Assembly (NCBI GenBank): GCA_017552475.1 | Contig: JAFZPY010000126.1 | Location: forward strand, 126 to 64,125 | DNA length: 64,000 nucleotides | From: Bacteroidales bacterium | Lineage (GTDB): Bacteria; Bacteroidota; Bacteroidia; Bacteroidales; UBA932 | Reading direction: 5' to 3' | In this document: positions 1 through 64,000 of the stretch, one piece after another | Numbering within the stretch: the stretch's first letter is position 1 | How the letters are laid out: each line of letters opens with the position of its first letter | Program-made: the position numbers and the translations under genes | The notes under the pieces: generated by a model | Told to the model about the DNA's origin: nothing | The model's database searches: none | What the model saw: the letters and a program-made list of their open reading frames with translations, nothing else

Positions 1-1278
1 TGCGTAGGGGAATTCGGGAGCTTTGGGCATAACGGCCTTGAGGGCACGGAATGCAAGGTTGCCATGGCCGACTTCGCGGCGGCCGACGCCACGCTGGGCC
101 TTGGCTTCGCCTGTGGCGAAAGGAGGGAAGTTGTAGTGGAGCACGAACTGCTGGGTGTCCTGTACGAGCACTTCATCCATCTCCTTCATATCGAGCTTGG
201 TGCCGAGGGTGACACTGGCGAGGGCCTGTGTCTCACCACGGGTGAAGATGGCGGAACCGTGAGCGCAGGGGAGATAGCCGACCTCGCACCAGATAGGACG
301 TACGTCCTTGGTGCCACGGCCGTCAAGGCGGAGACCCTCATCGAGGATGAGGTTGCGCATGGCGGATTTCTCCTCGTCGTGATAGTATCTTGCGACCATC
401 TTGCCTTTTGCCTCCTGATCCTCTTCGGACAGGGTGTCAAGGAAGGACTGCTTGAGGGCTTCGAAAGCCTCGGTCCTCTCCTGCTTGGGCTTGGCTGCCT
501 TGGCGATATCGTATGCTTTCTGGTAGCAGAACTCGTGAACGGCCTTCTTGAGGTCTTCGTCCTCTTCGTCGTGAGGATAGTCCCTCTTGACGTCCTTGCC
601 GAGCTCCTTGTTGAGCTCCATCTGCACGAGACACTGCTTTTTGATCTCTTCGTGAGCGAACTTGATGGCTTCGAGCATATCGTGCTCGGATACCTCGTTC
701 ATCTCGCCCTCGACCATCATGATGTTGTCGTATGTGGCGGCAACCATCAGTTCGAGGTCGGCTTTCTCCATCTCGGAGAAAGTGGGGTTGATGACGAATT
801 TGCCGTCGATACGGCAAACCTTGACCTCGGACACAGGGCCAAGGAAGGGAATATCGCTGGTAGCGAGGGCTGCGGAGGCAGCGAGTCCGGCGAGGGCGTC
901 GGGCTGGATGTCCTTCTCAGCGGAAATAAGGTTGATCTGTACAAAGATAGCCAGGTGGAAATCATCCGGGAACAGAGGCCTGAGGGCCCTGTCCACGAGA
1001 CGGGCTATAAGAATCTCATAGTCTGAAGCCTTGCCTTCACGCTTCATAAAACCGCCGGGGAAACGGCCTGCGGCATAGAATTTCTCTTTATAATCGACCT
1101 GCAGGGGGAGGAAATCAGCGTCCTCGGCTGCCTCCTTGGCACAGGTAACGGTGGCAAGAAGCATAGTGCCACCCATCTTTACGACAACGGCGCCGTCGGC
1201 CTGTTTGGCCAGTTTGCCTGTCTCAATTTCGATTGTCCTACCGTCGGACAATTCAATCTTCTTGGTGATAACGTTCAT
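1..1278 (-). CDS. pnp: Polyribonucleotide nucleotidyltransferase (PNPase), 5' part; runs off window start
   Basis: Manual minus-strand translation from ATG at 1278: [33 protein letters not shown]...[11 protein letters not shown]...[12 protein letters not shown], the PNPase RNase PH domain. Lies downstream of rpsO as usual. Absent from the ORF track. Confidence 0.96.
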
Positions 1279-1340
1279 TACTTTAATTACTTACTGTTTT
1301 CGTACATTCGGGGCCGCCGGAACGGTTCGGGAAAGCTTCA

Positions 1341-1390
1341 AAACGAAAAGAAGGGAGAGATTCCTTTGGAGAACCCCATCCCTTCGTCTT
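1341..1390 (-). terminator. Intrinsic terminator/hairpin between rpsO and pnp
   Basis: Minus strand GAAGGGATGGGGTTC-TCCAAAG-GAATCTCTCCCTTC followed by TTTTCGTTTT. Confidence 0.6.
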
Positions 1391-1406
1391 TTCCTATTGT
1401 CGTCGA

Positions 1407-1682
1407 TTATCGACGGAGACCAAGCTCCTTGACAATCGCTCTGTATCTCTCGATGTCAACTCTCTGGAGATAGTCCAGAACCTGACGTCTTTTACCTACG
1501 AGACGGAGAAGAGAACGGCGGGTAACATTATCCTTCTTGTTCTTCTTCACATGCTCGGTGAGGTGATTGATACGGTAGGAAAATAAAGCAACTTGACTCT
1601 CAGGTGAGCCGGTGTCCTTATTAGACTTTCCGTACTTTTCGAAAATCTCTTGCTTTTTGTCTGCCTGTAAATATTCGGCCAT
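1407..1682 (-). CDS. rpsO: 30S ribosomal protein S15
   Basis: [22 protein letters not shown]...[12 protein letters not shown]...LGLRR. Confidence 0.98.
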
Positions 1683-1716
1683 AATGCAAAAAATTACGTT
1701 AATGATTAATTATAAA

Positions 1717-1751
1717 CACGCTCTTTCTGGTCGAAAAAGCGTGCAAATTTA
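1717..1751 (-). promoter_or_regulatory. rpsO promoter -7 element (TAAATTTG) and 5' leader hairpin
   Basis: TAnnTTTG at 1751-1744, immediately followed by CACGCTTTTT-CGACCAG-AAAGAGCGTG. Confidence 0.55.
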
Positions 1752-1797
1752 GGCATAAAATCCGATAAAACAAAGCCTTTGCGGCAAAAAGTCTATT

Positions 1798-3246
1798 TTA
1801 TAGGTATTCTATATCCATGTGATAGTCCCATAGAGGGAAATAGAGGTTGCCGCCAGACCATTCCACCTCGCCTCTCTGGAAGTCCACAGTCTCGCTGCGG
1901 GGGTATTTCTTGGCAGGAGAAAGAGGATAGCTGTAGTCGCTGTTGACATAGAGACGGTAGGAGTCGATGCCGCCGAAGTAGAAGAATTCAGCTTCAGGAA
2001 GATCCATCTTCCACCGGCAAGGCTCATCCACGGCCCAGATGCCCATATAGGGGGCATTGCGGATAGCAAACGGAGGTATGCCGAAAGACGTGTCGACAGG
2101 GAGCCATCCATATCCTTCGAAATAGATTTCACCCCAGTCGTGGAGATTCCATTCGCCCGGGTGCATCATGAAGCCGCTCTGCCAGCGGGCCGGAATGCCT
2201 TTGATGCGGCATAAGGTCAGGAACAGGAGGGTAACCTGGCCACAGTCGCCGTGACCGTTGTCAAGGACGTATTCGGGGATGTTGTCGAGGGTGGAGTATT
2301 CGCGGGCCGACGCCCAGGGGAAATTGTCATTGACCCATGTGAACATACGGCGGGCCTGGAGATAAGGGCTGTCAATGCCGGCCGTGAGGGAGTCGGCGAT
2401 GGCGCGCAGGCGCGGGCTGAAAGTCATGTGGGGCTGGCGTTCGGAGGTGTAGTAGATGTAGCCGCGGCCGGTTGTGTTGTATGGCCTGATGGAGCCAGGG
2501 TCGACGGGATGCCATTCGCCCCAGGCAGTGTATTCGAATTGTTCGGAGAATACGGTGGGCTGTCCGGCCACGGCCTTCTTTTCCATGTATAGAGTGCTGT
2601 GGGGATGCGATTCGGGGGCAAAGACGTACTCCGCTTCGCTGGCAGAGATGAATTTGATGTCGGTCTGGCGGGCCACGTCGGCACGGGGATAAGGGAGCCA
2701 GCAGCGAACGGTCTCGCCGTCAGGGACTGCATCTGCATCGACGGTGAGGGTATATGTGACGCGCATGCGTGCCGGAGCTGAGTGGTATGGACGGGCCTTC
2801 CCCAGGAGAAGGTTGTCTTTGACGCCGCTGACGATGGCGGGGATGTTGAGCGCGTCAATGGCATTGTGTCCTGATGGTCTGTCGAGGGTGGTGTCATTGG
2901 CTGCAACTATTGCGTAGCAGTCGGGATCGATGCGGAAAAGGTTGGGAGCCGCATTGCGGAAGTAGCGCACAGTCTCGGGAGTGCCGTCTCCGTCGAGGTC
3001 AAGCATCTTGTTCTCGAGGCGTCCGGAGGCTGTCCAGGCATCTATCTGGGCTTCCGTGACGTCTGGAATGTATTGCCTTATGTACTCGGTGACTTCGCCG
3101 CGAGTGCGGCTGAAGTCGGTCTCGATACGGGAGGCGAGGTCGGTCTCCCATGCTTTTTCGCGGTTGCGCAGGTCTATCCGCTGATAGAGCCACCAGCCGG
3201 CTATGCCGACACAGCAGACTCCGAATATGATATTGGACAGTTTCAT
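1798..3246 (-). CDS. Transglutaminase-like domain protein, N-terminal membrane anchor
   Basis: HGDCGQ (Cys), LHDW (His) and WLPVD (Asp) triad motifs; ATGA overlap with the epimerase. Confidence 0.85.
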   Translation of the reverse strand: MKLSNIIFGVCCVGIAGWWLYQRIDLRNREKAWETDLASRIETDFSRTRGEVTEYIRQYIPDVTEAQIDAWTASGRLENKMLDLDGDGTPETVRYFRNAAPNLFRIDPDCYAIVAANDTTLDRPSGHNAIDALNIPAIVSGVKDNLLLGKARPYHSAPARMRVTYTLTVDADAVPDGETVRCWLPYPRADVARQTDIKFISASEAEYVFAPESHPHSTLYMEKKAVAGQPTVFSEQFEYTAWGEWHPVDPGSIRPYNTTGRGYIYYTSERQPHMTFSPRLRAIADSLTAGIDSPYLQARRMFTWVNDNFPWASAREYSTLDNIPEYVLDNGHGDCGQVTLLFLTLCRIKGIPARWQSGFMMHPGEWNLHDWGEIYFEGYGWLPVDTSFGIPPFAIRNAPYMGIWAVDEPCRWKMDLPEAEFFYFGGIDSYRLYVNSDYSYPLSPAKKYPRSETVDFQRGEVEWSGGNLYFPLWDYHMDIEYL

Positions 3247-4391
3247 GACTTGACCGGGATTACGCCGATGCCGGGACGATCGGGAATGGTGAGCTTGCCG
3301 CCCACAACCTTGACGCCGTCGAAGCAGTCATTGGCGATGAGAAGGTTGCCATCGAGGTCTGCAAAGTCTACCGCAGGAGAGAACTGGGCGGCGGCGGACA
3401 CAGCGCACGATGTCTCGGTCATGCAGCCGACCATGACTTTCATACCGTTGCCGCGGGCGAAGTCAACCATCTTGTGGCCTTCGAGCATGCCGGTGCATTT
3501 CATCAGTTTGATATTGATGCCGCTGTAGGCGCCTTTGAGGTAATTGATGTCGCGCAGGCGCTGTATGGACTCGTCGGCGAAGATTGGAAGAGGGCTATGT
3601 TCCGTGATCCAGGCAATATCGTCAATGCGAGTCTTGTGCATAGGCTGCTCGACCATGACAATGCCGTGCTCTTGAAGCCAGAATATCTCATCGAGAGCCT
3701 GCTGACGGTCCTTCCAGCCCTGGTTTGCATCGACCGCTATTGGAAGGTCGGTAACCGAACGGATAGTCTCGATCATCTCCTTGTCATTGTCGAGTCCGAC
3801 TTTGACTTTGAGGATATTGAACTTGCCGGCGCATTCGAGGGTCTTCTCACGCACGACGTCCGGAGTGTCGATGCCGATGGTGAAGGTCGTATCAGGCGCC
3901 TTGGCGGCATCATAGCCCCAGAGGCGGCACCAATTGACACCCAGGAGTTTGCCCACGAGGTCGTGCAGCGCGATGTCTACTGCAGCCTTGGCGGCCGTGT
4001 CACCGGGAGAGAGACTGTCGACATAGGCCATGATTTCTTCTATCTGGAAAGGGTCCCTGAACTGCGAAAGGTCGACTTTCTGAAGGAACGAGGTCACGCT
4101 CTCGACGGTCTGTCCGAGGTAGGGCGGCATGGATGCTTCGCCGTAGCCGGTGAATCCTTCGTAGTCAATCTGGACCTGCACGTCAGGAGTGGTGGTGCGG
4201 CTGTATGAAGCCACGGTGAAGACGTGGGCAAGATGCAGTTCGTAGGGATAGAATTTAAGTGTCATGCCACCTTTTGCGGTATTGATATTGAACGGACGGG
4301 GGACATTGTCGCCCGGACGGCAGCCCATGAATGCTCCGAGGCCGATTGCCGCAAGGCCGGCCGTCTTGATGAAGTCTCTTCTGCTTTGCAT
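3243..4391 (-). CDS. L-Ala-D/L-Glu dipeptide epimerase (enolase superfamily, YkfB-like) with twin-arginine lipoprotein-type signal
   Basis: KVKVG, DANQGW, EQP, DES, NIKLMK and DLDG motifs; N-terminus SRRDFIK...AFMGC. Confidence 0.9.
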   Translation of the reverse strand: MQSRRDFIKTAGLAAIGLGAFMGCRPGDNVPRPFNINTAKGGMTLKFYPYELHLAHVFTVASYSRTTTPDVQVQIDYEGFTGYGEASMPPYLGQTVESVTSFLQKVDLSQFRDPFQIEEIMAYVDSLSPGDTAAKAAVDIALHDLVGKLLGVNWCRLWGYDAAKAPDTTFTIGIDTPDVVREKTLECAGKFNILKVKVGLDNDKEMIETIRSVTDLPIAVDANQGWKDRQQALDEIFWLQEHGIVMVEQPMHKTRIDDIAWITEHSPLPIFADESIQRLRDINYLKGAYSGINIKLMKCTGMLEGHKMVDFARGNGMKVMVGCMTETSCAVSAAAQFSPAVDFADLDGNLLIANDCFDGVKVVGGKLTIPDRPGIGVIPVKS

Positions 4392-4417
4392 AGTGTGTGT
4401 GGTTGTGTATAGATTGG

Positions 4418-5368
4418 TTATTCGTTATAGAACTGGTTGGTGGCGGTGGTGGTGAGACCTTCCATTTCATTGATATAAGGGAGTATCCTCGATGCATACA
4501 AGAGACGTTTGGTGTCAGCCTCATCGTAGAGAGGGTCGTCGGGCATGAAGCTGCTGACATGTACGTAGCCGAGGGAGTGGATAAAATAGCCGTCACCAAT
4601 GTAGAAGCCTACATGACTTACACGGTCGCGTGCCCCGTCAACGCCGAACTTACCAAAGAAAAGCAGGTCGCCGGGAAGCAGATTGGAGAAGTCAGCTGCA
4701 ATATGTATGCGTTCTCCGCGAGGCGCCATCTGACTGGCATCGCGGGGAATAATGATGTCGTGCATGTAAAGGGTAGCGCGCACGAAGCCGCTGCAATCGA
4801 CGCCTTTGGGCGACATGCCGGCCCAGAGGTAAGGGATGCCGAGGAAGCGGTGGGCCGTGGCAAGAACGGACGCGGCGTCCTGGCGCAAGCCCTTGCGCCA
4901 GTCTTCTTCACGGGCAGATGCGCTGCGGAGCACATAGCCCTCGCGGCCGTCGGGGAAGCCGACTCGGAAAAACTTGCCTTTGGTGCCGAGATAGCGCAGT
5001 CTGTTGCCTCCGACTATATCGGAGACCGGCGCGGATTTCACATCAGGGGCAGAGTAGACAATGCCGTACATATCGGTCACGATGACTTTCTCCGAGCTAT
5101 TCCATGCAGAGTACTCTTCTGCGGACATGGGCGCAACGGCTTCGTTCAGGACCCAGCCTTTGTATCCGTCCGGGGTCTGGATCTGCAGCCATCGGCCTTC
5201 CTGAAGGATGTGCACGGGCGTGCCCATAATCGCTTGCGTAATCATCTCGGCGCTGTAGTCACCGGTGTCACGCATGTTTGCAACCGAGAGTGTGATGACA
5301 CCCCTGTCAGCGGCGCGCATAGAGAAAGCCGCGAGTGCGGCCAATAAAAAAATGACTGTCTTTTTCAT
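4418..5368 (-). CDS. SH3b + NlpC/P60 gamma-D-glutamyl peptidase (YkfC-like)
   Basis: Signal peptide, two SH3b-like segments, PYLWAG..GVDCSG, SHVG, FIHS. Confidence 0.9.
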   Translation of the reverse strand: MKKTVIFLLAALAAFSMRAADRGVITLSVANMRDTGDYSAEMITQAIMGTPVHILQEGRWLQIQTPDGYKGWVLNEAVAPMSAEEYSAWNSSEKVIVTDMYGIVYSAPDVKSAPVSDIVGGNRLRYLGTKGKFFRVGFPDGREGYVLRSASAREEDWRKGLRQDAASVLATAHRFLGIPYLWAGMSPKGVDCSGFVRATLYMHDIIIPRDASQMAPRGERIHIAADFSNLLPGDLLFFGKFGVDGARDRVSHVGFYIGDGYFIHSLGYVHVSSFMPDDPLYDEADTKRLLYASRILPYINEMEGLTTTATNQFYNE

Positions 5369-5413
5369 GCGATAAAGATAGTCATTTTTAATTAAGAAAT
5401 AAACGGGAATGGT

Positions 5414-5854
5414 CTATTTCTTTTTCAGCAGGTCGCGGATCTCTTCAAGGAGGACGACATCGTCGGGCTTGGGAGCCGGGGCCTCAGGTTCTGCCGGAGC
5501 TTCCTCTTTCTTGGTGAGGTTCTGAGCCTTGACGATGGCTCTGATGACCACGAAGATGCAGAAGGCAATGATGAGGAAGTCCACAAGGGTCTGAATGAAG
5601 TTGCCATAGGTCAAGGTGACGGCAGGTTTGACAACTGTCTCACCGTCCATAACCGCTCCGCGTAGTGTTACGGAAAGCGTGGTAAAATCCACGTTGCCGA
5701 GGAGTGCGCCGACCAGGGGCATGATAATGTCATTGACAAGAGATGAAACGATCTTGCCGAATGCACCGCCGATGACAACGCCGACAGCCATGTCGATTAC
5801 ATTTCCTTTCATGGCAAAGGCCTTGAAATCAGTCAGAAAAGAAGATTTGGACAT
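5414..5854 (-). CDS. mscL: Large-conductance mechanosensitive channel
   Basis: [37 protein letters not shown]...[10 protein letters not shown]. Confidence 0.98.
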
Positions 5855-5921
5855 AGTGTATAAAATTTAAGTGTGAAGTGTCGTGAATATGCGAATATAT
5901 AAAAAATTCCAAATATATATA

Positions 5922-6884
5922 CTATGACATTTCCACAGGTATAATGGTTCCGTCGGAAGCGAACCGCAGGCGGTCCATGCACACGACGCGGTTGTTGCCG
6001 TCGGAGCGGTCTGCATCCATCGGATGGCGATGATAAATGATATAGTAGTCGTCACCATGGCGGACCACACTGTGATGGCCAGCACCGGTACCGTGGATAT
6101 TATCCGCCTTTAGGATTGTACCGACCCTGTCGAACGGGCCGAAAGGACTGTCGGCGATCGCATATGCGACACAGTAGTCGTCACGTGTCCATCCGCCTTC
6201 GCTCCACATGAAGTAATACTTGCCGTCCCTGACCAGCATGAAGGGGCCCTCGACATAGTTGGCCGGAGTGACCTCCTTGTAGATTTCCCCGTCATCGAAC
6301 GGAATGATGGTCTTGAAGTCGTCACTCAGACGCACGAGGTTGCAATGCTGCCAGCCGCCATAGTACATGAGCCACTGGCCCGTCAGGTCATCGTAAAATA
6401 CAAACTGGTCTATCGGCTGCGCACCATTGACGATTTCATTGATGAGAGGGCCTCCTGCAAGATCGGCGAAGGGGCCCTCCGGCTTTTCGGCGACGGCTAC
6501 TCCTATGCCACCCACCTCGCCCTGATGCACATCGTTGCATGAAAAGAACAAGTAAAACCTGCCGTCTTTGGCGACTATCGAGGGGGCCCACAGGGCCTGC
6601 CACAGCCATGTAATTTCATCCGAGCTTATGATGTTCTCATGTTTGGTCCATGTCCGGAGATCGCGTGATGAGAATGCATCCAGGTGCAGCTGCTCGCCGT
6701 AAGGATGGGAGTATATGGGATATATCCACAATTCGTCGCCGATCATAATGCCTTCTGGGTCGGCATAACGTCCAGGGAATAGAGGATTGGTCCACGATTC
6801 CCAGGTGGAGCGGGTAGTGTTCATGCACTGGACAGCGCTCAGGGCAACTAAGATGATGAAGGAAATAGCTATGTGTTTTTTCAT
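5922..6884 (-). CDS. Glycoside hydrolase family 43 (exported)
   Basis: YADP, WAP, PIDQ, EGP and GHHS motifs; signal peptide. Confidence 0.9.
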   Translation of the reverse strand: MKKHIAISFIILVALSAVQCMNTTRSTWESWTNPLFPGRYADPEGIMIGDELWIYPIYSHPYGEQLHLDAFSSRDLRTWTKHENIISSDEITWLWQALWAPSIVAKDGRFYLFFSCNDVHQGEVGGIGVAVAEKPEGPFADLAGGPLINEIVNGAQPIDQFVFYDDLTGQWLMYYGGWQHCNLVRLSDDFKTIIPFDDGEIYKEVTPANYVEGPFMLVRDGKYYFMWSEGGWTRDDYCVAYAIADSPFGPFDRVGTILKADNIHGTGAGHHSVVRHGDDYYIIYHRHPMDADRSDGNNRVVCMDRLRFASDGTIIPVEMS

Positions 6885-7103
6885 GTGGTAAAGTTAGGAA
6901 GAAATCGGCTTTAGTGCAAGGGATTCGCCGGCCGCATAATCGTGTCAGGAGGCCAGCACACAAGCAATTATTTATTTTAAATATTTTATTTTCAAAAGAT
7001 TTGTAAAAATATTTTGCGGAGAAGGATAAATATTTATATATTTGCGAAGTAATAGTAAGTGTGCTTAATTTTGTGCAGCCACTAACGCGAAAATAATAAT
7101 GCT

Positions 7104-9884
7104 ATGAGAAAAACTATTCATCTAGCCCTTGCCATCGGCGCCATCGCGCTAGCAGCATCCTGTTCAGAGGAACTTGACGGACCCGTCCCCCAGACCGCGG
7201 GATCCGAGGTTAAAGCCCCCATGCGCTTCTCCGCCGTCAATTCCGCTACATCATCAATCCTCGACATCTCCACCTCCGTCACCACCAGGGCATCCCTCTC
7301 AGGGAGTGACCTCCGGTGGCAGAATGGTGACAAGATCGCCATCTACGAGTATCTCGGCGCAGACCTCTTTCAAAAGGACATCTGCTCCACCACATCCGAT
7401 ACCCGTTCAGGGGAATTCACCCCGGAAAACAACACCTACAACACCGACTGGATCACTAATGCCGGTTCCGACCTCGAGAAGTACGCCTTCTGCGCCTACT
7501 ATCCCGAGTCGGGGCTCAAGAACCCAGTCGACGATGCGGTCATCCTGACCAACGTCTCCAATGTCCAGTCCGGCACGCCCGACGGCATCGGCCCTAACCT
7601 TATCTGCTGGGCCCGTGACGACAGCAGGACCCGCGCGGACATCCTGTCCGGAGCGGGATACCCCACGCTGTCCTTCTCCCCGAGGATGGCCATAATCAAT
7701 ATCAATGTCAACAACTCCACGGACACCCCTCTGACCATAACCGAACTCACCGTCACGGCCGACGAGGGCATCCTCTCAGGCGCGGCGGAACTCCATATCC
7801 CGACCGGCGCCCTCACCGTCATCAATGACGAACTCTATCCCGGCTCATCCTCCATCTCCGCCAGCCCCTCGGTCGTAGCACAGCAGGCCGGCGAAGTCAC
7901 GATTCCCATCGCCGTTCTGCCCAACTCCGAGATCTCCTCACTGTCGTTCAACATGGTCGCATCGTCCGGCGGGCACATCTATTCCGTCGTCATCCCCGAT
8001 GCACCCATCAGCAACATCATATCCGGATACATATATGAAGTCGATGCCGGCATCACCGCCATCCACAGGAAAGCGAGCGGCGTGACCGTCATCAGCCCCG
8101 CCGCCACCCTCTGGACCGGCAATACCGCCACATATACCGCCTCCGTGGAATATCTCACCGGAGATCCCGAGATCGGCGACGCCATCTGGGAGTCATCAGA
8201 TGAGACCGTCGCCACCGTCGATCCCGAGACCGGCGTAATCACCGCCGTAGGACCCGGTACCGCCAGCATCGTCGCCAAAGCGGCCTACGACGCATCCATC
8301 TTCGATTCCCAGGAGGTCCATGTCAACGCCCTCACCGGCATCGGCATCACCGATACCTTCCTCAGCATCCAGAAGAGCCACTCCGCGACCCTGACCGCCT
8401 CCATGATCATCAATGACGGCGCCGCCACCTACGGCACCATCCCCGAGGATGTCTGCATCTGCTGGTCATCCGAGGACATCCAGACAGCATCCCTTTCGGA
8501 TGAAGCCAGGATCAGCGGCCAGAGCGTCACCATATATGCTAATGAAGCAGGTTCGACCATTGTCACCGCATACATGCCCGAGGGAACCTGCGGCAACAAC
8601 CCTCTCATTGAGAGCGTCTGCGCCATCTACGTCTGCCTCACCGTCGGTGACGTCACCATGAACACCCCCGCCGCCACCCTGTGGAAAGGCAATACCACCA
8701 CCTATTCCGCCACCGCCACCTACGAGACGGAGGTCCCGGACCAGAACGTCACATGGTCATCCAATGACGAATCCGTCGCCACCGTCGATCCCGCCACCGG
8801 CCTGGTGACCGCCGTCGGCAACGGCGCCGCCGTCATCACGGCCACTTCAGCCCACGACGCCACCAAGACTGCCGCCCAGGCCGTCTACGTCAATACTCTC
8901 ACCGACCTCAACATCTCGGCGGCCACACGTTCCGTCCGGAAGAACGAGACCACAACCCTCACCGCGACACCTGTCGTCAACGGCGGCGGCTCCTCATACG
9001 GCACAGTCCCGGCCATCACCGTCAACTGGTCATCAAGCGAGACTGAAAAAGCCACGGTATCCAGCGCAGCCGTCTCCAGCAGCGACGAGGTCACCATCAG
9101 CGGCGTCTCCGCCGGCTCATCCACTATCACCGCCAGTGTAAATGCCAATGTCAACGGCACCCACAGCGCAGTCTCAAAGACCTGTGACCTCACCGTGACC
9201 GACGTCTCCTCCGTCGCCATGGTCACCGGCGCAACCACCCTCTGGCGCTATAATTCCACCACTTTCACCGCCCGCATCACATACGGCAGCGGCGCTACTT
9301 CCACCTCCGCTTCCCTCTTCAACTGGACATCCTCCAACCCCGCAGTCGCCTCTGTCAACTCCAACGGCGTCGTCACTGCCAATGCCATAGGATACGCATA
9401 CATCTACGCCACCTCCAAGGAAGATGGTGCCCGTGTCGGCTCCCAGGTGGTCTATGTCCAGGCTCTCGCGCTTTCGAATACGACTATATATGTTACTACT
9501 ATGGATATTTTTATTGTTGGCAGTTCTGCTAAGGGTGTAACCGTCAACAATGAGACAAGCGCTGGTACAGTCTCTACAGGAAATGGCGGCAGTGCAACAG
9601 CTTCATATAAGTATGTTACAATCTCTTTCGCTCCTGGTACTCCCGGATGGCCAGTTCTGGTTAATTACTTAGGTCAGAGCGTAACGTACTCTGGTGGTAT
9701 CTCAGTGAACTGGAGCGCAAGCGGAGGGACATTCTTAAGTGTCGCGTCATCCAGTGTTTACATGTATTATTACTCAGTCTTCGGTAATGCAGGACCGGTA
9801 GTTTATGCCACTATTCCAGCTGGACGATATGGAAATCCCTCAGCTGTCACAATAGCATGGGCCCTTGAAAGCAGTATATACTAA
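7104..9884 (+). CDS. Fimbrillin-like lipoprotein with tandem bacterial Ig-like (Big_2) domains; probably truncated by a frameshift
   Basis: Lipobox LAASC; fimbrillin-like N-domain (TRAS...WQNGDKIAIY...CAYYP); repeated WxSSDExVATVD..G.VTAVG.G motifs. Confidence 0.8.
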   Translation: MRKTIHLALAIGAIALAASCSEELDGPVPQTAGSEVKAPMRFSAVNSATSSILDISTSVTTRASLSGSDLRWQNGDKIAIYEYLGADLFQKDICSTTSDTRSGEFTPENNTYNTDWITNAGSDLEKYAFCAYYPESGLKNPVDDAVILTNVSNVQSGTPDGIGPNLICWARDDSRTRADILSGAGYPTLSFSPRMAIININVNNSTDTPLTITELTVTADEGILSGAAELHIPTGALTVINDELYPGSSSISASPSVVAQQAGEVTIPIAVLPNSEISSLSFNMVASSGGHIYSVVIPDAPISNIISGYIYEVDAGITAIHRKASGVTVISPAATLWTGNTATYTASVEYLTGDPEIGDAIWESSDETVATVDPETGVITAVGPGTASIVAKAAYDASIFDSQEVHVNALTGIGITDTFLSIQKSHSATLTASMIINDGAATYGTIPEDVCICWSSEDIQTASLSDEARISGQSVTIYANEAGSTIVTAYMPEGTCGNNPLIESVCAIYVCLTVGDVTMNTPAATLWKGNTTTYSATATYETEVPDQNVTWSSNDESVATVDPATGLVTAVGNGAAVITATSAHDATKTAAQAVYVNTLTDLNISAATRSVRKNETTTLTATPVVNGGGSSYGTVPAITVNWSSSETEKATVSSAAVSSSDEVTISGVSAGSSTITASVNANVNGTHSAVSKTCDLTVTDVSSVAMVTGATTLWRYNSTTFTARITYGSGATSTSASLFNWTSSNPAVASVNSNGVVTANAIGYAYIYATSKEDGARVGSQVVYVQALALSNTTIYVTTMDIFIVGSSAKGVTVNNETSAGTVSTGNGGSATASYKYVTISFAPGTPGWPVLVNYLGQSVTYSGGISVNWSASGGTFLSVASSSVYMYYYSVFGNAGPVVYATIPAGRYGNPSAVTIAWALESSIY
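8080..9470 (+). repeat. About 2.5 internal tandem repeats of ~570 bp (two Ig-like domains per unit)
   Basis: PAATLWTGNT (~8095), PAATLWKGNT (~8665), GATTLWRYNS (~9230); DNA GCCGCCACCCT(C/G)TGG and GTCGCCACCGTCGATCCCG recur. Confidence 0.8.
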
Positions 9885-10144
9885 ACCCTGATAATCCCGA
9901 TGATGTACTCAGTCTATCTTATTCAGAGTTATCTGCTCTCGAAACATCAGGATGTGTATTTATTACATCAACGGGATATCGTTGGGGGCCAAACTATGAT
10001 TATTCGCTGTACTGGATTGGAGCGTACTGGGCAAGTGATGGCTCTTTTGGTTTTGATAATGATAATCACTCTGCTTCTGGTGATCTCGCTGATATTTTTA
10101 TTGGCAGAGGAGTACGCTTGGTACAAGCTATAAACGGAATTTAA
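9869..10144 (+). pseudogene. Out-of-frame C-terminal domain (CLec/Fib_succ_major-like, typical of Bacteroidota DGR targets) belonging to the upstream adhesin
   Basis: -1 frame reads KQYILNPDNPDDVLSLSYSELSALETSGCVFITSTGYRWG...GAYWASD...GRGVRLVQAINGI*; no ATG start of its own; lies before the terminator. Confidence 0.6.
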
Positions 10145-10170
10145 TGATGCTTAAATAAAGATAAAGATCA

Positions 10171-10223
10171 GGAGAGGACGGACGACAAGTCGTGGCTACG
10201 AACAGTCCGTCCCCTCCTTTTTT
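10171..10223 (+). terminator. Intrinsic terminator after the adhesin gene
   Basis: GGAGAGGACGGAC...GTCCGTCCCCTCC followed by TTTTTT. Confidence 0.7.
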
Positions 10224-10224
10224 C

Positions 10225-10362
10225 TTTGCGGTGAGTGAGGGCAAGGTCAAACGCGGCGTAGAGGTGTTGAAGGGCTGGGGATTGGACGTTGTCGTCGCTT
10301 CAAATGTCCTTAAGGAAGACCATACCTATGCAGGGACGGTAGAGGAGAGGGCCGTGGAGCTG
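10225..10362 (+). pseudogene. Deletion remnant: 17 bp of the tRNA-Ser(CGA) 3' end fused to a 40-codon diverged LD-carboxypeptidase fragment
   Basis: 10225-10241 is the exact reverse complement of 13553-13569; 10242-10362 encodes KVKRGVEVLKGWGLDVVVASNVLKEDHTYAGTVEERAVEL, 34/40 aa identical to 13145-13265. Confidence 0.85.
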
Positions 10363-10453
10363 CTGGCCGTAAGGGTGTGAGGTTTTTTCATATGGTAAAG
10401 ATAGGGTTTTCTACCGAAAAAGTTTATTTTTGTGTCAAACAATTTGAGTTATT

Positions 10454-11296
10454 ATGAAAAAAATTCTGGTGCTGGCGCTGTTGTCCTTTTCTTTCCTGTC
10501 GCTGCGGGCTGGTGAGATTGTGACTGACAGCCTTTACAGCAAGGTGCTCGGTTCCGCAGTGAAGTATAATGTTTATCTGCCTGAAGGTTATTCGGCCGGG
10601 CAGCATTATCCTGTAGTGTATCTGTTGCACGGGCTGAGCGATGATTATACGGCCTGGGAGGAAAGAGGGCGCATGAAGATTGTTACGGATGAGCTCATGA
10701 AGTCGGGCGAGGCCAGGAAGATGGTGATTGTGATGCCAAACGCAGGAGGGCCGGACACGCATAATATGTGGAACGGGTATTTCAACATGCCCGGCTGGAA
10801 TTATGAGGATTTCTTCTTTGAGGAGTTCGTGCCTTCGGTGGAGGGTAAGTATTCTTGTGGCGGCAGCAAGGGACAGAGGGCTGTGATGGGGCTCTCGATG
10901 GGCGGCGGCGGCAGTCTTGTGTATTGCCAGAGGCATCCGGAGATGTTTTCAAGCTGCTATGCCATGAGCCCGTGGCTGGACAATGACGGGGATGAGCTCA
11001 AGTCTGCGCATAAGGATAAGCTGTACCTTGTAGCCAAGGCTGTCAGGGAGCATTCGGCGTTGGATTTCCTGGATAGGGCCGATGCAGGGACGGTGGAGAA
11101 GTTGCGGAGCGTGGCCTGGTTTGTGGACTGCGGAGATGATGATTTCCTGTTTCACTTGTCAGTCGCATTTCATCAGAAGATGAAGGCGGCGGGAGTCCAT
11201 AGTGAACTGCGGGTCAGGGACGGCGTGCATAATTGGGAATATTGGCATCTGGCGCTGAGATGGTCATTGCCGTTTGCGTCAAGGAATTTCAAGTAG
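10454..11296 (+). CDS. Exported alpha/beta-hydrolase esterase (CE1-like)
   Basis: YPVVYLLHG, GLSMGG nucleophile elbow, DCGDDD, GVHNWEYW. Confidence 0.88.
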   Translation: MKKILVLALLSFSFLSLRAGEIVTDSLYSKVLGSAVKYNVYLPEGYSAGQHYPVVYLLHGLSDDYTAWEERGRMKIVTDELMKSGEARKMVIVMPNAGGPDTHNMWNGYFNMPGWNYEDFFFEEFVPSVEGKYSCGGSKGQRAVMGLSMGGGGSLVYCQRHPEMFSSCYAMSPWLDNDGDELKSAHKDKLYLVAKAVREHSALDFLDRADAGTVEKLRSVAWFVDCGDDDFLFHLSVAFHQKMKAAGVHSELRVRDGVHNWEYWHLALRWSLPFASRNFK

Positions 11297-11659
11297 TTAC
11301 CAGCCAAAGATGTTGCGGAGAATCCACCAGAGGGCGATAATGATGATTATTGCCCATGGCAGGATTTTGTTGTGACGCCTGGGCGGCTTTATGATCTCCG
11401 CAAGAAGGAGGATTATGAGGAGGGGAATGGAGATGACGAGGGCGGCGTTGTATCTTACGGCAGCGACAAGGTCTTTGTTAAGCAATTGGTGCAACGCCCG
11501 TTGGGAGCCGCAGCCGGGACATTTCAGGCCTGTCGCCCAATGGAATGGGCACCTGGGGAAGATGTTGTCGGCGGGGTCGAATCGCGCGTAGATATAAAGC
11601 GCAAAGAAGGCTGCTATGGCGGCAAGCGCCCAAGCGGCCTTCTTTGTATTGGGTGTCAT
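11297..11659 (-). CDS. DUF2752-like membrane protein
   Basis: CPFHWATGLKCPGCGSQRA motif; start reassigned to MTPNTKK at 11659. Confidence 0.8.
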   Translation of the reverse strand: MTPNTKKAAWALAAIAAFFALYIYARFDPADNIFPRCPFHWATGLKCPGCGSQRALHQLLNKDLVAAVRYNAALVISIPLLIILLLAEIIKPPRRHNKILPWAIIIIIALWWILRNIFGW

Positions 11660-11667
11660 TGTGTTGA

Positions 11668-12006
11668 TTATTTGCAGAGGAAGAGGGTCTCGTTGAACTT
11701 CCTGTAGTTGTACTGATAGGTCCTTCTCTGGGCGGAGAAGATGTCTATCAGCCACCAGATGCCGCAGCCCTGGCAGGTGAGAACCTTGAGGACACCCATA
11801 CCGATGTCGCCGAGGAAGAAGCGCTCCCAGCCGAGCAGAATCGCAATGATGAGGATAACCGTCGGCTTCTGGAGGCCGAGTCCCATAAGTGGAGCTGACT
11901 TGGAGTCGTCCACTTCTGCCAATTTGTTCTGAACGTCCTGCAATGCCAGCATATCGAAGCAATCGCCGTTCTTTAACATGAATGCCTGTACATATTCTGC
12001 TTTCAT
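11668..12006 (-). CDS. TM2-domain membrane protein
   Basis: LLGWERFFLGDIGMGVLKVLTCQGCGIWWLIDIF; typical partner of DUF2752. Confidence 0.85.
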   Translation of the reverse strand: MKAEYVQAFMLKNGDCFDMLALQDVQNKLAEVDDSKSAPLMGLGLQKPTVILIIAILLGWERFFLGDIGMGVLKVLTCQGCGIWWLIDIFSAQRRTYQYNYRKFNETLFLCK

Positions 12007-12076
12007 AGGAGCAAATGATTATTGGTTAAACTATGCAAATTTAAGAGTTTTGATGGAGTGTGCAAATATTTTTGAG

Positions 12077-12257
12077 GGGATTTAGTCGCTTCGCGCCGAC
12101 ATCCCTGCCTCCTCGCCGGAGGGGCCCTGCAAAGCATGGAATGGCATCTCGGGCCTTCGGCCCTCTGGTGCTTTTTCATTGAACGACCCTTATGAGAACA
12201 AGTTCTCAACGGGCCGTCCAACAAAAAAGCACCGCAGCTTCGCTGCGATGCCATTCT
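12077..12257 (-). repeat. Structured REP-doublet-like element, copy A (3' of tRNA-Ser UGA)
   Basis: GAATGGCATC-GCAGC GAA GCTGC-GGTGCTTTTT...AAAAAGCACC-GGGCC GAA GGCCC-GATGCCATTC-ATGCTTTGCAGGGCCCCTCCGGCGAGGAG...AAATCCC; homologous to 13572-13756. Confidence 0.85.
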
Positions 12258-12263
12258 TTTTTG

Positions 12264-12348
12264 CGGAGAGAGAGGGATTCGAACCCCCGGACCCGTGAAG
12301 GTCAACAGTTTTCAAGACTGCCGCATTCGACCACTCTGCCATCTCTCC
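12264..12348 (-). tRNA. tRNA-Ser (anticodon UGA)
   Basis: GGAGAGATGGCAGAGTGG...GCAGT-CTTGAAA-ACTGT, long variable arm, GGTTCGAATCC, CTCTCCG. Confidence 0.96.
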
Positions 12349-12463
12349 AGATGGAGCTATCGGAGACTTCGGCTCGTACGCCGCCTGATCCGTAGCTTAG
12401 GGCCTGCCTTTTTTTGACAGGAGTGCAAAGGTATGCTTTTTTTCTGAATGAGCAAAATAATTA

Positions 12464-13423
12464 TCAGAAAATCACCTTCGTTACTGCATCATTGACCTCG
12501 ATTGTCACCTGACGGCCGATGTAGAGAGGGTAATTCTTGGTATCGTGACCGCAGGGGGCTCCATAGATTACGGGAATGCCGTATTTCTTGAAAACGCGCG
12601 CGGACATTTCTTCAATAGTAAAATTACCCTTTGTAGGACAGTCAGTCAATTCGCCGATGAGAATACCTTTGACGCCTTTGAGCTTACCTGTCAGGTCGAG
12701 CTGGGTCAACATACGGTCTATGCGGTATGTAGCTTCTTCGACTTCTTCAAAAAACAGGACAGCCCCATCCAGGTCATATTCATATGGCGTACCTATCTCG
12801 CTGGCAATGATGCAAAGATTGCCTCCGACCAGCCTTCCCGTCACGATGCCACGATCCGAAGCAGCATCGGTAGGGAATTCAAAGCCACGGTATTCTCCGA
12901 ATAGCGCCTGCCTCATATATTCCGTGCTGACGGCATCATAATCAATGGTAGTGAGGACAGGAGAATGCAATCCTTCAATACCAACGCTGTTCAATGCACA
13001 AAACACAGCGGTCACATCGCTGAAGCCGGCGATCCATTTTGCACCGCCCCTGGTGAAATCCACCTTGTCAATAATATGTGAGGCCCCATATCCGCCACGT
13101 GCCATCACTATGGCTTTAACGGAAGGATCATCAATCATCCTCTGCAACTCCAACGCCCTTTCTTCAACCGTCCCGGCGTAGGTATGGTCATTTTTATACA
13201 CATTGGAAGCGACAACCACCTCCAGCCCCCAGCTCTTCAATACATCCACACCGCGCTTAACCTTGTTAGCGCTGACTGATGATGATGCAAGACACACCGC
13301 CACCTTGTCTCCACGCTTGAGATATGGAGGCGTTGTCATACCATCTGTTCCGGCTGCTTTGCCTGAAGTACAGCCCATGGCCGAAATGACCACCGAAGCC
13401 GCAATAGCTAATATTCTTTTCAT
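12464..13423 (-). CDS. ldcA: LD-carboxypeptidase (peptidase S66), lipoprotein
   Basis: ARGGYG, GFSD (Ser), GGNL, FFEEV (Glu), CGH (His); signal SAMGC. Confidence 0.9.
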   Translation of the reverse strand: MKRILAIAASVVISAMGCTSGKAAGTDGMTTPPYLKRGDKVAVCLASSSVSANKVKRGVDVLKSWGLEVVVASNVYKNDHTYAGTVEERALELQRMIDDPSVKAIVMARGGYGASHIIDKVDFTRGGAKWIAGFSDVTAVFCALNSVGIEGLHSPVLTTIDYDAVSTEYMRQALFGEYRGFEFPTDAASDRGIVTGRLVGGNLCIIASEIGTPYEYDLDGAVLFFEEVEEATYRIDRMLTQLDLTGKLKGVKGILIGELTDCPTKGNFTIEEMSARVFKKYGIPVIYGAPCGHDTKNYPLYIGRQVTIEVNDAVTKVIF

Positions 13424-13480
13424 ACGGAAGACAAATATATGGAAAAATCACTAAATTTGCACTCCTGACACACGTCTCAA

Positions 13481-13565
13481 GGTGAGTTGTCCGAGTGGTT
13501 GAAGGAGCCTGCCTCGAAAACAGGTGTACGGCAACGTACCGGGGGTTCGAATCCCTCACTCACCG
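13481..13565 (+). tRNA. tRNA-Ser (anticodon CGA)
   Basis: GGTGAGTTGTCCGAGTGG...CCTGC-CTCGAAA-ACAGG, long variable arm, GGTTCGAATCC, CTCACCG. Confidence 0.96.
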
Positions 13566-13571
13566 CAAAAA

Positions 13572-13756
13572 GGAATGGCATCGCAGCGAAGCTGCGGTGC
13601 TTTTTTGATGTCCCGCCGTTGCAAGCTTGCTTGCAAAAGGAGGGGCAGCGAAAAAGCACCGGGGGTCACGGAGTGACACCGATGCCATTCCATGCTTTGC
13701 AGGGCCCCTCCGGCGAGGAGTCAGGGATGTCGGAGGGCGAAGCCCGACGAAATCCC
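13572..13756 (+). repeat. Structured REP-doublet-like element, copy B (3' of tRNA-Ser CGA)
   Basis: Same conserved blocks as copy A, with different but still base-paired internal hairpins. Confidence 0.85.
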
Positions 13757-13907
13757 GATGAATGAAAATCATGAGACACAACTTTTAGTCTTAGGCATCA
13801 TCCTGTGCGCAATTGTGCTGATGAAGAAGAAATAGTGTATTCCTGTATAGGCGTGATAACACTTGCAATCATCGGCAATATTTGCTATATTTGCATATCA
13901 TAGTATT

Positions 13908-13935
13908 TAAAATGTGCCATAAAGCGCATATTTTA
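13908..13935 (+). promoter_or_regulatory. Inverted repeat, candidate antitoxin operator downstream of a TATATTTG -7 element
   Basis: TAAAATGTGC-N8-GCATATTTTA just before the HTH gene ATG. Confidence 0.5.
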
Positions 13936-13946
13936 CATAATATAGT

Positions 13947-14258
13947 ATGGAATACCGAATAGATAACTACTCCAGGAATCCCAAGTTTTTGCTGGACAGG
14001 TTAGCCGCTAATTGCAAGGCCCGGAGGCTGGAGAAAGGATACAGCAGAAGAACCCTGTCAGATTTGACCGGCGTTCCTGCACCCACCATCGAACGATTTG
14101 AGAGGACCGGGAAAATTTCGCTGGAGTCCTTTTGCCAGATCGCCATTCTGTTTGACTATTTTGACGAGGTAGCCGCCATACTGAACCATACCAAATACTC
14201 CACCTCGCAGGAGCTGGAAAGCATTAATAAAAACCATAACAGAAAGAACGGACGCTAA
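13947..14258 (+). CDS. XRE-family HTH antitoxin (HipB-like)
   Basis: KARRLEKGYSRRTLSDLTGVPAPTIERFERTGKISL; TAATG coupling to hipA. Confidence 0.85.
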   Translation: MEYRIDNYSRNPKFLLDRLAANCKARRLEKGYSRRTLSDLTGVPAPTIERFERTGKISLESFCQIAILFDYFDEVAAILNHTKYSTSQELESINKNHNRKNGR

Positions 14259-15388
14259 TGACAGGAGTCAAAAAGATTCAGGTGCTGTTTCGCAACCATC
14301 CTGTGGGAGTCCTGCAAATGGACCCTTCCCAGGGCGTTTGCGTCTTTGAGTATGACAAATCCTGGCTGGCCGGAGGGTTCTCCCTGTCTCCCACCGAATT
14401 ACCTCTTCAAAGCGGCCTTTTCTATGCAGATAAGGATAAGTTGGGCGGGGTTTTTGCCACTTTTGAGGACAGCCTGCCAGATGGATACGGCCTGTACCTT
14501 CTAGACCGGATTCTTCGAAGACAGGGGTCTTCGCTTCAGGAACTCACACCGCTGCAGAGGCTTTCTATCATCGGCAACGGCGGAATGGGTGCCCTTTCCT
14601 ACAAACCTGTCATGACGGGCTTCCAGACTCAAGAGGAGCTGGAAGGAGAACAGCAACTTGACTTCTTGCAGGAAGAGGCCCTTAAGGTTCTTTCTGAAGA
14701 ATCCGGCGGAGATGCCTCTCTCCTGTACTATAACAGTGCCAACTCCGGTGGAGCGCGTCCGAAGACAGTCATGAGGTCCCGGGACGGTTCCCACTGGCTG
14801 GTCAAGTTCCGGCACACCTATGACCCTTCCGACATCGGCGAATCCGAATTGCTTTACATGCAAACCGCAAGGGAGTGCGGAATCACCATCCCGCGCATCG
14901 GCCTTGTGCGGGACAGATATTTTGCCATAGAACGCTTCGATTATGCCCCGGACGGGCAAAAAGTCCATATTCTCACCGCATCAGCCCTTCTCAAAACCGA
15001 TTTCCAAAACCAGAATGTAGATTATACCAATCTGCTGGCCCTGACGGGGTATCTTACACAAGATCCCGTTCAGGTAGAGGAAATGTTTCGAAGAATGGTT
15101 ATGAACCTGGTAGCCATAAACAAGGACGATCACGCCAAGAATTTCTCTTTTATTTGCGAAGCCGGGAAATGGTCTCTGGCTCCGGCCTACGATGTCACAT
15201 ACTCACCGGCTGGCTCCAATGGCGAACATGTCACTTCGCTCTTCTACAACGGAAATCCAGGCCTGGACCTGGTCCTGAAGGCAGGAACAGGGATCCGTAT
15301 TCCGGAATCCCGCTGTCTGGAAATCATTCGGACAGTCCAATCCGTCTGCGAGAAGAACCTTCCTGTTATAGCAAAGCTATTACCTTAA
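14258..15388 (+). CDS. hipA: HipA-family serine/threonine kinase toxin
   Basis: Couple_HipA N-domain (DSLPDGYG), SGGARPK P-loop, ERFD, NKDDHAKNFS, LAPAYD. Confidence 0.93.
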   Translation: MTGVKKIQVLFRNHPVGVLQMDPSQGVCVFEYDKSWLAGGFSLSPTELPLQSGLFYADKDKLGGVFATFEDSLPDGYGLYLLDRILRRQGSSLQELTPLQRLSIIGNGGMGALSYKPVMTGFQTQEELEGEQQLDFLQEEALKVLSEESGGDASLLYYNSANSGGARPKTVMRSRDGSHWLVKFRHTYDPSDIGESELLYMQTARECGITIPRIGLVRDRYFAIERFDYAPDGQKVHILTASALLKTDFQNQNVDYTNLLALTGYLTQDPVQVEEMFRRMVMNLVAINKDDHAKNFSFICEAGKWSLAPAYDVTYSPAGSNGEHVTSLFYNGNPGLDLVLKAGTGIRIPESRCLEIIRTVQSVCEKNLPVIAKLLP

Positions 15389-15391
15389 CTT

Positions 15392-16279
15392 TCACTTCGC
15401 CTCGGCGAGGACATAGTAGCACTCTTCATGAGTATCATCCTCCTGCTGATGCAGCAGAGCCGCGAGGGTGGTGGGATTCTCGTAGGTCTTGACGATATCC
15501 ACATCTGCGGGGAGTGTTTTGAAGGCAGAGGCGTCAATTGAGGCAGATTCACCGATATGCTTATCCAGCAGCCACTTCAGTCCAGCCTCCTGCTTTTTTA
15601 TAAATTCCGCATCTGAGAGCCCTGATGAATATGCCAGATACAGGGTGACATAGCAGGTCTCGTTAAGCATTTGCGTATCGGTCAAAACAAACTCATATCT
15701 GTTGTCGAGTATGCAATATGCACCATTTGCCTTCGGGTTGGCAAGAACAATATCTCCCCCCTTCCAATCAATCCCCAGGAAGTCACGTTCACACATCAGC
15801 TGATTCATCGTCGTTTCATACCTCAGCACATTATCCTTATATCCTTTCAGGGAAATCTGGAAGGTCTCATTCTCAAAGAAATATGAGCCCCATTGATGAG
15901 TGAATTTCACATGCCCGGGCTTCTTCTTATAAATGCAATACGAATCCGGCATCACCGGAGACACCATGACGATTGAATCATAATACTGCAGGAAATCCGG
16001 AAAACCGACTGGATAATACACATCCTGATTATCAACTATCCGAAAGGTCATGAAATCAAAAGGGGCCGCCACGCCCGCATCAAGATTCATCAGCGGCGTA
16101 AGCTGCACCATTTTGAGTTTAAATTTTGCTTCATCAGGCAATTCTTCTGACCCTGAAGGCTCCCCGGGTGTATCTGGAATATCTATATCAGTGATCTTGT
16201 CATCACCGCAGCCGGCAACGGCGAATGTGCATAGGAGCGACAACATTGCCCCGAATAAGACTCTCGATTTCATGTGCAA
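15392..16279 (-). CDS. Hypothetical lipoprotein
   Basis: 295-aa ORF with lipobox AVAGC and an acidic export-signal-like stretch; no family recognised. Confidence 0.7.
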   Translation of the reverse strand: MHMKSRVLFGAMLSLLCTFAVAGCGDDKITDIDIPDTPGEPSGSEELPDEAKFKLKMVQLTPLMNLDAGVAAPFDFMTFRIVDNQDVYYPVGFPDFLQYYDSIVMVSPVMPDSYCIYKKKPGHVKFTHQWGSYFFENETFQISLKGYKDNVLRYETTMNQLMCERDFLGIDWKGGDIVLANPKANGAYCILDNRYEFVLTDTQMLNETCYVTLYLAYSSGLSDAEFIKKQEAGLKWLLDKHIGESASIDASAFKTLPADVDIVKTYENPTTLAALLHQQEDDTHEECYYVLAEAK

Positions 16280-16310
16280 ATATTATTGTCTGCACAAATA
16301 TACAAAAAAG

Positions 16311-17702
16311 TTAACTTTTCACAAGCTTGTACGCAGGAACCAGAAGTTTCATGATAACCCATGCAACAAGATAGGCAAGACCGCAAAAACAGAATAAAAT
16401 GAAGTAGCCGGCCGGCTTTCCTTCAAATCCAAGGAAGGAAAAAGCGGAGCCCTGCACACCAGCCCAGGTAAACAAGTTACCAGCCACCTTCTGGACAATC
16501 ATGGAGCCTATCCCTCCGGCCATGGTCCCAATTCCCGTTATGGAGGCCACGGCGCTGCGAGGGAACATATCTCCAATGGTTGAATAAATATTGGCGCTCC
16601 AGGCCTGATGTCCCGCCCCGGCGAAGCCAATGAGCACCGCCGGCCACCAGGGGCTATACATTCCAAGAGGCTGTGCTGCAAGGGCGACAAGTGGGAAAAA
16701 TGCAAAAAGCAGCATTGCAATCATACGGCCGGCATAGGGATGCATTCCTTTCTTTTCAACAAAGAACTTGGGAAGATAGCCTCCGAAAAGCGAGACCACG
16801 GTCACAATGACGTACAAGGTAAATATGAGGCCCTGCCCCAGGGAGGACGATGCAGGCGCATCAAACTGATCCTGGAAGTAGGCCGGTGCCCAGAACAGGA
16901 AGAACCACCATACGCCATCAGTAAGGAACTTGCCGACAATAAAACTCCAGGTCTGCCTGTACATGAAACACCTGAAGAATGGAACAGGTCTCTCTTCAAC
17001 AGGCAATTCCGCCGGATCCGAATCATCCTGACGGATATACTCCAGCTCGGCTTTGTTTACATGCCTGCTCTTTTCCGGCTTGTCATACGCAAACTGCCAC
17101 AAGAACATCCAAAGAAATCCCAGAGCGCCAATGATGATGAACGCCCACTCCCAACCAAGCTGCTTTGCCAATGGCGGAATCATAAGAGGGGCGGACAATG
17201 CGCCCACGGAGGCACCGGCATTGAAAACGGACGTCGCAAAAGCCCGGTCCTTTTTCGGGAAATACTCCGCTGTGGTCTTAATGGCTGCAGGGAAGTTACC
17301 GCTCTCACCCAAAGCCAGAATGCCACGGCACAAGAGAAACAGATAAACGCTGACCGTTGACGCGGCCAAAGCCCCACGGGCAATCCAGTCCGTCGCAACG
17401 CCACATCCGGCATGCAGCACAGCGCCGAATGACCATACGCCAATCGCGATAAGATATCCTTTCCTGGTCCCCATCCAGTCCACGAACTTCCCTGCAAACA
17501 GGCTGAACAGTGCATAGAAGATTGAGAACAGGGCGGTAACAGTACCGTAGTCGGCGTCGGTCCACCCAAAATGCGGGGCAATGAATTCCTTGTAGGTCAG
17601 AGACAATACCTGACGGTCAAGGTAATTGACCGTAGTCGCCACAAAAAGTAACGAACAAATCCACCACCGCCAGTTGGTCATCAGTTTCTGTTGTGTACTC
17701 AT
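16311..17702 (-). CDS. exuT: MFS hexuronate transporter
   Basis: RWWICSLLFVATTVNYLDRQ, GESGNFPAAIK, KFLTDGVWWFFLFW. Confidence 0.9.
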   Translation of the reverse strand: MSTQQKLMTNWRWWICSLLFVATTVNYLDRQVLSLTYKEFIAPHFGWTDADYGTVTALFSIFYALFSLFAGKFVDWMGTRKGYLIAIGVWSFGAVLHAGCGVATDWIARGALAASTVSVYLFLLCRGILALGESGNFPAAIKTTAEYFPKKDRAFATSVFNAGASVGALSAPLMIPPLAKQLGWEWAFIIIGALGFLWMFLWQFAYDKPEKSRHVNKAELEYIRQDDSDPAELPVEERPVPFFRCFMYRQTWSFIVGKFLTDGVWWFFLFWAPAYFQDQFDAPASSSLGQGLIFTLYVIVTVVSLFGGYLPKFFVEKKGMHPYAGRMIAMLLFAFFPLVALAAQPLGMYSPWWPAVLIGFAGAGHQAWSANIYSTIGDMFPRSAVASITGIGTMAGGIGSMIVQKVAGNLFTWAGVQGSAFSFLGFEGKPAGYFILFCFCGLAYLVAWVIMKLLVPAYKLVKS

Positions 17703-17705
17703 TGG

Positions 17706-19112
17706 TTAGAAATCAAAGTAGCGCTTAGCGTTATTGTAGCAAATATCTTCCACCATCCTGCCGATGAAGTCCAGCTGGGATTCCGGGAGTTTCCCATCTT
17801 CAATGTCTTTTCCGAGCATGTCACAAAGTATGCGTCGGAAGTACTCATGACGGGGATAGGAAATAAAACTGCGGCTGTCAGTGAGCATTCCCACGAAGCG
17901 GGAGAGAAGGCCCAGACTGCTCAGGGAATCCATCTGGCGACGCATTCCCACCTCGTGGTCCATAAACCACCAGCCGCTGCCGAACTGCATTTTCCCGGGG
18001 ACAGAGCCATCATTGAACGTATAAGCCATAGCCATCATGACATCATTATCCTTGGGATTAAGACAATAAAGAATGGTCCTGGCAAGTTTGTTCTCCTGTA
18101 CCAGGCGGTCAAAGAATCGGTGTCCTGCCGATGCAATATTCAAATCATGAATAGCGTCAAATCCAGTGTCGGCACCAATCTCGGCAAACATCCGGGTATT
18201 GTTATTTCGTATGGCGCCAATGTGGAATTGCTGTGCCCACCCGGCCTCGGCATCCATTACAGCCTGATCGTGAAGGAATGCACTGCGGAACTTTTCCAGT
18301 TCGCCGGCATCGGGAGCGACTCCTTGCAACACCTTCACAAAAATGGATTCTATTTCGGACTCTTTATATGGGGCCGAACAGAAGTTCTCAAGGCCATGGT
18401 CAGACAGTTTACAGCCGTTGGCGGCAAAATAGTCATGGCGCTTCTGAAGGGCCTCACGAAGCTCAGAGTAAGAGCCAATGGACATTCCGGCGGCCTCTTC
18501 CAGACGCCGGATATACTGCCTGTAAGATGACGGACGCTCAACAGCCATGGCACAGTCCGGGCGCCAGGCAGGAATAATCCTGGTGCCAAAAGGATTTGCC
18601 GCAATCATCTTGTGATAGCGCAGGTCATCAGCCGGATCGTCGGTGGTACACACGACTTCCACGTTAAACTTGCGGATGAGCGCCTGTCCCCGGAACCCCG
18701 GCAATGCAAGTTTTGCATTGCATTCCTCAAATATTTCCCGCGCAGTAGAAGGGCCCAGCAGTTTATCAATCCCGAATACCCTTGAAAGCTCAAGATGCGT
18801 CCAATGATACAGCGGGTTACGCATAGTATAGGGAACTGTTTCGGCCCATTTCTCAAACTTCTCCCAGGAAGACCTGCGACCGGTGATGTACTCCTCCGGG
18901 ACCCCATTAGCCCTCATTGCACGCCACTTATAATGATCCCCTCCAAGCCAAAGTTCCGTGATATCACGGAACCGGATGTTCTCCGCAATTTGACGGGGCG
19001 ACAGATGGCAATGATAATCAATGACCGGCATCTTCTCCGCATGCTCATGATAAAGCGTGCGGGCCGTCTCCGTCCCGAGCATGAAATCAGGGTTGATGAA
19101 GGCCATATCCAT
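17706..19112 (-). CDS. uxaC: Glucuronate isomerase
   Basis: IDYHCHL, GGDHYKWRAMR, CTTDDP, GWWF, GMLTDSRSF.SY.RHEYFRR. Confidence 0.97.
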   Translation of the reverse strand: MDMAFINPDFMLGTETARTLYHEHAEKMPVIDYHCHLSPRQIAENIRFRDITELWLGGDHYKWRAMRANGVPEEYITGRRSSWEKFEKWAETVPYTMRNPLYHWTHLELSRVFGIDKLLGPSTAREIFEECNAKLALPGFRGQALIRKFNVEVVCTTDDPADDLRYHKMIAANPFGTRIIPAWRPDCAMAVERPSSYRQYIRRLEEAAGMSIGSYSELREALQKRHDYFAANGCKLSDHGLENFCSAPYKESEIESIFVKVLQGVAPDAGELEKFRSAFLHDQAVMDAEAGWAQQFHIGAIRNNNTRMFAEIGADTGFDAIHDLNIASAGHRFFDRLVQENKLARTILYCLNPKDNDVMMAMAYTFNDGSVPGKMQFGSGWWFMDHEVGMRRQMDSLSSLGLLSRFVGMLTDSRSFISYPRHEYFRRILCDMLGKDIEDGKLPESQLDFIGRMVEDICYNNAKRYFDF

Positions 19113-19774
19113 TATGCTTTAAACCAACCGATACACTTCCTGCAGAGAACGGATATGGAATCCCAATCCCCCGCCTGTATTATTTCCTTAGGGAAAAGCT
19201 TTGAGCCCATACCGACGGCCGTCACACCTGAACGCGCCCAGGCTGCCAGATTCTCCTCAGTGGGCTCGACGGCTCCGGTCGCCATCAGCATGGCCCAAGG
19301 AAGCGGAGCCAGGACATTTTTCACAAAGTCCGGTCCGCCGACCGTGCCTGCCGGAAAGACTTTTATCAAATCACAGCCGAGCTCCATGGCATGTACAATC
19401 TCCGTCACCGTACCACAACCGGGACTGTACGATACGCCACGGCGATTGGCCAGGGCAGCCACGTCTTCGACCATGCATGGAGAAACCAGGAAATCGGCTC
19501 CCATCTGTAAATACAGCGAGGCGGTATGCGCATCCAGAATAGTCCCGGCTCCCAATGCCATCCCGGGGCAATCCTTCCGTACAAACGCCGCCACCTCATC
19601 AAACACCTTATGGCATCCGTCTCCGCGGTTCGTAAACTCAAAAGCCCGGATGCCGCCGTCATAGCAGGCTCTCACCACCTTTCTGGTGAGTTCCACATCA
19701 TTATTGCAGAACACCGGAACAATGCCGGTATTGCGAATGATATCAAGTGTATCTATCTTACTGAATTTTGCCAT
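19112..19774 (-). CDS. eda: KDPG/KHG aldolase
   Basis: FEFTNRG, GAGTILD, KVFPA, MATGAV. Confidence 0.93.
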   Translation of the reverse strand: MAKFSKIDTLDIIRNTGIVPVFCNNDVELTRKVVRACYDGGIRAFEFTNRGDGCHKVFDEVAAFVRKDCPGMALGAGTILDAHTASLYLQMGADFLVSPCMVEDVAALANRRGVSYSPGCGTVTEIVHAMELGCDLIKVFPAGTVGGPDFVKNVLAPLPWAMLMATGAVEPTEENLAAWARSGVTAVGMGSKLFPKEIIQAGDWDSISVLCRKCIGWFKA

Positions 19775-19776
19775 AA

Positions 19777-20814
19777 TTATCGTGAAACGCGGCCGGATCC
19801 GCCGTTTTTAATAAGTTTTTCCACTTCAGCCGTTGTAACCCGGTTGTAGTCACCAAAAACAGTATGTTTAAGAGCCGATGCAGCCGCTGCGAATTCTATT
19901 GCTTCCTGATCGGTATCATATGTTAACAATCCATACAGAAGCCCTCCCATAAAGGAATCTCCAGCGCCCACACGGTCCACTATATGGGTAATATCATAAC
20001 GACGCGACTGCCACAAAGTCGAGCCGTCATACAAAACACCTCCCCACGTGTTGTGGCTGGCATTGATGCTGCCGCGCAGAGTAACAGCCACCTTGCGGCA
20101 ACGCGGGAAGCGCTCCATAAGCTGACGGCATACGCTGACAAAAGCACTCTGGTCAATCTCGCCTCCGGCCTTTTCCGCATCAAAGCCCTCCGGCTTAATG
20201 CCAAATTCTTTCTCGGCATCCTCTTCGTTGCCAAGAATAAGATCGCAACCGGCTACAAGGGAAGGCATAACCTCCGATGCGTTCTTTCCATAACGCCATA
20301 GCTTCTCACGGTAGTTAAGGTCGCAGGAAACTTTCACGCCCATTTCATTGGCTGCCTGAATAGCCTCCCTGCACGCGTCCGCAGCCCCTTGAGACAGGGC
20401 CGCTGTGATACCCGTCCAGTGAAACCAGTCCGCGCCTTCAAGCACTTTGCGCCAATCTATCATGCCCGGGAGGATTTCTGAAATAGCGCTATGGGCGCGA
20501 TCATATACCACCTTGGAGCCACGGGCGACAGCGCCGTTCTCCAGATAATAAATTCCCATGCGTTCCCCACCCCGGATAATGCCGTCAACGTTGACGCCTA
20601 GGGCTTTAAGCTCCCCCACGCACGTCTCGGCAATTTCATTTTGGGGAAGACGGGTGACAAAATGGGCCTCAACTCCATAATTAGCGAGAGAAACGGCCAC
20701 GTTGGCCTCTCCTCCGCCAAAATTCACATCAAACTGCCGGGCCTGGGAGAAGCGCAAATACTCCGGAGGAGAAAGCCGGAGCATTACCTCACCGAATGTA
20801 ACTACTTTTGACAT
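19777..20814 (-). CDS. kdgK: 2-keto-3-deoxygluconate kinase (PfkB family)
   Basis: [33 protein letters not shown]. Confidence 0.93.
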
Positions 20815-21977
20815 AATATCTTTGAAAGAGCATATTCAATACCTCTCAGCTCGGCAAGCGAGCGGAGACGTCCATAACAAGAATATCCGGGATTGGATTT
20901 CCGGCCCAGGTCATCGCACATCTGGTGGCCATGATCAGGTCGAAGATATATATTGAACCTGCGCCTTTGCTCCACTTCAAGCATGGCCTTCATCATATCG
21001 CAGACAGAGACATCTCCTTCAAGCAGATTCGCTTCATAGAAATTGCCGTCAGCGTCACGCTTGGTGGAGCGTAGATGCACAAAGTCTATGCGGTCGCCGA
21101 ATTCGCGCATCATGGCCGGGCAGTCATTGTCAGCCCGTACGCCAAAAGAGCCCGTACACAGATTCAGGCCGTTGGCCGGGCTGGGGACAGCAGCGACGAG
21201 ACGGCGGAAATCTTCAGCCGTGGACATGATACGGGGAAGACCCAGAATAGGGTATGGAGGGTCATCCGGATGAATCACCATACGTGAACCCACCTCCTCG
21301 CAGACCGGGCATACCTGCTGCAGAAAGAAAATGAGATTGTCGCGCAGCTGTTCTGCATCTATGTCTTTATAGCGATCCAGTTCCTTCTGGAACTGTTCCA
21401 GAGTGAAGCTCTCCTCGCTGCCGGGGAGTCCGGCAATCATATTACGGGTCAGGACCTGTATTTCAGAGGGAGACATCGCCTGATGACGGGCCTTGGCACG
21501 TGCAATTTCTTCCGAAGTATAGTCATCCCCGGCGCCGGGCCTTTTCAGAATATACAGGTCGAAAGCCATGAAGGCGGCTTTCTCAAAGCGGAGGGCCAGG
21601 GAGCCGTCGGGCATCTCGTATGAAAGATCCGTACGGGTCCAGTCCAGAACCGGCATGAAGTTATAGGTTATGACATGAATGTCACATGCTGCAAGGTTCC
21701 GGACAGATTGTTTGTAATTTTCGATATAATGGAGGTAATTCCCTTCGCGGGTTTTGATGTGCTCATGAACAGGGACGCTCTCGACCACGCTCCATACAAG
21801 GCCTTTGGAAGCACATTCATCCTTGCGTTTCTGTATTTCATCCACGGTCCACACTTCCCCGTTGGGAATATGGTGAAGAGCAGTCACAATATCAGTCACT
21901 CCCGCCTGCCGGATATTTTCCAGCTTCACGGGGTCGCCTGGGCCATACCAGCGCCAGCTTTGTTTCATCATGTACAT
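20802..21977 (-). CDS. uxuA: Mannonate dehydratase
   Basis: [30 protein letters not shown]. Confidence 0.97.
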
Positions 21978-21982
21978 AAGCC

Positions 21983-22801
21983 TTAGATGCTGAATGTGTT
22001 AAACCCGCCGTCAACGGGAGCGATAGTGCCAGTGACGCCCTTGGAAGCGTCGGAGGCCAGATAATGAAGAGTCCCTGTCAGCTCATCTGGTTCAAGGAAG
22101 CGGCCGAAGGGGGTATGGGAAAGAATCTTGTGGGACCGGTCGGTGAGAGAGCCGTCAGGATTGGTGAGAAGGCTTCTGTTCTGGTTGGTCAGGAGAAAAC
22201 CCGGAGCGATGGCGTTGACGCGGATTCCTTCCCCGAATTTAAGAGCAAGCTCACCGGAAAGCCACTGCGTCCAGCTGGCCATACCGGCTTTGGCTATGCC
22301 GTACCCGGCGACGCGAGTGAGCGGGCGGAAAGACGACATGGAGCAGAAATTGATTATGACTCCTTTGCCCTGAGCCACCATTGGTCCTATGAAAACCTTT
22401 GTTGGGATGACCGTTCCGAAAATATTCAGCTCACAGACGCGCTTCATTGCATCTATATCCAGGTCGGCGATGGTCTGGTCCGGCTGCACGTTGGCCGGGC
22501 CCATGTTGCCCCCGGCGGCATTCATAAGAATGTCAATGGTGCCATAGGCTTTGATGATATCACGGAGATTATCCTTCAGCACTTCCTCATCAAGCACATT
22601 GGTCGGGAGGAACAATGCCTCTCCCCCGTCTGCTTTAATCTCCCCGACCAGTTTCTCTCCAATCCCGCGGGCGCGCTCCAAATCCAGGAGAACGACTTTA
22701 CAGCCCTGGGAAGCAAAATATCTTACAATGGTAGCACCCAGAACTCCACAAGCTCCGGTCATCACCACCACCTTGCCTTTGATGTCAAAGAGTTGATTCA
22801 T
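21983..22801 (-). CDS. uxuB: D-mannonate oxidoreductase (SDR family)
   Basis: [33 protein letters not shown]; adjacent to uxuA. Confidence 0.85.
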
Positions 22802-22802
22802 A

Positions 22803-25349
22803 TCATTTTTTCATCTTTAATTGCAGATGCCTCCGGTTCTTGACCAGATAGACCATGCATCCGCTGTTGTCTTCACGGAGAAGCGGCAAATCCACTTTTT
22901 CCTCCCGATCCAGCCATAACTCGGCATCCACGCCTTCAGGAATATCCAGCGAAATGATGCTACGGCCTTTTTTTCTCAGAGATTTGAAATGGACAGGCCC
23001 TTTCAGGGTCCAGACATCAAACTCCGCCTGCTCCAGGCCGGCCGGTTGCGGCCGGATTTTAATCAGGGAACCGTCGGAGGCAAGCGGAACAATTCCGGCT
23101 ATTCCCTGGCTAAGTGCAATCAGCGGCATGACGGCGCAATGACTCCACTGCGAAGTATTGTCCGGCTGCGCGTCGAAAAACTCTTCCAATGTGTTATTCT
23201 CCCAGACGGAGCGCATGCCTCCCCAGCGTGTGCGAAGGCTTTCAAGGACCACATCCATCCTTCCGTACTTCGCAAGGGCCCACATTGGCCACACAAGGTT
23301 GCACGGATAGGAAACGCCCAGATTTTCAGGCTGGTTCACCAGAATATCCAGACATTCCGTATACTCACCGCCGGGGCACATGTCATACAGGAGGGCCGTT
23401 GCAAGCGACCGGTCGCAGTAGCGGTCTCCCCCGTCCTCTTCCCTCCAGGGAAGATTGAGTACAAAGACTTTCTTGTCGCTGTCCCAGAAGCGCCGTACGC
23501 AGGCCTCAAGGATGTCATCGCCATAAGAAAGCGCATCTTCCTTAAGCTCCGGAGCGCCAAACACATCGCAGAGCGGCGCCAATGCATAACGACACATGGC
23601 AGCCACGTAGAGGTTCAGGGCAAGCTGCTTTTCACGGTCATTGCGATATGCTTTCTGATCCATGTAGACCGAACACATGCCCAGCCCTACGGATGGAATC
23701 AGGTGTTCTTCCCGGTCAGTCAGCGTCTTGAGATAATTGTAGAACTTGACCAGCCTCGGAAAGACCTCCATCAGGTTTTCCTTTTTCCCAGTGTACATGT
23801 AATAGTTGTAAACATCGAAGACAAATCCGACGCTATGATCGAGAATCGGGCCCCAGGCCGTCAATTGCAACTGCCGTTCAAAAATTCTTACCATCCTGTC
23901 CCACCCAGGCCAGCTGTCCATAAAGAAGCCTTCCAGGGAGCTGCCCTGGCTAAAGGTATTGATATACCGGGCAAGCAGGCTGTCCGGGCGGAAGAACTGA
24001 TACAGGGCATGTATCTGATGACCGCCATCACCGCTATACTGCTGGCGCTCACGGGCCATACCGTCAACAATGGTTTCCTGTGCGCAGTTATTTATTGTAT
24101 TTACGGTAGCGTCTATCACCCTCTGAAGGGTGTCGTCAGACACCTTGATCTCAGGCCGCACCGTCCAGGGATAGGTTCTCCTCCGCATACCGATGTCCGA
24201 GAGGGTGACCGGTCGGTCAAAGCCCCTGATAAGGAATTGTACCCAGCGATAACTTTCGAAATCGAAAGTCTCAAAGCGGTTGATTCCCTCGCGGCAGATA
24301 AAGCGCGTCCACGAATGGAAATGCGAATTCAGGATGGCGGCATGCCCGGGTTCGTGCGCTTCATGTACCAGCATCTCGATGATGGTACCCTCCGGCGCAT
24401 CTATTGTGAAATAGGGAAAGCCTACACCCTGTTCGTCGAATGCAAAAACATACGAGACCGTCTTCCCTCCCTGCGGTTCAATCACAAATACGTCATCCTC
24501 CATACCAGGCTCCAGCACCTTCCACTCATCAACGGAATAAGCAGTCTCATCCATTGCCAAGTCAAAGAAATCCTCAACCGGGACCTTCCAGTCCACCAGC
24601 ATTGTCTCCCTTAGTTTTGGATGACTTATCTTTTCTTCTCTGAGCAAGGGAACGGAGCGCTGCCGCAATTCGACATCGTCGCGGTTATTACGGCTCTCCC
24701 AAAGGTAGTCGCGGTACTGATTGCAGACAGAGGGTTTGTCTCCCCTTCCGTACGCACGTGCAGAAAGCCATTGGCCGTCCATGGCATAATCCGGATCAGT
24801 CCAGCCTAAAGGATAGGTTCTTGCATCGAAGCACTCCTGAAGGGAACGCAGGAACCATCTCTTGTACTTGCCAGGCTCCCAGCTGCGGGCCACTTGACAG
24901 TGCCAGGAAGTATCTGTAACTATATTCTCACCAGCTACATTTACATTCATCAACAGACCCGGCTTACCAATAGGATCGGTCCCGTCACCGCTGCCGTAGA
25001 AACATACTTCGACCGCAATCGTATTGCCCCCTACCCTGAGATAGGGAGCAATATCGACAGGGTCTGCCTCCTGCCATCTTGGGTCGGATGGGGCGGGCCC
25101 CCACTGTACCCTCTCCCCGTTGACGAAGAGACGATACCGGCTGTCCGCCACAATCCATCCCCGGGCCTCATCTGGCAATACTCTAACCTCAAAATCCTTT
25201 CGAAAGAGTACGAAGGTGTTCTGGGGAGTCCTCGTCGAGGGATACCAAATCCATCTGGCGGGCTGAAGGTCCAGCACATCACCGTAGTCTTTCGCGTGCA
25301 GAGCGGCACACAAAAGCAGCGAGGCGGCAAGAGTGAAGAGTTTTCTCAC
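22803..25349 (-). CDS. Alpha-L-rhamnosidase-like GH78 family protein (exported)
   Basis: Rhamnosidase N-domain (ADSRYRLFVNG), DGMARERQQYSGD, SQWSHC. Confidence 0.75.
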   Translation of the reverse strand: MRKLFTLAASLLLCAALHAKDYGDVLDLQPARWIWYPSTRTPQNTFVLFRKDFEVRVLPDEARGWIVADSRYRLFVNGERVQWGPAPSDPRWQEADPVDIAPYLRVGGNTIAVEVCFYGSGDGTDPIGKPGLLMNVNVAGENIVTDTSWHCQVARSWEPGKYKRWFLRSLQECFDARTYPLGWTDPDYAMDGQWLSARAYGRGDKPSVCNQYRDYLWESRNNRDDVELRQRSVPLLREEKISHPKLRETMLVDWKVPVEDFFDLAMDETAYSVDEWKVLEPGMEDDVFVIEPQGGKTVSYVFAFDEQGVGFPYFTIDAPEGTIIEMLVHEAHEPGHAAILNSHFHSWTRFICREGINRFETFDFESYRWVQFLIRGFDRPVTLSDIGMRRRTYPWTVRPEIKVSDDTLQRVIDATVNTINNCAQETIVDGMARERQQYSGDGGHQIHALYQFFRPDSLLARYINTFSQGSSLEGFFMDSWPGWDRMVRIFERQLQLTAWGPILDHSVGFVFDVYNYYMYTGKKENLMEVFPRLVKFYNYLKTLTDREEHLIPSVGLGMCSVYMDQKAYRNDREKQLALNLYVAAMCRYALAPLCDVFGAPELKEDALSYGDDILEACVRRFWDSDKKVFVLNLPWREEDGGDRYCDRSLATALLYDMCPGGEYTECLDILVNQPENLGVSYPCNLVWPMWALAKYGRMDVVLESLRTRWGGMRSVWENNTLEEFFDAQPDNTSQWSHCAVMPLIALSQGIAGIVPLASDGSLIKIRPQPAGLEQAEFDVWTLKGPVHFKSLRKKGRSIISLDIPEGVDAELWLDREEKVDLPLLREDNSGCMVYLVKNRRHLQLKMKK

Positions 25350-25361
25350 GGTCTGACAGGT

Positions 25362-26840
25362 TTAAAATCCCGGATTCTGCCACATGACCGTCTTGTCATT
25401 GTAGTTGGCGATCTCCTGACTGGGAATCGCATAGAGATAACGGTCGGTGGTAGCCATCTTATACAAGCCGTTTTCGTTCTCGGCACGTCTGAGGAATGCG
25501 TCCATCACTTCTACAGCCTTGCCCCAGCGCACGAGGTCGAGCCAGCGAAGGCCTTCGAAAGCGAACTCAACGCGGCGCTCCTGCATGATAGCCTCGCGGA
25601 ATGCCGCCTGGTTGGGAGTCGTTGTCGCATCAAGGTCAGGCAGACCTGCACGTGAACGGATCTTGTTGATGTACAGGAAAGCATCGCCCGCTGCCTGATA
25701 ACCGGCCTCGTTAAGGCACTCGGCATACATCAGAAGGACATCGGAATATCTGACTACGGGCATATTGATAGCGAAATCATTGTTATTCACGGGAGTAGCC
25801 GTGTAATGAAGCCACTTGCTTATGTACCAGCCGGTTCTGGGAGCGTCGCCAACTATGACGTCGGCAACGACGGACTGGTCCTTGCGCAGGTCGCCCGGTT
25901 CGTACGCATCAATCAGGTCTGTTGATACTTCCAGGAATGCGGAAGCGCCGGTGAAGGGAGTGAGCGTTCCATGATAGCCGTCGGGCATGAAAGAGTTCGG
26001 GAGGATGTTGCCCTCGCCGAGGCCGCCGTTGGTGAACTGTATCTCCCATACACGCTCTTTGGAGTTGTTGAAAGCGTCATCGAAGCAATCTTCATAATTC
26101 TCGGCCATCTCATATTTCCGGGAAGTGATGATGTCGCTAAGCAGCGGCTTGGCATCGGAGAACTTGGACTGGAACATGTAGAGACGGGCGAGTCCGGCCT
26201 CGGCGGCGTACTTGGTGATCCTGCCGATGTTCTTGCCGGTCCATTCAGCGGGAAGCAGGGCAATAGCAGCTTTGTAGCCTTCTGCAGCGAAGGCAAAAGT
26301 CTCTTCCTGGGTAGAGCGTGCGATGGTCCTGGTCTCGACAGCAGTGTACTCCTTGTCAAGGATGGGGACGCCGCCGAAGGATGTTCCCAGATGATAATAT
26401 GCCCATGAACGAAGCGCCAGGGCTTCACCCTTGATAGCATCCTTTGCCGAGGCATCCGCGAATTCGATATCATCGATGCGTGAGATAATGGCATTGGCGC
26501 GTGACACCACGATGAAGAGTTCCTGCCATAAATCCTGGATATACGAGCCTGTGGCGTCGTCAAGGAACTTGTCGTTCTGGTCGACATAACCGGCTCCGAC
26601 TTTAGTGTCGTCGCTTCGGGTGATAGCCATGCGGAACACTCCGCCAAGATTGTTATAGAGGTCCTGCTGCTGGGCATATACACCGGCTATGGCTACTTCA
26701 AAGTCAGATGCCGTTTTGTAGAAAGCGCCCACGGAATACTGTGACTGCGGTTCCTCGGAAAGAAACTCGTCGCAGCTGGCGACAGCAAACGAAACGATGC
26801 AGAGGACCGGGAGTATATAGGTTCTGATATTCTTTTTCAT
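25362..26840 (-). CDS. susD: SusD/RagB family lipoprotein
   Basis: Lipobox VASC, RYSDVLLMYAE, ERRVEFAFEGLRWLDLVRW. Confidence 0.95.
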   Translation of the reverse strand: MKKNIRTYILPVLCIVSFAVASCDEFLSEEPQSQYSVGAFYKTASDFEVAIAGVYAQQQDLYNNLGGVFRMAITRSDDTKVGAGYVDQNDKFLDDATGSYIQDLWQELFIVVSRANAIISRIDDIEFADASAKDAIKGEALALRSWAYYHLGTSFGGVPILDKEYTAVETRTIARSTQEETFAFAAEGYKAAIALLPAEWTGKNIGRITKYAAEAGLARLYMFQSKFSDAKPLLSDIITSRKYEMAENYEDCFDDAFNNSKERVWEIQFTNGGLGEGNILPNSFMPDGYHGTLTPFTGASAFLEVSTDLIDAYEPGDLRKDQSVVADVIVGDAPRTGWYISKWLHYTATPVNNNDFAINMPVVRYSDVLLMYAECLNEAGYQAAGDAFLYINKIRSRAGLPDLDATTTPNQAAFREAIMQERRVEFAFEGLRWLDLVRWGKAVEVMDAFLRRAENENGLYKMATTDRYLYAIPSQEIANYNDKTVMWQNPGF

Positions 26841-26852
26841 GATGCTGATTAA

Positions 26853-29800
26853 TTAAAATGTGAGACTGGCGCCAAAAATGAGACGACGGCTCAGAGGGTA
26901 TGTGCTGTAGTCCACACCCAGACGGGTAGTGCCGTTGCCGTTGGTATTCGATTCAGGCGTATAGCCTATGTAGTCAGTGAAGATATACACGTTATCCATA
27001 GCCGCATAGACCTTGGCGCCCTTCATATTCACCTTCTTCAGAAGACTTGCGGGAAGGGTGTAGCTGAGGGTAATGTTCTTTATGCGGAGATACGTGGTAC
27101 TGAAAATACGGTTGTCGTCCGCAACACCGCCGCCGGACTGGCCGAAAGCGAATGGAGTCTTGCCGTCCCAGCTCATGTCGATTCCATGCTGCCTGCAGTA
27201 TTCCACAGGTACAGGGTTCTCGCCGGCACCATATTTCGCCTCGAAGTCAGGCTTGTAGCTGGTGAGCCAGTGACGGTAGGAGTTGCGTCCGGAGTTGCCC
27301 AGATTGTTGTGACGGCCACCGATATACATGATCTCGCCGCCGACCTGTCCCTGAACCAGAACGCTCAGCTCAAAGTTTTTATAGGCGAACTTATTGGTGA
27401 TACCATACACGAGGTCAGGGAAGTTATCCCCGCATACCACCATGTCATCGGTCGTAATCTTGCCGTCATTGTTGGTATCCTGATACCTGTAGTTGCCTTC
27501 TTCCTGACCGGCGAGAATAGGGACGGTAGCATTGCCGTTGCTGTCGAAGCAATCAGATGTAAGAATGCCTATGGTCTTGTAGGCGAGGAACTGGCTGAGG
27601 GGTTTGCCCACCTCGGTGCGATACTTCTGGCTCCAGCTGGTCACGTCAAGGACCTGCTGACCGCCCATGTCGGTCACTTTGTTGGTATTGTGCGAAAGGT
27701 TCACGTTGGATGTCCAGCTGAAATCGCCGCTGACGATGTTGGCAGAAGTCAGGTCAAACTCAAAACCTGAATTGCGCACGCTGCCGATATTGGTCGTGAA
27801 AGAGCTGAAACCGGTGGTGTACGGGATGGGCTTGGAGAAGAGAAGGTCTTCGGTGTCGTTGATATAGTAATCAACGCTCAGCTGGAGACGGTTCTTGAAA
27901 GCAGCGAAATCAAAACCGAAGTTCAGGGATTTGGTAGCTTCCCACTTCAGGTCTTCGTTAGGCATGTTGGACGGAGCGGCGCCGGAGACCAGATTGCCGT
28001 TCCAAACGGTGCTATAAGAGCCCAGGGCTGCAACTGACGGATAGTTGCTTCCCATGTTGTCATTACCGGCCTTACCCCAGGAGGCGCGTACCTTGAGGAG
28101 GGACAGCCAGCTTATGTTCTTCATGAAGTCCTCTTTGTTAATCTTCCAGCCCGCAGATACGGAAGGGAAGGTTCCCCATTTGTGGTTTTTGCCGAAGCGG
28201 GAAGAGCCGTCGCGGCGGACACTGGCAGTAAAAAGATACTTCTCGTCATAGTTGTAGCTGAAACGGCCGAAGAAAGAAGCATTCGAATAAGCGTTTTTGG
28301 ACGTCGATGCGACAGTGGGCGTAGGTGCCAGATTGAGAGTTGTAAGATTCTCATAAGTCCAGCCACTTGCCTCTGCGCTGATTACGAAGTAGTTCTGTTT
28401 CTCCGCGCTTTGACCAAGGAGCACATTGAAGGCGTGCTTCCCGATGGTCTTGTCGTAGGTGAGGGTATTCTGCAGGGTCCAGTTGTCAATACGGTAGGAA
28501 TCACTGCTGCCCTCTGATTTATAGCCGTTGCGGTTGATGTTGCCGGGAAGGAAGTATTCGTATTTTCTTCCGTCGTAGGTGTTGCTGTACAGGGTTTTGA
28601 ACGTGAGGCCGTCAATGATTTCATATTCACCCCAAAGGGCGGCATTGATACGGGTATACTCGGTCTGGTCCGTGATCTGGACAAGTCTCAGATACGGGCT
28701 GGGGAATATTTCGCCCACCTCGGTCGCCGAAGGGATGCCGTTATCGCGGGTGGCGGCATCACGGTCTACCAGCGGTGAATGGATGATTGCGTGGTGCAGG
28801 GCGGATTCCTTGCCGCCACCGCCTGCCATGTTGTGTACTGAACGGGATACGCCCAGGTTCAGGCCCACGCGCAGCTTCTTGCTGATATTCAGGGATGCAT
28901 TGACACGGCCGTTGGTCTTGGTGTAATCCGATCCCACAAGGATACCCTGCTGATCCAGATAACCGGCTGACATGAAGATAGACCCCATATCTCCCTTAGT
29001 GGAGGCAGAGACCTGATAACTCTGGATGGGCGCAGTACGCAGCACTTCAGACTGCCAGTCGGTAAAGGTGTCCTTGGTGAGCCACCATGAAGGAATCTGA
29101 TCGGCGATGGCACGGGACGACATCGGATCGCTCATGCTGCCTCCCTTGCGAAGGTGATTAAGGTTGCGGATATACATCTGCTGGGCTACATACTCATAGC
29201 CGTTCTGCAGATCCATGGTCCTCTCAGGGCTCTGCACGCCATAATATGCATCAAAAGTAACGGTGGGTTTACCGGCGCCCTGTTTGGTCTCGATAAGGAT
29301 AACGCCGCTGGCACCACGGGAACCATAGATTGCCGAAGAGGACGCATCCTTCAGGATCTGGATGGAGGCGATATCTGAAGGGTTCAGGTCGCTCATGTTA
29401 TCACGGGGAACGCCGTCAATCACATAGAGCGGATTACTGGTTCCATTGATAGTATTGATACCACGGATACGGATTGAGAGGTCCTCACCGGGCTGGCCGC
29501 CGGAGCTGGCAGAAGAATAAACGCCGGCCAGCTGGCCCTGAAAAGCCTCGCCGATGGTAGCGATCGGACGGTCTTTCATTGCGTCGGGGGAGATTTTTGC
29601 GACAGAGCCCGTCAGGTTTACCTTCTTCACGCTGCCGTAGCCCACAACCACGACTTCGCCAAGAAGTTCGCTGTCCTGTTTCATCACAAGCGTGATGCTG
29701 CCGGGACCCGTGACGGTCTGTGTCTCAGTGATGAAGCCCAGGAAGGAAAACTCCAGTGTACTGCCCTTGGCGGCAGTGAGCGTCCATTTTCCTTCGGCAT

Positions 29801-30035
29801 CCGTAGTAGTACCATTTGCAGTACCGACAACTGTTACGTATGCTCCGCTGACGGGAACACCGTTTTCATCAAGTACTTGACCGGATACCTTGACGACAGC
29901 GTCCTGCTGTTCGTTGGATGTGGTCAGCATGGATGTGCTGGCTGAGGCTGCATTAGCCGCCAGAAGGAGCGAGGAAACCATCATGCATACAGCAAGGGCC
30001 TTTCCTCCGATCGGAATAGTTTTAATGAAATGCAT
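26853..30035 (-). CDS. susC: SusC/RagA TonB-dependent transporter
   Basis: VVVGYG, PLYVIDG, ILKDASSSAIYGSRGASGVILIETK, C-terminal F. Confidence 0.96.
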   Translation of the reverse strand: MHFIKTIPIGGKALAVCMMVSSLLLAANAASASTSMLTTSNEQQDAVVKVSGQVLDENGVPVSGAYVTVVGTANGTTTDAEGKWTLTAAKGSTLEFSFLGFITETQTVTGPGSITLVMKQDSELLGEVVVVGYGSVKKVNLTGSVAKISPDAMKDRPIATIGEAFQGQLAGVYSSASSGGQPGEDLSIRIRGINTINGTSNPLYVIDGVPRDNMSDLNPSDIASIQILKDASSSAIYGSRGASGVILIETKQGAGKPTVTFDAYYGVQSPERTMDLQNGYEYVAQQMYIRNLNHLRKGGSMSDPMSSRAIADQIPSWWLTKDTFTDWQSEVLRTAPIQSYQVSASTKGDMGSIFMSAGYLDQQGILVGSDYTKTNGRVNASLNISKKLRVGLNLGVSRSVHNMAGGGGKESALHHAIIHSPLVDRDAATRDNGIPSATEVGEIFPSPYLRLVQITDQTEYTRINAALWGEYEIIDGLTFKTLYSNTYDGRKYEYFLPGNINRNGYKSEGSSDSYRIDNWTLQNTLTYDKTIGKHAFNVLLGQSAEKQNYFVISAEASGWTYENLTTLNLAPTPTVASTSKNAYSNASFFGRFSYNYDEKYLFTASVRRDGSSRFGKNHKWGTFPSVSAGWKINKEDFMKNISWLSLLKVRASWGKAGNDNMGSNYPSVAALGSYSTVWNGNLVSGAAPSNMPNEDLKWEATKSLNFGFDFAAFKNRLQLSVDYYINDTEDLLFSKPIPYTTGFSSFTTNIGSVRNSGFEFDLTSANIVSGDFSWTSNVNLSHNTNKVTDMGGQQVLDVTSWSQKYRTEVGKPLSQFLAYKTIGILTSDCFDSNGNATVPILAGQEEGNYRYQDTNNDGKITTDDMVVCGDNFPDLVYGITNKFAYKNFELSVLVQGQVGGEIMYIGGRHNNLGNSGRNSYRHWLTSYKPDFEAKYGAGENPVPVEYCRQHGIDMSWDGKTPFAFGQSGGGVADDNRIFSTTYLRIKNITLSYTLPASLLKKVNMKGAKVYAAMDNVYIFTDYIGYTPESNTNGNGTTRLGVDYSTYPLSRRLIFGASLTF

Positions 30036-30069
30036 AACCGATAATTGTAAGTGTGATTAATATAGGTTG

Positions 30070-33000
30070 TTAGTTTTCCGTAACGTCCTCAACGTCCACA
30101 TAGACATATTTGGGACGAAAATCCAGATCCTTCAGGATGAAATTCACATTGCGGAAAGTCAGTCCGCGAACGTGTCTGGCAAAAATGCCATATGCAGGCA
30201 GTTCTCCGAACATGGAGAACTCCGGATAGCTGTCAATCTTCTCCGGAATAGAGTCCAGCCTCCACAATGGCACATAGGCCATACCTTTGCTGGCCCGCCC
30301 GGGACAGCGGATCTCGATATTTTCCAAAACCACGTTTTCTACGCAATGGCCGGGGATTCCGGTAATTGAGCTTGGGATTGGGTTATGAAAGAAAGACAGG
30401 GACGGTCCCCTCATGTCATAGTCACTGTCCGGACGGCCGAAGGGAATATCCACGTACAGATTCTTTATAGTGATGTTCCTGAGTGTTCCCGGAGCATTTC
30501 CGGCGCGGTGTCCCAGACGGATAAAGAAGGCATTCCCCGTGTTTTCGGCATGGATATTATCCACCAGCACGCTATCAATATGACCACCGTCCACGCTTTC
30601 TATAGCAATGGCCGAACGGTAAGTGTCCTTCACCCGGATATCCCGGATGACGATGTTGCGGAAGCCGCCCCAGGAAGCCGTTCCGAATTTGACGGCGCTG
30701 GCGCTGCTGATCACCTCGCAGTCCGAGACCTCCACGTCATCGCAGCAGGAGTCGGCGTGATAGGATTTCAGGCAGATGCCGTCGTCGGCCGAATTGATGC
30801 GGCAATGCGTGATAAGTACATGCTTGCCGTCCGTCACGTCAATGCCGTCATTGTTCCAATATGCCCTGTTCTCAAAATCAAGATTACGGAGCGTAAGATA
30901 GCTGCACTTGTCGAAAGACAATCCCCAGCAGGCGCTGTTCTTCAGCTTCAGCCCATCAATCAGGATGTGGTCTGAGTCCGAGAAGAAAAACAGTTTGGGG
31001 CGAGCTGTCTCATTGGGCCTGTTAAGACGCTGCGTGTAATTGGGATCCACACGTTCGCCTGTGTGATGCAGGCTGTCAATGGCCAGGGCAAGTTCCCGGC
31101 CGTTCCCGTCTATCAGGCCTTCACCAATAATACGTATATCCCGGGCATGATCAGCGACCAGCAGGGCCAGCGCAGAATTATCTCCGCCTTTGGTTTTCTG
31201 GACGGCACGATAGTCGTAAGGGTTCGTGCTTCCCAGAATGGAGGCGTCTTTTTCAATCCGCAGAGTCACATTCGATTTGAGCTCGACAGTACCGGTGAGA
31301 TACTTTCCTTTCTGGAAAGCCAACGTTCCGCCCTGCTCAAGGGAATGGCAATAGTCCACAGCTTTCTGGATAGCATCCGTATTCATGGTCACGCCATCTC
31401 CGACAATGCCCATATCGCCGGCCAGGACGATGTTCTGTCCCCAGGTCTCATTGGGCTCGGGGCCCATCACCAATGTCAGCGTACCGCCGTTGATGATGTC
31501 ATCATGGGAGATCCAGCAACGTGAATAAGGATTCCCGTTAAAGGTGGCAGACTGAATATAAACGTTCTGCTCCGAATTATTCTTAGCTATGATGGTAAAA
31601 TCCTGACCATTACCAAGATGCATCGTCACCTTATCGAAAGACGGGCTTCCTATCTGATAGGCCGGCAATCCCGGGCAGACCGGATAGAAGCCGATGGCGC
31701 TGAAAATATACCATGCCGAAAGCTGGCCGCAGTCTTCATTGCCGGGCAGGCCGCCAAGCGTGGACTTGAATTTATTCCTGACAAGTTCCCTGACCGTTTT
31801 CTGCGTCTTCCACGGTGCGCCGGTGTAATTATACAGGTAAGGCGCGTGCATGGAGAACTCGTCGCCGACATAATAGAAATCGCCGTCAAAGAATTCATCC
31901 AGCTGATCTTCCAGAACTTTCTTTCCCCCAAGGAAATCAATCAGTCCCGGCACATCATGGGGAACGAAGAAAGTGATGTTTCTGTAATAGGTCTCCCTGT
32001 CACGATCCGTACCCCTGGCCCATGTGCTCACCGCCTGATCCTTCGGATCACGCCAGGTGCCGTCGCTGTTTCGCCCCCTGATCAAGTTTGTCTGAGGGTC
32101 CAGGACATTGCGGTAGTTTTTGCTCCGGCTCATGAGCATATCATAGAGATCATCCCAGCCCATCTCTCCGGCCATCTGGGCAATGCACCAGTCGTCATAG
32201 GCAAACTCCATCGTGCGGATGCAGGATTCCTTATACTTATCCGTGGGAACATATCCGAGACGGATATAATCTTCTATTCCCACACGGGCCGCATATATGC
32301 CGTGTGAAGCCGTTGTAGCATTCTTCATCATGGCCTCCAGCGCCTTATCCGTGTCATAGCCCCTTACGCCTTTGACATATGCGTCTGCAATGACGGCGTC
32401 GCCGTGGGTCCCGGTCATCGTATTGGAATATCCCGGGCTGGGCCATTTGGGAATCCATCCACCTTCATCATAACTGTTGAGAAGCCCCGTTATCATCTCA
32501 TTGACTTTCTCCGGGGCAAGAAGCACCAGCAGCGGATGCAATGCACGGAACGTATCCCAAAGGGAATAGTCAGTGTACATGATGCCCGGCATCACCTGGC
32601 CATTGTAGGCACTATAGTGATACCCGTCCTCGGTAAGGTCCCGCGGCAGCAGTGCAATGCGCTGCATGGCCGTATAGAAAATCTTCTTGTTATCCTCAGT
32701 AGTCTCCACCTCTATGCGGCCCACGCTTTTGTTCCACACGTCCCGTCCCTGACGTACGAGTTCGTCGAATCCCTTGTCACCAATTTCCCTTTCCAGATTC
32801 TTCCTGGCTTGTTCCATGCTTATAAATGAGGTTCCAAGCCTGACCTCAGCAGGTTCTCCGCCTCTGGTTTTAAAGAAAACCTGAAGAGCCGACGCCACGG
32901 AGCCGTCAAGTGCCATCCGTTTCAATTCCTCTTCGGACCGGGGCTCCGGTTCCAGGCAGTTGAAGCGCAGCGTCGCCAGTCTGGTTCTCTCGGTGTATTC

Positions 33001-35007
33001 CATCACTATCTCGCAGCGTTCACCTGCCGCAAGCACCTTGGAATACAGATCCTGTGCGGGCCGGTGTGTCTTGTGGGAGTCAATCACCTTTTCGCCGTTG
33101 ACATACAGCTTCACATCGTCATCGGACGTAACATAGAACACGTGCTTGCCCGAGGTCCTTGCCGTGAGCGTGCCCGCATATCTTACTCCGAAATAATCCT
33201 CATTCACGCCCGGAGCAGGCGCTCCTTCCCACTCAAAGTTCACATCGGCATCTGCGCAAGTCGCGACAGGGCTGCCCTCAAACTGAGTATTGTTGAAGAA
33301 TTCCCCTCTGAAACCCTCCTTAAACAGGGCTGTATTATCGGCAAAAACAGGCTCCGGAACAACGGCACAGGAGGTAAGCGGCTGATTAATCTTAGCCACA
33401 AAATAACAGGCGAAATCAGGGCCCGTATATCCCTGGTTGCCCACACGGCCCGCATTTGTAATATAGCCTTCGACCTCATTAAGCTCCGGCAGCACATGGA
33501 AATAATTTCCATATTCGCTGCGGGCGTTGTCAAATACCAAGCCAGCATTCTCTGTCGCGGGATATGTAAAGCGCAACATGCCTGACGAGGATACGCCGGT
33601 AATCTCAGACTTGACATCATAGTCTTCCAGATCTACACAGTAGTAATACGGAGTGGCGCTTTCATTGTCATGTGAATAAGATGAAGCCCTTTCGTGCGGC
33701 CGCACTTTATCCTTGCCAATGACTGGCATTATGGTGAACGTACCATAGTCGGACATGGCCGCGCCATTGGGATAATGGCTGGCACGGAACCCCTGTATGG
33801 CCGTCTGATCAGAGAAATAGCACCTATCGGTCTTCGCAGTCTGCGGTGACAACTGCACCATTGCATTGGGGTATCCGACGCCGGGATAGACGAAACCCAT
33901 CGGTTCCTCCGGTCCCGACAGTGTGGACTGTCCCCTCCAGACCTGAGTTCCAATTCGGGTATCCACATAATCTACAGGCATCTTTTTGCCGCCGTCACCA
34001 TGATTGAACGAAATAATGACCATACCCACGACGAGCAGGGCCATGCCTCCGGCCATCTTCTTTATGGATGCCCTGGGCGCCCCTTTCCATTCACCAAGCA
34101 TAAGCCCGGCGACGCCACTGGCAACTATGGCGGTAGACTGCATGATAGCCCACCCGACGGATGCGGCATAATGTCCCATACGGCTGCAACCCATGCCATA
34201 GAAAAGCATGCTTCCATACCAGATCAGTCCGCCAAGGGCAGCCCAGAGATAATTGCGCCAGGATGAGCCTTTGTAATTCTCTATAGTCCCGTTCCTGCGC
34301 ATCTGCACCAGACTCTGGATTGCGTTCACCAGAAAACCGGTCACAAAAACAATGGCCCAGGTCGCATTCGCGCTGTTGATGGGATCGGCACCAAGTTCGA
34401 CGGCCTTTTGCTGAAGAGGCTCTCCCATGACAAAGCCGAAGTTTATCATGGGACTGAACACACCGCCCAGAATACAAATCAGAAGGCCCATGGCAAATTT
34501 CTTTCCTTTTGCGCCACCTTCTGACTGGCACTTCCCCTTGCCGGCATTGGCAAAAAGAATGATTCCGCCCAACGTCACGGCCACACCTATGGGAATATTG
34601 ACGTACTGCGAAGTGAACAGCGCCCCTGGATTGTCAACAAGGAACGGAGCGACTGTGCCAATGACATTTATCAGTCCCTGCATGATTGGAATGGCCAGAG
34701 ACACGCCCAGGTAGTCAATACCTTTGCCAAACAGCAAAGCGCCGAGTCCCCAGATCAGGCCAAAGACAGCGACGACAGCCGTCACGGAAGGGTGCGCCGC
34801 ATAGACATCGGTCACATGCGGAATGGTAAGTGCTACGGCAATGCCTGGACAAACGATGAGAGCTATGACGCTCCATATAAGCCAGTTGTTTTCCCAAGCC
34901 CATTTGCGGTTGCGCCCGAACGGTGTTGAGAACACGCCCGAGAAACATCCTGCCATGAGGACCAGTGCAAGGCCCATGTAAAACCCGTTTTCCATCATAT
35001 CAGACAT
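30070..35007 (-). CDS. Triple fusion: RhaT-type sugar/H+ symporter + GH92 alpha-mannosidase-like (PA14 insertion) + GH28
   Basis: N-terminal multi-TM RhaT signature (KWAWENNWLIWS...LGEWKG); GH92 from ~33981 (YVDTRIGT, SLWDTFRA, PGNEDCGQLSAW); PA14 at ~33310-32950; GH28 from ~31435 (WNNDGID, ADDGICLKS). True start may be 34998 (ATGA coupling). Confidence 0.85.
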   Translation of the reverse strand: MSDMMENGFYMGLALVLMAGCFSGVFSTPFGRNRKWAWENNWLIWSVIALIVCPGIAVALTIPHVTDVYAAHPSVTAVVAVFGLIWGLGALLFGKGIDYLGVSLAIPIMQGLINVIGTVAPFLVDNPGALFTSQYVNIPIGVAVTLGGIILFANAGKGKCQSEGGAKGKKFAMGLLICILGGVFSPMINFGFVMGEPLQQKAVELGADPINSANATWAIVFVTGFLVNAIQSLVQMRRNGTIENYKGSSWRNYLWAALGGLIWYGSMLFYGMGCSRMGHYAASVGWAIMQSTAIVASGVAGLMLGEWKGAPRASIKKMAGGMALLVVGMVIISFNHGDGGKKMPVDYVDTRIGTQVWRGQSTLSGPEEPMGFVYPGVGYPNAMVQLSPQTAKTDRCYFSDQTAIQGFRASHYPNGAAMSDYGTFTIMPVIGKDKVRPHERASSYSHDNESATPYYYCVDLEDYDVKSEITGVSSSGMLRFTYPATENAGLVFDNARSEYGNYFHVLPELNEVEGYITNAGRVGNQGYTGPDFACYFVAKINQPLTSCAVVPEPVFADNTALFKEGFRGEFFNNTQFEGSPVATCADADVNFEWEGAPAPGVNEDYFGVRYAGTLTARTSGKHVFYVTSDDDVKLYVNGEKVIDSHKTHRPAQDLYSKVLAAGERCEIVMEYTERTRLATLRFNCLEPEPRSEEELKRMALDGSVASALQVFFKTRGGEPAEVRLGTSFISMEQARKNLEREIGDKGFDELVRQGRDVWNKSVGRIEVETTEDNKKIFYTAMQRIALLPRDLTEDGYHYSAYNGQVMPGIMYTDYSLWDTFRALHPLLVLLAPEKVNEMITGLLNSYDEGGWIPKWPSPGYSNTMTGTHGDAVIADAYVKGVRGYDTDKALEAMMKNATTASHGIYAARVGIEDYIRLGYVPTDKYKESCIRTMEFAYDDWCIAQMAGEMGWDDLYDMLMSRSKNYRNVLDPQTNLIRGRNSDGTWRDPKDQAVSTWARGTDRDRETYYRNITFFVPHDVPGLIDFLGGKKVLEDQLDEFFDGDFYYVGDEFSMHAPYLYNYTGAPWKTQKTVRELVRNKFKSTLGGLPGNEDCGQLSAWYIFSAIGFYPVCPGLPAYQIGSPSFDKVTMHLGNGQDFTIIAKNNSEQNVYIQSATFNGNPYSRCWISHDDIINGGTLTLVMGPEPNETWGQNIVLAGDMGIVGDGVTMNTDAIQKAVDYCHSLEQGGTLAFQKGKYLTGTVELKSNVTLRIEKDASILGSTNPYDYRAVQKTKGGDNSALALLVADHARDIRIIGEGLIDGNGRELALAIDSLHHTGERVDPNYTQRLNRPNETARPKLFFFSDSDHILIDGLKLKNSACWGLSFDKCSYLTLRNLDFENRAYWNNDGIDVTDGKHVLITHCRINSADDGICLKSYHADSCCDDVEVSDCEVISSASAVKFGTASWGGFRNIVIRDIRVKDTYRSAIAIESVDGGHIDSVLVDNIHAENTGNAFFIRLGHRAGNAPGTLRNITIKNLYVDIPFGRPDSDYDMRGPSLSFFHNPIPSSITGIPGHCVENVVLENIEIRCPGRASKGMAYVPLWRLDSIPEKIDSYPEFSMFGELPAYGIFARHVRGLTFRNVNFILKDLDFRPKYVYVDVEDVTEN

Positions 35008-35411
35008 TTCAAGTTATTGACAGCCTCCTGCAGCTCTTTCCGCTGACTGGGAGAAAGATCGTAGAAATCAAAGTCAGAAATATGCGTATTGCTCTTCTCG
35101 ACAATGCAGACACTGCTTCCTTGAGACATCGCGATTTTGTGCCATGTCTCCCTGGGAATATTGTATATCACCCCGGGGACCATGTCAACGAGGTCATAAC
35201 TGATCTTACCGTCAATCGTTGCCGCAATCAGGACGGCATGTCCCCTGAGCAGGACGAAGACCTCATCCGTCTCGTGGTGTATATCTAGTTTCACGATGCT
35301 CTCCAATGCCTCGGCGGGGGCATAATTCAGAAAGGCTGCCTGCCATCCGTCAGAAATGAAGGTTGGATCATAGCCTGGCGCATCATAACGGTATGATTGA
35401 ATCAGTTTCAT
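34995..35411 (-). CDS. Cupin-fold protein
   Basis: DIHHETDEVFVLLRG...YNIPRETWH metal-binding cupin motifs. Confidence 0.8.
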   Translation of the reverse strand: MKLIQSYRYDAPGYDPTFISDGWQAAFLNYAPAEALESIVKLDIHHETDEVFVLLRGHAVLIAATIDGKISYDLVDMVPGVIYNIPRETWHKIAMSQGSSVCIVEKSNTHISDFDFYDLSPSQRKELQEAVNNLKCLI

Positions 35412-35428
35412 AAGTATCGTATATTATG

Positions 35429-37570
35429 TCAGCTTTCAAGTAAACGGTCTACGACAAGTTGCCGGAAGCTCGGAGACAGCATGCAGAAATATGCGGTGAA
35501 ACCCGTCACGCGGACAACAAGTTCCGGATAGGCCGAGGGATTTTCATGAGCCTTGAGGAGCGTGTCTTTGTCCATTATATTTACATTGATAAGTGTTCCG
35601 CCCAGGTCCATGTGTGTCCGGATGATGGACTCGATGATGTCCACGTGCTTTTCTTTGGCAAAAGACGGATCGAGTTCCCACTGCATGGGTGCCGTATTTC
35701 CATACCCGGGCTGTATCTTCGCAATAGCCGAGGCCAGGGACAGCGAGGCCCCATCCACGACAAAACCCGGAACCGGGTTGGCCCCGTGCGATATGGGCGT
35801 GCCGGCCTTGCGACCGTTCGGTGTCGCCTGCACATGCTCGCCGAAGCTGACAGTGTTCGCCCACGAGAAGAAACCCGGAATGAACAGATGGTTCGATTCA
35901 CTCTGGCTTCGGACATCGGAGACAAACTGGTCGCGAATCTTCAGAGCCCACTTCTCTCCCAGACTTCCTTCGCAGCCATAATGTTCACTGTTTTTGAGAA
36001 TATTGCGGACCATTTCTCCACCCTTGTTCTCAAAATTCGTCGCGACGCTCTCTGCAACAATCTCCCAGGAGAGCTTGTGCTCAATCTCAATACGCTGCTC
36101 CAGCGCAGCGAAAGAGTCTGCAGCAATAGCAAGCCCGGCCCCGTCAATGGCAAGATTATAATACTCTGCTCCGCCATCGGATGCATCTAGGCCTTTCTCA
36201 ATGGGCCCGTGGCTCAAGAGATTCAGAAGAAGCTCCGGCTCGTTATATTTCTGGTACTTAAGATGATGCCTGATACCTTCCGCCGCCGTCGCCACGGCCT
36301 TGTAAAGGTGTTTCACAAAAAGAGCCCAAAGCCCTTCGGTGGATGGAGCAGAATCCGAATTCAACATCTCCTGCCAGGCCACCTCGAAGACCTTGGCCAT
36401 ATTCACCTTAACCAGGTCGTTCATTGTGTATTCCAGACCAGGTAGAGACATCCAGTTACATCCTACGGCAATCCTTTCCCGTGCAAGTGCGGCTGAATAA
36501 CCATTCCTCATGAATCCTTTCACCAGGGCCTTGTCCCCCGAAAAACGGGGCCATCCGTTCTTGTTCTTGACAAGATACTCGACGGACTTTTGAAGCAGTT
36601 GCTTATCAAGTCCGTCCCAGACACGGACAGTAATATTGAGGGATGTATTGATAATATCGGCAGCCTCGAGAATCAGGAAAGATATCCGGGACGTCTGGTC
36701 GTGGCCATCCTTGTCCGGACCGCCAAGCTGCCAATAGATAGGGTCATTGATAAGAAGGCATCCCAGATAGTATACGGCTTCATCTTCGGAGATACGCCCC
36801 TCTGCGATATCCTTCTCGAAATACGGCTGCAGCAGCGCGTCAATCTGACCGCCGGCGCCATCCCTGTTATAGGTTCGCGAAGCGAGGTGATACCAGATAA
36901 TCCACTGGCAGGCCTCCCGGAGAGTTCTTGGCGGGCGGGAGATTACCCACTGGTTCACCTCGGCCATTTCCGACAGATTTTTCCGGAGCGCGGGATCGCT
37001 CTCAGTCTTAGCCAAAGCCAGCGCCGCATCGATGTGCCGCTGTATCCAGCCCTGCACAGCCTTGATGGCTCTTACATGGATGTCATAAAAATGCTGCTTC
37101 GCAGCCTCAGAATTCACACTCCGGTAGCGTTCAATCTTCTCAAGCAAACCGTCCCAGCCCAGTTCCAGGCCGATTCTGAAATCCGGAGCGAAATGGGCAT
37201 CATCACCGATACCGCAGATGATGTTGTATTTTTCAATGTCCTCCTCAAGAAAATCATACGGAAAATCCGGATTCCATTTATTCTTCCTCATCTTGGACAT
37301 GAAATACATCCATCTCCCGCAAAATGCATCGTTGGGATCCACATAGACGGGATGAACCTTCATCAAAGAACAGAAATTGTCCGCCCAGGCGTCATATCCG
37401 TAGAACGATCCGTCCGGATGGCTAGGGATTGTCTCCCAAAGGCCTTCCGGAGGTACCACGCGCCCATAATCATCCTCGTCAAGAAGGCCCTCGACCCGGA
37501 TTTTCTCTTTGGTCTGGGCGAGTTTCTTCTCACGAAGGGCATAAAGTCTGTTTTCTAGCAGTTTATCCAT
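35429..37570 (-). CDS. Glycyl-radical enzyme of unknown function (PFL-like fold, not canonical PFL)
   Basis: Gly loop LVVRVTGF, ATPNGRKAG, single-Cys loop AVGCNW; no signal peptide. Confidence 0.92.
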   Translation of the reverse strand: MDKLLENRLYALREKKLAQTKEKIRVEGLLDEDDYGRVVPPEGLWETIPSHPDGSFYGYDAWADNFCSLMKVHPVYVDPNDAFCGRWMYFMSKMRKNKWNPDFPYDFLEEDIEKYNIICGIGDDAHFAPDFRIGLELGWDGLLEKIERYRSVNSEAAKQHFYDIHVRAIKAVQGWIQRHIDAALALAKTESDPALRKNLSEMAEVNQWVISRPPRTLREACQWIIWYHLASRTYNRDGAGGQIDALLQPYFEKDIAEGRISEDEAVYYLGCLLINDPIYWQLGGPDKDGHDQTSRISFLILEAADIINTSLNITVRVWDGLDKQLLQKSVEYLVKNKNGWPRFSGDKALVKGFMRNGYSAALARERIAVGCNWMSLPGLEYTMNDLVKVNMAKVFEVAWQEMLNSDSAPSTEGLWALFVKHLYKAVATAAEGIRHHLKYQKYNEPELLLNLLSHGPIEKGLDASDGGAEYYNLAIDGAGLAIAADSFAALEQRIEIEHKLSWEIVAESVATNFENKGGEMVRNILKNSEHYGCEGSLGEKWALKIRDQFVSDVRSQSESNHLFIPGFFSWANTVSFGEHVQATPNGRKAGTPISHGANPVPGFVVDGASLSLASAIAKIQPGYGNTAPMQWELDPSFAKEKHVDIIESIIRTHMDLGGTLINVNIMDKDTLLKAHENPSAYPELVVRVTGFTAYFCMLSPSFRQLVVDRLLES

Positions 37571-38436
37571 GTTATTTTCTTCAGTTCTTCCAGGCGCTCT
37601 GCGGACAAAGGCTCCTTGTCCTTGAGGACATTATCCATCCCAAGCGATTCGTACTTTCCGAATCCAAGCGTATGAAAGCCCAGTAATGTGTAGGTTAGTT
37701 TATCTCGTACGGGTTGCAGCAGGGAGCAAATCGCTTTTATCTCATCTTCGTTGTCATTCACGCCCGGAATGACAGGAGTCCTGACACAAAGCGCAGCCCC
37801 ACGTCCTGCAAGTTTTTTCAAATTATTCAATATCACTACGTTCCCTATCCCCGTCCACTCCCTGTGCTTCTTGTCATCGGATAGCTTAAAGTCACACACC
37901 CACAGGTCGGTGTACGGTATCAGTTCTTCGATGATCTTCCATGGGAAAGATGCATTCGTCTCGATGGCGGTATGAAGACCGTTTCGTTTGCAAATAAGAA
38001 GGAATTCCTTGACAAAACCGGCCTGCATCAGAGGCTCTCCTCCCGAAATGGTCACGCCTCCGCCGGATTCCCCGAAATAAGGCAGGTCTTGCTCTATTTC
38101 GACCCAAAGTTGCTCTGGAGAGACTTCTCGTCCGACCATTGAAAGAGCGCCGCTGCAACAAACCTGCGAGCATAGGCCGCAAGACGTGCATTTTTCCCTG
38201 TCGATCATCATTGAGCCATCCCCCTCTTCAATCACCCGTCCGGGGCAGACATGAAGGCATGACAGACAATGGATGCATTTCTCCTTTATATATTGGAGCT
38301 GAGGCTCACGAATCCACGTTTCAGGGTTGTGGCACCACTTGCAACGCATATTGCAGCCCTTCATAAAAACCACTGTTCTTATGCCCGGGCCATCGTGTAT
38401 TGACATGCGTTGAAGTGCCGTAATCAAACCTTTCAT
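37555..38436 (-). CDS. Glycyl-radical enzyme activating enzyme (radical SAM with ferredoxin insert)
   Basis: HDGPGIRT, CNMRCKWCHNPE, two CxxCxxCxxxC motifs, SGGEP. Confidence 0.95.
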   Translation of the reverse strand: MKGLITALQRMSIHDGPGIRTVVFMKGCNMRCKWCHNPETWIREPQLQYIKEKCIHCLSCLHVCPGRVIEEGDGSMMIDREKCTSCGLCSQVCCSGALSMVGREVSPEQLWVEIEQDLPYFGESGGGVTISGGEPLMQAGFVKEFLLICKRNGLHTAIETNASFPWKIIEELIPYTDLWVCDFKLSDDKKHREWTGIGNVVILNNLKKLAGRGAALCVRTPVIPGVNDNEDEIKAICSLLQPVRDKLTYTLLGFHTLGFGKYESLGMDNVLKDKEPLSAERLEELKKITWINC

Positions 38437-38457
38437 TGTGGATAGTTTTCTTCACTG

Positions 38458-38537
38458 CAAATCTATGGTTTTTTAGAACTAGTTCAACATCACATATTTA
38501 TTGAAGAAATGATATTCTTTACCCTATTCCGACATCG
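38458..38537 (-). promoter_or_regulatory. Promoter (-7 TAGATTTG) with upstream 19-bp candidate AraC site
   Basis: TAnnTTTG at 38465-38458; TTACCCTATTCCGACATCG at 38519-38537 shared with 44755-44773. Confidence 0.65.
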
Positions 38538-38544
38538 GCCGGAA

Positions 38545-39408
38545 TCACACGATTTTCTGGTTCAGTTTCCGATAGTCGGAGGGGGTCTGACCATAGCGCT
38601 GGTTAAACTGCCTGTAGAAGTAGGCGATACTCTCGAAACCACAGGCGTATGCAATCAGTTTAATAGGGATACTGGTGAGAATAAGCTCATCGGCCGCATA
38701 CTTGATGCGGATGTCATTCACAAACTCGGTAAGCGTCTGACCGAAAACCGTCTTCACCACCCGGTTTACATAGTCCGCATTCCTCTCGCACAGACTGACG
38801 AACGATGTGATTCCATGCCGGAAGTGTTCGGTATTGTTATACGCCTTGATTGCCGATATGAGCCATGACGGGGCCGACAGATAGTCACGCTGGGTCTCAA
38901 GATCCCGGATATTACGGAAAATAAACAGCAGCAGGCTGTCCATCTGCATGTACGAACGCTTGAAACGCATTGCCTCCTCAGCCCGTGACGAGAACCGCTT
39001 GACAAGGTTGTCGGACAGCTTGATCTGATACGGAAGCGGACTTTTCGACCAGAAATATTGATCAGAGCTGGCAAAATAACGGTCATGGAAGTAATCAAGC
39101 GTCTCTTTGGGGAAGGCTATATTGACAATGGTGAGGTTCTTACCGTTTGAAGAGAAAGTATGCTGGTCCTCGGGACGGATCAGGACCATGTCATTAGCTT
39201 TGACGACTACTTTATTTCCGTTGATATGATGGGTCCCTTCACCATTCTCGACCCAGAATAGCTCGGCGTAATCGTGAGAGTGGTACGAAATATCATACCT
39301 GGTCGTAATAAACACCCTGGCGATATGGAAGACCTCTTCCTTGGCCAGGAAATCATCCAGCTTGAAAAACTTGCAGCCGGAAGGCTCTGTGCGTAATACT
39401 GTCCTCAT
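38545..39408 (-). CDS. AraC-family transcriptional regulator (cupin sensor + double HTH)
   Basis: YHSHDYAELFWV; IAYACGFESIAYFYRQFNQRYGQTPSDYR. Confidence 0.95.
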   Translation of the reverse strand: MRTVLRTEPSGCKFFKLDDFLAKEEVFHIARVFITTRYDISYHSHDYAELFWVENGEGTHHINGNKVVVKANDMVLIRPEDQHTFSSNGKNLTIVNIAFPKETLDYFHDRYFASSDQYFWSKSPLPYQIKLSDNLVKRFSSRAEEAMRFKRSYMQMDSLLLFIFRNIRDLETQRDYLSAPSWLISAIKAYNNTEHFRHGITSFVSLCERNADYVNRVVKTVFGQTLTEFVNDIRIKYAADELILTSIPIKLIAYACGFESIAYFYRQFNQRYGQTPSDYRKLNQKIV

Positions 39409-39414
39409 AAATGT

Positions 39415-42400
39415 TCATCGTTCCGGCGTATCGCTCATATCAAAAACGAGTTCGCCACCTTTTAATATTTCTTCAGCGGGAATCTTGAAACCATCCACAC
39501 TCTTTCCGTTGAGTTTTACTTCCCGGACATACATATTCTTTCTGGAGGCATGGCGAGCCTTGATGACCAGCTCCCGGCCTCTTCCATACCGCCCGCCCAG
39601 ATGAATGACAGTCTTCCTGAACAAAGGACTGCCAATCTCATACGCAGGCTCGGCCGAACAACCTCCGTCCATCTGGAAGAGCCCCAGCGAAGCCATCACT
39701 GCCCAGGCACTCATCTGGCCCTGATCCTCATCGCCCAAATAGGCATTCGCCACACCATAGCCATAATACCTCTCCAAAATGGACCGGCTCCAACGCTGCG
39801 TATTCCACGGCTCCCCGGCGTAATTGAAAAGGAAAGCGAAGTGCATACTCTGCTGATTGCCATGCACTACGGGATGATCCCAATACTGGTCATTCGGGGC
39901 ATTGTACCTCCAGCCCTCATCCTGTGAAAAGCCCCACGACAGCCGCCCGGTGAAACGCTCCTTTCCGATAAAGTCCACCAGCGCCGGTACATCCTGAGGC
40001 ACGAAGAACGTAAGCTGCCATGCATTACCCTCGACGTACTGTTTATTCGCCCCGCTCCAGAAAGGATCAAAGTCTGCCAGAAAGGCCCCTTCACTGTCTT
40101 TCATATGGCAGAAGCCGTCATCGTCAATGGCATGTTTCCACCAATATCCCCTGTCATTAAACACATTGTAGGTCACAGTGTCACCAAGGCTCTTAGCCAA
40201 TTGTCCGACGGCCCAGTCATCAAAGGAATACTCCATCGTATTGGAGAAGCGCCCCTTATCAAAGGGGACGTACCCATATCGGAGATATGCGACCAGATCA
40301 CGGTTACCAGCAAATCCCTTGTACACCTTCCTGCCCGGAGTGGTCTGCATTTTGACAACAGCTTCCAACGCTTTCTGCCCGTCGAAGTCCCGGATTCCCA
40401 TCTGCCAGGCACCGACAATCAGCGGAATCTCATGCTCGGCCACCATCACCGGAATGTAGTTCAACCCGGCAGGTCCCTTTCCCAGCCAGCCGTTTGCATC
40501 GTATAGTGCAAGCTGAGTCCGGACAAACCGGCCCGACCACTCTGGCGTAACAAGATTCCACAGCTGGTTCAGATTCCAGAACGTGTTCCAGAAAGCATCG
40601 CTGCTGAGCATCACATCCTTTGATGGATCCGCGACACGACGGACCACCCCGTCCGTTGACACCCATTGTCCGTTTATGTCGCTCCAAATAGTGCGTCCGC
40701 AAAGGCTGCGGTACATATTATTATAGAACCGCTGTTTCTCCAGGCGGTTGGTCGTCTCAATCTCTATGCGTCCCAGAAGTTCGTTCCAGACCGTCTTCTG
40801 ATTTGCCACGACAGCATCAAAGTCCCATCCGAAAGGCTCGGTCAGTTCTTTTCTTAGGTTCTCCCTCGCATTTGCGATGCTCACGGGAGAAATCGCAGAC
40901 CTTACCTGCACAACGGAGCTCGATGAGGTATCAAAGCGTACGGCTATCAACTCTCCGCCCCTGTAGTACGTAACGCTACTGACCGGACGGTCGAATTCCA
41001 TCACATAATGAATCGTATAATCCTGTTCCGCATCATTTCTCCACACACGCTCCGACCTCTGATGGGAATAGCCCTCTATGCATGTAGGGCTCACCTGATT
41101 GCAGGCCACGTCCACCACTTTGAAGTCATACTCAGCCTGTGGATGAAGTTCAATAAGGATGCGGTTGTCAGCGCTATAGCGTGGAAAAGTGAAACGCTCC
41201 AGACCGCAGCGAGTCGTAGCAGTGAGCTCAGCCAAGATGCCATAATCAGTGAGCAGAGCCGAATAATATCCTATTTCCGCCACTTCAGAGCTCTTGTCAA
41301 TACGGGATCTGTATCCCTCATCAGGTCTCCTCTCATCGCCGACATCCGTTTTCATCGGACCATTGGCAGGCATGACACCCAATCCCCCGAGCGTCCACTC
41401 ATGGACATGGCTGAAGCAACCGATATTCTCCAGCGACGGCTGGTATCCTGCCTGCCAGCCCTGATTCTGGTTGTCAGGACTCAGTTTCACCATACCGAAA
41501 GGCATCCATGGTCCCGGCGCGATCATCCAGCGTGAATGAGCCGTCCCAATCTGGGTATCCACATAGCCGGCGTATGTCTGCTGCAGCTGCGGAGAACGGT
41601 CCACTTCGCCCTCTTCCACAAGCCGGTCGCCGACAAACACCTGATATCGGCTGGTTTTCATCTCCTTCACAACGGGCATGGGGGCTTCAAACTGATAACG
41701 TCCCTTCTCCAACTTCTCTGAGAAAATCTTGCAGCCGTCAAGTTTCACCTTAAGAACAGGTTCTCCGGCCAGATGCTCAACGTCCACGATCAACGGCTGA
41801 CTGTCCCCCACTTCGTAATCTGCCGCCCGGACATCACGGATAAAAGCTTCCTTGGGAACGATGACCTCTACAGGCTCAAGACCGACCAGTGCAACGCGGT
41901 CAAACTTAATCCATGACCCTTCAAGGATACTAATCGTGACCACGTTACCACCCTCACGAAGGACATCCTGCTCCAGCGGAAGCAAAAGCGATTTTCCGGC
42001 TGGCAACTGATATTTACGCAAGTAGCCATTGACACTCAGCTTCACCAGAGGAGGCACTTCCTTCGAGAAATCAGCAAGGTCCAACTCCAGGTCATATCCA
42101 TCCCCACGAGGAAGTTCTCCCAGGGTGAAGAGAATATTCACTTCATGCGTACGCACCCCGGACGCCCAGCCAGTACCGCCCCACTCATCCGCCGGCCCCG
42201 GCATGATATAAGGAAAATCATTCTTTAAATCAGAATGGCCAACGGCAAAAAACTTATCCTCATATCCAAAATCCTTTTCAAGGAACTTATCATAGCCATC
42301 CGGAGCCAGAGCAAACTCAGCTGCCGAGCCATCCTTCCTTCCCAGCTCCCACACGGTTACACCCGGTGCCTCATTCACAAGCGACGGAGGGCAGTCAGAG

Positions 42401-44664
42401 GGCTGGCTACCCCATGCGGGATTAGGCGTATCCCCCATGATAAACGCCAGCGTGCCGCCATTCATTATATCCTCATGGGAAATGTAATTCTTCGAATAAG
42501 GTTTCCCGTTCAGCATGGCTGACTGGATGTAACGGTTATCCGCGCCGCCCTTTGACGTGACTATGGAAAACCTTCGGCCATTCTCCAGACTAAGAACAGC
42601 TTCATCAAACTGAGGCGAACCTATGATATAATAAGGACTCCCGGGGCACACCGGATAGAATCCAAGACTGGAGAAGACAAACCATGCGCTCATCTGTCCG
42701 GCATCATCATTCCCGGCGAGACCTCCGGGCACATCGTCATACTGGCTGTCAAGAATAGTCCTCACCCTGTCCTGCGTCTTCCACGGTTCTCCGGCATAGT
42801 TATACATATAGGCGACCTGATGGCAGGGTTCATTCCCATGCCAGTACAGATTCCCGTCAAAGAGAGAATCCAGTTTAAAGACATATTGTTCCTTCCCTCC
42901 CATCTGGCACATGAGGCCATACGGATCGTGGGGAGCATACCAGGTGTAATGGCAGGGAGCACCTTCCGTTATAAAGCGGGAAAGGACTTCCGGAGACGTT
43001 CCTTTCAAAAAAGTTCCATCCTCATGTCGTCCGCCGGCATACCCCGTCTCCGGATCGATGACATTGCGGTAATATAGGCTGCGCTCATGCAGCACATCAT
43101 AATCTTCCGCCTCACCGAGTTTAAGCGCCACCTGGGAAAGGACGAAATCATCGAACGCATACTCCATCGTACGGGATGTCTGCTCCTGAGTGTGAAAAGC
43201 CTCTTTCACCGGATCTTCCAGCGGGATGTAACCATACCGGAGGTAGCTCTCCAATGCCCGCCGCCCCATTCCATTATTATATTCTTCCTCGCTACAGGGA
43301 GACAGGAAGGCGTTTTTCCTCATGCCCTCGTAGGCAGTGCGAATATCAAAATTCCTGATTCCCTTGATATAGGCATCACCGATTGCGGCTATGCAGTGAT
43401 CCCCGATCATTGCCGATGTATAACTGTTCCAGCAAGGGAAAATTGGGAGCCACCCGCCCTGGGCGTATTTATCTGCCAGCGATTGCATCATCTCGCCGCT
43501 CCGTGCAGGAGATGTCAGCACAAGCAGGGGGTGAAGAGCCCTGTAAGTGTCCCACATGGAGAAATCGTCATAGTGCGGGACGGGACTCTGAAGGATTGGC
43601 GCTCCGCTTGCAAACGCTGGATACCGGCCATCCACATCGCTGATGACGCGCGGCAGGAATGAAGCCCGATACAAGGAGCCATAGAACTTCCGGAGAAGAT
43701 GCCCGTCGTCCGAAGAGACTTTTATTTTGGAAAGATGCTTCTCCCACACACCGGTCAGATATTTTCTGACGCCGTCGAAATCATACCCGGGAATCTCGGC
43801 ATCCAGGTTCCTTTCAGCGCCCTCAATATCGGTGAAAGAACTGGCGGCTTTGATGACAACAGGCTTGTTGTCCGAGTGGCGCTTAAACTGTACATAGAGT
43901 CCAATCCCCTGTGCGCCGCCTATGGATGTGCCGCCTCTGATGACCGTATCCCGCGAATAGACTCCGAAAGTCTCCAGTTCTTCGATAAACCGGATGACAA
44001 AGTATCCGCTATATCCGGCAGGTTGCCCCCATCCCTGATAGATACGGTGGATGGGATTATATCCCCGGATTTCCTTACGTAACGTATCCAGTTCTATATA
44101 ACCGACCCCCTCATCGCTGTTGGGATTGACAATCAGGCATGCCGGTCTGTCTTCCGGGTAGGTGAAACGGAAAATGGCACTTCGGGAGCGTCCGGTCATC
44201 TCGGCACGTATGCCCGATTGGTGAAGGTCCACGGAATAATATGCGGGCGTAGCCACTTCGCTCTCATGACGGAATGGCGTGGCCCTCTCAGCAGGCAGAA
44301 GGTTCTCCACCCCGACTGAAGGGAAAAGCGTCATGGAGCCATAGTCCTGAGTGCAGCCACCGACAATCCAATGTGAATTACGGAATCCCTGAAAGAGGGT
44401 GTCGCGATAGTAATAGGGAGCCACGCATTTCCTCTCAGTATCAGAGGTCTGAGGAGTCCAGAAATTCATTCCGTTGGGTTCCAGCACCGCCGGCAGGGTC
44501 TGTCCATATTCCTCGCTCCCCTTTCCATACCGGCCATCAGTGCATACCACATTTGCATCAGTACCCACACGTGTATCCACGTATGAGGTCAGACACGGAG
44601 TCGCAAATTCAGAGCAGCCGGCCAGGCAGCACAAAGCGGCAGATACAGACAGAATTATCCTCAT
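39415..44664 (-). CDS. Tandem GH92-GH92 alpha-mannosidase-like lipoprotein
   Basis: Two full GH92 modules (SMWDTYRA/GNDDAGQMSAW and DAFWNTFW/GDEDQGQMSAW) joined near 42375; lipobox LAGC. Confidence 0.9.
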   Translation of the reverse strand: MRIILSVSAALCCLAGCSEFATPCLTSYVDTRVGTDANVVCTDGRYGKGSEEYGQTLPAVLEPNGMNFWTPQTSDTERKCVAPYYYRDTLFQGFRNSHWIVGGCTQDYGSMTLFPSVGVENLLPAERATPFRHESEVATPAYYSVDLHQSGIRAEMTGRSRSAIFRFTYPEDRPACLIVNPNSDEGVGYIELDTLRKEIRGYNPIHRIYQGWGQPAGYSGYFVIRFIEELETFGVYSRDTVIRGGTSIGGAQGIGLYVQFKRHSDNKPVVIKAASSFTDIEGAERNLDAEIPGYDFDGVRKYLTGVWEKHLSKIKVSSDDGHLLRKFYGSLYRASFLPRVISDVDGRYPAFASGAPILQSPVPHYDDFSMWDTYRALHPLLVLTSPARSGEMMQSLADKYAQGGWLPIFPCWNSYTSAMIGDHCIAAIGDAYIKGIRNFDIRTAYEGMRKNAFLSPCSEEEYNNGMGRRALESYLRYGYIPLEDPVKEAFHTQEQTSRTMEYAFDDFVLSQVALKLGEAEDYDVLHERSLYYRNVIDPETGYAGGRHEDGTFLKGTSPEVLSRFITEGAPCHYTWYAPHDPYGLMCQMGGKEQYVFKLDSLFDGNLYWHGNEPCHQVAYMYNYAGEPWKTQDRVRTILDSQYDDVPGGLAGNDDAGQMSAWFVFSSLGFYPVCPGSPYYIIGSPQFDEAVLSLENGRRFSIVTSKGGADNRYIQSAMLNGKPYSKNYISHEDIMNGGTLAFIMGDTPNPAWGSQPSDCPPSLVNEAPGVTVWELGRKDGSAAEFALAPDGYDKFLEKDFGYEDKFFAVGHSDLKNDFPYIMPGPADEWGGTGWASGVRTHEVNILFTLGELPRGDGYDLELDLADFSKEVPPLVKLSVNGYLRKYQLPAGKSLLLPLEQDVLREGGNVVTISILEGSWIKFDRVALVGLEPVEVIVPKEAFIRDVRAADYEVGDSQPLIVDVEHLAGEPVLKVKLDGCKIFSEKLEKGRYQFEAPMPVVKEMKTSRYQVFVGDRLVEEGEVDRSPQLQQTYAGYVDTQIGTAHSRWMIAPGPWMPFGMVKLSPDNQNQGWQAGYQPSLENIGCFSHVHEWTLGGLGVMPANGPMKTDVGDERRPDEGYRSRIDKSSEVAEIGYYSALLTDYGILAELTATTRCGLERFTFPRYSADNRILIELHPQAEYDFKVVDVACNQVSPTCIEGYSHQRSERVWRNDAEQDYTIHYVMEFDRPVSSVTYYRGGELIAVRFDTSSSSVVQVRSAISPVSIANARENLRKELTEPFGWDFDAVVANQKTVWNELLGRIEIETTNRLEKQRFYNNMYRSLCGRTIWSDINGQWVSTDGVVRRVADPSKDVMLSSDAFWNTFWNLNQLWNLVTPEWSGRFVRTQLALYDANGWLGKGPAGLNYIPVMVAEHEIPLIVGAWQMGIRDFDGQKALEAVVKMQTTPGRKVYKGFAGNRDLVAYLRYGYVPFDKGRFSNTMEYSFDDWAVGQLAKSLGDTVTYNVFNDRGYWWKHAIDDDGFCHMKDSEGAFLADFDPFWSGANKQYVEGNAWQLTFFVPQDVPALVDFIGKERFTGRLSWGFSQDEGWRYNAPNDQYWDHPVVHGNQQSMHFAFLFNYAGEPWNTQRWSRSILERYYGYGVANAYLGDEDQGQMSAWAVMASLGLFQMDGGCSAEPAYEIGSPLFRKTVIHLGGRYGRGRELVIKARHASRKNMYVREVKLNGKSVDGFKIPAEEILKGGELVFDMSDTPER

Positions 44665-44692
44665 AAGACTTCGTAATTCAGAATAGTTTTCA

Positions 44693-44773
44693 CAAAAATA
44701 GCATTTACTCGCTAATAATGAACACTTTTCCCCTTACTCGATGACAACAAAAAATTACTCTATTGCGACATCG
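44693..44773 (-). promoter_or_regulatory. Promoter (-7 TATTTTTG) with upstream 19-bp candidate AraC site
   Basis: TAnnTTTG at 44700-44693; TTACTCTATTGCGACATCG at 44755-44773. Confidence 0.65.
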
Positions 44774-44790
44774 CATCTCCAGATAGCAGT

Positions 44791-44821
44791 AAAAAAGGCT
44801 ACCTTCACAGGCAGCCTTTTT
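44791..44821 (-). terminator. Intrinsic terminator (bidirectional)
   Basis: AAAAAGGCTGCC-TGTGAA-GGTAGCCTTTTTT. Confidence 0.8.
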
Positions 44822-44900
44822 CTCGTTACAACAATTAAAAGGATCTAAACTTTTTAACTATATGACCTTAGGAGTCATAAACTCCAAATCTCAATCTTCA
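44791..44900 (-). ncRNA. Candidate ~110-nt small RNA
   Basis: Own -7 element TACCTTTG (44912-44905), internal hairpin TATGAC/GTCATA, AU-rich body, terminator, no real ORF. Confidence 0.5.
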
Positions 44901-44981
44901 GTTGCAAAGGTAGAGCATAACCAGCCACGCATCAATCCCAAATTGTTGGTATAATCTTCACGGCCGAATACCAAAACACTG

Positions 44982-47072
44982 CTATTTTACTATAATGACA
45001 TTCGGCACCACCCTCTCGCCGTCATGATCAAACACCTGATTGTCATAAGGATGGTTCACGACGCCGCAATCGCTGACCCAGAGCGTGGACGACCCGCCGC
45101 CGTCAAGGTTGAGGGCCTCATAAAGCCCGAAAGCCTCACACAGGACCTGGAGCTCAGCGATGCTCATACCCTCGCCCTGCGAAGGGAAACGCCCGTCCAC
45201 GACGATGAAATAAATCCACCCGTCTGCCGTATATCCCAGCAGCGTGCGCGGGTGCCTCTGCGCGTAAAACTTTCTATACAAACGCGAACCGTCATCCTCA
45301 TAAGGCACGGCAGCGCCATCCTCAATCAGCACCGGCCCGGAAACAAGCGCCTCTCTCCAACCCTTTGCAGCGCCAGCCGTACTCAGCGAATCCACCGAAA
45401 CAATATCCACCTTCCTCCCCTTCTTGTCCTGAATCCTGAACATACCGTTGCATCTATATGAGCCATCCGTCGTCACCCCGCAGAACACCTTTCCCTCATC
45501 TTTCACATAAGTCACGGGATAAAGCGTGCGCGTATTGAAATAACTTCCGTTAATCGCCGCAACAGCCTTATTGTCAGCGCCAATCCGACTAGTCACAGCA
45601 GCCGCGGGGCCTTCTGACTCCACCACCGACACCGCATGCTTCTTCATAGGAAAACGCGCCACTGAAACATTCTGCACGCTGCCGAACACCTTGACGGACG
45701 CATTGCCCACCTCAACCGAAGAGTCGCCCACAGGACGCCATCCCCAATCCGTACCCTTCAGAGCGGCCAACGGCTCAGCACTGACAATCTTGTGCCTGGA
45801 CGCCCTCACTACAGGCAGATAATGCTCCTTGAAATCGCTCCACCGGTAATACGGACCGCCCGGAAGCGGCAACGTCGCCTCCCTCTCATTCAACAGCACT
45901 TTCAACAAGACATCGCCGCCGCCATTCCTATAAAACACAAACTGCAACGACGCCCCCATCGGTATATTATAATTAGGATAGAATTCCACGCCCTCCTCAA
46001 AAGAAGCCGTCGTGCGTCCGAAGCCGTTCACATCCAGCAGCGTCATGAGCGGAGCCAGTCCCGAATCATGCCCGAAGCGGAGCCTCAACTGCGTATTTCC
46101 AGAAGCAATATCCTCATCAGCCGACTCAATAATCTGGTCCAGCGTAAATGCCGCATAATCCACGGCAAGACTCTCAGAGCCCTCAAATCTCGCCACATGC
46201 AGGAACGTCAGCGCCGACACGCCCTTCCACACCGGATACAGCTCATCCGGAGCAAACACATCATCAAAAATCCCCCTGTCATCGTCAAGGCAGTACGTGC
46301 ATGTCACCACCCCGTGGAGCGTCTCGATAAACTTCTCCGGCGTAATCTTCAGACTGTCCGCCAGCACATCCGCCGAGGTAAACAGCCGCCCGGCGATACT
46401 CCTCCACGGCACAGTCTTCTCAAAATAATCCCTCAACGCCTCATCAGCCGCCTTGCCGCTCTTGAACCCGTTTTTCAACAAATAAGGATTCCCCGGCAGG
46501 CTCGGCTGCAGCCACGAAGCATACTTTGCTGACGCATCGGCATTAAAGTCAATATCATTGTCCAAGGCCTGCAACCGGGACAGGAACGACCACATGCTCA
46601 TGATCACCCTCGGCGACTCAGTCGACACCGCCTCGACATGCGTAGGCCCCTCAAACACCTCAGGGAAGCGCTGGAAAATATGCCCGGCAATCAAGCGGTG
46701 CTGCTCCTTGCCGACACCGGTGAGATTGCCTCTGCTGTATCTCACCTTCTGATAAAACTTTTCATAACGGGCGAAAAAATCCTTGCCCGCATCAGTAAGA
46801 AATCCTCCTTCGGCCGCCTGGACAAACCAACCGTGGACAGCGTCGTATTCACTCGTGCAATAGCGCGCTCCATGTCTGCCGAAATGGCTGATATAGAAAG
46901 GCTCATATCCTTCCGGAGAGGGAGTAAGCGACGGCGCGTCCTTAATAGAATACACATAAAAAGACCCGGCGGCCTTCAGAGGATCACTACCAACAGTCTC
47001 CATGGAGCGCTGCGCAAGGCAGAGTCCCACGGAGCATAAAATAGAAAAGGTAAATACAACTACTTTCTTCAT
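44982..47072 (-). CDS. Histidine acid phosphatase + phosphodiester glycosidase (NAGPA/DUF2233) fusion, exported
   Basis: RHGAR and GHDS (histidine acid phosphatase); AINGSYF, RHPRT, VVDGR, LNLDGGGSS (NAGPA); junction near 45780. Confidence 0.88.
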   Translation of the reverse strand: MKKVVVFTFSILCSVGLCLAQRSMETVGSDPLKAAGSFYVYSIKDAPSLTPSPEGYEPFYISHFGRHGARYCTSEYDAVHGWFVQAAEGGFLTDAGKDFFARYEKFYQKVRYSRGNLTGVGKEQHRLIAGHIFQRFPEVFEGPTHVEAVSTESPRVIMSMWSFLSRLQALDNDIDFNADASAKYASWLQPSLPGNPYLLKNGFKSGKAADEALRDYFEKTVPWRSIAGRLFTSADVLADSLKITPEKFIETLHGVVTCTYCLDDDRGIFDDVFAPDELYPVWKGVSALTFLHVARFEGSESLAVDYAAFTLDQIIESADEDIASGNTQLRLRFGHDSGLAPLMTLLDVNGFGRTTASFEEGVEFYPNYNIPMGASLQFVFYRNGGGDVLLKVLLNEREATLPLPGGPYYRWSDFKEHYLPVVRASRHKIVSAEPLAALKGTDWGWRPVGDSSVEVGNASVKVFGSVQNVSVARFPMKKHAVSVVESEGPAAAVTSRIGADNKAVAAINGSYFNTRTLYPVTYVKDEGKVFCGVTTDGSYRCNGMFRIQDKKGRKVDIVSVDSLSTAGAAKGWREALVSGPVLIEDGAAVPYEDDGSRLYRKFYAQRHPRTLLGYTADGWIYFIVVDGRFPSQGEGMSIAELQVLCEAFGLYEALNLDGGGSSTLWVSDCGVVNHPYDNQVFDHDGERVVPNVIIVK

Positions 47073-47110
47073 ATGATTATTACTTCGCTTGTACTATGTA
47101 TGTGATATAT

Positions 47111-47884
47111 CTATTCAAGGGTAAAAACTTTCAACAGCCCGAAGTCTCCGTCGACTCCGGTGATGCACACGTCTACTTCGTTCAGACCCGGCTTCAGGAA
47201 TGGGCCGATATCTTTTTTGAACGACTTTTTGGTGAGTTCGGCGACCTTTTCGCCGTTTACCCACACTACGCTGGATGTTCCTTTCCAGTCCGGAATGCGG
47301 AGAATACGCTTGCCGATCTTCTCCGGCACTTCATACTCTTGCCTGTATGATACTTCTCCCGAGTAGAAAGACATTCCTTGCGATGCGAGTATGCCAAGTT
47401 CCGGAGCCTTCGCCGGGACTACACACCATCCGCCATCATCCACAGGGCTGAGATCAAACTCGCCGGTAATGAAAATCGGCGAGACTTTCCCGCTTCCGCG
47501 CAGTTCGATAACGTTTTCCCCATCCTCCACGAGGCCGCTGATGACATAACAGCCATCTCCGTCATCCAGAAGATGCAGGTTCCTGGACGGCGTCATCTCT
47601 TTACCGTTCACCGTCACTGTCCAAAGCGCGGCGTCACGGCACACGAGAAGTGCGCTTGAATTGCACAGGCAGTCCAGTGAAAGGAACGTATAACGGGCCG
47701 TAGTCACGCCTGACTCTATGGTAATATCATGGGACTCAAGCGGGAACCGGTTGTTGTCAAGCCTCTCGATCATGAGCCCTGACAACGGCTCTATTTTACC
47801 AAACCGGCTCCCGTCGGTAAGGCGGGAGCACGATAAGGTCAATAAAAGGAATATAAAAATTATGTATTTTATCTTCCGGGGCAT
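47111..47884 (-). CDS. Lipoprotein with GH2-type sugar-binding (galactose-binding-like) domain
   Basis: Lipobox TLSC; FYSGEVSYRQEY...VWVNG...LKPGLNEV. Confidence 0.6.
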   Translation of the reverse strand: MPRKIKYIIFIFLLLTLSCSRLTDGSRFGKIEPLSGLMIERLDNNRFPLESHDITIESGVTTARYTFLSLDCLCNSSALLVCRDAALWTVTVNGKEMTPSRNLHLLDDGDGCYVISGLVEDGENVIELRGSGKVSPIFITGEFDLSPVDDGGWCVVPAKAPELGILASQGMSFYSGEVSYRQEYEVPEKIGKRILRIPDWKGTSSVVWVNGEKVAELTKKSFKKDIGPFLKPGLNEVDVCITGVDGDFGLLKVFTLE

Positions 47885-47885
47885 G

Positions 47886-49130
47886 CTATTTCAAATCACT
47901 TTTGATGTAAACAGCGTTGCCGGTAGGACGGAGAATAGTACCATTCCAATCCCAAGTGTCAGGCTTGCTGGCATCGACACGGTTTTCGGACACGTGGTTC
48001 ACGATATTTCTGGAATTACCCTGTCCGTACACCCACATGGCTGTACCGCCGCCGCCGTCAAAGTTCATGGCTTTGTAGCAGCCGAGGCCTCTCATGAGTT
48101 TGGCGAGACGGTCGGTTGACATGCCGTAGGCCGTCTGTTCAGAGGGCCAGCCATTCGTGTGCCAGCGTCCGTCCACAGTCACCTGCACCACGGTCTTTCC
48201 ATCCTTGGAGATGCCGATAGCGGTACGGGGATGTGTGGAGGTAAGCCAGTTATTCTTATCGGCGGCCTTCCACTCATCCGAGCTCTTCAGGATTTCACCT
48301 TCCCATACGAGGAGAGGGCCTGCGCATCCGACGGTATTGTTCTTGAGCGCTGCGGCATCGTAGTTATCCTTCACTTTGACGATGTCCACTACGTCGCCAT
48401 CGATGGTTATCGCACAGTTGGAAATCCACGGTTCTGTCTCCGTGTTCGTGGCCGCATGCTTGATCACTCCGTCCACACGGGCGAACTGGCAGCAGGCCAT
48501 GGGGCCGTTGGTACCAGCGATGGCGTCCAGGAACACGCACTTCTCATCGAGGTCTTTCAGGCCCTCATCCGAGTAGTTGAAGTACATTCCGAGCTTGTTG
48601 TGTTCGTTGAGCTTGCTCCTGATAATGTTGATATTACGAATCTTGCTTTCCCACGTTCCATGGAACGTGGTCCATTCCACGCCTTCGCATATTTTCACTG
48701 TCGTGGCGCCTTCAAGCTGGATTGTGGGTGTGTCGTCCCAGGGTTCATCGTCCTTGGGCTTGGTCGTATATTCCAGAATGACGGAATTGGACTCCCTGCC
48801 TTTGGTGGACACCCTGATTTTGAGCTGGTTGCCGCCGACCTCAGGAGCGATGAATACGAGCTTGCTTTCAGAAGCCTCGGTCACATCAATATTGGTGGCG
48901 TTAAGGCCGACGCCATAGACCACCTTGTTGTCAGATGCGACGGGGCTGAAGTTGGAGCCGTTTATCTGCACGGGCTCGCCGACGACAGCCTTGCCTTCAT
49001 AATTAGTGGTGATACCCGAGATCTGGGGCTCCGGCAAGTTGTCGGAGCCACCTTTCTCGCCGCCGCATGAGAATGCGGCAATTATCAACACGAATAGTAA
49101 AAAGAACGATACTATTTTTTTCATATACAT
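47886..49130 (-). CDS. Surface lipoprotein: IPT/TIG domain + phosphodiester glycosidase (NAGPA) domain
   Basis: Lipobox AFSC; INGSNFS (IPT); THPRTAIG, VDGR, MNFDGGG. Confidence 0.85.
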   Translation of the reverse strand: MYMKKIVSFFLLFVLIIAAFSCGGEKGGSDNLPEPQISGITTNYEGKAVVGEPVQINGSNFSPVASDNKVVYGVGLNATNIDVTEASESKLVFIAPEVGGNQLKIRVSTKGRESNSVILEYTTKPKDDEPWDDTPTIQLEGATTVKICEGVEWTTFHGTWESKIRNINIIRSKLNEHNKLGMYFNYSDEGLKDLDEKCVFLDAIAGTNGPMACCQFARVDGVIKHAATNTETEPWISNCAITIDGDVVDIVKVKDNYDAAALKNNTVGCAGPLLVWEGEILKSSDEWKAADKNNWLTSTHPRTAIGISKDGKTVVQVTVDGRWHTNGWPSEQTAYGMSTDRLAKLMRGLGCYKAMNFDGGGGTAMWVYGQGNSRNIVNHVSENRVDASKPDTWDWNGTILRPTGNAVYIKSDLK

Positions 49131-49131
49131 T

Positions 49132-50874
49132 TTATTTCAGTACGGGGACATCTTCGCTGAGATCCCAGATATCAGTGCTCCAGCCGAGTGTGGCGGCCTG
49201 GGAGGAGATGGTGCCTTCTGCGCCAAGGTAGTTGCCAGCGGTTGCCACAACTGTTGTACCGGTACCGTAGAAAGGATCGCCTGTAGTATTCCAACCGATG
49301 AATCCGGTGCAATTGAAGTTGGACACGTAAGTATTACCGATGAATACACCTTTTACGCGGGTGATGCCGCTTATGTCAGAGGTGGTAAAACAGTTGGTCA
49401 CGGTAATATCCACGGCTGTCTTGTCATTGGTATTGCCAAGGAATGCGCCACTCCATCTGTCGGCCACAAGTGCGCCGGTGCAGTAGCAGTTGGTCACGGT
49501 TACGGGGCCTTTATCCAGACGGCCAAGAAGACCGCCGGCTCCGGCTTTGTTGCCGCTGTTCGGCAAAGTCACTTTACCGGTAGCATAGCTGGTACGTACT
49601 TCGACTTCTCCATTGACGACACCGATAAGACCGCCGGCGAAGTGGCCCAGACCTTCAACGTCAACTGACGAATATGATTTCTCCACCAGACCGCCTTCCA
49701 TCTGTCCAATCAGACCACCGACACGAGAGTAGTTGCTCTTGTTGTTGACAGACTTCCCACTGGCATGGCATCCTTTGACGGTGACGTTGACGGCAAGTCC
49801 AATGAAACCACCAGAGTAGTAACCGGATGCAGTCACATTGCTGGAAGAAGAGCAGTTGACAACGGTACCTGCATCCACGCGGCCTATGAAGCCACCGACC
49901 TGCTGGCCACCGTTAACCGTCGTCGCAACCTCCACATTTTCAACGACGCCGCCGAGCAGATAGCCGAAGAGGCCGCCGGTGCGGTCATTGGTGTTGGTTA
50001 TTGTGGAATTGGTAATGGTAACGTTCTGGGCTACGAGTGCATTGACTGAGTTGGCGGAGCCAGCCTTGCCCGCGAGAACACCCATGTCGGCGACAGTGCC
50101 CTCGATGGTTGCACCATCAATGGTGAGGTTGATGACAGTTCCGTCAAGGACTGCGAACAGAGGTGCGGTGAGGTGGCTGATGGTGTGGCCGTCGCCGTCG
50201 AGGAATGCTTTCTTGTTGCCCTCGCAGCTTACGGACTGCCACTCGATACCTTCGAGGTCCATGTCAGCAGCGAGCTTGTAGTAAACAGTCTCGCCTTCAC
50301 GGAGCATTGCTCCGAGCTTCTGGAAACCGGCGACGTTGTTGAGGATATAAGGGTCATCCTCGGTACCCTCGCCTTCCTGCTCAGGAAGAAGCATCTTGAA
50401 GAGGATATAAGCCGCATCCTCTTCGGAGACCTCATAAGTAGCGTCTCCTTCTACCTTTACAGGCACGAGGGGGAGAAGGTAAATCTGCTCAGGCACGCAG
50501 CCGGCGCCTTTGAGGGTAATTGTTTCAAGAGATGACACCTTGTTGTAACGGGGAAGGAGGAACGGGATGGCAGGGAGGTCATAAGCCTCTGCGGGAAGCA
50601 TCTCATATGATGTTCCGTGAGCCGCGTTGTATTTTTCAACGAGCTCGGCACTACCGCCGATCCTGACGGTGAGGGCATTGTACGGGCCAGGAGCCGAGGT
50701 AAGCTGTACCTCGAAGGTCTGGGACTGGCGACGGGGAATCTCGACAACATTCTCGATACCCTTCACGCTAACGCCCAGTACGGCCGCGGGGCCGCTCTGT
50801 TCATTGTCATTTTTACAAGACAGTGCGGAAAACATTGTCAGCGCGACGAGCGCTAAACCAACTATCTTTTTCAT
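49132..50874 (-). CDS. Surface lipoprotein: DUF1735/BT_3987-like N-domain + GLUG-type beta-helix repeats
   Basis: YNAAHGTSYEMLPAEAY, YLLPL; GEGTEDDPY; repeated xGGLIG motifs. Confidence 0.78.
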   Translation of the reverse strand: MKKIVGLALVALTMFSALSCKNDNEQSGPAAVLGVSVKGIENVVEIPRRQSQTFEVQLTSAPGPYNALTVRIGGSAELVEKYNAAHGTSYEMLPAEAYDLPAIPFLLPRYNKVSSLETITLKGAGCVPEQIYLLPLVPVKVEGDATYEVSEEDAAYILFKMLLPEQEGEGTEDDPYILNNVAGFQKLGAMLREGETVYYKLAADMDLEGIEWQSVSCEGNKKAFLDGDGHTISHLTAPLFAVLDGTVINLTIDGATIEGTVADMGVLAGKAGSANSVNALVAQNVTITNSTITNTNDRTGGLFGYLLGGVVENVEVATTVNGGQQVGGFIGRVDAGTVVNCSSSSNVTASGYYSGGFIGLAVNVTVKGCHASGKSVNNKSNYSRVGGLIGQMEGGLVEKSYSSVDVEGLGHFAGGLIGVVNGEVEVRTSYATGKVTLPNSGNKAGAGGLLGRLDKGPVTVTNCYCTGALVADRWSGAFLGNTNDKTAVDITVTNCFTTSDISGITRVKGVFIGNTYVSNFNCTGFIGWNTTGDPFYGTGTTVVATAGNYLGAEGTISSQAATLGWSTDIWDLSEDVPVLK

Positions 50875-50898
50875 ATCTTATATTCGGTTATCAGTCAA

Positions 50899-52731
50899 TT
50901 AAAATTTGAGGCCGTCGTTCCAGCCGGGGTTCTGGGTGAGATTGCCCTGGGTGAGGCTTCTGTCCTCGACGGGGATAGGATAGTAGTAATCCCTGCCGTC
51001 GTTCCATGTCCAGCCCGGACGGGTGGCTTTGTGGAACTCAAGGCATCCTGATTCTCCCTCGGAGAGAGTTACGTCGGCTCCAATCTTGAGAGCGAGGGCT
51101 GCACTTCCCGCAGGAACTGTATCACCAGAATAAAGAGTCACATCGGGAGTGCCGTCGGCATTGAGGTCGTATGTGCCTTCGCCGGGGAAATACATACCGA
51201 GGAGAGGACATTCGAAAGTATGACCTTCGGCCCAGCGGATAATGTCATAGTAGCGGAATCCTTCCTGAAGGAGTTCAAGAGTCCTTTCGCGGCGGATTTC
51301 GAGAATCAGGCCCACGTTGGAGGAGTTCTTCCCGGCGACCTTGGGATAGCCGGTATACTGGTCGAGGAGGTACGGGTCAGGATTGGCATTGGCAGCGGCC
51401 ATGTCAAGGTTGGGCATGCCTACGCGTTCACGCAGGGGCTTGATGGAACGGTCGATGTCAGCCTGTGAGATGGTGCCGAGTTCAGCCTTGGCCTCTGCGT
51501 AGTTGAGATAAATCTCAGCTGCGCGGAAAAGCACGAGGTCGCAGTAAGACTGATTATAAGTGTCATCTTCAGGGCCCATGAAATATTTGATGGGAGCATA
51601 GCCGGTCACTGAGTTGTTGATGTTGGGAGCGAAGAGCACGTCGGTCCCAAGTCTGCAATAGCCGGGAGTCCTGATGCTCTGGGCCATACGGGGATCGCGG
51701 TTCCTGGTCTCGTCGACAAACTGCATGGTCTCCCAGCCGGCCTTGTCAGTGAAACGGCTGCCATCCTTCATCAGATAGCTGGCCATGACCTTGCGGGTGA
51801 AACCTGTACGGCCAAGTGTCGAGCTCACATAAGAAGCGTTGGCACTGTGGGTCACATTGTATTCAATGTTGTAGTTTCTGGCAAGGATGATTTCCTTGTT
51901 GGTGCCTTCGGATATTCTGTATTTGGTGAAAAGGCCGATATAGCTCTTGGCTGTACTTTCAGCTGAGTAGATTGAATATCCGCTGGTGGTCATGAACTCA
52001 TCCGCAGCTGCAGCTGCCTGCTCGAGGTAGAATCTGTAATCCTTGGCATCTGCTGGAAGGGTCTCAAGGGTGACGTCACCGGCGTGATACTTACGGAAGG
52101 TACCCTCGAAGAGGCAGAAACGGGATTTGAATGCAAGTGCAGTCCATTTGGTGACACGATAGTCGGAATGCTCTGCAGGAAGGTTTTCGATAGCATAATC
52201 AATATCCTCTATCATCTTCTGCATCACGATTTCGCGGCTGTCACGGGGCTTGTACAGGTCCTCGTCTTCGGAGCCGAGAGTGTGGTCGTACCACGGCACG
52301 TCACCGAACATCTTCACTTTCTCGAAGTAGAAATATGCACGGAAGAAACGTGCGAGAGCATCATATCGAGCCCTGAGTTTTTCATCCTTGCAATGGTCTG
52401 AATCCTCAAGGAAAGTATTGATCTTACGAAGATTGGTCCAGGTCCAGCCGGCGTCACCGGAGTTGATTGTGCGGCCGCCCCAGAGTGCCTGGTTGAGGTC
52501 GGTACCGATCAAGGCATCGCTGCTCTCGGCATAGAGGTCGCCGGCACCGGGGAACATAGGATAGAATGAGTTGGTGTACGTCTGCATCTCGGTCTCGGTA
52601 GTCAGGAAGGTCTCAGGAGAAAGCTTATCCTTCGGGAACCTGTCCAACATTTTCTCGCACGAAGCGAGGAGAAGAGAAGCGCTCAGCAGGGCACCGATAT
52701 ATTTTATGTTGGTTTTCATACAGTTAGTCAT
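50899..52731 (-). CDS. susD: SusD/RagB family lipoprotein
   Basis: LLLASC, ARFFRAYFYFEKVKMFGDVPWY, RAAEIYLNYAEA, ERTLELLQEGFRYYD. Confidence 0.95.
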   Translation of the reverse strand: MTNCMKTNIKYIGALLSASLLLASCEKMLDRFPKDKLSPETFLTTETEMQTYTNSFYPMFPGAGDLYAESSDALIGTDLNQALWGGRTINSGDAGWTWTNLRKINTFLEDSDHCKDEKLRARYDALARFFRAYFYFEKVKMFGDVPWYDHTLGSEDEDLYKPRDSREIVMQKMIEDIDYAIENLPAEHSDYRVTKWTALAFKSRFCLFEGTFRKYHAGDVTLETLPADAKDYRFYLEQAAAAADEFMTTSGYSIYSAESTAKSYIGLFTKYRISEGTNKEIILARNYNIEYNVTHSANASYVSSTLGRTGFTRKVMASYLMKDGSRFTDKAGWETMQFVDETRNRDPRMAQSIRTPGYCRLGTDVLFAPNINNSVTGYAPIKYFMGPEDDTYNQSYCDLVLFRAAEIYLNYAEAKAELGTISQADIDRSIKPLRERVGMPNLDMAAANANPDPYLLDQYTGYPKVAGKNSSNVGLILEIRRERTLELLQEGFRYYDIIRWAEGHTFECPLLGMYFPGEGTYDLNADGTPDVTLYSGDTVPAGSAALALKIGADVTLSEGESGCLEFHKATRPGWTWNDGRDYYYPIPVEDRSLTQGNLTQNPGWNDGLKF

Positions 52732-55700
52732 TAGAAGTTAATATCAATACCGAACATGAACGTCTTCTGCCAAGGGTAGATAGGATATTTACCATTTGTC
52801 TTGGCGGCAGCCTCCGGGTCGATGTAGTCACAATGGAGACCAGGAGCCAGATAGGCGAGGTTCTCGCCGGAGAAGTATACCCTGACGGACTCGATATCGA
52901 GTTTCCTGGTGAATTTCTGAGGAACGGTGTAGCCTACGGTCAGGTTTTTCAGACGGCAGTAGCCGAGGTTCTGGAGATACCTGTCGTTGACTGTGCCGAG
53001 CTCACGGCCGTCTTTCATAGCCACGTAAGCACGGGGACGCGGGAAGTATGCGTCAGGATTCTCTTCTGTCCAGTAGCTCTTGTAGAAATCCTTCTGGATC
53101 CATGATGAGAAAGGACGTGCGTAGAGTCCCCAGAAGTATCTTGCATCGCTGCTCGGATACCAGTCCTGACAGCCTACGCCCTGGATGAAGACGGAGAAAT
53201 CGAATCCGTACCAGTTGAAGCCGAGTGTGAGACCATACTGGTAGCGGGGCTCAGAGTTACCGATTACCTTGCGGTCGCCGGGATTGTCAAGGGTATTGCT
53301 TCCCTTTCCGATCACATTGTCACCGTCGAGGTCGACGTATTTGAGGTCACCTGCACGGAGTCCCTTCTCTTCACCGGCTGATGAGTAGATGATGGAGCAT
53401 ACGGGGGACTGGTCTACAGGATAGTTCTTAGCCTCTTCGTCGGATTTGAAGAAGCCGTCAGTAGTGTAGCCCCAGATTTCACCATTACGCATGCCCACGT
53501 AATATGTAGAAAGGTCGTTTGTAGGGTTGTCGAATTTGGTGATGTAGCCGATATAGTCGTTTAATGTAGCGGTTACATTGTAATTGAACGGCTGTCCGAG
53601 AAGGTTGAAACCGTTCTTGTAGGTGAGGGAAAGCTCGTAGCCTTTGGTACGGAGGTCGGCGTTGTTGGTCTTGGGGGCAGATGCACCGTAGACAGCAGGC
53701 AGGGCCTTACCAGTGGTAAGCATATTCTTGGTGTCCCTGATATAAACCTCACCGGTAAAGGTGATCTTGTTGTCAAGGAAAGCAAGGTCGACGCCGAGGT
53801 TCTTCTGGTTGATGGTCTCCCAAGTATAAGTGGAGGCTACAGGGGCGCCGTAAGTCGCCACGGAAGACTTGTTGGCACCGAACAGATAGCTCTGGACTCC
53901 CAGGGCGACTGAACGGATGTAGCCATAATTTTCGACCTGCTGGTTGCCGAGACTACCATAAGAGAGTCTCACCTTCAGGTCATTCCACCAGGTTTTTAGC
54001 GGCGAGAAGAATGTCTCATCCGAAACTCTCCATCCGAGAGAGAATGAAGGGAAAAGTCCATAGCGCTGGCCTAAAGGAAAGCGGGATGTCGCGTCATAAC
54101 GGCCGCTGACTTCCAGAAGGTATTTGCCTTTGTAGTCGTAGTTGATACGGCCGAAAAAGCCAAGAGTGGCATATTCTGACTGACCGCCACCGGTCTCGGT
54201 ACGCTTAACGCCTTCTTCGTCGCCACTCACAAGGTTCTGGTCGTTGAGCTCCTGCGAAAGGAGGTCATAGCCAATTGTAGTAATCTTTTTGTTTGAGTAG
54301 GTCTCGAACTGAGTACCACCCATCACCTTGAGGTGATGAGCATCTTTGAATGTATCAGTATATGTAGCATACAAGTTGGCAGAGTGTATGTCATAGTTCT
54401 GGGTAACTTCAGTAAGCTTATCTACGTTACCGCTGGTTGTGATCGTCTCCGTCTGGAGAGGAATCCTGGATCCGAACACTCCGTTGACTGAGCGGTGAAG
54501 CTCTGCGGCGGAGTTGTTGGAATATGTGTAGTTGACTTTGACTTCCAACTGCTTGATCGGGGTAATGGTCACCTCGGTCGTGTTGGTGAAATTATTGATC
54601 TTCTTCCTGTTTTTGAAGTTGCTGTTGGCAATGTTGCCGGCAATTGTCTGTCCGCCACCGCCCGAGTCGGTCTGGTAGATGTAGGACCCGTCCGGATTCT
54701 GGGTCACCAGGAAGGGGAAGTATCCGGCAGTGAGCTGGTAGAATGTATCATCCATATCACTCAGACCGGGATAGTTATATACGGAGGAGAAATAGGCGGC
54801 GTTGTTGGTGATGTTCATCCAGGGCCTTACATCGAATGATACACGCGAACGGAGGTTGTATTTGTTGTACACATCAGGATTCTGGCGGAAAACGCCCTGT
54901 TCCCTGTCATAGTTGCCGGAGAAGAAGTATTTTATGCCTTTGGAACCGCCGCTGAAAGAAATATCGTGGTTCTGGGTGGGCTTGGTATCATTGAAGAAGT
55001 AGTGCCACCAGTCGGTGTTGCCGTAATATTTATATGTATTGCGTCCCTGGCTCTGGTCGATGACAACCCATGGACGTTCGGGATTTTCAGTGACATCATC
55101 GCGACGGGCCCAGAGTTGTTCCATATCTTCATCATTATAGAGAATCTGCTGGTTGCCGTTGTAAGCCTTCATGAAAAGATTGGCGAGATATACTGAATAG
55201 TAGCCGCGAGTCTCCCATTCGGTCGAGGTGGTAGGTGTAGAGAAACCGAGACGGCTGCTGTAGCGTACTTTTGCGTTACCATTACTGTCGCCACCATGCT
55301 TTGTAGTGACGAGAATTACGCCGAAACCGGCTTTTGCACCGTAAACGGCTGCGGAGGATGCGTCCTTGAGGACGGAAATGCTCTCTACATCATTGGGGTT
55401 AACCCTTTCGAGATCTCCTGAGATACCATCAATGAGGACGAGCGGGGATCCGTTATTGATAGAGTTCCAACCACGGATGTTGATGGAAACGCCCGCACCG
55501 GGACGGCCGGAAGGGCTTGTGACGGTAAGGCCGGGGACGGTACCCTGAAGGATGTTACCGAGATTGGCCTGAGAGCGGTCCTGGATGGATTTGGATGAAA
55601 TCACGGATATGGCACCGGTGAGGTTTTCCTTCTTCTGGACACCGTAGCCTACAACTACAACATCATCGAGGAAGAGGACATCCTCTTCGAGAGTCACGTT

Positions 55701-56216
55701 GATGACGCTGCGGCCGTTTACTGCGACTTCGACATCGACGTATCCCATTGAAGAGAATACGAGCGTGGTATTACCGGAGGCGCTGAGTGAATAGCTTCCG
55801 TCAGTGCCGGTCACAGTACCGGAGATTGTGCCTTTCACCATCACGCCGACTCCGGGAAGGGGCTCGCCCTTGGCGTCAACGACTTTACCGCTTATCACCT
55901 GGGCCTGCTTCTGCGGAGCGGCACCTGCTTTTACGATGACATGCGATTTGTTGAAGGTGTAGGTGTATCCGAGATTTCCCATGACGGCGTCAAGCAATGC
56001 CTTCACGGCAGTAGTCCCCGCAGGGACCGTGACCGTCTGGGTAATATCGATTTCCTGGGCGTCATAATCCACTGACAGCCCAGCTTGGGACTCGATTTCT
56101 TTGATAACCTGTCCCAGTGCCGCCTTTCCTCCCTGCATGGTCACCTGTTGCGTCTGCGCAAACATTGACCCGCACAAGAAAAGGCAGAATAAAGTAGCAA
56201 AAATGATTTTTTTCAT
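52731..56216 (-). CDS. susC: SusC TonB-dependent transducer with N-terminal STN-like extension
   Basis: N-terminal signalling extension, VVVGYG, VLKDASSAAVYGAKAGFGVILVTTK, C-terminal F. Confidence 0.96.
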   Translation of the reverse strand: MKKIIFATLFCLFLCGSMFAQTQQVTMQGGKAALGQVIKEIESQAGLSVDYDAQEIDITQTVTVPAGTTAVKALLDAVMGNLGYTYTFNKSHVIVKAGAAPQKQAQVISGKVVDAKGEPLPGVGVMVKGTISGTVTGTDGSYSLSASGNTTLVFSSMGYVDVEVAVNGRSVINVTLEEDVLFLDDVVVVGYGVQKKENLTGAISVISSKSIQDRSQANLGNILQGTVPGLTVTSPSGRPGAGVSINIRGWNSINNGSPLVLIDGISGDLERVNPNDVESISVLKDASSAAVYGAKAGFGVILVTTKHGGDSNGNAKVRYSSRLGFSTPTTSTEWETRGYYSVYLANLFMKAYNGNQQILYNDEDMEQLWARRDDVTENPERPWVVIDQSQGRNTYKYYGNTDWWHYFFNDTKPTQNHDISFSGGSKGIKYFFSGNYDREQGVFRQNPDVYNKYNLRSRVSFDVRPWMNITNNAAYFSSVYNYPGLSDMDDTFYQLTAGYFPFLVTQNPDGSYIYQTDSGGGGQTIAGNIANSNFKNRKKINNFTNTTEVTITPIKQLEVKVNYTYSNNSAAELHRSVNGVFGSRIPLQTETITTSGNVDKLTEVTQNYDIHSANLYATYTDTFKDAHHLKVMGGTQFETYSNKKITTIGYDLLSQELNDQNLVSGDEEGVKRTETGGGQSEYATLGFFGRINYDYKGKYLLEVSGRYDATSRFPLGQRYGLFPSFSLGWRVSDETFFSPLKTWWNDLKVRLSYGSLGNQQVENYGYIRSVALGVQSYLFGANKSSVATYGAPVASTYTWETINQKNLGVDLAFLDNKITFTGEVYIRDTKNMLTTGKALPAVYGASAPKTNNADLRTKGYELSLTYKNGFNLLGQPFNYNVTATLNDYIGYITKFDNPTNDLSTYYVGMRNGEIWGYTTDGFFKSDEEAKNYPVDQSPVCSIIYSSAGEEKGLRAGDLKYVDLDGDNVIGKGSNTLDNPGDRKVIGNSEPRYQYGLTLGFNWYGFDFSVFIQGVGCQDWYPSSDARYFWGLYARPFSSWIQKDFYKSYWTEENPDAYFPRPRAYVAMKDGRELGTVNDRYLQNLGYCRLKNLTVGYTVPQKFTRKLDIESVRVYFSGENLAYLAPGLHCDYIDPEAAAKTNGKYPIYPWQKTFMFGIDINF

Positions 56217-56324
56217 ACCTAAGTAAATGTGCTAGATTATGGGTTTACTACATATAGTAAGCGCAAGCCCGATGGACACACAAATATTTTGGCAGAAAAA
56301 AACGGGCTCGCGAAAGACCCCGTA

Positions 56325-57200
56325 TCAGAAATGATAGAATACCCTGTCACCCTCTATCCTGTAGCTTGAGCCGGGCATGAGAAGGGTCAGGACCCCGAGG
56401 GCGTCTTCGAGTGACTCGTCCGGCATGAAACGCACGTTGAGCGCGCTCTGGCGCATATTTTCAGAATTGTAGCTTATCGACACATTGAAGCGCCTCTCGA
56501 GGATGGAGACGACTTCGGGGAAAGAAGAATTGTTGAAAGAAAGGTATCCGTCTTCCCAGCTCATGGTCCTCCCGGCATCGACTATCGAGAGCGACACGGT
56601 TTTCTCAGAAGGGTTGTACTCCAGCTGCATGCCTGGCTCCAGGACACGTGACTCTTCGCCGGAGATATCCACTTTGACGCGGCCTTCTTTCAGGGTGGTG
56701 CGGACGGTCCGTTCGCCCATGTATGAATGTACGCAGAAAGAGGTGCCAAGCGCCTGCACGTCCATGTGCGCCGTCTTGACGATGAACGGTCTGGAGGGAT
56801 CTTTGGCGACATCGAAATTGCCTTCGCCTGTCAGATATACGATGCGGCTGCCTTCTTTGAAAGATTCTGGATACAACAGCGTGGAACCGGAATTAAGATG
56901 AACCACGGTGCCGTCTTCAAGAGTGACGGATGAAATCTCGCCATAGCCGGCAACCAGATTGCAGGTGCCGTCCAGCGGGGAAATGGAATACTCGCGGCGC
57001 GTCAGCGAGAAGGTGAGCATGGCGACAACAGCCAGAGAGGCCGCAGCAGCAAAGACGGTCGCAAGGGTCCTCCGACGGCGGCTCCGGCGCTCTGCAGCGT
57101 CGATCCTGCCACCGAGGCGTACCCATTCCTTAAAAGTCCTGGGGCTGATCTCCCCGTTGCTTTGTTTCCAGATGTCCTCTATGTTGACTTTTTTATCCAT
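56325..57200 (-). CDS. FecR-family anti-sigma factor
   Basis: One TM helix, LEDGTVVHLNSGS, GEGNFDV, ALGTSF. Confidence 0.93.
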   Translation of the reverse strand: MDKKVNIEDIWKQSNGEISPRTFKEWVRLGGRIDAAERRSRRRRTLATVFAAAASLAVVAMLTFSLTRREYSISPLDGTCNLVAGYGEISSVTLEDGTVVHLNSGSTLLYPESFKEGSRIVYLTGEGNFDVAKDPSRPFIVKTAHMDVQALGTSFCVHSYMGERTVRTTLKEGRVKVDISGEESRVLEPGMQLEYNPSEKTVSLSIVDAGRTMSWEDGYLSFNNSSFPEVVSILERRFNVSISYNSENMRQSALNVRFMPDESLEDALGVLTLLMPGSSYRIEGDRVFYHF

Positions 57201-57217
57201 TCTAGACTAATGTAATT

Positions 57218-57793
57218 TTAGAGCCCCGCCACACACAAAACAATTAAAATTTTAACCACTCTTCTCAAAGCGGCAAGGACATTTGTTATATGATTTTCCA
57301 CTGTGCGCTTGTCAATGCCAAGCTTTGTAGCAATCTGTTCATTGGAATACCCCTGAAGCCGGCTCATTATAAACACCTTGCGGCGCTTTTGGGGCATGTG
57401 CTCCAGCGTATCGTATATCCGCGACCTGGTCTCCGATGCGTAAAGAGCTGACTCCCCGGAAGGAGTACTGTCGGCTCCGGTCGCAGCGGCTTCGCGGCAG
57501 AAGCGGGATTTGACTGCGGATTTATCGAAATGATTGTAGACCTTATACCGGGCCATCTGGAACAGGTACGCAGAGAAAGACTTCACCTCAGAGAACTTCT
57601 TCCGGGACATCCAGATATCAAAAAAAACATCCTGTGCATAGTCATATGCCGTCTCTTCGTCCCCGTCCAGAAGGCGGACGAAAAAATCCACCAGCCGTGG
57701 ATGCCACTCCAGGAACAGCCATTCAAATGCATGCCTGCTCCCTTCAGATAGTTCTTTCAGACAATAACTCTCGTCCTCCTGTTTCATTTTCAC
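57218..57793 (-). CDS. ECF RNA polymerase sigma-70 factor
   Basis: DYAQDVFFDIW region 2; VFIMSRLQGYSNEQIATKLGIDKRTVENHI region 4. Confidence 0.95.
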   Translation of the reverse strand: MKMKQEDESYCLKELSEGSRHAFEWLFLEWHPRLVDFFVRLLDGDEETAYDYAQDVFFDIWMSRKKFSEVKSFSAYLFQMARYKVYNHFDKSAVKSRFCREAAATGADSTPSGESALYASETRSRIYDTLEHMPQKRRKVFIMSRLQGYSNEQIATKLGIDKRTVENHITNVLAALRRVVKILIVLCVAGL

Positions 57794-57809
57794 AAAACCT
57801 GACGGCCTG

Positions 57810-60320
57810 TTAAAGCGTTATGGGTTCAAAGATAATGCTTTTTTCGGACACAGCCTCATCTATCCTCCTGAACCGGTACCCGAGCTTTTCCAGTCGCCTG
57901 ATCACGTAGTCCAGCCGGTCATAGAATTTGTCCGTCCTCGCCGGATCAGTGCCGAAGTGCACCAGAAGTATATGGCCGTTCAGCGACGACCTCGATTCAT
58001 ATTCAAAAAGCCTGTCAAGAATCTCCCGCGAGCTCCTGTACGAAGCCATGTCCGGCATAGTATAATCAGCATTAGTCCCCGTCCCGGAGGTGAAATTCAC
58101 CACCTGCAGCCCCATTGAACGCGCCCAGGAGGCTACCTCGGCATTGTAATACTCATACGGCGGGATGAAATATGGTGCCGCCGTCCTGACAATCCCATGC
58201 GATGCCATCTTCCGATACGCCCTCAGCATATCCTCCGTAAACTCCTCCCTCGACACCAGCAGTGAATCCCTGTTCTCCCACGGCATATACAGCAGATGCC
58301 CGTCACTGTGCGTCCCGACATAATGCCCGTCCGCCACAAGTGCATCAACCACCCCCGGATACATATCATAAAACCGCCCGGTAAAGAAAAACGACGCCTT
58401 CACGCCCCTCTTCCGCAGCGTCCTGATAATAGTTTCCGCCCCGTCAGCATACGTATCCGCCGTAAAGACAAGCGAAATCTCTTTCTTCGAAGGGTCGGTG
58501 CGCACAATGCCACCGTCAACATACACATTCCGGTCCGCTCCCCCATGCCCCTCCATCTGATAAAACGACAACGGAAATGTCAACGACGCGGTCCCGTCCA
58601 TCGTCGGCTCGTTGGTGGAATAATCATGAACACTGTCATGATACACCATGAAACCAGGCTGGAACTCCATATAATTCACACCTCCCTCCATATTCACCCC
58701 GCTGAGCGAATTGAATATCGACGAATACACAGGCCCGTCAACAAGACCGCCGGTCGTAGTCCCCACGCCCTGCACAATCATGAATGAATGCGGCTGAGTC
58801 GGATACACACCACCCCGCGGCAGTTCCACCACCATGCTCACGCCCCACGGGTTGCAACCGAACAGCCAGTCCCGCAGCGCCCCCTCCATCTCCTCGAAAC
58901 GCCTGTCACCCGTCATGGAACGGTACAATATGCACTGCGTCAACATCGCCACGGTCAGATTATTGGAGCACCAGACAGGCGGTATGCCATACAAAAACGG
59001 CGACTCCGACGCCCTCGCATAGACCTTCTCAATCCCGGACCGCAAATTCTCCACGAACTCCTCATTTCCGGTCTCCGCCAGCCTCACATGTCCCATATTC
59101 ATAAATGGATACCACTGATAATGCCGCGCAGTATCAGCTCCCATCCACGGCGTCACAGGCTCGCTCCTGCCATATTGCACAGCCATATCCAGATACTTCC
59201 CGTCCCCCGTGCTGCGGTAAAGCTCCGCGGCAGCCAGTTCCATGTCATCCTCCCAGTTTCCTTCCTCATAAATGTACGGGCTCACGACGGACGCCGTCTG
59301 ACACACTCCCGGCTTCTCCAGACCTGCCCGGAATGCATCATCCGCCTTGGTCCGTATCTTAGCCGCAAACTCAGGATAATAAGGTGCCAATATCTCAGCG
59401 CCGAGCGCAAACGCCGACGCAAACTTTCCCGTCGTGCTCGCAACACCCGTCGTTGCATTCACGCCCCCTCTCCTGCGATGCCTGACCTGCGGCTCTCCGG
59501 AGCAATAATACACTGGCCGCCCGTTATTCGCCCCCCAGCCATAATCCGCCGGATCGTCCGCCGGCAGCCTCATCCCCACATGGTCACGGTCATCCGCAAT
59601 CTGATTGTAAAACTCACCCGGCTCCGGATTCATCCGGTCCAGCCAGTCCAGTCCCCAATAAATTTCATTGACAATATCGGGAATACCGTCACTCCCCGGC
59701 GTGCCGTCAGCCTTGTGCGTATCTCCAAATGCCTCCGGATGCCGCTGATATGCAAACAGCATCTGGTAGATGGCATTCGCCGAAGTCGTGGTGTACTGCA
59801 TGCAGTCAGACGCATCATGCCACCCTCCGGTCACATCAATACGATGTCCCTCTTTCTCCGGATGATAAGTAATATAACCATCCTTGACATGGCAACTGTC
59901 CCGAAGCACCGGATTCCAGCCGCAACGCTGCTGCCTCATATAATTCAGCACGAAATCCGCAGTCCCGTCATACACGCCTCCGTCCACCGGAAATATCGAA
60001 GACCTCGTCCCGCCAGCCTCCAGATAATACACTCCCGGAGCATGCACAGAGCTGAAATCAAGCCTGAATGTGGCCGCCATACCGCCAAGCGGGCCCGTGG
60101 AACGGGCACCAAGCACAGTCACCACGGAGTCAGTGTAAGCGTCCACCACACGGAACGCTGGCACATCCACGGCAGTGTCGCTCATCAGTACGGCGACTTT
60201 GGTAGAGGACGGCAGATAGCCGAGTTGGTTGATGCGTATCCAGCCTTTGCCGCCAGAGGGCACGCAGAACAGCCCCCATACTATCGCGGCAGCGGCAAGT
60301 ATGCGGTAAAAACTTTTCAT
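57810..60320 (-). CDS. GH9 (with CelD-type Ig domain) + polysaccharide deacetylase (CE4/NodB) fusion
   Basis: IRINQLGY, GGWHDASD, DYSTNEPTMDGTA; C-terminal SLVFTAD, HSDGH, PPYE, LLVH. Confidence 0.9.
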   Translation of the reverse strand: MKSFYRILAAAAIVWGLFCVPSGGKGWIRINQLGYLPSSTKVAVLMSDTAVDVPAFRVVDAYTDSVVTVLGARSTGPLGGMAATFRLDFSSVHAPGVYYLEAGGTRSSIFPVDGGVYDGTADFVLNYMRQQRCGWNPVLRDSCHVKDGYITYHPEKEGHRIDVTGGWHDASDCMQYTTTSANAIYQMLFAYQRHPEAFGDTHKADGTPGSDGIPDIVNEIYWGLDWLDRMNPEPGEFYNQIADDRDHVGMRLPADDPADYGWGANNGRPVYYCSGEPQVRHRRRGGVNATTGVASTTGKFASAFALGAEILAPYYPEFAAKIRTKADDAFRAGLEKPGVCQTASVVSPYIYEEGNWEDDMELAAAELYRSTGDGKYLDMAVQYGRSEPVTPWMGADTARHYQWYPFMNMGHVRLAETGNEEFVENLRSGIEKVYARASESPFLYGIPPVWCSNNLTVAMLTQCILYRSMTGDRRFEEMEGALRDWLFGCNPWGVSMVVELPRGGVYPTQPHSFMIVQGVGTTTGGLVDGPVYSSIFNSLSGVNMEGGVNYMEFQPGFMVYHDSVHDYSTNEPTMDGTASLTFPLSFYQMEGHGGADRNVYVDGGIVRTDPSKKEISLVFTADTYADGAETIIRTLRKRGVKASFFFTGRFYDMYPGVVDALVADGHYVGTHSDGHLLYMPWENRDSLLVSREEFTEDMLRAYRKMASHGIVRTAAPYFIPPYEYYNAEVASWARSMGLQVVNFTSGTGTNADYTMPDMASYRSSREILDRLFEYESRSSLNGHILLVHFGTDPARTDKFYDRLDYVIRRLEKLGYRFRRIDEAVSEKSIIFEPITL

Positions 60321-60330
60321 GTCAAAAAAA

Positions 60331-60660
60331 CTATTTCAATCCTTTTTCTTTGCGGCGGGAGGCGTAATAGTCAGCGTGAGCGGGATTTTCAGGGAACCAG
60401 CGCTTCAGAACGCGGTTTTCTTGTTCAAAGACTTCATGAATGCCCCAAAATGAGGAAAACGCTGTCACGGCAGCTATGATTGAGAGTATGACATTGGTCA
60501 GCATGACTGACACAACCGACAGGACCAGGCCCGCAACGAGGAACCACACCCAGCATTTGCGGGTCCAGCGGTACTCGGACTTGATGACGATCGGATGGAA
60601 TACACCTATTATCAGGAAAGTGGCTGCGCCTATCAGGAGTCCGTAGAGATGTTGTACCAT
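60331..60660 (-). CDS. DUF4491-like membrane protein
   Basis: IIGVFHPIVIKSEY...FWGIHEVFEQENRVLKRWFPENP. Confidence 0.85.
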   Translation of the reverse strand: MVQHLYGLLIGAATFLIIGVFHPIVIKSEYRWTRKCWVWFLVAGLVLSVVSVMLTNVILSIIAAVTAFSSFWGIHEVFEQENRVLKRWFPENPAHADYYASRRKEKGLK

Positions 60661-60665
60661 ATAAT

Positions 60666-61268
60666 TTATTCGATGGAGTTAATGTCTATTAAATTGTTGA
60701 GCAGTGCATACACCGTGAGGCCGGCTACAGTCTTGATGCCGGTCTTGCGGGTGATATTCTTGCGGTGCGTTATGACAGTGTAGATGGAGATATTGTACTG
60801 GTCTGCTATCTCCTTGTTGAGCATACCTTTAGCCACGCTCACAAGAATCTCTTTCTCGCGTGACGAGAGCTCTTCTCCCTCAGCCCTGGGTGAATCCTGC
60901 TGTGACTCGACGGCGCTGCGAAGCTTCCTGACTACCGTGGTGGGAGCATCGTATATCCCTATCACCGCATCATACGGGCGGAGAGTCTCTTCATCCATGA
61001 GGGATGTCTCGATGGCCACCGCAGGGGCATCCGTGAAGTCCGCCAGTACGCTGCGCCCGTTGGCACGTGACTCATAGTCGAACACAATGGGGTCAATCAC
61101 GACAACGTCAGCCTCGATGTTGCGCAGGCGGTTGGCGCTTCCCCGGGACAGGTCCGAAAGAATGCCGATGACTTTGAACTCACCCACCTCGCCGAGGATC
61201 TGCTCGATACCACGGGCGACCATCAGTGAGGGAATTATCAGCAATACATTTTTCTTCTCCGTCATCAT
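60666..61268 (-). CDS. LuxR-family HTH regulator with degenerate receiver domain
   Basis: LSSREKEILVSVAKGMLNKEIAD...TVITHRKNITRK. Confidence 0.92.
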   Translation of the reverse strand: MMTEKKNVLLIIPSLMVARGIEQILGEVGEFKVIGILSDLSRGSANRLRNIEADVVVIDPIVFDYESRANGRSVLADFTDAPAVAIETSLMDEETLRPYDAVIGIYDAPTTVVRKLRSAVESQQDSPRAEGEELSSREKEILVSVAKGMLNKEIADQYNISIYTVITHRKNITRKTGIKTVAGLTVYALLNNLIDINSIE

Positions 61269-61981
61269 CGCTTCTCAAGTTTGTTCACAAGCGGCATGAG
61301 GATGGAGTCTTCGATGAGGGTATGGCGTTCAAGGTCACGGGCGAGCCTGTAGATACCGTTGAGCACCTTGATGATGGCTTTGGAATCGCATTCACGGGGA
61401 AGATATTTGAGCACAATATTTTTCAGGTCCTCCACCTTCTCCTCTATGTTGGTGTGGTCGTCACCCACCTCTTCCGGTGTGGCCGAGGGGGCATCCGCAT
61501 GCTCATAAAGAGCCTTGACATAGGGGAATACCACATTTTCCTCGTACTCGAAGTGCTTGGAAAGCTCTTCCTTGTACTGCGAGAAGAACCGCCAGATAAT
61601 CCTCTGGTGCTTCTCGTCGCACGGAGCGAGCATCAGTTCGATGTCGTCGGCGATATCCACCAGCGCGGAATGCAGGTAGAACTCATGCGAGAGATGCAGG
61701 TATCGTATAATATGCATCACATTCACGCTGTCCAGAGTCTCGCCCGACGGCACATAGTCGTGGAACGTATATATGCCGCATACTAGGAAAAATGTCGCTA
61801 CATCGACGTCATTGCGCTCACAAACCTCGCTCACGGAAGCTTCTCCGAGAGTCAGGTCGATGTTGAGACGATCCAGTACAGTGAGTAAATGATAATTGAG
61901 GTCCACGAGATCCGCCATCTTCATCTTCGGAGAGAAAACGGCGCGGGACACTTCACCAGATAGGTTTTTCTTTGCTGTCAT
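61265..61981 (-). CDS. Hemerythrin-domain (RIC/YtfE-like) protein
   Basis: HEFY, HFEYEE, HTNIEE and HTLIED di-iron motifs; N-terminal SEVC segment. Confidence 0.85.
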   Translation of the reverse strand: MTAKKNLSGEVSRAVFSPKMKMADLVDLNYHLLTVLDRLNIDLTLGEASVSEVCERNDVDVATFFLVCGIYTFHDYVPSGETLDSVNVMHIIRYLHLSHEFYLHSALVDIADDIELMLAPCDEKHQRIIWRFFSQYKEELSKHFEYEENVVFPYVKALYEHADAPSATPEEVGDDHTNIEEKVEDLKNIVLKYLPRECDSKAIIKVLNGIYRLARDLERHTLIEDSILMPLVNKLEKR

Positions 61982-62035
61982 AATGGATGTAAAGATAACT
62001 CATTTGCTCCTAAAAGCAAAAAATAGAAGCTGTTC

Positions 62036-64000
62036 TTACGCATAACTGTGCATCCCGCCGAGGACCATGTTCACACCGAAATATGTTACCAGCACGCTTA
62101 AAAAAGCGACTATACACAGCACATGAAACAGCACCGGCCGTCCGGACACCCCATACTTCAATACGCCGGCATACACAAGAAGCGTCACAAGCGCCCACGT
62201 CTCCTTCGGGTCCCAGGCCCAATAACTGCCCCAGGAAATATTCGCCCACACGGAGCCCAGAATGGTCCCGAATGCAAGCAGGAACACGGCGGGATACAAC
62301 ACCACCAGCGACACATCGCGAAGCCTTTCCATGGCGGGCCGTGCCAGAAGCCCCATCACCCCGTTCAGCGCAACAAGAGCGAAAAGCGTATAAGACAACA
62401 TCATGGAGAGCACATGCACCGACAACAGCGGTGAATGCAGCACCGGCATGATATGGGTAATCTGCGGATTCGCCGAAGCGAGCGATGCCACCAGCATCGT
62501 AAAACCGGCCAGCACAAAGCCCAGAGGCAGCACCAGGACAAACCGCCTGCGCAGCAGAATCATCGCCAGCGCCGCCAGCCATGCCATCACAAGCATCACG
62601 CTGTAACTTCCGGCAAACGGTGCATGCCCCGACACGTACCACCTGAGTCCCAGCACCAAGGTCAAATACGCAAGCAGTGCGACAGCCAGTCCCGTCATGA
62701 GTCTATCCAGCCATAAAGGGAAACGCCTCCCCCTCGCCATCAGAAAAGCACTCATTACAAACACCAGCAGCCCCAACGAAATCGCCGCCATAAACGGCAC
62801 CATCGGCCTGGAAATGCGGTTATACAATCTCTCAGCCGCTACATGCCCGTCCGAAGGCAACACCGCCCCGGCAGTCTTCACCTGATACTCCCTTATCTTC
62901 CCGAGCAGAGCCGAGACTCCGTCCCAATCCTCCCTTTTCACCCCGTCATGCACCACATCAAGCACCCTCCTCACAAACACCCACTTATCATAATCCAGCC
63001 CCTCCGGCAACGGATCATCACACCCGAACCACCTTATCTCACCCTCCACTTCCAGCGGAAAAATCTTGAAAGCCCTGCCCGAAGCCGCCTGCATCAGCAC
63101 CTGCTCCTTCTCACTCTCCTTTGAAGTCCCTCTCTCTGAAGCCTTCAGCTTAAAAGGCACCACCTTCCACCAATCATAAAAGAACAACCACCCGCTCACC
63201 ACCTGGTCCGACGGAAACCCGCGCCAATGCGCTTTCCCATAGGCTTTAAGGCAATAATCCCTCGTAAGTGTCTCCATCGGCACAATGCGGTCATTATAAT
63301 ACACATACAGTTCTCCAAACCTCGCCGCGACGCTGTCGGGAAGCACCTTCGGCAATTCCCCGGAAGCCTTCGACGGGACCGTAAATAGCAATGCCAGCAC
63401 AAATGCAGTCCCGACCCGCTTCAACGTCTCCCCGAACCTGCTTCCCTTCCCGAAAAAATGCCACGCAAGCGACAACAGCACAGCCAGATAACCAGCATAC
63501 GTGACGCCCACACCCCACGGATCATGACTCACCGTCAGGAACGTTCCCGCCATATCTTCATCATACCCCGACTGATAGAGCCGGAATCCGCTGCTTTTCA
63601 ATATCTTATTCATTGAAACAACACTTTCTTCCCCATCCACGGCCACGGTACTGCGATAATCCGACTCCGCCATCGACCCTGCATACCTTTCCACCTCAAA
63701 ATCCTTCAGTTCAAGCACAAACGGGAACATCACTTCCCTGCCGTCATCCCTCGTCCACACATTCACGCTCTCCCCCTTCCTCAGATGCACCACACCGGTC
63801 TCTCCAAAGAAAAATGTCACGAGCGCGCCGCACAATATCAATGCAAAAGAGCAATGCAACATCTTCTCCGACAGCCGTCTCCCTTCCAAAATCACCGAAG
63901 CCAGACCGGACAACACCGCCAGCACCCACAAAAGCACAAACCACCACGAATGATATACCATCTTAAAAGCCGCCGCGGTGCCGGAACTCTTCCCGACCAC
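62036..64000 (-). CDS. ccsA: Cytochrome c biogenesis system II ResB/CcsB-CcsA fusion, 5' end beyond window
   Basis: MLHCSFALILCGA (ResB), WGSYWAWDPKETW (WWD domain), GMHSYA. Confidence 0.92.
   Translation of the reverse strand: MVGKSSGTAAAFKMVYHSWWFVLLWVLAVLSGLASVILEGRRLSEKMLHCSFALILCGALVTFFFGETGVVHLRKGESVNVWTRDDGREVMFPFVLELKDFEVERYAGSMAESDYRSTVAVDGEESVVSMNKILKSSGFRLYQSGYDEDMAGTFLTVSHDPWGVGVTYAGYLAVLLSLAWHFFGKGSRFGETLKRVGTAFVLALLFTVPSKASGELPKVLPDSVAARFGELYVYYNDRIVPMETLTRDYCLKAYGKAHWRGFPSDQVVSGWLFFYDWWKVVPFKLKASERGTSKESEKEQVLMQAASGRAFKIFPLEVEGEIRWFGCDDPLPEGLDYDKWVFVRRVLDVVHDGVKREDWDGVSALLGKIREYQVKTAGAVLPSDGHVAAERLYNRISRPMVPFMAAISLGLLVFVMSAFLMARGRRFPLWLDRLMTGLAVALLAYLTLVLGLRWYVSGHAPFAGSYSVMLVMAWLAALAMILLRRRFVLVLPLGFVLAGFTMLVASLASANPQITHIMPVLHSPLLSVHVLSMMLSYTLFALVALNGVMGLLARPAMERLRDVSLVVLYPAVFLLAFGTILGSVWANISWGSYWAWDPKETWALVTLLVYAGVLKYGVSGRPVLFHVLCIVAFLSVLVTYFGVNMVLGGMHSYA

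Follow-up and report, generated by a model that had tools for sequence, protein, structure and literature searches.

A tRNA-Ser-anchored element of an uncultured Bacteroidales genus as a candidate relative of the Clostridiales-1 motif

Results

Both tRNA-Ser genes in the window (the whole 64,000-nucleotide stretch of DNA analysed here) are followed by a gene-less folded element of ~190 nt, which sequence and predicted fold identify as a divergent, tRNA-anchored relative of Clostridiales-1 (Rfam RF01699). In most relatives of the element, the tail ends in the reverse complement of the last 12-17 nt of its own tRNA, and this flank together with the tRNA 3' strand closes a four-stem junction. The first arm of the element (arm 1), which begins with the tRNA discriminator, is the intrinsic terminator of the tRNA.

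Two copies of the element in the window

The two copies align over ~190 nt, lie 1.3 kb apart as inverted loci (Table 1), and are the only two that BLAST and the covariance model found in this 2.0-Mb, 80%-complete genome, both behind tRNA-Ser. Three blocks are 100% identical between copies A and B (GAATGGCATCGCAGCGAAGCTGCGGTGCTTTTTTG, AAAAAGCACC and GATGCCATTCCATGCTTTGCAGGGCCCCTCCGGCGAGGAG.CAGGGATGTCGG), unlike the tRNA-Ser(TGA) and tRNA-Ser(CGA) genes themselves, which are identical in only 62/85 columns. The alignment bears out the first-pass annotation, made from the letters of the sequence, in that these frames are constant while three hairpins (central, third and inner P3) change in sequence and keep their pairing. 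RNA folding of the two copies gave -108 and -101.8 kcal/mol (z = -8.7 and -7.9), and 0 of 200 shuffles folded as well.

Hairpin 1 of copy B has an 11-bp stem with one G.U pair and a C(GAA)G loop. The apex stems of the central hairpins are GCAAG-CUUG-CUUGC in copy B and GAGAA-CUUG-UUCUC in copy A, and the central hairpin of copy B is the counterpart of the arm P1 apex in relatives and of the long arm of RF01699. The mirror unit of copy B pairs with the frames of unit 1, which makes arm 1 a four-way cruciform. In the tail, P2 and P3 score 72.8 bits (copy B) and 63.4 bits (copy A) with model R1, which covers P2 and P3 only and includes no tRNA sequence. The last 16 nt of tRNA-Ser(TGA), AATCCCTCTCTCTCCG, supply the stretch that recurs, copied and mirrored, across the element family. 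Copy B keeps a decayed closing strand, matching the expected sequence at 9/14 positions with all five differences G to A, and the 3' flank of copy A, compared with the expected tRNA-end complement, holds no counterpart. The palindrome formed by P3 and its flank reads GAAATCCC-N9-GGGATTC.

Table 1. Positions of the tRNA-Ser genes, the parts of both element copies and the adjoining hip genes in the window
Feature	Position	Strand	Detail
tRNA-Ser(TGA)	12263/4-12348	-	ARAGORN and Rfam
tRNA-Ser(CGA)	13481-13565/6	+	ARAGORN and Rfam; 3' end AATCCCTCACTCACCG
Copy A, whole element	12077-12263	-	3' of tRNA-Ser(TGA)
Copy A hairpin 1 and T-run	12223-12252	-	intrinsic terminator of tRNA-Ser(TGA); terminator scan
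Copy A central hairpin	12180-12220	-	apex A(CUUG)U
Copy A mirror unit	12139-12176	-	hairpin 3 (GGGCC-GAA-GGCCC)
Copy A P2	12107-12126	-	
Copy A P3	12077-12105	-	inner hairpin CGC-GAA-GCG
Copy B, whole element	13565-13756	+	3' of tRNA-Ser(CGA); first base is the tRNA discriminator G
Copy B hairpin 1 and T-run	13577-13606	+	intrinsic terminator of tRNA-Ser(CGA); terminator scan
Copy B central hairpin	13610-13646	+	G(CUUG)C apex, asymmetric internal loop
Copy B mirror unit	13651-13690	+	AAAAAGCACC, hairpin 3 (GTCAC-GGA-GTGAC), GATGCCATTC
Copy B P2	13703-13722	+	GC hairpin CCTCC-GGCGA-GGAG
Copy B P3, T-arm mimic	13724-13756	+	GGGAT-G-TCG-GA-[GGGC-GAA-GCCC]-GA-CGA-AA-ATCCC
Copy B decayed closing strand	13757-13770	+	GATGAATGAAAATC, expected GGTGAGTGAGGGAT
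hipB-like HTH gene and hipA toxin gene	13947-15388	+	immediately 3' of copy B

Arm 1 as terminator

In both copies a terminator scan made a call on the tRNA-sense strand at the first unit (13577-13601, + strand; 12252-12228, - strand), each with TTTTTT, and both copies thus place a GC-rich hairpin and U-run directly after the gene. The earlier proposal of a terminator on each strand holds for this first unit but not for the mirror unit, whose stem has mismatches and for which the scan made no call on the opposite strand. Within arm 1 of 48 relatives, G.U pairs number 68 on the tRNA-sense strand versus 7 on the other strand, and the sense strand has the lower folding energy in 44. Because this bias is of the RNA type and arm 1 has the position of the tRNA terminator, selection is not purely on single-stranded DNA. 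Intrinsic tRNA terminators are likewise a hairpin and U-run right after the discriminator and A-run, with RNA-type G.U bias, whereas the conserved apex, mirror unit, P2, P3 and tRNA-end complement are all unneeded for termination.

Relation to Clostridiales-1

Clostridiales-1 was judged a structured RNA motif by Weinberg et al. 2010, where neither the paper nor its supplements mention a genomic anchor for it (PMC2864571), and it has stood in Rfam since 2010 with the label 'sRNA' and without a function. The first-pass annotation recognised no named family and listed a match to a known Rfam family among the findings that would count against its reading; the kinship described here revises the former and in part supplies the latter. 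Copy B matches the full RF01699 model at 32.5 bits (E 1e-5 in a 241-nt search), below the curated gathering threshold of 48 bits, and copy A gives no match. Minimal Bacteroidales relatives exceed that cut-off, L151 at 63.4 and L131 at 62.2 bits, and the closing helix of the model falls in them on the tRNA acceptor 3' strand plus the flank. Only 1/151 genomes of this genus carries a match above the cut-off. In the reverse direction, the tail model weakly matches the P3 hairpin of Lachnospiraceae RF01699 copies (12.6 bits, E 0.07).

The element and RF01699 share a four-stem junction with the same order of arms, a long arm with a GCUUGC apex, a middle hairpin, a 3' hairpin of the form GGAU..purine-rich internal loop..C(GNA)G..AAUCC, and a 7-bp helix that closes the junction. 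P3 of both window copies is such a GGAU...AUCC hairpin with an inner C(GNA)G, and a long arm with a GCUUGC apex is present in the window; the outer helix that closes the three arms is found in most relatives but not in the window copies, in which arm 1 has expanded to a cruciform and the closing strand is lost. True RF01699 members are 168 nt long, dispersed and multi-copy, with a constant closing helix (UGAUGCC/GGCAUCA) and no neighbouring tRNA, whereas the helix of the Bacteroidales element is closed by the 3' strand of the adjacent tRNA, arm 1 is the tRNA terminator, and genomes hold 1-6 copies, two in the present one with no sign of a dispersed multi-copy distribution. In Lachnospiraceae, true copies occur in 77/141 genomes, with at least 18 scored copies in many; 27/30 loci lack a tRNA, the copies behave as dispersed repeats, and tandem arrays occur. 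No RF01699 match was found in a sample of 151 genomes of the order to which a Ruminococcus MAG belongs.

Distribution and match to the adjoining tRNA

Model R1 matches 82/151 genomes of this Bacteroidales genus and, outside the genus, 1 of ~148 genomes. A tRNA-Ser with anticodon TGA, CGA, GCT or GGA precedes 23 of the best 29 R1 loci, at a distance of 77-340 nt. The proposed tie to tRNA 3' flanks is supported. Tandem and partial units are common (L131, L137, L081, L181), and orphan or distal modules, whose nearest tRNA is over 1.5 kb away, still keep the tRNA-end complement. P3 hardly varies among species whose orthologous proteins share 60-75% identity, and P3 and the P1 apex are conserved almost letter for letter in dozens of species. 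The near-invariance of P3 is compatible both with recent spread and with purifying selection for function, possibly at the RNA level.

Set against the reverse complement of its own tRNA end, the flank that follows P3 agrees at a mean of 12.4/16 positions, compared with 10.7 for other tRNA-Ser ends, and the match to the own end equals or exceeds every control in 38/56 cases. P3 itself mimics the tRNA: its 5' strand is antisense to the 3' side of the T-loop and T-stem, and its 3' strand is a copy of the same segment. Rarely, a copy lies behind tRNA-Ala (L173) or tRNA-Gln (L092); its P3 stem and its flank are then both rewritten to fit the tRNA in question, with a match of 15/15 for tRNA-Ala. By comparison of these sequences, the rewriting looks like copying rather than slow compensation. 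The flanks of L021, L108, L121 and L103 match a different tRNA-Ser allele than that of the adjoining gene. When read-through precursors were folded, the flank captured the tRNA 3' strand in the predicted minimum-energy structure, and the junction beat the cloverleaf in 13/13.

Covariation and loops

In the P2 and P3 stems, 12/19 pairs show double changes, and the observed covariation score was reached by 0/500 shuffles; covariation is present in all arms, which confirms the expectation that pairing would covary beyond the two window copies. Pairs in P2 and P3 show no RNA-type wobble excess (G.T 12 versus A.C 26). C(GNA)G triloops account for 54/107 tail loops. The single-stranded-DNA loop signature claimed at the outset therefore stands for the tail, with its triloops and lack of G.U excess, and fails for arm 1 with its G.U bias. 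The long-arm apex is G(CUUG)C, a classic RNA tetraloop, in 30/55 relatives, and P3 contains tandem G.A pairs and conserved unpaired purines. Where the closing helix is mismatched, the sense strand mostly shows C.A; a wobble test of this helix gave G>A 12 and T>C 7 versus A>G 6 and C>T 0, counts that are confounded by base composition and end effects and carry no weight here.

Islands and recombinases

tRNA-Ser flanks are hot spots for islets and integration. The window neighbours encode an LD-carboxypeptidase (its gene lies between the two tRNA-Ser genes), TM2 and DUF2752 proteins, and hipBA. No integrase gene is among the genes neighbouring either tRNA-Ser, and the two tyrosine recombinase (PF00589) genes of this genome are on other contigs (C25 and C143); the proposed linkage to a tyrosine recombinase was accordingly not seen. 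A search of the 80%-complete genome for a Y1/HUH gene (PF01797, Y1_Tnp) gave no match, while control genomes did match.

In one relative, G074, a tRNA-Ser is occupied by a 13-kb island (tyrosine integrase, resolvase, type I R-M), and the end of the tRNA is present twice. With the island the tRNA acquired a plain terminator, and a 17-nt tRNA end was displaced together with the whole element, which now lies on the chromosome's side of the junction; the island's own side holds no such module. Since this island displaced the element entire, and since two of the four tRNA-Ser genes in the present genome have plain terminators without it, the element is dispensable; it is also patchy across the genus. 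At L006 a 21-bp direct repeat of the tRNA end recurs at a spacing of 199 nt with a second terminator behind it. This locus is the sole exception among ~50 relatives, in which direct repeats of the tRNA end are otherwise absent, and none was found within 12 kb of copy A or 50 kb of copy B at up to 2 mismatches per 16. Homology around modules is mosaic with abrupt ends, and at L110 RhuM/Fic and HEPN/MNT islets lie beside them.

Comparison of empty and filled sites, proposed at the outset, yielded no pair: the carboxypeptidase between the tRNAs had no close orthologue, the esterase had orthologues of at most 75% identity that were not beside tRNA-Ser, and the right flank of L006, itself repetitive, led to none. 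Copy B had no BLAST match in phage and plasmid collections, and a pattern scan of viral contigs returned only chance matches inside coding sequence.

Such tRNA ends are known targets, NBU2 of Bacteroides using the 3' ends of tRNA-Ser (PMC6692515). As in tyrosine-integrase att sites and CIMEs, which lack an integrase, the copied segment spans T-loop to discriminator, G074 has an island at the same site, and L006 has a direct repeat around the element; unlike them, the usual repeat here is inverted, the element is on the chromosomal side of the island junction, and no integrase adjoins it in the window. The tRNA-linked repeats of E. coli are units behind tRNA genes that end in the last 18-19 nt of the tRNA. 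They too form rows of short units, each with a piece of the tRNA 3' end, but they are direct copies, and a conserved multi-hairpin fold has not been reported for them.

Discussion

Our preferred explanation, which we put forward tentatively and at less than even confidence, is that this is a non-autonomous, recombinational or formerly mobile DNA-level element whose terminator arm was put to use. The tail and closing repeat would be DNA-level features, and arm 1 alone would do routine work as RNA. Copying may have made the element or kept it matched to its own tRNA; the route would be gene conversion, quasi-palindrome template switching, or insertion at the segment from T-loop to 3' end, and tyrosine integrases would share the site. 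In the window, arm 1 has grown into a four-way cruciform of terminator, central and mirror hairpins, and exchange between the two inverted loci could have kept copies A and B alike. Because their closing repeat is lost, the window copies are most likely immobile relics serving as terminators.

We counted in favour of this explanation the two window copies and their fold, the terminator call and G.U bias of arm 1, the R1 matches in the genus and their place behind tRNA-Ser, the covariation of P2 and P3, the RF01699 matches of minimal relatives, the match of flanks to their own tRNA, the rewriting behind tRNA-Ala and tRNA-Gln, the tandem and partial units, the L006 repeat, dispensability, the lack of wobble excess in P2 and P3, the C(GNA)G loops, the foreign-allele flanks, the dispersed RF01699 repeats of Lachnospiraceae, and the identical blocks beside diverged window tRNAs. 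Counted against it were the lack of a linked recombinase, of an orthologous empty site and of direct repeats except at L006, the low copy number, the position on the chromosomal side of one junction, the lack of matches in phage, plasmid and viral collections, the near-invariance of P3, the 13/13 predicted captures of the tRNA 3' strand, and the G(CUUG)C RNA tetraloop.

A serious rival, though less likely than not, is that the whole junction has its function in RNA, either within the pre-tRNA-Ser transcript or as a 3' trailer released from it. Read-through past the arm 1 U-tract would let the downstream strand capture the 3' strand of the tRNA acceptor and T-stem, and unterminated precursors would be locked, 3' processing gated, or a protein-binding four-way junction made. 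Covariation in all arms, the marked G.U bias and lower folding energy of the sense strand, the precursor folds, the tetraloop with the tandem G.A pairs and unpaired P3 purines, the conservation of P3 across the genus, and the earlier classification as a structured RNA by Weinberg et al. 2010 (PMC2864571) and as 'sRNA' by Rfam all speak for it. Yet a competent terminator stands between the tRNA and P2-P3, the G.U bias is limited to that terminator arm, and the closing-helix mismatches are mostly C.A on the sense strand. The P3 stem repeats the T-stem sequence even behind tRNA-Ala, which an RNA fold does not need, and the patchiness and dispensability of the element, the distal modules that keep their complement, and the missing closing strand in the window also weigh against a trailer RNA.

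It is improbable that the modules are functionless scars, with the tRNA-Ser 3' end as a hot spot of integration and excision, the tail hairpins and tRNA-end copies as att and terminator leftovers of successive islands, and palindromy kept by templated repair. The G074 island with its duplicated tRNA end, the toxin-antitoxin and defence islets beside modules (hipBA here, those of L110), the tandem, partial and mismatched units, and the mosaic homology are what such scars would leave. Scars should decay, however, and P3 and the P1 apex are near-identical in dozens of species, helix covariation far exceeds that of shuffles, a second phylum shows the same four-stem layout, and the island examined has no such module on its own side.

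The original proposal of a folded single-stranded-DNA substrate for an HUH/Y1 enzyme (RAYT, IS200/605) or integron-type integrase encoded elsewhere is highly improbable. In its favour are the triloops that prevail in the tail, the constant use of the tRNA-sense strand as the folded strand, and the Lachnospiraceae relatives that act like dispersed miniature elements. REP/BIME sequences with RAYT and IS200/IS605 miniatures likewise place inverted hairpin units in gene-less intergenic DNA and conserve structure more than sequence, but they are high-copy, dispersed and accompanied by a Y1 gene, whereas this genome has two tRNA-bound copies rather than hundreds (1-6 in relatives), no Y1_Tnp match, and nothing on viral or plasmid records. 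An integron-type site fares no better: no RYYYAAC/GTTRRRY boxes were found, the ends being AATCCC.../...GGGATT, and there is no intI-like gene nearby and no cassette array with an integron integrase.

Further candidates were rejected. An antisense sRNA with its own promoter fails in that a Bacteroidetes-type -7 box on the opposite strand precedes the tail of copy A but not of copy B, and in L013 the module is preceded not by a promoter but by a terminator; a segment inverting between the tRNA end and its inverted copy was in the flipped configuration at none of ~190 loci; classical integration would leave direct repeats, absent except at L006; and a cassette boundary suggested by L121 and L031 dissolved when their shared right-hand homology proved to be a 75-nt gene remnant with no clean junction.

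A broader idea, quite unlikely on present grounds, is that the element is one of a widespread, undescribed group of elements that encode no protein and home to tRNA genes, with an antisense and a sense copy of the target's T-loop-to-3'-end segment around a conserved folded core. Such elements would rebuild the tRNA end, supply a terminator, and be moved or copied by an enzyme; Clostridiales-1 would be the first catalogued member and this genus would hold its tRNA-Ser branch.

A branch of Clostridiales-1 welded to the 3' end of tRNA-Ser genes, its closing helix formed with the tRNA's own acceptor and T-stem strand and one arm a mimic of the T-arm, rewritten along with a change of host tRNA, offers a concrete handle on the family. 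Action of the tail in RNA would make it a cis element capable of unfolding a tRNA precursor, and action in DNA would point to a process that copies or inserts sequence with tRNA ends as its target. The taxonomic picture of the family is also corrected: it is abundant in an uncultured rumen and gut Bacteroidales genus, and some carrier MAG contigs labelled Clostridia look Bacteroidales.

A structured element behind both tRNA-Ser genes

The two tRNA-Ser genes of the window are divergent, with an LD-carboxypeptidase gene between them, and the ~190 nt 3' of each can be aligned with each other. These copies (A and B) share three letter-identical blocks (GAATGGCATCGCAGCGAAGCTGCGGTGCTTTTTTG, AAAAAGCACC and the ~60-nt GATGCCATTCCATGCTTTGCAGGGCCCCTCCGGCGAGGAG.CAGGGATGTCGG), and, as the first-pass annotation had described, the central hairpin, third hairpin and tail inner hairpin differ in sequence with pairing kept. 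Since the tRNAs are identical in only 62 of 85 columns, the frames of the element are closer to each other than their host genes are.

Positions of the tRNA-Ser genes, element copies and associated features
Feature	Sequence	Positions	Strand	Source
-7 boxes (TAnnTTTG)	window	12030-12070	both	
Copy A	window	12077-12263	-	
tRNA-Ser(TGA)	window	12264-12348	-	ARAGORN + Rfam
tRNA-Ser(CGA)	window	13481-13565	+	ARAGORN + Rfam
Copy B	window	13565-13756	+	
hipB-like HTH gene (103 aa) and hipA toxin gene (376 aa; HipA_C + Couple_hipA), directly 3' of copy B	window	13947-15388		
Island in tRNA-Ser(TGA)	L189 (G074:C33)	357-13095		
~130-nt repeat	L006 (G010:C107)	950-1280		
Clostridiales-1 copies	L239 (G540:C2)	~840-1542		

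RNA folding gave both copies one common fold, in which an outer stem (GCAAA/UUUGC) starts at the discriminator, both mirror units and the central hairpin form a four-way junction, and the tail consists of a GC hairpin (P2) and then a second hairpin, P3 (GGGAU...AUCCC). Fold energies were -108 kcal/mol for copy B (z = -8.7) and -101.8 kcal/mol for copy A (z = -7.9). Each unit had been proposed to fold alternatively as a terminator, one per strand; a terminator scan called the first hairpin and its T-run as a predicted intrinsic terminator on the tRNA sense strand in both copies, but made no call for the mirror unit on the opposite strand. No third copy was found by BLAST or covariance model in the window's genome (a 2.0-Mb MAG, 80% complete), and plain terminators follow its two remaining tRNA-Ser genes (GCT, GGA).

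Relatives are matched to their host tRNA

A BLAST search of 36 genus genomes gave partial matches in 10, all of those with sufficient contig lying directly 3' of a tRNA-Ser. In a pattern scan that took one genome per prokaryote species, true modules turned up almost exclusively in Bacteroidales MAGs from rumen and gut, usually 75-85 nt 3' of a tRNA-Ser. Wider covariation was confirmed with R1, a covariance model built from P2 and P3 alone with tRNA sequence excluded: 12 of 19 pairs had both-sided changes, and none of 500 shuffles reached the observed score. R1 matched 82 of 151 genomes in the genus (1-6 matches each) and one of ~148 outside it in the same order. Among the best 29 loci, 23 sit 77-340 nt behind a tRNA-Ser (anticodon TGA, CGA, GCT or GGA), which supports the proposed link to tRNA 3' flanks; the others are one locus behind a tRNA-Ala, one cut by a contig end and four "orphans". 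The element is conserved, lineage-restricted and bound to tRNA-Ser.

The simplest and commonest order is tRNA, GCAAAG..., P1, ...CTTTGC, P2, P3, spacer and tRNA-end complement. P1, the first arm, is a long hairpin that lies between A and T runs, contains a 1x2 internal loop and has CRAG-CUUG-CUYG as its conserved apex; P2 is CCCGCC-GCA-GGCGGG or CCTCC-GGCGA-GGAGG, and P3 is GGGAT-G-TCG-GA-[variable hairpin]-GA-CGA-AA-ATCCC. After a 0-3 nt spacer comes the closing strand, 8-17 nt of reverse complement to the element's own tRNA 3' end, spanning the discriminator back into the T-loop.

Both P3 and this flank are matched to the host tRNA. The closing strand fits its own tRNA end at a mean of 12.4 of 16 positions, versus 10.7 for other tRNA-Ser ends, and the own-tRNA match equals or exceeds every control in 38 of 56 cases. 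P3 mimics the T-arm: (G)AATCCC of the tRNA recurs in its 3' strand, and the complement in its 5' strand. Behind a tRNA-Ser(GGA) with T-stem ATCTCG (L006), P3 becomes CGAGAT...ATCTCG; behind the tRNA-Ala (L173), it is GAGAT...ATCTC, with a flank that complements the tRNA-Ala end exactly over 15 nt, and a copy behind tRNA-Gln (L092) behaves the same way. The L173 host (G272:C125) is a tRNA-Ala(TGC) downstream of tRNA-Ile(GAT), an order typical of rRNA-operon spacers.

Compared with the commonest form, P1 of the window copies has two additional hairpins that make it a cruciform. Of the closing strand, copy A has none and copy B a decayed version (GATGAATGAAAATC versus the expected GGTGAGTGAGGGAT, all five changes being G to A). 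A cruciform arm together with a standard P3 is seen in intermediates at L021, L063, L108 and L121.

Kinship with Clostridiales-1

Although the first-pass annotation recognized no named family, the element is kin to RF01699 (Rfam Clostridiales-1). At Rfam curated thresholds the window yields the two tRNAs alone; at permissive thresholds copy B matches RF01699 over the whole model with 32.5 bits, short of the cut-off of 48, and minimal relatives exceed it (63.4 and 62.2 bits). In alignments of the latter, P1 with its GCUUGC apex corresponds to the RF01699 long arm and P3 to the 3' hairpin, and the closing helix is formed by the flank and the acceptor 3' strand of tRNA-Ser. R1 in turn gives a weak match to the P3 hairpin in Lachnospiraceae copies, at exactly the right position. 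Only one of 151 genus genomes scores above the RF01699 cut-off, so the Bacteroidales branch is a divergent, uncatalogued variant. The passages of Weinberg et al. 2010 (PMC2864571) on Clostridiales-1 report covariation, name no function and mention no tRNA.

In Lachnospiraceae, 27 of 30 RF01699 loci have no tRNA within 1.5 kb and the closing helix is constant (UGAUGCC/GGCAUCA), whereas the Bacteroidales form is tRNA-Ser-bound and closes with the tRNA 3' strand and flank. The RF01699 seed contains dozens of near-identical 168-nt copies out of single genomes, and among genomes sampled from the family to which a Roseburia MAG belongs, 77 of 141 had matches, reaching at least 18 copies. Tandem 168-nt arrays are present in Lachnospiraceae; at L239, bona fide copies lie head-to-tail with a period of 168 nt. 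Behind each Lachnospiraceae copy come a further hairpin (GTTGGGGCTTTTGACCCCAAC) and ATCAT, a repeat of the element start (ATGATRCC).

The tRNA-Ser form also occurs on MAG contigs labelled Coprococcus or Eubacteriales, but these look like Bacteroidales. The candidates are L045, L081 and L082 (MAGs labelled Coprococcus eutactus, Eubacteriales and Roseburia); an L045 ORF has 78% identity over 357 aa to a protein of the window's genome, and sequence resemblance suggests that these contigs are mis-binned or mislabelled.

Turnover at the tRNA-Ser end

All four orphans open with 12-17 nt of a tRNA-Ser 3' end, and P1-P2-P3-flank comes next. An intact tRNA-Ser(TGA) that has a plain terminator lies 13 kb upstream of one of them, and the order is tRNA-Ser(TGA), tyrosine integrase (SAM-like and catalytic domains), resolvase, type I restriction system, orphan. 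This locus identifies the tRNA-Ser end as a live site of integration, places the element on the chromosomal side of the 13-kb island junction, and shows the tRNA to be functional without it. The element is dispensable and subject to turnover. The same 13-kb island (L189) encodes a 445-aa tyrosine integrase, a serine resolvase and HsdM, HsdS and HsdR. Its boundaries are the tRNA on one side and a displaced tRNA end of 17 nt on the other; the one-base difference of this end places the crossover in or near AATCCCT.

Full or partial units are in tandem at L131, L137, L081, L181 and L045, and at L021, L108, L121 and L103 the flank matches a tRNA-Ser allele other than that of the adjoining gene. At L006 the tRNA end recurs as a 21-bp direct repeat at a spacing of 199 nt, and a second terminator follows; apart from this, no direct repeats of the tRNA end and no flipped configurations were seen at the loci examined.

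RNA or DNA

The evidence divides by arm, with P1 looking RNA-like and P2 and P3 different. P1 serves as a terminator and has a G(CUUG)C tetraloop at its apex; across 48 relatives its G.U pairs number 68 on the sense strand versus 7 on the opposite strand. Pairs in P2 and P3 covary, yet G.T (12) is not above A.C (26), and 54 of 107 loops are C(GNA)G triloops, which are exceptionally stable in DNA. The single-stranded-DNA loop signatures noted at first sight hold for the tail. The folded strand of P2 and P3 is the sense strand, as the opposite strand would give UNC loops and U.C for tandem G.A, and for 46 of 49 P3 sequences that differ, it is the sense strand that has the greater stability.

Our leading, still tentative, reading is that the tail and closing repeat are features at the DNA level, belonging to an element that is non-autonomous, recombinational or was formerly mobile and that copying would keep matched to its tRNA. 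Copying is favored over slow compensation because the tRNA-Ala and tRNA-Gln copies have P3 and flank rewritten together, no G.U signature is seen in the tail, and the catalogued relatives are dispersed repeats. The window copies, without a closing strand, would be relics working as terminators.

A somewhat unlikely alternative is that the tail acts as an RNA trailer, in keeping with the near-invariance of P3 and with a predicted capture of the tRNA strand: minimum-energy folds pair the tRNA 3' strand with the flank and displace the cloverleaf in 13 of 13 relatives tested. Because the terminator lies between tRNA and P2-P3, the tail would be transcribed on read-through only, and an RNA "lock" under those conditions is physically plausible. 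That the elements are purely scars is consistent with an integration hot spot but at odds with their conservation, and we consider it improbable. Least credible is the HUH or integron version, for which loop chemistry is the sole point in favor; no Y1/HUH gene was found in the window's genome (80% complete), and a search for an orthologous empty site found none. No copies were found on phage, plasmid or viral records.

Other features near the element

In the tRNA-Ser flank behind copy B, the hipB-like and hipA genes make up a toxin-antitoxin pair of type II, and RhuM/Fic and HEPN/MNT genes lie alongside the element at L110; such toxin-antitoxin or defence neighbours are a further sign of turnover. 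Between the TM2-domain gene start (12006) and the copy A end, Bacteroidetes-type -7 boxes can be read on both strands, the minus-strand box fitting the TM2 gene. A separate ~130-nt repeat (query positions 170-305), unrelated to the element, occurs at L006 and on G088, G318 and G089 contigs, and several members of the genus have 3-5 copies of it in their genomes (72-95% identity). Upstream of the orphan modules L168 and L177, genes end in small hairpins of acceptor-stem complement and copy (GCGGAGAG-loop-CTCTCCGC; GGCGGAGAGG-loop-CCCTCCGCC), ~150 nt before the displaced tRNA-end fragment.

Follow-up and report, generated by a model that had tools for sequence, protein, structure and literature searches.

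Why should a polysaccharide utilization locus (PUL) carry an oxygen-sensitive glycyl radical enzyme (GRE)? The question is raised by a window of 64,000 nucleotides from a gut or rumen Bacteroidales bacterium, the window being the whole stretch of DNA that was analyzed. An earlier note had described in it a Sus-type PUL, arranged as a co-oriented run of genes around a radical enzyme of no assigned family.

Layout of the locus

That description of the PUL holds. Every listed gene lies on the minus strand, and from the activase through the MFS carrier gene the intergenic gaps measure -16 to +34 bp, in line with the limit of 35 bp claimed for the genes past the activase promoter; the genes are probably co-transcribed. 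Ahead of them, the double GH92 gene lies 6 bp from the AraC gene, and the AraC gene 108 bp from the activase gene.

44755..44773, minus: 19-bp motif ahead of the GH92-GH92 gene, a candidate AraC operator (motif comparison)
44693-44700, minus: TAnnTTTG promoter-like element, about 55 nt downstream of that motif
39415..44664, minus: GH92-CBM-GH92 protein, 1749 aa (Pfam Glyco_hydro_92 in two stretches, 980 bits, and GH92N in two stretches, with a CBM-like domain between)
38545..39408, minus: AraC-family regulator with a cupin sugar-binding domain (Pfam HTH_18, AraC_binding, Cupin_2)
38519..38537, minus: the 19-bp motif again, ahead of the activase gene (motif comparison)
38458-38465, minus: TAnnTTTG promoter-like element ahead of the activase gene
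37555..38436, minus: GRE activase, radical SAM (TIGR02494; Pfam Radical_SAM and Fer4 families)
35429..37570, minus: glycyl radical enzyme, 713 aa (Pfam PFL-like and Gly_radical)
34995..35411, minus: single-domain cupin, 138 aa (structure model, PDB 3d0j match)
30070..35007, minus: RhaT, GH92N, PA14, GH92 and GH28 in one ORF of 1645 aa (Pfam)
26853..30035, minus: SusC-like TonB-dependent transporter (Pfam Plug, TonB_dep_Rec_b-barrel, CarboxypepD_reg)
25362..26840, minus: SusD-like glycan-binding lipoprotein (Pfam SusD_RagB, SusD-like_3)
22803..25349, minus: distant GH78-like (alpha-L-rhamnosidase-type) six-hairpin glycosidase (weak Pfam Bac_rhamnosid; PDB RhaB 2okx, 123 bits)
16311..22801, minus: hexuronate genes of the glucuronate branch (uxuB, uxuA, PfkB-type kdgK, eda, uxaC), followed by an MFS carrier gene (NCBIfam)
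15392-16279, minus: additional co-oriented lipoprotein ORF, 31 bp past the MFS gene, with its own promoter-like motif

Genes for a phosphodiester glycosidase and a histidine phosphatase border the PUL. The 2.0-Mb genome to which the window belongs holds roughly nine GH92 catalytic domains, dispersed over about seven genes.

The two copies of the 19-bp motif agree at 17 of 19 positions, a score reached by none of 300 shuffles. Ten other loci, Alistipes and Rikenellaceae among them, carry the motif core about 100 bp ahead of an activase or GH92 gene.

The carrier gene has an unusual structure. Residues ~1-335 form the RhaT-family carrier, followed by a GH92 part with a PA14 insert (465 bits to BT3990-type alpha-1,2-mannosidase structures) and then by GH28. 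In two related loci, L005 and L016, carrier, GH92 and GH28 are three separate genes, whose stand-alone GH92(PA14) and GH28 products bear lipoprotein signals. The fusion lacks precisely these signals, implying that it places the hydrolases at the periplasmic face of the carrier. An assembly error was considered as the origin of the fused ORF and rejected, because contigs obtained independently in other studies span it with no indels; the same fused ORF, 1651 aa long, is present in the closest relative.

An unassigned radical enzyme in a conserved cassette

As the earlier note had proposed, the GRE fits no characterized family. Its best characterized or solved relative reaches at most 172 bits at about 20% identity, and its score against the NCBIfam subfamily TIGR01774 is 253, against a cutoff of 678; judged by sequence, it belongs to an uncharacterized clade. 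The Gly loop reads R-V-T-G690-F and the Cys loop G-C371-N-W373. When the enzyme was aligned with solved GREs, Cys371 fell on the catalytic cysteine and Trp373 on the CXE glutamate, so that a tryptophan stands in place of the glutamate that serves catalysis in every known GRE eliminase and isomerase. This noncanonical loop is no oddity of one protein: the tryptophan is invariant in all 54 aligned full-length relatives, and G-C-[N/H]-W is the sole form seen. With the glutamate missing, it cannot be taken for granted that elimination would follow the usual ketyl-radical mechanism. His126 and Asp385 align with His164 and Asp447 of glycerol dehydratase, and Phe568 and Trp570 fill the region of Tyr640 (structure model pLDDT 86.8). 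The activase scores 349 bits against TIGR02494 (cutoff 174) and lies under all substrate-specific equivalog cutoffs.

What is conserved across 68 related loci is the unit (AraC)-activase-GRE-cupin-RhaT. By tblastn, the activase was found in 61 loci, the cupin in 37 (in each directly following the GRE), an AraC ortholog adjoining the activase in 28 (39-85% identity) and RhaT in 22; the gene order did not vary. The cassette thus agrees with the idea of an imported small sugar, radical chemistry and a cupin, and the predicted tie between GRE homologs and sugar genes proved strong. The cassette appears to be portable and to act in the cytoplasm, and it is spread over many phyla.

Its recurrent neighbor is an alpha-mannosidase from one of three unrelated families. 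GH92 is the partner in Bacteroidales and Marinilabiliales loci, cytoplasmic GH38 with an ABC importer in five Sphaerochaetaceae loci, and GH47 with an MFS carrier in Flammeovirga, Labilibaculum and Muribaculaceae. Of 69 loci, 40 have a gene of an alpha-mannosidase family no more than 10 kb away; the genome of the window, by comparison, has only its roughly nine GH92 domains in 2.0 Mb. Many of the ~40% of loci that have none within this distance are short contigs, which is not so of Alistipes L069, L027 and L031. Other neighbors also fit manno-sugars: a PMI-type cupin adjoins the GRE in Clostridia, a cellobiose/mannose 2-epimerase-family gene occurs in Prolixibacteraceae, NanM, NanA-like lyases and a sialidase in Dysgonomonas-type loci, and a GH130 in Flammeovirga. 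Several loci also hold a Zn-type MtaA-like methyltransferase; if this enzyme itself handled O-methyl groups, the GRE could have another role.

The cupin of the window has no Pfam match, and its fold was confirmed by a structure model (pLDDT 93.4; TM 0.90 and 30% identity to PDB 3d0j). The metal site D43, H45, E50 and H91 is apparently intact, its residues being invariant, and language-model features liken the protein to FdtA/WxcM-type sugar ketoisomerase cupins. Its absence from the Sphaerochaeta, Lentisphaeria, Clostridia and Prolixibacteraceae loci means that the cupin is not obligatory.

Candidate substrates and reactions

On balance, we think it somewhat more likely than not that the locus is a Sus-type PUL for an alpha-mannoside heteroglycan that also bears rhamnose and uronic acid, with the GRE cassette serving a manno-sugar. 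The GRE most likely carries out radical C-O chemistry in the cytoplasm, on a manno-configured monosaccharide that the cell has imported. Periplasmic exo-alpha-mannosidases, with GH92 and GH28 held at the carrier by the gene fusion, would set free D-mannose or a close derivative, such as O-methyl- or deoxy-mannose, which the RhaT-like carrier would take in unphosphorylated. The activase would install the radical on Gly690, and the Cys371 thiyl radical would then take a hydrogen atom from the sugar, probably stacked on the invariant Trp373. A C-O bond beside the radical would be cleaved, with His126 as the acid, by loss of water or alcohol or by ring opening; the metal-dependent cupin might then isomerize the deoxy-keto sugar product into general metabolism. 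Dedicated downstream enzymes for such a product are absent from the cassette. Moreover, a kinase/isomerase route already handles plain mannose at low cost, which leaves the selective reason for a radical enzyme unexplained.

An unlikely alternative is that the GRE acts not on the mannose-type sugar but on the aglycone left once mannose is removed. This might be a cyclitol or polyol such as the myo-inositol in the head groups of mannosyl-inositol phospholipids, whether the GIPC of fungi or plants or the PIMs of actinobacteria, and the head groups of plant GIPC do combine mannose, glucuronate and inositol. In Clostridia and Lentisphaeria, the GRE adjoins a fusion in which an IolG-like oxidoreductase is joined to a TIM barrel of the IolE/IolI fold. 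Among NCBIfam models, inositol 2-dehydrogenase matches this fusion best, but at 99 bits the match falls far under the cutoff of 355, and GFO and TIM pairs are generic sugar enzymes. Some loci replace RhaT by PF00083 sugar/inositol-type MFS carriers, one locus (L077) has a NAGPA gene near the GRE, and the phosphodiester glycosidase and phosphatase genes bordering the PUL would also suit a phospholipid head group. Against this, the known cargo of the RhaT family is sugars rather than cyclitols, the known targets of GH47 and GH92 are Man-Man linkages, and other iol genes were not seen in the loci.

There is a similarly slim chance that the GRE is a radical epimerase or isomerase, which would make a common sugar from a rare stereoisomer by abstracting hydrogen and giving it back, without elimination. 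This would account both for the missing glutamate, the invariant tryptophan occupying the site of a general base, and for the lack of dedicated downstream genes in a conserved cassette that holds neither kinase nor aldolase. GRE isomerases are known (YbiW, PflD and HplG; PMC13450708), but they still use the CXE glutamate and break a C-O or C-N bond. His126, which is conserved and matches the residue that serves glycerol dehydratase as leaving-group acid, also speaks for elimination, and a second hydrogen-donor residue has not been identified in the GRE.

It is improbable that the GRE is of the diol dehydratase type, with a substrate, 1,2-propanediol or glycerol, that derives from rhamnose or fucose set free by GH78 enzymes. 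This lineage does have a RhaT-family carrier and GH78-type genes: GH78-like orthologs (68-84% identity) occur in the related genomes G001-G003. Those of G002 and G003 lie within the GRE locus, and that of G001 opens the contig that probably continues this locus. The structural matches to propanediol dehydratase also equal any other in quality. However, diol and glycerol dehydratase scores are merely 143-157 bits, the CXE glutamate is missing, GH78 is absent from most loci, and microcompartment shell, aldehyde dehydrogenase and rhaABD genes are lacking from them.

The earlier note's own suggestion, that the GRE eliminates methanol from 4-O-methylglucuronate, or supplies the Uxa/Uxu/KdgK/Eda route in some other way, is highly improbable. 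The uronate genes continue the same run with gaps of at most 12 bp, and the carrier is fused to a GH28 domain. UxuB (325 bits, cutoff 281), UxuA (569, 200), Eda (309, 275) and UxaC (637, 387) score above their cutoffs. The kdgK call stands as a PfkB-type gene below the equivalog cutoffs; the exuT label does not, since the protein is under every NCBIfam cutoff and can only be called an MFS carrier of the galactonate-transporter type. However, none of the 68 fetched loci has uronate genes (uxu/uxa/kdgK/eda) beside the GRE. In the closest genome, G001 (GRE 84% identical), the contig that probably continues the GRE locus has only uxuB-uxuA, and in G002 and G003, the next relatives, uxuA lies on a different contig. 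The uronate tail is thus, as far as these comparisons reach, specific to the lineage of the window. A GH115 alpha-glucuronidase does lie near the Bacteroides thetaiotaomicron-type locus L010, but past the divergent AraC gene and probably in a neighboring locus, and the minimal Sphaerochaeta and Flammeovirga loci have no uronate-active enzyme. Furthermore, ordinary beta-elimination, well established for lyases, can take off O4 substituents of uronates with no need for a radical. With alpha-mannosidases as the recurrent partners and no uronate genes beside the GRE elsewhere, the 4-O-methylglucuronate idea is left without support; the tail would instead catabolize glucuronate freed from the same glycan.

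That the GRE is another pyruvate formate-lyase, regulated together with the PUL, can be dismissed as extremely improbable: database names do read "formate acetyltransferase", but the enzyme has no Cys-Cys pair, it scores 75 bits against TIGR01255 (cutoff 994), and its activase carries a ferredoxin-like dicluster insert, a feature typical of non-PFL activases. Genetics in B. thetaiotaomicron agrees, since deletion of the GRE gene BT2955, which is off on glucose, leaves formate production unchanged, whereas deletion of BT4738 abolishes it (PMC8865466).

Overall, the cassette points to an undescribed anaerobic step in the breakdown of mannose-type sugars, not to uronic acid chemistry.

Comparison with known systems

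The nearest structural relative of the cupin, CA_C3497 of Clostridium acetobutylicum (PDB 3d0j), is a structural-genomics protein with nearly the same fold and length as the 138-aa protein of the window. The GRE matches the fold of the B12-independent glycerol and 1,2-propanediol dehydratases (TM about 0.8) and keeps His164 and Asp447 of glycerol dehydratase as His126 and Asp385, but the general base Glu435 becomes Trp373, and the window locus, unlike theirs, has no microcompartment or aldehyde-processing context.

The sole characterized sugar-acting GREs, YbiW and PflD, break a C-O bond, converting 1,5-anhydroglucitol-6-P and 1,5-anhydromannitol-6-P into 1-deoxyfructose-6-P (PMC13450708). They share with the window GRE a PFL-like fold, an adjacent activase, the catalytic cysteine and the Gly loop, at about 18-20% identity (128-163 bits), but are ~70-100 residues longer and use the CXE glutamate. 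Their substrates are PTS-delivered sugar phosphates, whereas the window cassette has non-phosphorylating carriers and no kinase.

The arrangement itself is not unprecedented: it is that of the BT2953-BT2957 cassette of B. thetaiotaomicron PUL43 (BT2948-BT2957), an orphan locus noted in 2015, which has the same gene order plus GH76 and GH92 and to which its authors assign a target of the alpha-mannan type, by inference and with no known structure (PMC4321491). There, AraC (BT2957), activase (BT2956), GRE (BT2955), cupin (BT2954) and a RhaT-family carrier (BT2953) are followed by SusC/SusD and GH92. PUL43 differs in its divergent AraC gene, co-oriented in the window, in having GH76 and a ConA-like protein, and in lacking GH28, GH78, uronate genes and the carrier-hydrolase fusion; its SusC/D and glycosidases are not orthologous to those of the window (SusC 28%, GH92 38%). 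Locus L010, which is labeled B. thetaiotaomicron and has a SusC of 988 aa as reported for BT2952, shares the cassette with the window at 72% identity for the GRE, 53% for AraC, 52% for the activase, 54% for the cupin and 47% for RhaT.

The radical-enzyme gene run and its proposed control

The earlier note had placed a glycyl radical enzyme (GRE) without an assigned family at the head of a polysaccharide utilization locus (PUL) operon, and this holds: ORF listing confirmed the run, and the GRE scores far under the cut-off of every NCBIfam equivalog. As resolved by ORF listing and family scans, the minus-strand run opens with a 1749-aa GH92-CBM-GH92 protein, an AraC regulator, the GRE activase, the 713-aa GRE and a 138-aa protein; continues with a 1645-aa ORF that joins a RhaT-family carrier to GH92 and GH28, then SusC, SusD and a distant GH78; and ends with UxuB, UxuA, a PfkB-type KDG kinase, Eda, UxaC and an MFS carrier. 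The intergenic gap is 6 bp between the double-GH92 and AraC genes and 108 bp between AraC and activase, and ranges thereafter from -16 to +34 bp. The SusC and SusD genes are 12 bp apart, and the hydrolases (GH92, with three catalytic domains; GH28; the GH78-like gene) and the AraC regulator are co-oriented with them, as in a Sus-like PUL. The short gaps and conserved synteny suggest that the PUL genes are co-transcribed.

Features in and around the GRE PUL
14258-15388, plus strand: gene for a HipA-type toxin kinase, with a small ORF before it (region 13947-16279)
15392-16279, minus strand: 295-aa uncharacterised Bacteroidota lipoprotein ORF, convergent with the HipA-type gene and closing the co-oriented run
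30070-35007, minus strand: carrier-hydrolase fusion (1645-aa ORF)
35429-37570, minus strand: the GRE
38519-38537: 19-bp motif before the activase gene
44755-44773: 19-bp motif before the double-GH92 gene
44982-57793, co-oriented with the PUL: upstream locus encoding two phosphodiester glycosidases of the NAGPA type, of which one is fused to a histidine phosphatase; large ORFs lie beyond 49130

The source genome is 2.0 Mb in size and about 80% complete, the window being its contig 10, and several studies have metagenomes, of animal and bovine gut, in which near-identical DNA is present. We conclude that the carrier-GH92-GH28 fusion is real, because a 20-kb contig from a different study spanning 31243-39600 differs by substitutions only, with zero indels, and because the same single ORF, of 1651 aa, is found in the locus of the closest relative (L003). 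Its GH92 part consists of an N-terminal domain, a PA14 insert and a catalytic domain. In two further loci, L005 and L016, the RhaT carrier, GH92(PA14) and GH28 are three separate genes in the same order, and the stand-alone GH92(PA14) and GH28 begin with lipoprotein signal peptides. Both signals are exactly deleted, in frame, in the window, where the mature GH92 starts a few residues past the last transmembrane helix of the carrier. The fusion, found in the window and its closest relative only, would tether two exo-glycosidases at the periplasmic face of an inner-membrane RhaT-type importer.

The two copies of the 19-bp motif are identical at 17 of 19 positions, a match reached by none of 300 shuffles. 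Each lies about 100 nt upstream of a start codon, that of the activase or of the double GH92, and each is followed about 55 nt downstream by a TAnnTTTG element. In several genera the motif, ATGTCGGAATAGNGTAA, is conserved some 100 bp ahead of the activase and double-GH92 genes, and ten further loci, Alistipes and Rikenellaceae among them, have its core in front of the activase with the position unchanged (motif listed for L002, L003, L013, L024, L032, L061, L063, L066 and L067). ATGTCGGAATAGNGTAA is likely to be the operator of the cassette's AraC regulator, and the arrangement fits one AraC-controlled regulon made up of two transcription units. A scan for sigma-70 promoters and terminators, which does not cover other promoter types, gave counts in line with those of shuffled sequence at 27000-46000; at 13500-27000 there were 26 promoter-like sites versus 11.8 ± 3.3 in shuffles, and 21 terminator-like sites versus 12.8 ± 3.6. 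Bacteroidota promoters are taken to be of the TAnnTTTG type, so that nothing is read into these counts, and that element was searched for instead.

A strong terminator hairpin stands between the NAGPA locus and the GRE PUL. The NAGPA locus could serve to uncover phosphodiester-linked mannan; a NAGPA gene also occurs near a distant GRE homologue, in locus L077.

The Cys loop and the family of the GRE

The enzyme carries the marks of its superfamily. The Gly-radical motif RVxG[FWY] is present as R-V-T-G690-F (Pfam Gly_radical, 54.6 bits), and the form of this loop is kept, with conservative variants only, in 53 of 54 aligned relatives, the remaining row being gapped there. In alignments with glycerol dehydratase, CutC, PflD and 2f3o, the catalytic Cys falls on Cys371. 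The model of the GRE (pLDDT 86.8) has the ten-stranded barrel and matched about 50 GRE structures at TM 0.75-0.83; Foldseek does not discriminate among GRE families here, the PFL-like GRE structures all matching at TM about 0.8 with 16-22% identity. The activase scores 349 bits against TIGR02494 (cut-off 174), and its gene overlaps that of the GRE by 16 bp.

No characterised family claims the protein. Its scores against NCBIfam cut-offs are 198/1000 for HpsG, 174/1100 for HypD and 155/1050 for CutC, and its best solved relatives reach at most 172 bits. A propanediol or glycerol dehydratase is rejected, the CXE glutamate being absent and the score for the PFL2/glycerol dehydratase subfamily model being 253 bits versus a cut-off of 678. 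A PFL paralogue is rejected as well: the loop has a single Cys and no Cys-Cys pair, TIGR01255 gives 75 bits versus 994, and deletion of the B. thetaiotaomicron orthologue, BT2955, leaves formate output unchanged (PMC8865466).

What sets the protein apart is the residue two positions past the catalytic Cys. In the CXE motif this is a Glu, hydrogen-bonded to the substrate and, according to a 2026 review from which the present clade is absent, kept by all GRE eliminases and isomerases (PMC13450708). The loop of the window's GRE is C371-N-W373, as compared with the CXE class of GD, PD, HypD, CutC, IslA, HpsG, YbiW, PflD and HplG. Across 54 full-length relatives from several phyla the loop is invariably G-C-[N/H]-W, and 154 of the 713 positions are at least 98% conserved. 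Alignment to solved GREs pairs His126 with glycerol dehydratase His164, Asp385 with Asp447 and Phe568 with Tyr640. In an exhaustive search of 1.8 billion representatives, the family core lies at 38% identity or more and at least 518 bits, a wider G-C-x-W superclade has scores as low as about 190 bits, and no CXE protein scores above 227 bits. The Trp-for-Glu swap defines a set of GREs much wider than the family core.

Outlying members include GREs of about 680-765 aa with loops GCFW, GCQW, GCPW and GCGW at 25-31% identity (P0160-P0168, P0183, P0196, P0206); we know of no characterised member of this wider set. In P0130 (1052 aa) the activase domain and a clade GRE are naturally fused in one polypeptide. 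P0133 (loci L078-L081) is a distant member, 38% identical and with loop G-C-H-W, whose gene is flanked on one side by a sugar-binding regulator of the AraC type and on the other by a convergent gene of the sulfite/nitrite reductase family; an uncharacterised 133-aa ORF follows the activase. This member may have a different specificity.

Genes that accompany related GREs

A scan of species-representative genomes retrieved 68 GRE loci, spanning Bacteroidales, Alistipes, Marinilabiliales, Flammeovirga, Sphaerochaetaceae, Lentisphaeria, Clostridia, Anaerolineales and others. By tblastn with the window's proteins, the activase was found in 61 of the 68, the cupin in 37, AraC in 28 and RhaT in 22. 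The recurrence of activase, cupin and RhaT supports, as a broader claim, the proposal that the GRE acts together with a carrier and a cupin. The recurring partner in de novo clustering and Pfam annotation is an alpha-mannosidase, and it comes from three unrelated families. Bacteroidota have GH92; five Sphaerochaetaceae loci have a GH38 that lacks a signal, together with an ABC importer and a ROK regulator of the NagC type; and in Flammeovirga, Labilibaculum and others the partner is a GH47, accompanied by an MFS carrier. An alpha-mannosidase-family gene lies within 10 kb in 40 of 69 loci; for comparison, about seven genes, spread over the whole 2.0-Mb genome of the window, together encode about nine GH92 catalytic domains.

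Other neighbours also indicate manno-sugars. Clostridia and Lentisphaeria have a PMI-type cupin and a TIM-GFO fusion, Prolixibacteraceae a gene of the cellobiose/mannose 2-epimerase family, and Flammeovirga a GH130; to these is added the Nan context of Dysgonomonas-type loci (L019, L026, L048), in which the activase-GRE pair lies inside a sialic-acid-like utilization cluster. Full annotation of L026 revealed NanM, two NanA-like lyases, an MFS carrier, SusC/D, a BNR sialidase and a GntR regulator, and no AGE-type epimerase within the locus; the lyase products in such loci would be ManNAc or mannose.

Prolixibacteraceae, two Bacteroidales loci and the contig of one distant member have, close to the GRE, a Zn-type MtaA/CmuA-like methyltransferase of the URO-D fold, which appears, from alignment to 4ay7, to retain the zinc ligands His-x-Cys...Cys. 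No corrinoid protein was seen near these genes. The neighbourhood is a hint that methyl groups may be of importance.

MtaA/CmuA-type methyltransferase genes by the GRE or its mannosidases
L017: 4776-5882
L044: 8916-9944
Further loci: L029, L035, L062, L065, L068
P0126: on the contig of this GRE relative

The same comparison bears on 4-O-methylglucuronate, which the earlier note had put forward as one possible substrate. The glucuronate-branch set is complete in the window (UxaC, UxuB, UxuA, KdgK, Eda), with UxaC, UxuB, UxuA and Eda above NCBIfam cut-offs and KdgK, a PfkB-type KDG kinase-like protein, under them. Uronate genes were beside the GRE in none of the 68 loci searched by tblastn. In the closest genome, whose GRE is 84% identical, the probable continuation contig has a GH78-like gene, uxuB, uxuA and then a convergent GH92, and lacks kdgK, eda and uxaC. 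Two genomes at 77% identity have uxuA on a different contig; in these the PUL runs on with a canonical GH78, then another AraC gene and an inverted GH78-like orthologue. The uronate tail is specific to the window's lineage, an alpha-mannosidase recurs instead, and demethoxylation of 4-O-methylglucuronate, which these loci do not support, was set aside. UxaC, UxuB and UxuA form the glucuronate branch, and on the simplest reading the tail catabolises glucuronate freed from the same glycan, unrelated to the GRE reaction.

No Pfam family matches the 138-aa protein, whose model shows a confident cupin fold (pLDDT 93), closest to that of PDB 3d0j, a protein with no assigned function (TM 0.90). Predicting a GRE-cupin complex gave a score of 0.05, which counts neither for nor against binding. 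No test gave support to a KdgF-like role or to a role as GRE small subunit.

A proposed route and its relation to known systems

We propose that exo-alpha-mannosidases would release a manno-configured monosaccharide, that this would be imported unphosphorylated and converted by the GRE, probably by radical C-O cleavage, and that the cupin, where present, would follow as a metal-dependent isomerase. Plain D-mannose and a close derivative of it (O-methyl-mannose or deoxy-mannose, for instance) are about equally likely substrates, each well short of an even chance, and other compounds take up the rest. That the G-C-x-W GREs form a new functional class, performing a radical reaction on free manno-configured sugars, we regard as a serious possibility that falls somewhat short of an even chance. 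Candidate reactions for such a class are dehydration via the anomeric or a neighbouring carbon, using the axial 2-OH, and the anaerobic loss of a substituent that hydrolysis cannot take off, for instance an O-methyl ether.

The nearest known system is PUL43 of B. thetaiotaomicron. The AraC, activase, GRE, cupin and RhaT genes of the window are orthologous to those of L010, a locus labelled B. thetaiotaomicron, and in the same order (identities of 53%, 52%, 72%, 54% and 47%, respectively); L010 has the PUL43 gene order and a 988-aa SusC. The published order BT2957-BT2953 equals that of the window's cassette (PMC4321491). PUL43 (BT2948-BT2957) comprises GH92, GH76, a ConA-like protein, SusD, SusC, a RhaT-family protein, a cupin, a 'formate acetyltransferase', its activase and AraC. 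In the hands of the authors who described it, no glycan induced the locus and BT2949 was inactive on yeast mannan; an untested heteromannan was proposed as target (PMC4321491). BT2955 is 'normally off in vitro' (PMC8865466). In literature on GREs with glycan utilization, mannosidases, mannose or anhydro sugars we found no characterisation of the clade, nor, in the literature searched, recognition of the enzyme as a distinct GRE class.

If the G-C-x-W GREs perform either of the candidate reactions, strict anaerobes of gut, rumen and marine sediment would have a previously unknown route for mannoside-derived sugars, and the orphan PUL43 would be explained. Where the earlier screening set was one of uronic, deoxy, O-methyl and anhydro sugars, the comparative data narrow it to manno-configured monosaccharides. 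The glycan-harvesting loci that house the clade belong to Bacteroidota abundant in gut and rumen, among them two genetically tractable species, B. thetaiotaomicron and Alistipes onderdonkii, the family being present in the latter too. Identifying the substrate would give a function to the orphan PUL of a model symbiont, would show how anaerobes treat a mannose-type sugar poorly handled by ordinary enzymes, and would probably bring a new reaction type to the GRE superfamily. New anaerobic chemistry in gut microbes comes in large part from GREs. To our knowledge, the only sugar-directed members are YbiW and PflD, very recent finds with a canonical CXE loop, and the catalytic loop of the window's clade is unlike theirs.

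Follow-up and report, generated by a model that had tools for sequence, protein, structure and literature searches.

A reading frame on the minus strand of the window (the whole 64,000-nucleotide stretch that was analyzed) appears to join a RhaT-family sugar transporter to two glycoside hydrolases. This raises the question of whether such a protein is real and, if so, where its enzymes would act and whether they would feed the carrier to which they are attached. The source is a 151-contig MAG, 80% complete, of an uncultured herbivore-gut Bacteroidales bacterium. With a rough probability of 0.62, the locus encodes a fusion kept by selection in which a RhaT-family symporter carries a GH92/PA14 module of the exo-alpha-mannosidase type and an exo-type GH28 uronidase, both hydrolases being periplasmic and anchored by the tenth transmembrane (TM) helix, TM10.

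Layout of the chain and its hydrolase modules

Translation of 30070-35007 (-) gave a single stop-free reading frame of 1645 aa, as had been claimed for this locus. The order of domains along the chain is RhaT (10 TM helices), a 10-residue linker, GH92 with an inserted PA14 domain, a second 10-residue linker, and GH28, as follows.

34006..35007, minus strand: RhaT-family (DMT superfamily) sugar/H+ symporter domain, residues 1-334 (PF06379; predicted N-out/C-out)
33976..34005, minus strand: linker 1, residues 335-344, NHGDGGKKMP, N335-P344 (alignment of 11 fused forms with the UBA1722 rhaT and GH92 genes)
33328..33975, minus strand: GH92 N-terminal beta-sandwich domain, first part, residues 345-560 (PF17678, 145.6 bits; high-pLDDT beta strands)
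32938..33327, minus strand: PA14 carbohydrate-binding-type domain inserted in the GH92 N-domain, residues 561-690 (PF07691, 64.7 bits)
31450..32937, minus strand: remainder of the GH92 N-domain and GH92 (alpha/alpha)6 catalytic domain, residues 691-1186 (PF07971, 551 bits)
31420..31449, minus strand: linker 2, residues 1187-1196 (alignment; DNA read)
30070..31419, minus strand: GH28 right-handed beta-helix hydrolase domain, residues 1197-1645, and stop codon (PF00295, PF12708, PF13229)

All of the domains scored above their Pfam gathering scores (RhaT, residues 5-332; Glyco_hydro_92N, 347-551; PA14, 564-679; Glyco_hydro_92, 733-1183; GH28/pectate-lyase-like, 1198-1502). The original prediction, that GH92 follows the last TM helix through a short linker (NHGDGGKK) and lacks a signal peptide of its own, was confirmed by the reading of linker 1, since the stretch from TM10 to VDYVDTRIGT, with which the conserved part of GH92 begins, is too short to hold a signal peptide. 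The GH28 module likewise follows GH92, joined through linker 2 near 31420-31449. Both junctions are in frame in 11 homologues with diverged linkers: in the alignment of the 11 fused forms, linker 1 is variable in sequence yet always in frame and 9 to 10 residues long, and linker 2 varies from 5 to 13 residues. Separate translation from an internal Met at 33981, which had been noted as a possible refutation, is unlikely because this Met (residue 343, codon 33981-33979) is absent from 10 of the 11 fused homologues, and Met343 was ruled out as a start on this ground.

The GH92 module also matched TIGR01180 (579 bits; cut-off, 249.55), and its nearest solved structure is BT3990 (2WVX). The general acid Glu (ETYYRNITFFVPHD) and the general base Asp (GNEDCGQ), equivalent to Glu533 and Asp644 of BT3990, are retained. 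The base aligns directly with Asp644. The acid, which the gapped HMMER alignment misplaces, was placed from sequence spacing only; VPHD follows 10 residues after it, a spacing shared with BT3990 and with 94 of the 105 GH92s with a readable position (121 sampled). The motif GDEF stands where most GH92s have GNEP, so the specificity of this module may differ from the usual one. For GH28, the PF00295 match was 53.3 bits (cut-off, 22.9), and the nearest NCBIfam models, all below cut-off, were the exo-acting rhamnogalacturonidase BT4146 and galacturonidase types. The nearest solved structure is 5OLP, and the Asp triad WNNDGID...ADDGICLKS is shared by every three-part form and by related secreted GH28s.

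Origin of the fusion and role of the transporter

Homologues of the fusion are present in independent rumen and horse-gut assemblies, six or seven of them three-part forms (77 to 80% identity) and three of them two-part forms (RhaT-GH92/PA14; 66 to 78% identity). The unfused state is found in Bacteroidales UBA1722, where rhaT is followed by a stop codon, 10 nt, and a GH92/PA14 gene with a lipoprotein signal peptide, MKHITKSFILLLPALAFGC. When the 11 fused forms were aligned with this locus, TM10 fell exactly where that signal peptide sits, and linker 1 stood in place of the stop codon, the 10-nt spacer, and the lipoprotein signal peptide. For both hydrolase modules, the unfused relatives without exception have signal peptides, and the PA14 insertion occurs also in stand-alone secreted homologues (P0012-P0014 and P0016). 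An origin by the joining of adjacent rhaT and lipoprotein GH92/PA14 genes is visible in this comparison. A short deletion would have taken out the stop codon, the spacer, and the signal peptide, and GH28 would have been gained in one sublineage or lost from the two-part forms; the tree suggests that two sublineages may each have formed or kept the rhaT-GH92 fusion. The comparison illustrates how a polytopic membrane protein may take over export and anchoring from a lipoprotein signal peptide.

The identification of the transporter as RhaT held for the family but not for the L-rhamnose symporter equivalog. The domain matched PF06379 with 105.2 bits (cut-off, 27) over profile positions 1 to 338 of 344, and its ten TM helices were seen both in hydropathy and as ten long helices in the AF2 model (pLDDT, ~90). 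A sequence search of solved structures with the RhaT domain gave no match. However, the domain scored below every NCBIfam RhaT equivalog cut-off (best, NF010022, 288.9 bits; cut-off, 369). It shares only 30% identity with the RhaT from the rha operon (GH78-rhaB-rhaA-rhaT-rhaD) of a genome in the same genus, and it comes from a genome in which, at 80% completeness, RhaA was not found. Therefore, "RhaT" is valid here as a family name only. None of rhaA, rhaB, and rhaD was found within the window. The genes around the fusion are listed below.

38545-39408, minus strand: AraC regulator, upstream (Pfam, NCBIfam)
37555-38436, minus strand: glycyl-radical-enzyme activase, upstream (Pfam, NCBIfam)
35429-37570, minus strand: 713-aa glycyl radical enzyme (GRE), upstream (Pfam, NCBIfam)
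34995-35411, minus strand: 138-aa cupin-like ORF, overlapping the fusion start by 13 nt
26853-30035, minus strand: SusC-like TonB-dependent transporter, beginning 34 nt past the fusion stop (Pfam)
25362-26840, minus strand: SusD-like lipoprotein, 12 nt past SusC (Pfam)
16311..24950, minus strand: GH78-like six-hairpin protein, mannonate oxidoreductase (SDR), UxuA, KdgK, Eda, UxaC, and MFS (galactonate/hexuronate-type) transporter, downstream (Pfam, NCBIfam)

Together with the genes for SusC/SusD, a hexuronate pathway, and the glycyl radical enzyme, the fusion gene forms an operon-like run. The SusC/SusD pair is adjacent to and co-oriented with a CAZyme gene, as in a PUL, and the order fusion-SusC-SusD is repeated in homologous loci L001, L003, and L006. 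The upstream set (AraC, activase, glycyl radical enzyme, and cupin-like ORF; 34995..39408) recurs as neighboring genes in L003, L006, and L007, and the co-directional downstream genes (16311..24950) are separated by gaps of -13 to 5 nt. A promoter and terminator scan of 24500-39600 found no excess over shuffles (16 versus 13.2 and 16 versus 12.9), the sigma-70 consensus being unsuited to Bacteroidota.

In the proposed working of the locus, the SusC/SusD proteins next door would import oligosaccharides, which would be trimmed on the outer side of the inner membrane. The fused symporter, a 10-TM RhaT-family proton symporter of the inner membrane with both termini periplasmic, would take up neutral sugar, and the downstream MFS transporter would take up uronic acid for breakdown by UxaC, UxuB, UxuA, KdgK, and Eda. 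We infer both the coupling of hydrolysis to uptake and the identity of the transported sugar. The expected sugars do not match, as GH92 enzymes set free mannose, GH28 enzymes are associated with galacturonate, the transporter family is named after rhamnose, and the local pathway is the glucuronate (UxuA/UxuB) branch; therefore, which uronic acid is involved is uncertain. The substrates that were weighed, each with too little support to be claimed, were phosphomannan of yeasts or fungi, glucuronomannan, plant GIPC head groups (Man-GlcA-inositol-P), and rhamnogalacturonan.

Part of this mismatch, that of a "rhamnose" symporter with mannosidase and galacturonidase types, is also what would be expected if the fusion were real and periplasmic but its RhaT domain served as a membrane anchor only, or carried a sugar unrelated to the hydrolases, for example one feeding the neighboring glycyl radical enzyme, with no coupling. 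The missing RhaA fits this reading, and so does the position of the rhaT-like gene, which is always beside the GRE, activase, and AraC genes in fused and unfused loci alike. However, ten helices with full-length profile coverage and a dN/dS of 0.10 in the RhaT domain are unnecessary for a mere anchor, rhaT and GH92/PA14 were neighbors already before the fusion, and the possible second rise or retention of the fusion also speaks against it. An uncoupled transporter is unlikely on this evidence. The steady linkage to an uncharacterized glycyl radical enzyme points to an as yet unknown sugar pathway in Bacteroidales of the herbivore gut.

The coupled reading can be extended to a dedicated "cleave-and-import" machine, an extension that we consider speculative and rather unlikely. 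The GH92 (and GH28) active sites would lie on a tether of at most 10 residues from the periplasmic vestibule of the symporter, and the monosaccharide would be handed over without equilibrating with the periplasm. This advantage would have driven the independent rise or retention of the fusion in two sublineages, and the machine may serve a new sugar pathway via the neighboring atypical glycyl radical enzyme. Such a machine, if real, would be the first case in nature of glycoside hydrolysis covalently coupled to secondary active transport. Present PUL models keep periplasmic glycosidases and inner-membrane sugar permeases separate and assume diffusive coupling. The benefit of tethering within the periplasm is not obvious, and the natural unfused control in the close relative UBA1722 makes a kinetic or competitive advantage of hydrolysis beside uptake testable.

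Predicted topology and anchoring, and authenticity of the fusion

The location of the hydrolases depends on the orientation of the transporter. Enterobacterial RhaT has 10 TM helices with both termini in the periplasm; nothing relevant on RhaT topology was found in the literature searched. In the fusion, 17 Lys and Arg residues lie on loops 1-2, 3-4, 5-6, 7-8, and 9-10 compared to 2 on the opposite side, which argues that the former loops are cytoplasmic and that the RhaT termini, and hence both hydrolases, are periplasmic. The same bias was seen in the fused homologues (16.1 versus 1.0) and in 125 free RhaTs (14.4 versus 3.8), in which the C-terminal tail has a median of 5 residues. This bias, the signal peptides on unfused relatives, and the replacement of a lipoprotein signal by TM10 support the claim that the transporter exports both hydrolases to the periplasm and anchors them there. 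That they would be periplasmic, exported and anchored by the last helix of the transporter, is well supported by indirect evidence. TM10 would be both the export signal and the permanent anchor for ~1,300 residues of periplasmic enzyme. The AF2 model of residues 1-1190 had a mean pLDDT of 90 and a pTM of 0.77, a pTM that, by a rough estimate, speaks neither for nor against a fixed RhaT-GH92 interface.

We infer that the chain stays uncleaved in the membrane. TM10 could instead be an internal cleavable signal, with signal peptidase cutting linker 1 and freeing a soluble periplasmic GH92/PA14-GH28 protein. An ordinary RhaT-like transporter would remain, and the fusion would give export and 1:1 co-expression alone. 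Small residues at -3/-1 past TM10 in some homologue linkers (SHA|S in P0003 and P0006 and SNA|G in P0010) point in this direction, as does the linker being the least conserved segment (45 to 73% identity). However, the AXA-like site is not conserved, the fusion itself having SFNHGDGGKK, and TM10, ~22 residues long in the AF2 model, exceeds the typical hydrophobic core of a signal peptide. In addition, the ancestor was lipid anchored rather than soluble, and membrane retention is therefore the ancestral state. Cleavage is less probable than an uncoupled transporter and is judged quite unlikely.

It is very unlikely that the C terminus of the transporter is inside and that the hydrolases act in the cell on imported oligosaccharide. 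Solved 10-TM DMT proteins such as YddG do have cytoplasmic termini, and the hydrolases here carry no separate signal peptide. However, the 17:2 positive-inside bias is kept across the 125 free RhaTs, the unfused relatives of both hydrolase modules all have a signal or lipoprotein signal peptide, and GH92 enzymes are Ca2+ dependent, as stated in PMC12858847.

Synonymous sites are saturated among the homologues, and dN/dS is ~0.05 to 0.11 in each domain (RhaT, GH92, and GH28). The same protein was assembled at ≥90% identity from several independent samples. Because homologues occur in independent assemblies and dN/dS is low at saturated synonymous sites, sequence comparison confirms a gene fusion under selection rather than an assembly artifact. 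That an indel merged two or three separate genes is hardly credible and is effectively refuted: there is an AAAAA run in the linker 1 DNA at which this could have happened in a 151-contig MAG, but the frame is kept in 11 homologues despite different linker DNA, neither a signal peptide nor a start codon context lies between the domains, and independent assemblies repeatedly yielded the same protein.

Among ~100 RhaT genes in 401 Bacteroidales genomes, this one alone was fused. The 150 best matches in a RhaT-domain search of representatives held no further RhaT-enzyme fusion except a 694-aa PCMT-RhaT oddity. That search missed the fused clade itself, which is presumably clustered under a non-RhaT representative. 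The literature searched held no description of a transporter-GH92-GH28 architecture or of a transporter-glycosidase fusion, and the earlier statement to this effect holds to that extent; unannotated homologues do exist in databases. These carry no transporter annotation (one NCBI record is named only "GH92 family glycosyl hydrolase"), and under such names, or as "hypothetical," the transporter is hidden and was therefore missed.

Comparison with known systems

Each part of the fusion has known counterparts. First, free L-rhamnose/H+ symporters (RhaT of E. coli and of the Bacteroides rha operon) share the full-length profile match, the 10 TM helices, and the positive-inside pattern, but the fused domain is ~30 to 42% identical to the nearest free RhaTs, lies outside any rhaBAD cluster, and bears a 1,300-residue C-terminal extension, whereas free RhaTs end ~5 residues past TM10. 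The nearest free RhaTs (P0128 and P0137), whose contigs are short, gave no informative gene neighborhood. Second, the Ca2+-dependent exo-alpha-mannosidases of GH92 (BT3990, 2WVX; Zhu et al. 2010, cited by PMC10167667) have the same two-domain fold with the acid Glu and base Asp at equivalent spacing. The fused module differs from these in the PA14 domain inserted in its N-domain, in GDEF(S/Y)MH for the common GNEP, and in having a polytopic transporter for a signal peptide. Third, the exo-acting GH28s of Bacteroides pectin PULs (NCBIfam BT4146, BT4153, and BT4155; PDB 5OLP) have the same beta-helix and the NNDGID and DDG catalytic aspartates; however, the score here is 196 bits against an equivalog cut-off of 500, and the usual GH28 His is replaced (SSASAVKFGT). 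Fourth, such hydrolase modules occur in one exported chain in secreted GH92-GH28 proteins (P0015, P0017, and P0024-P0027), so the GH92-GH28 pairing recurs, and in a GH92/PA14-GH78 lipoprotein (P0011). In contrast to the fusion, all of these are exported by an ordinary signal peptide and lack a transporter.

Finally, the arrangement as a whole resembles transport systems of other families. ABC importers of the OpuA and GlnPQ type have a substrate-binding domain fused to the permease. In PepT1 and PepT2, an extracellular domain recruits trypsin (PMC4597091). Common to these and the fusion is an extracytoplasmic accessory module on, or recruited by, a translocator, with the substrate made or caught at its mouth. 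However, the modules of OpuA/GlnPQ and PepT1/PepT2 bind substrate or recruit an enzyme noncovalently, whereas here two complete hydrolases are covalently joined to a secondary carrier.

A transporter and two hydrolases in one reading frame

The RhaT-GH92/PA14-GH28 fusion is confirmed. As originally predicted, 30070-35007 on the minus strand is a single open reading frame of 1645 codons without an internal stop, and its translation carries the following domains, all above the Pfam gathering scores.

Residues 5-332: RhaT (profile positions 1-338 of 344)
Residues 347-551: Glyco_hydro_92N
Residues 564-679: PA14
Residues 733-1183: Glyco_hydro_92
Residues 1198-1502: GH28/pectate-lyase-like beta-helix

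The NCBIfam match of the GH92 part (TIGR01180, 579 bits) agrees with Pfam, and the models nearest to the GH28 domain, below cut-off, are the exo-acting BT4146 and BT4155 types. The predicted coordinates and junctions were also correct, as was the internal Met (residue 343, 33981-33979). Linker 1, the 10 residues NHGDGGKKMP, separates TM10 from the conserved GH92 start VDYVDTRIGT, and linker 2, between GH92 and GH28, is about 10 residues long.

A word-indexed search of 5.8 billion proteins, with matches from ENA, Logan, NCBI, and JGI assemblies, returned six three-part homologues (77-80% identity), three two-part RhaT-GH92/PA14 homologues of 1187-1194 aa (68-78% identity over the shared region, 66-76% for RhaT alone), and a single truncated copy. 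Homologues carry the public names "GH92 family glycosyl hydrolase" or "hypothetical protein." Full-length proteins at least 90% identical to the fusion were assembled in several samples, and its genome-contig matches are Bacteroidales MAGs from rumen (RUG395, RUI263) and horse faeces. Codon alignments with three homologous loci, in which synonymous divergence is saturated (dS of ∼2 or not computable), gave dN/dS values of 0.10 for RhaT, 0.09 for GH92N, 0.045 for the GH92 catalytic domain, and 0.064 for GH28. Both linkers have diverged (45-73% identity) yet are in frame in every homologue aligned. Purifying selection therefore acts on all the domains within one reading frame, and the transporter is no exception. 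The fusion is real.

It is also rare. An even sampling of 401 genomes of the order gave ∼100 RhaT matches, and the fusion's is the only one whose open frame exceeds 450 aa. Just one other of 36 same-genus genomes, a horse MAG, carries a fusion, in the two-part form. None of the top 150 RhaT cluster representatives, drawn from 1.8 billion proteins, has a hydrolase. Full-text literature searches found no description of a RhaT-hydrolase fusion, in keeping with the initial view that no transporter-GH92-GH28 architecture had been described. A search match outside the window (P0227, 694 aa) joins an N-terminal protein-L-isoaspartate O-methyltransferase domain to a complete RhaT domain; it represents an unusual fusion or else a gene call with read-through.

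Origin of the fusion

The same neighbourhood in a Bacteroidales UBA1722 genome (L007) has the genes unfused. There, a separate 330-aa rhaT ends in ...VVFSLNS*, and an 881-aa GH92/PA14 gene starts 10 nt later with a classic lipoprotein signal (MKHITKSFILLLPALAFGC). When this locus is aligned with the fusions, TM10 falls exactly at the position of the GH92/PA14 signal peptide, and the mature GH92 sequence continues identically. Signal peptides are likewise present on the more distant stand-alone GH92/PA14 proteins (P0012-P0014 and P0016), on secreted GH92-GH28 proteins, and on the nearest GH28-bearing proteins. In the two-part loci, SusC directly follows the fusion and there is no GH28 gene.

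A maximum-likelihood tree of the GH92/PA14 region placed the stand-alone clade outside two supported inner groups, one containing the two-part P0010, the unfused UBA1722 protein, and P0011, and the other all three-part forms plus the two-part P0008 and P0009. On this tree, the rhaT-GH92 fusion would have either arisen twice or been reversed once, and for GH28 the choice is between a single gain inside the second group and a loss in P0008 and P0009. In P0011 (1738 aa; L027 95-8788), a lipoprotein GH92/PA14 is joined to an entire GH78 alpha-L-rhamnosidase. Its neighbours are a different glycyl radical enzyme (GRE; 22% identical, GCTE loop), a GFO/IDH/MocA oxidoreductase, and a fucosidase, a second link of the GH92/PA14 clade with deoxy-hexose enzymes and GREs.

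Predicted topology and active sites

Hydropathy analysis gave ten helices in the transporter domain. Lys plus Arg counts were 3, 1, 5, 4, and 4 on loops 1-2, 3-4, 5-6, 7-8, and 9-10, compared to 0, 0, 0, 1, and 1 on the N terminus and the other loops. The same bias was found in eight fused homologues (16.1 versus 1.0) and in 125 free RhaT representatives (14.4 versus 3.8), whose C-terminal tail has a median of 5 residues. The E. coli RhaT topology used in the original prediction, ten helices with both termini periplasmic, reportedly agrees with the work of Tate and Henderson (1993). In an AF2 model of residues 1-1190 (mean pLDDT, 90.2; pTM, 0.77), the transporter forms ten long helices, GH92 and PA14 are well folded, and the linker has a pLDDT of ∼69. 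Because of the charge bias and the signal peptides on unfused relatives, both hydrolases are predicted to be periplasmic and tethered to the inner membrane. The periplasmic tether proposed at the outset has good indirect support, as a prediction from sequence and model.

The closest solved GH92 structure is BT3990, for which PMC10167667 gives Glu533 as the acid and Asp644 and Asp642 as the bases. The base Asp of the fusion, in GNEDCGQ, aligns directly with BT3990, and most of the 121 GH92s sampled have Asn where BT3990 has Asp642. The Glu precedes VPHD by 10 residues, a spacing shared with BT3990 and with 94 of the 105 GH92s in which this position was readable. The subfamily motif GDEF replaces the common GNEP, and specificity may therefore differ. 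The GH28 aspartates (NNDGID...ADDGICLKS) are kept in all three-part forms.

Gene context, substrate, and related systems

The minus-strand genes around the fusion are tightly spaced and occur in this order.

39415-44664 (-): lipoprotein GH92-CBM-GH92, 1749 aa, two complete GH92 units around a PL4-domain-III/CBM-like module
(-): AraC
35429-38436 (-): GRE activase and 713-aa GRE of no named subfamily
34995-35411 (-): 138-aa cupin-like ORF, overlapping the fusion start by 13 nt
(-): fusion, then SusC and SusD
(-): past a 411-nt gap, GH78-like protein, mannonate oxidoreductase, UxuA, KdgK, Eda, UxaC, and MFS transporter

The block AraC, activase, GRE, and rhaT(-GH92) is kept in fused and unfused loci alike. 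This context supports a three-step model in which SusC/D would import oligosaccharides for trimming at the inner membrane, the fused carrier would take up the neutral sugar, and the MFS transporter would take up the uronate for conversion to KDG, pyruvate, and GAP. We infer the substrates, the coupling of hydrolysis to uptake, and the uncleaved state of the fusion.

The name RhaT holds for the family and fails for the rhamnose equivalog: the nearest NCBIfam models are L-rhamnose/H+ symporters, and the domain is below all their cut-offs (best, 288.9 versus 369). Neither a second RhaT nor a RhaA was detected in the fusion's genome, which is 80% complete (2.0 Mb in 151 contigs). In a same-genus genome, GH78, rhaB (FGGY kinase), rhaA, rhaT, rhaD (class II aldolase), and GH3 form a canonical cluster (L018, G006:C10, 5464-13461), none of whose members was found in the window; the RhaT of that cluster is only 30% identical to the fusion's domain. 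Therefore, "RhaT" here is a family name and not a substrate assignment.

Several neighbours have features of their own. At 253 bits, the GRE falls short of the TIGR01774 cut-off of 678 bits, and its Cys loop is VGCNW, not GCxE; with its activase it always adjoins a rhaT-like gene, fused or unfused (window, L003, L006, and L007), and may determine what becomes of the sugar taken up. The 138-aa ORF has no Pfam match and weakly matches WbuC-type cupins (25 bits); fused loci L003 and L006 have it, and the unfused UBA1722 locus lacks it. The 1749-aa protein is fused likewise in L006, and L003 and L007 have a single GH92 of ∼720-755 aa. Together with a His-phosphatase-NAGPA fusion at 44982-47072, the double GH92 suggests a tendency of this lineage to fuse neighbouring PUL genes. 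The GH78-like six-hairpin protein (22803-24950, minus strand, 715 aa) has no signal peptide at its called start, and the gap upstream (24951-25361) is unusually long; it may be a cytoplasmic protein, or its start may have been called wrongly. Just past the sugar cluster, at 14258-15388 on the plus strand, lies a gene for a HipA-family kinase toxin (HipA_C plus Couple_hipA).

The architecture is a variant assembled from known families; it is rare and real, and it can be tested directly. Conceptually, it is akin to ABC importers with permease-fused substrate-binding domains. It is also akin to PepT1/2, whose extracellular domain recruits trypsin to the transporter (PMC4597091).
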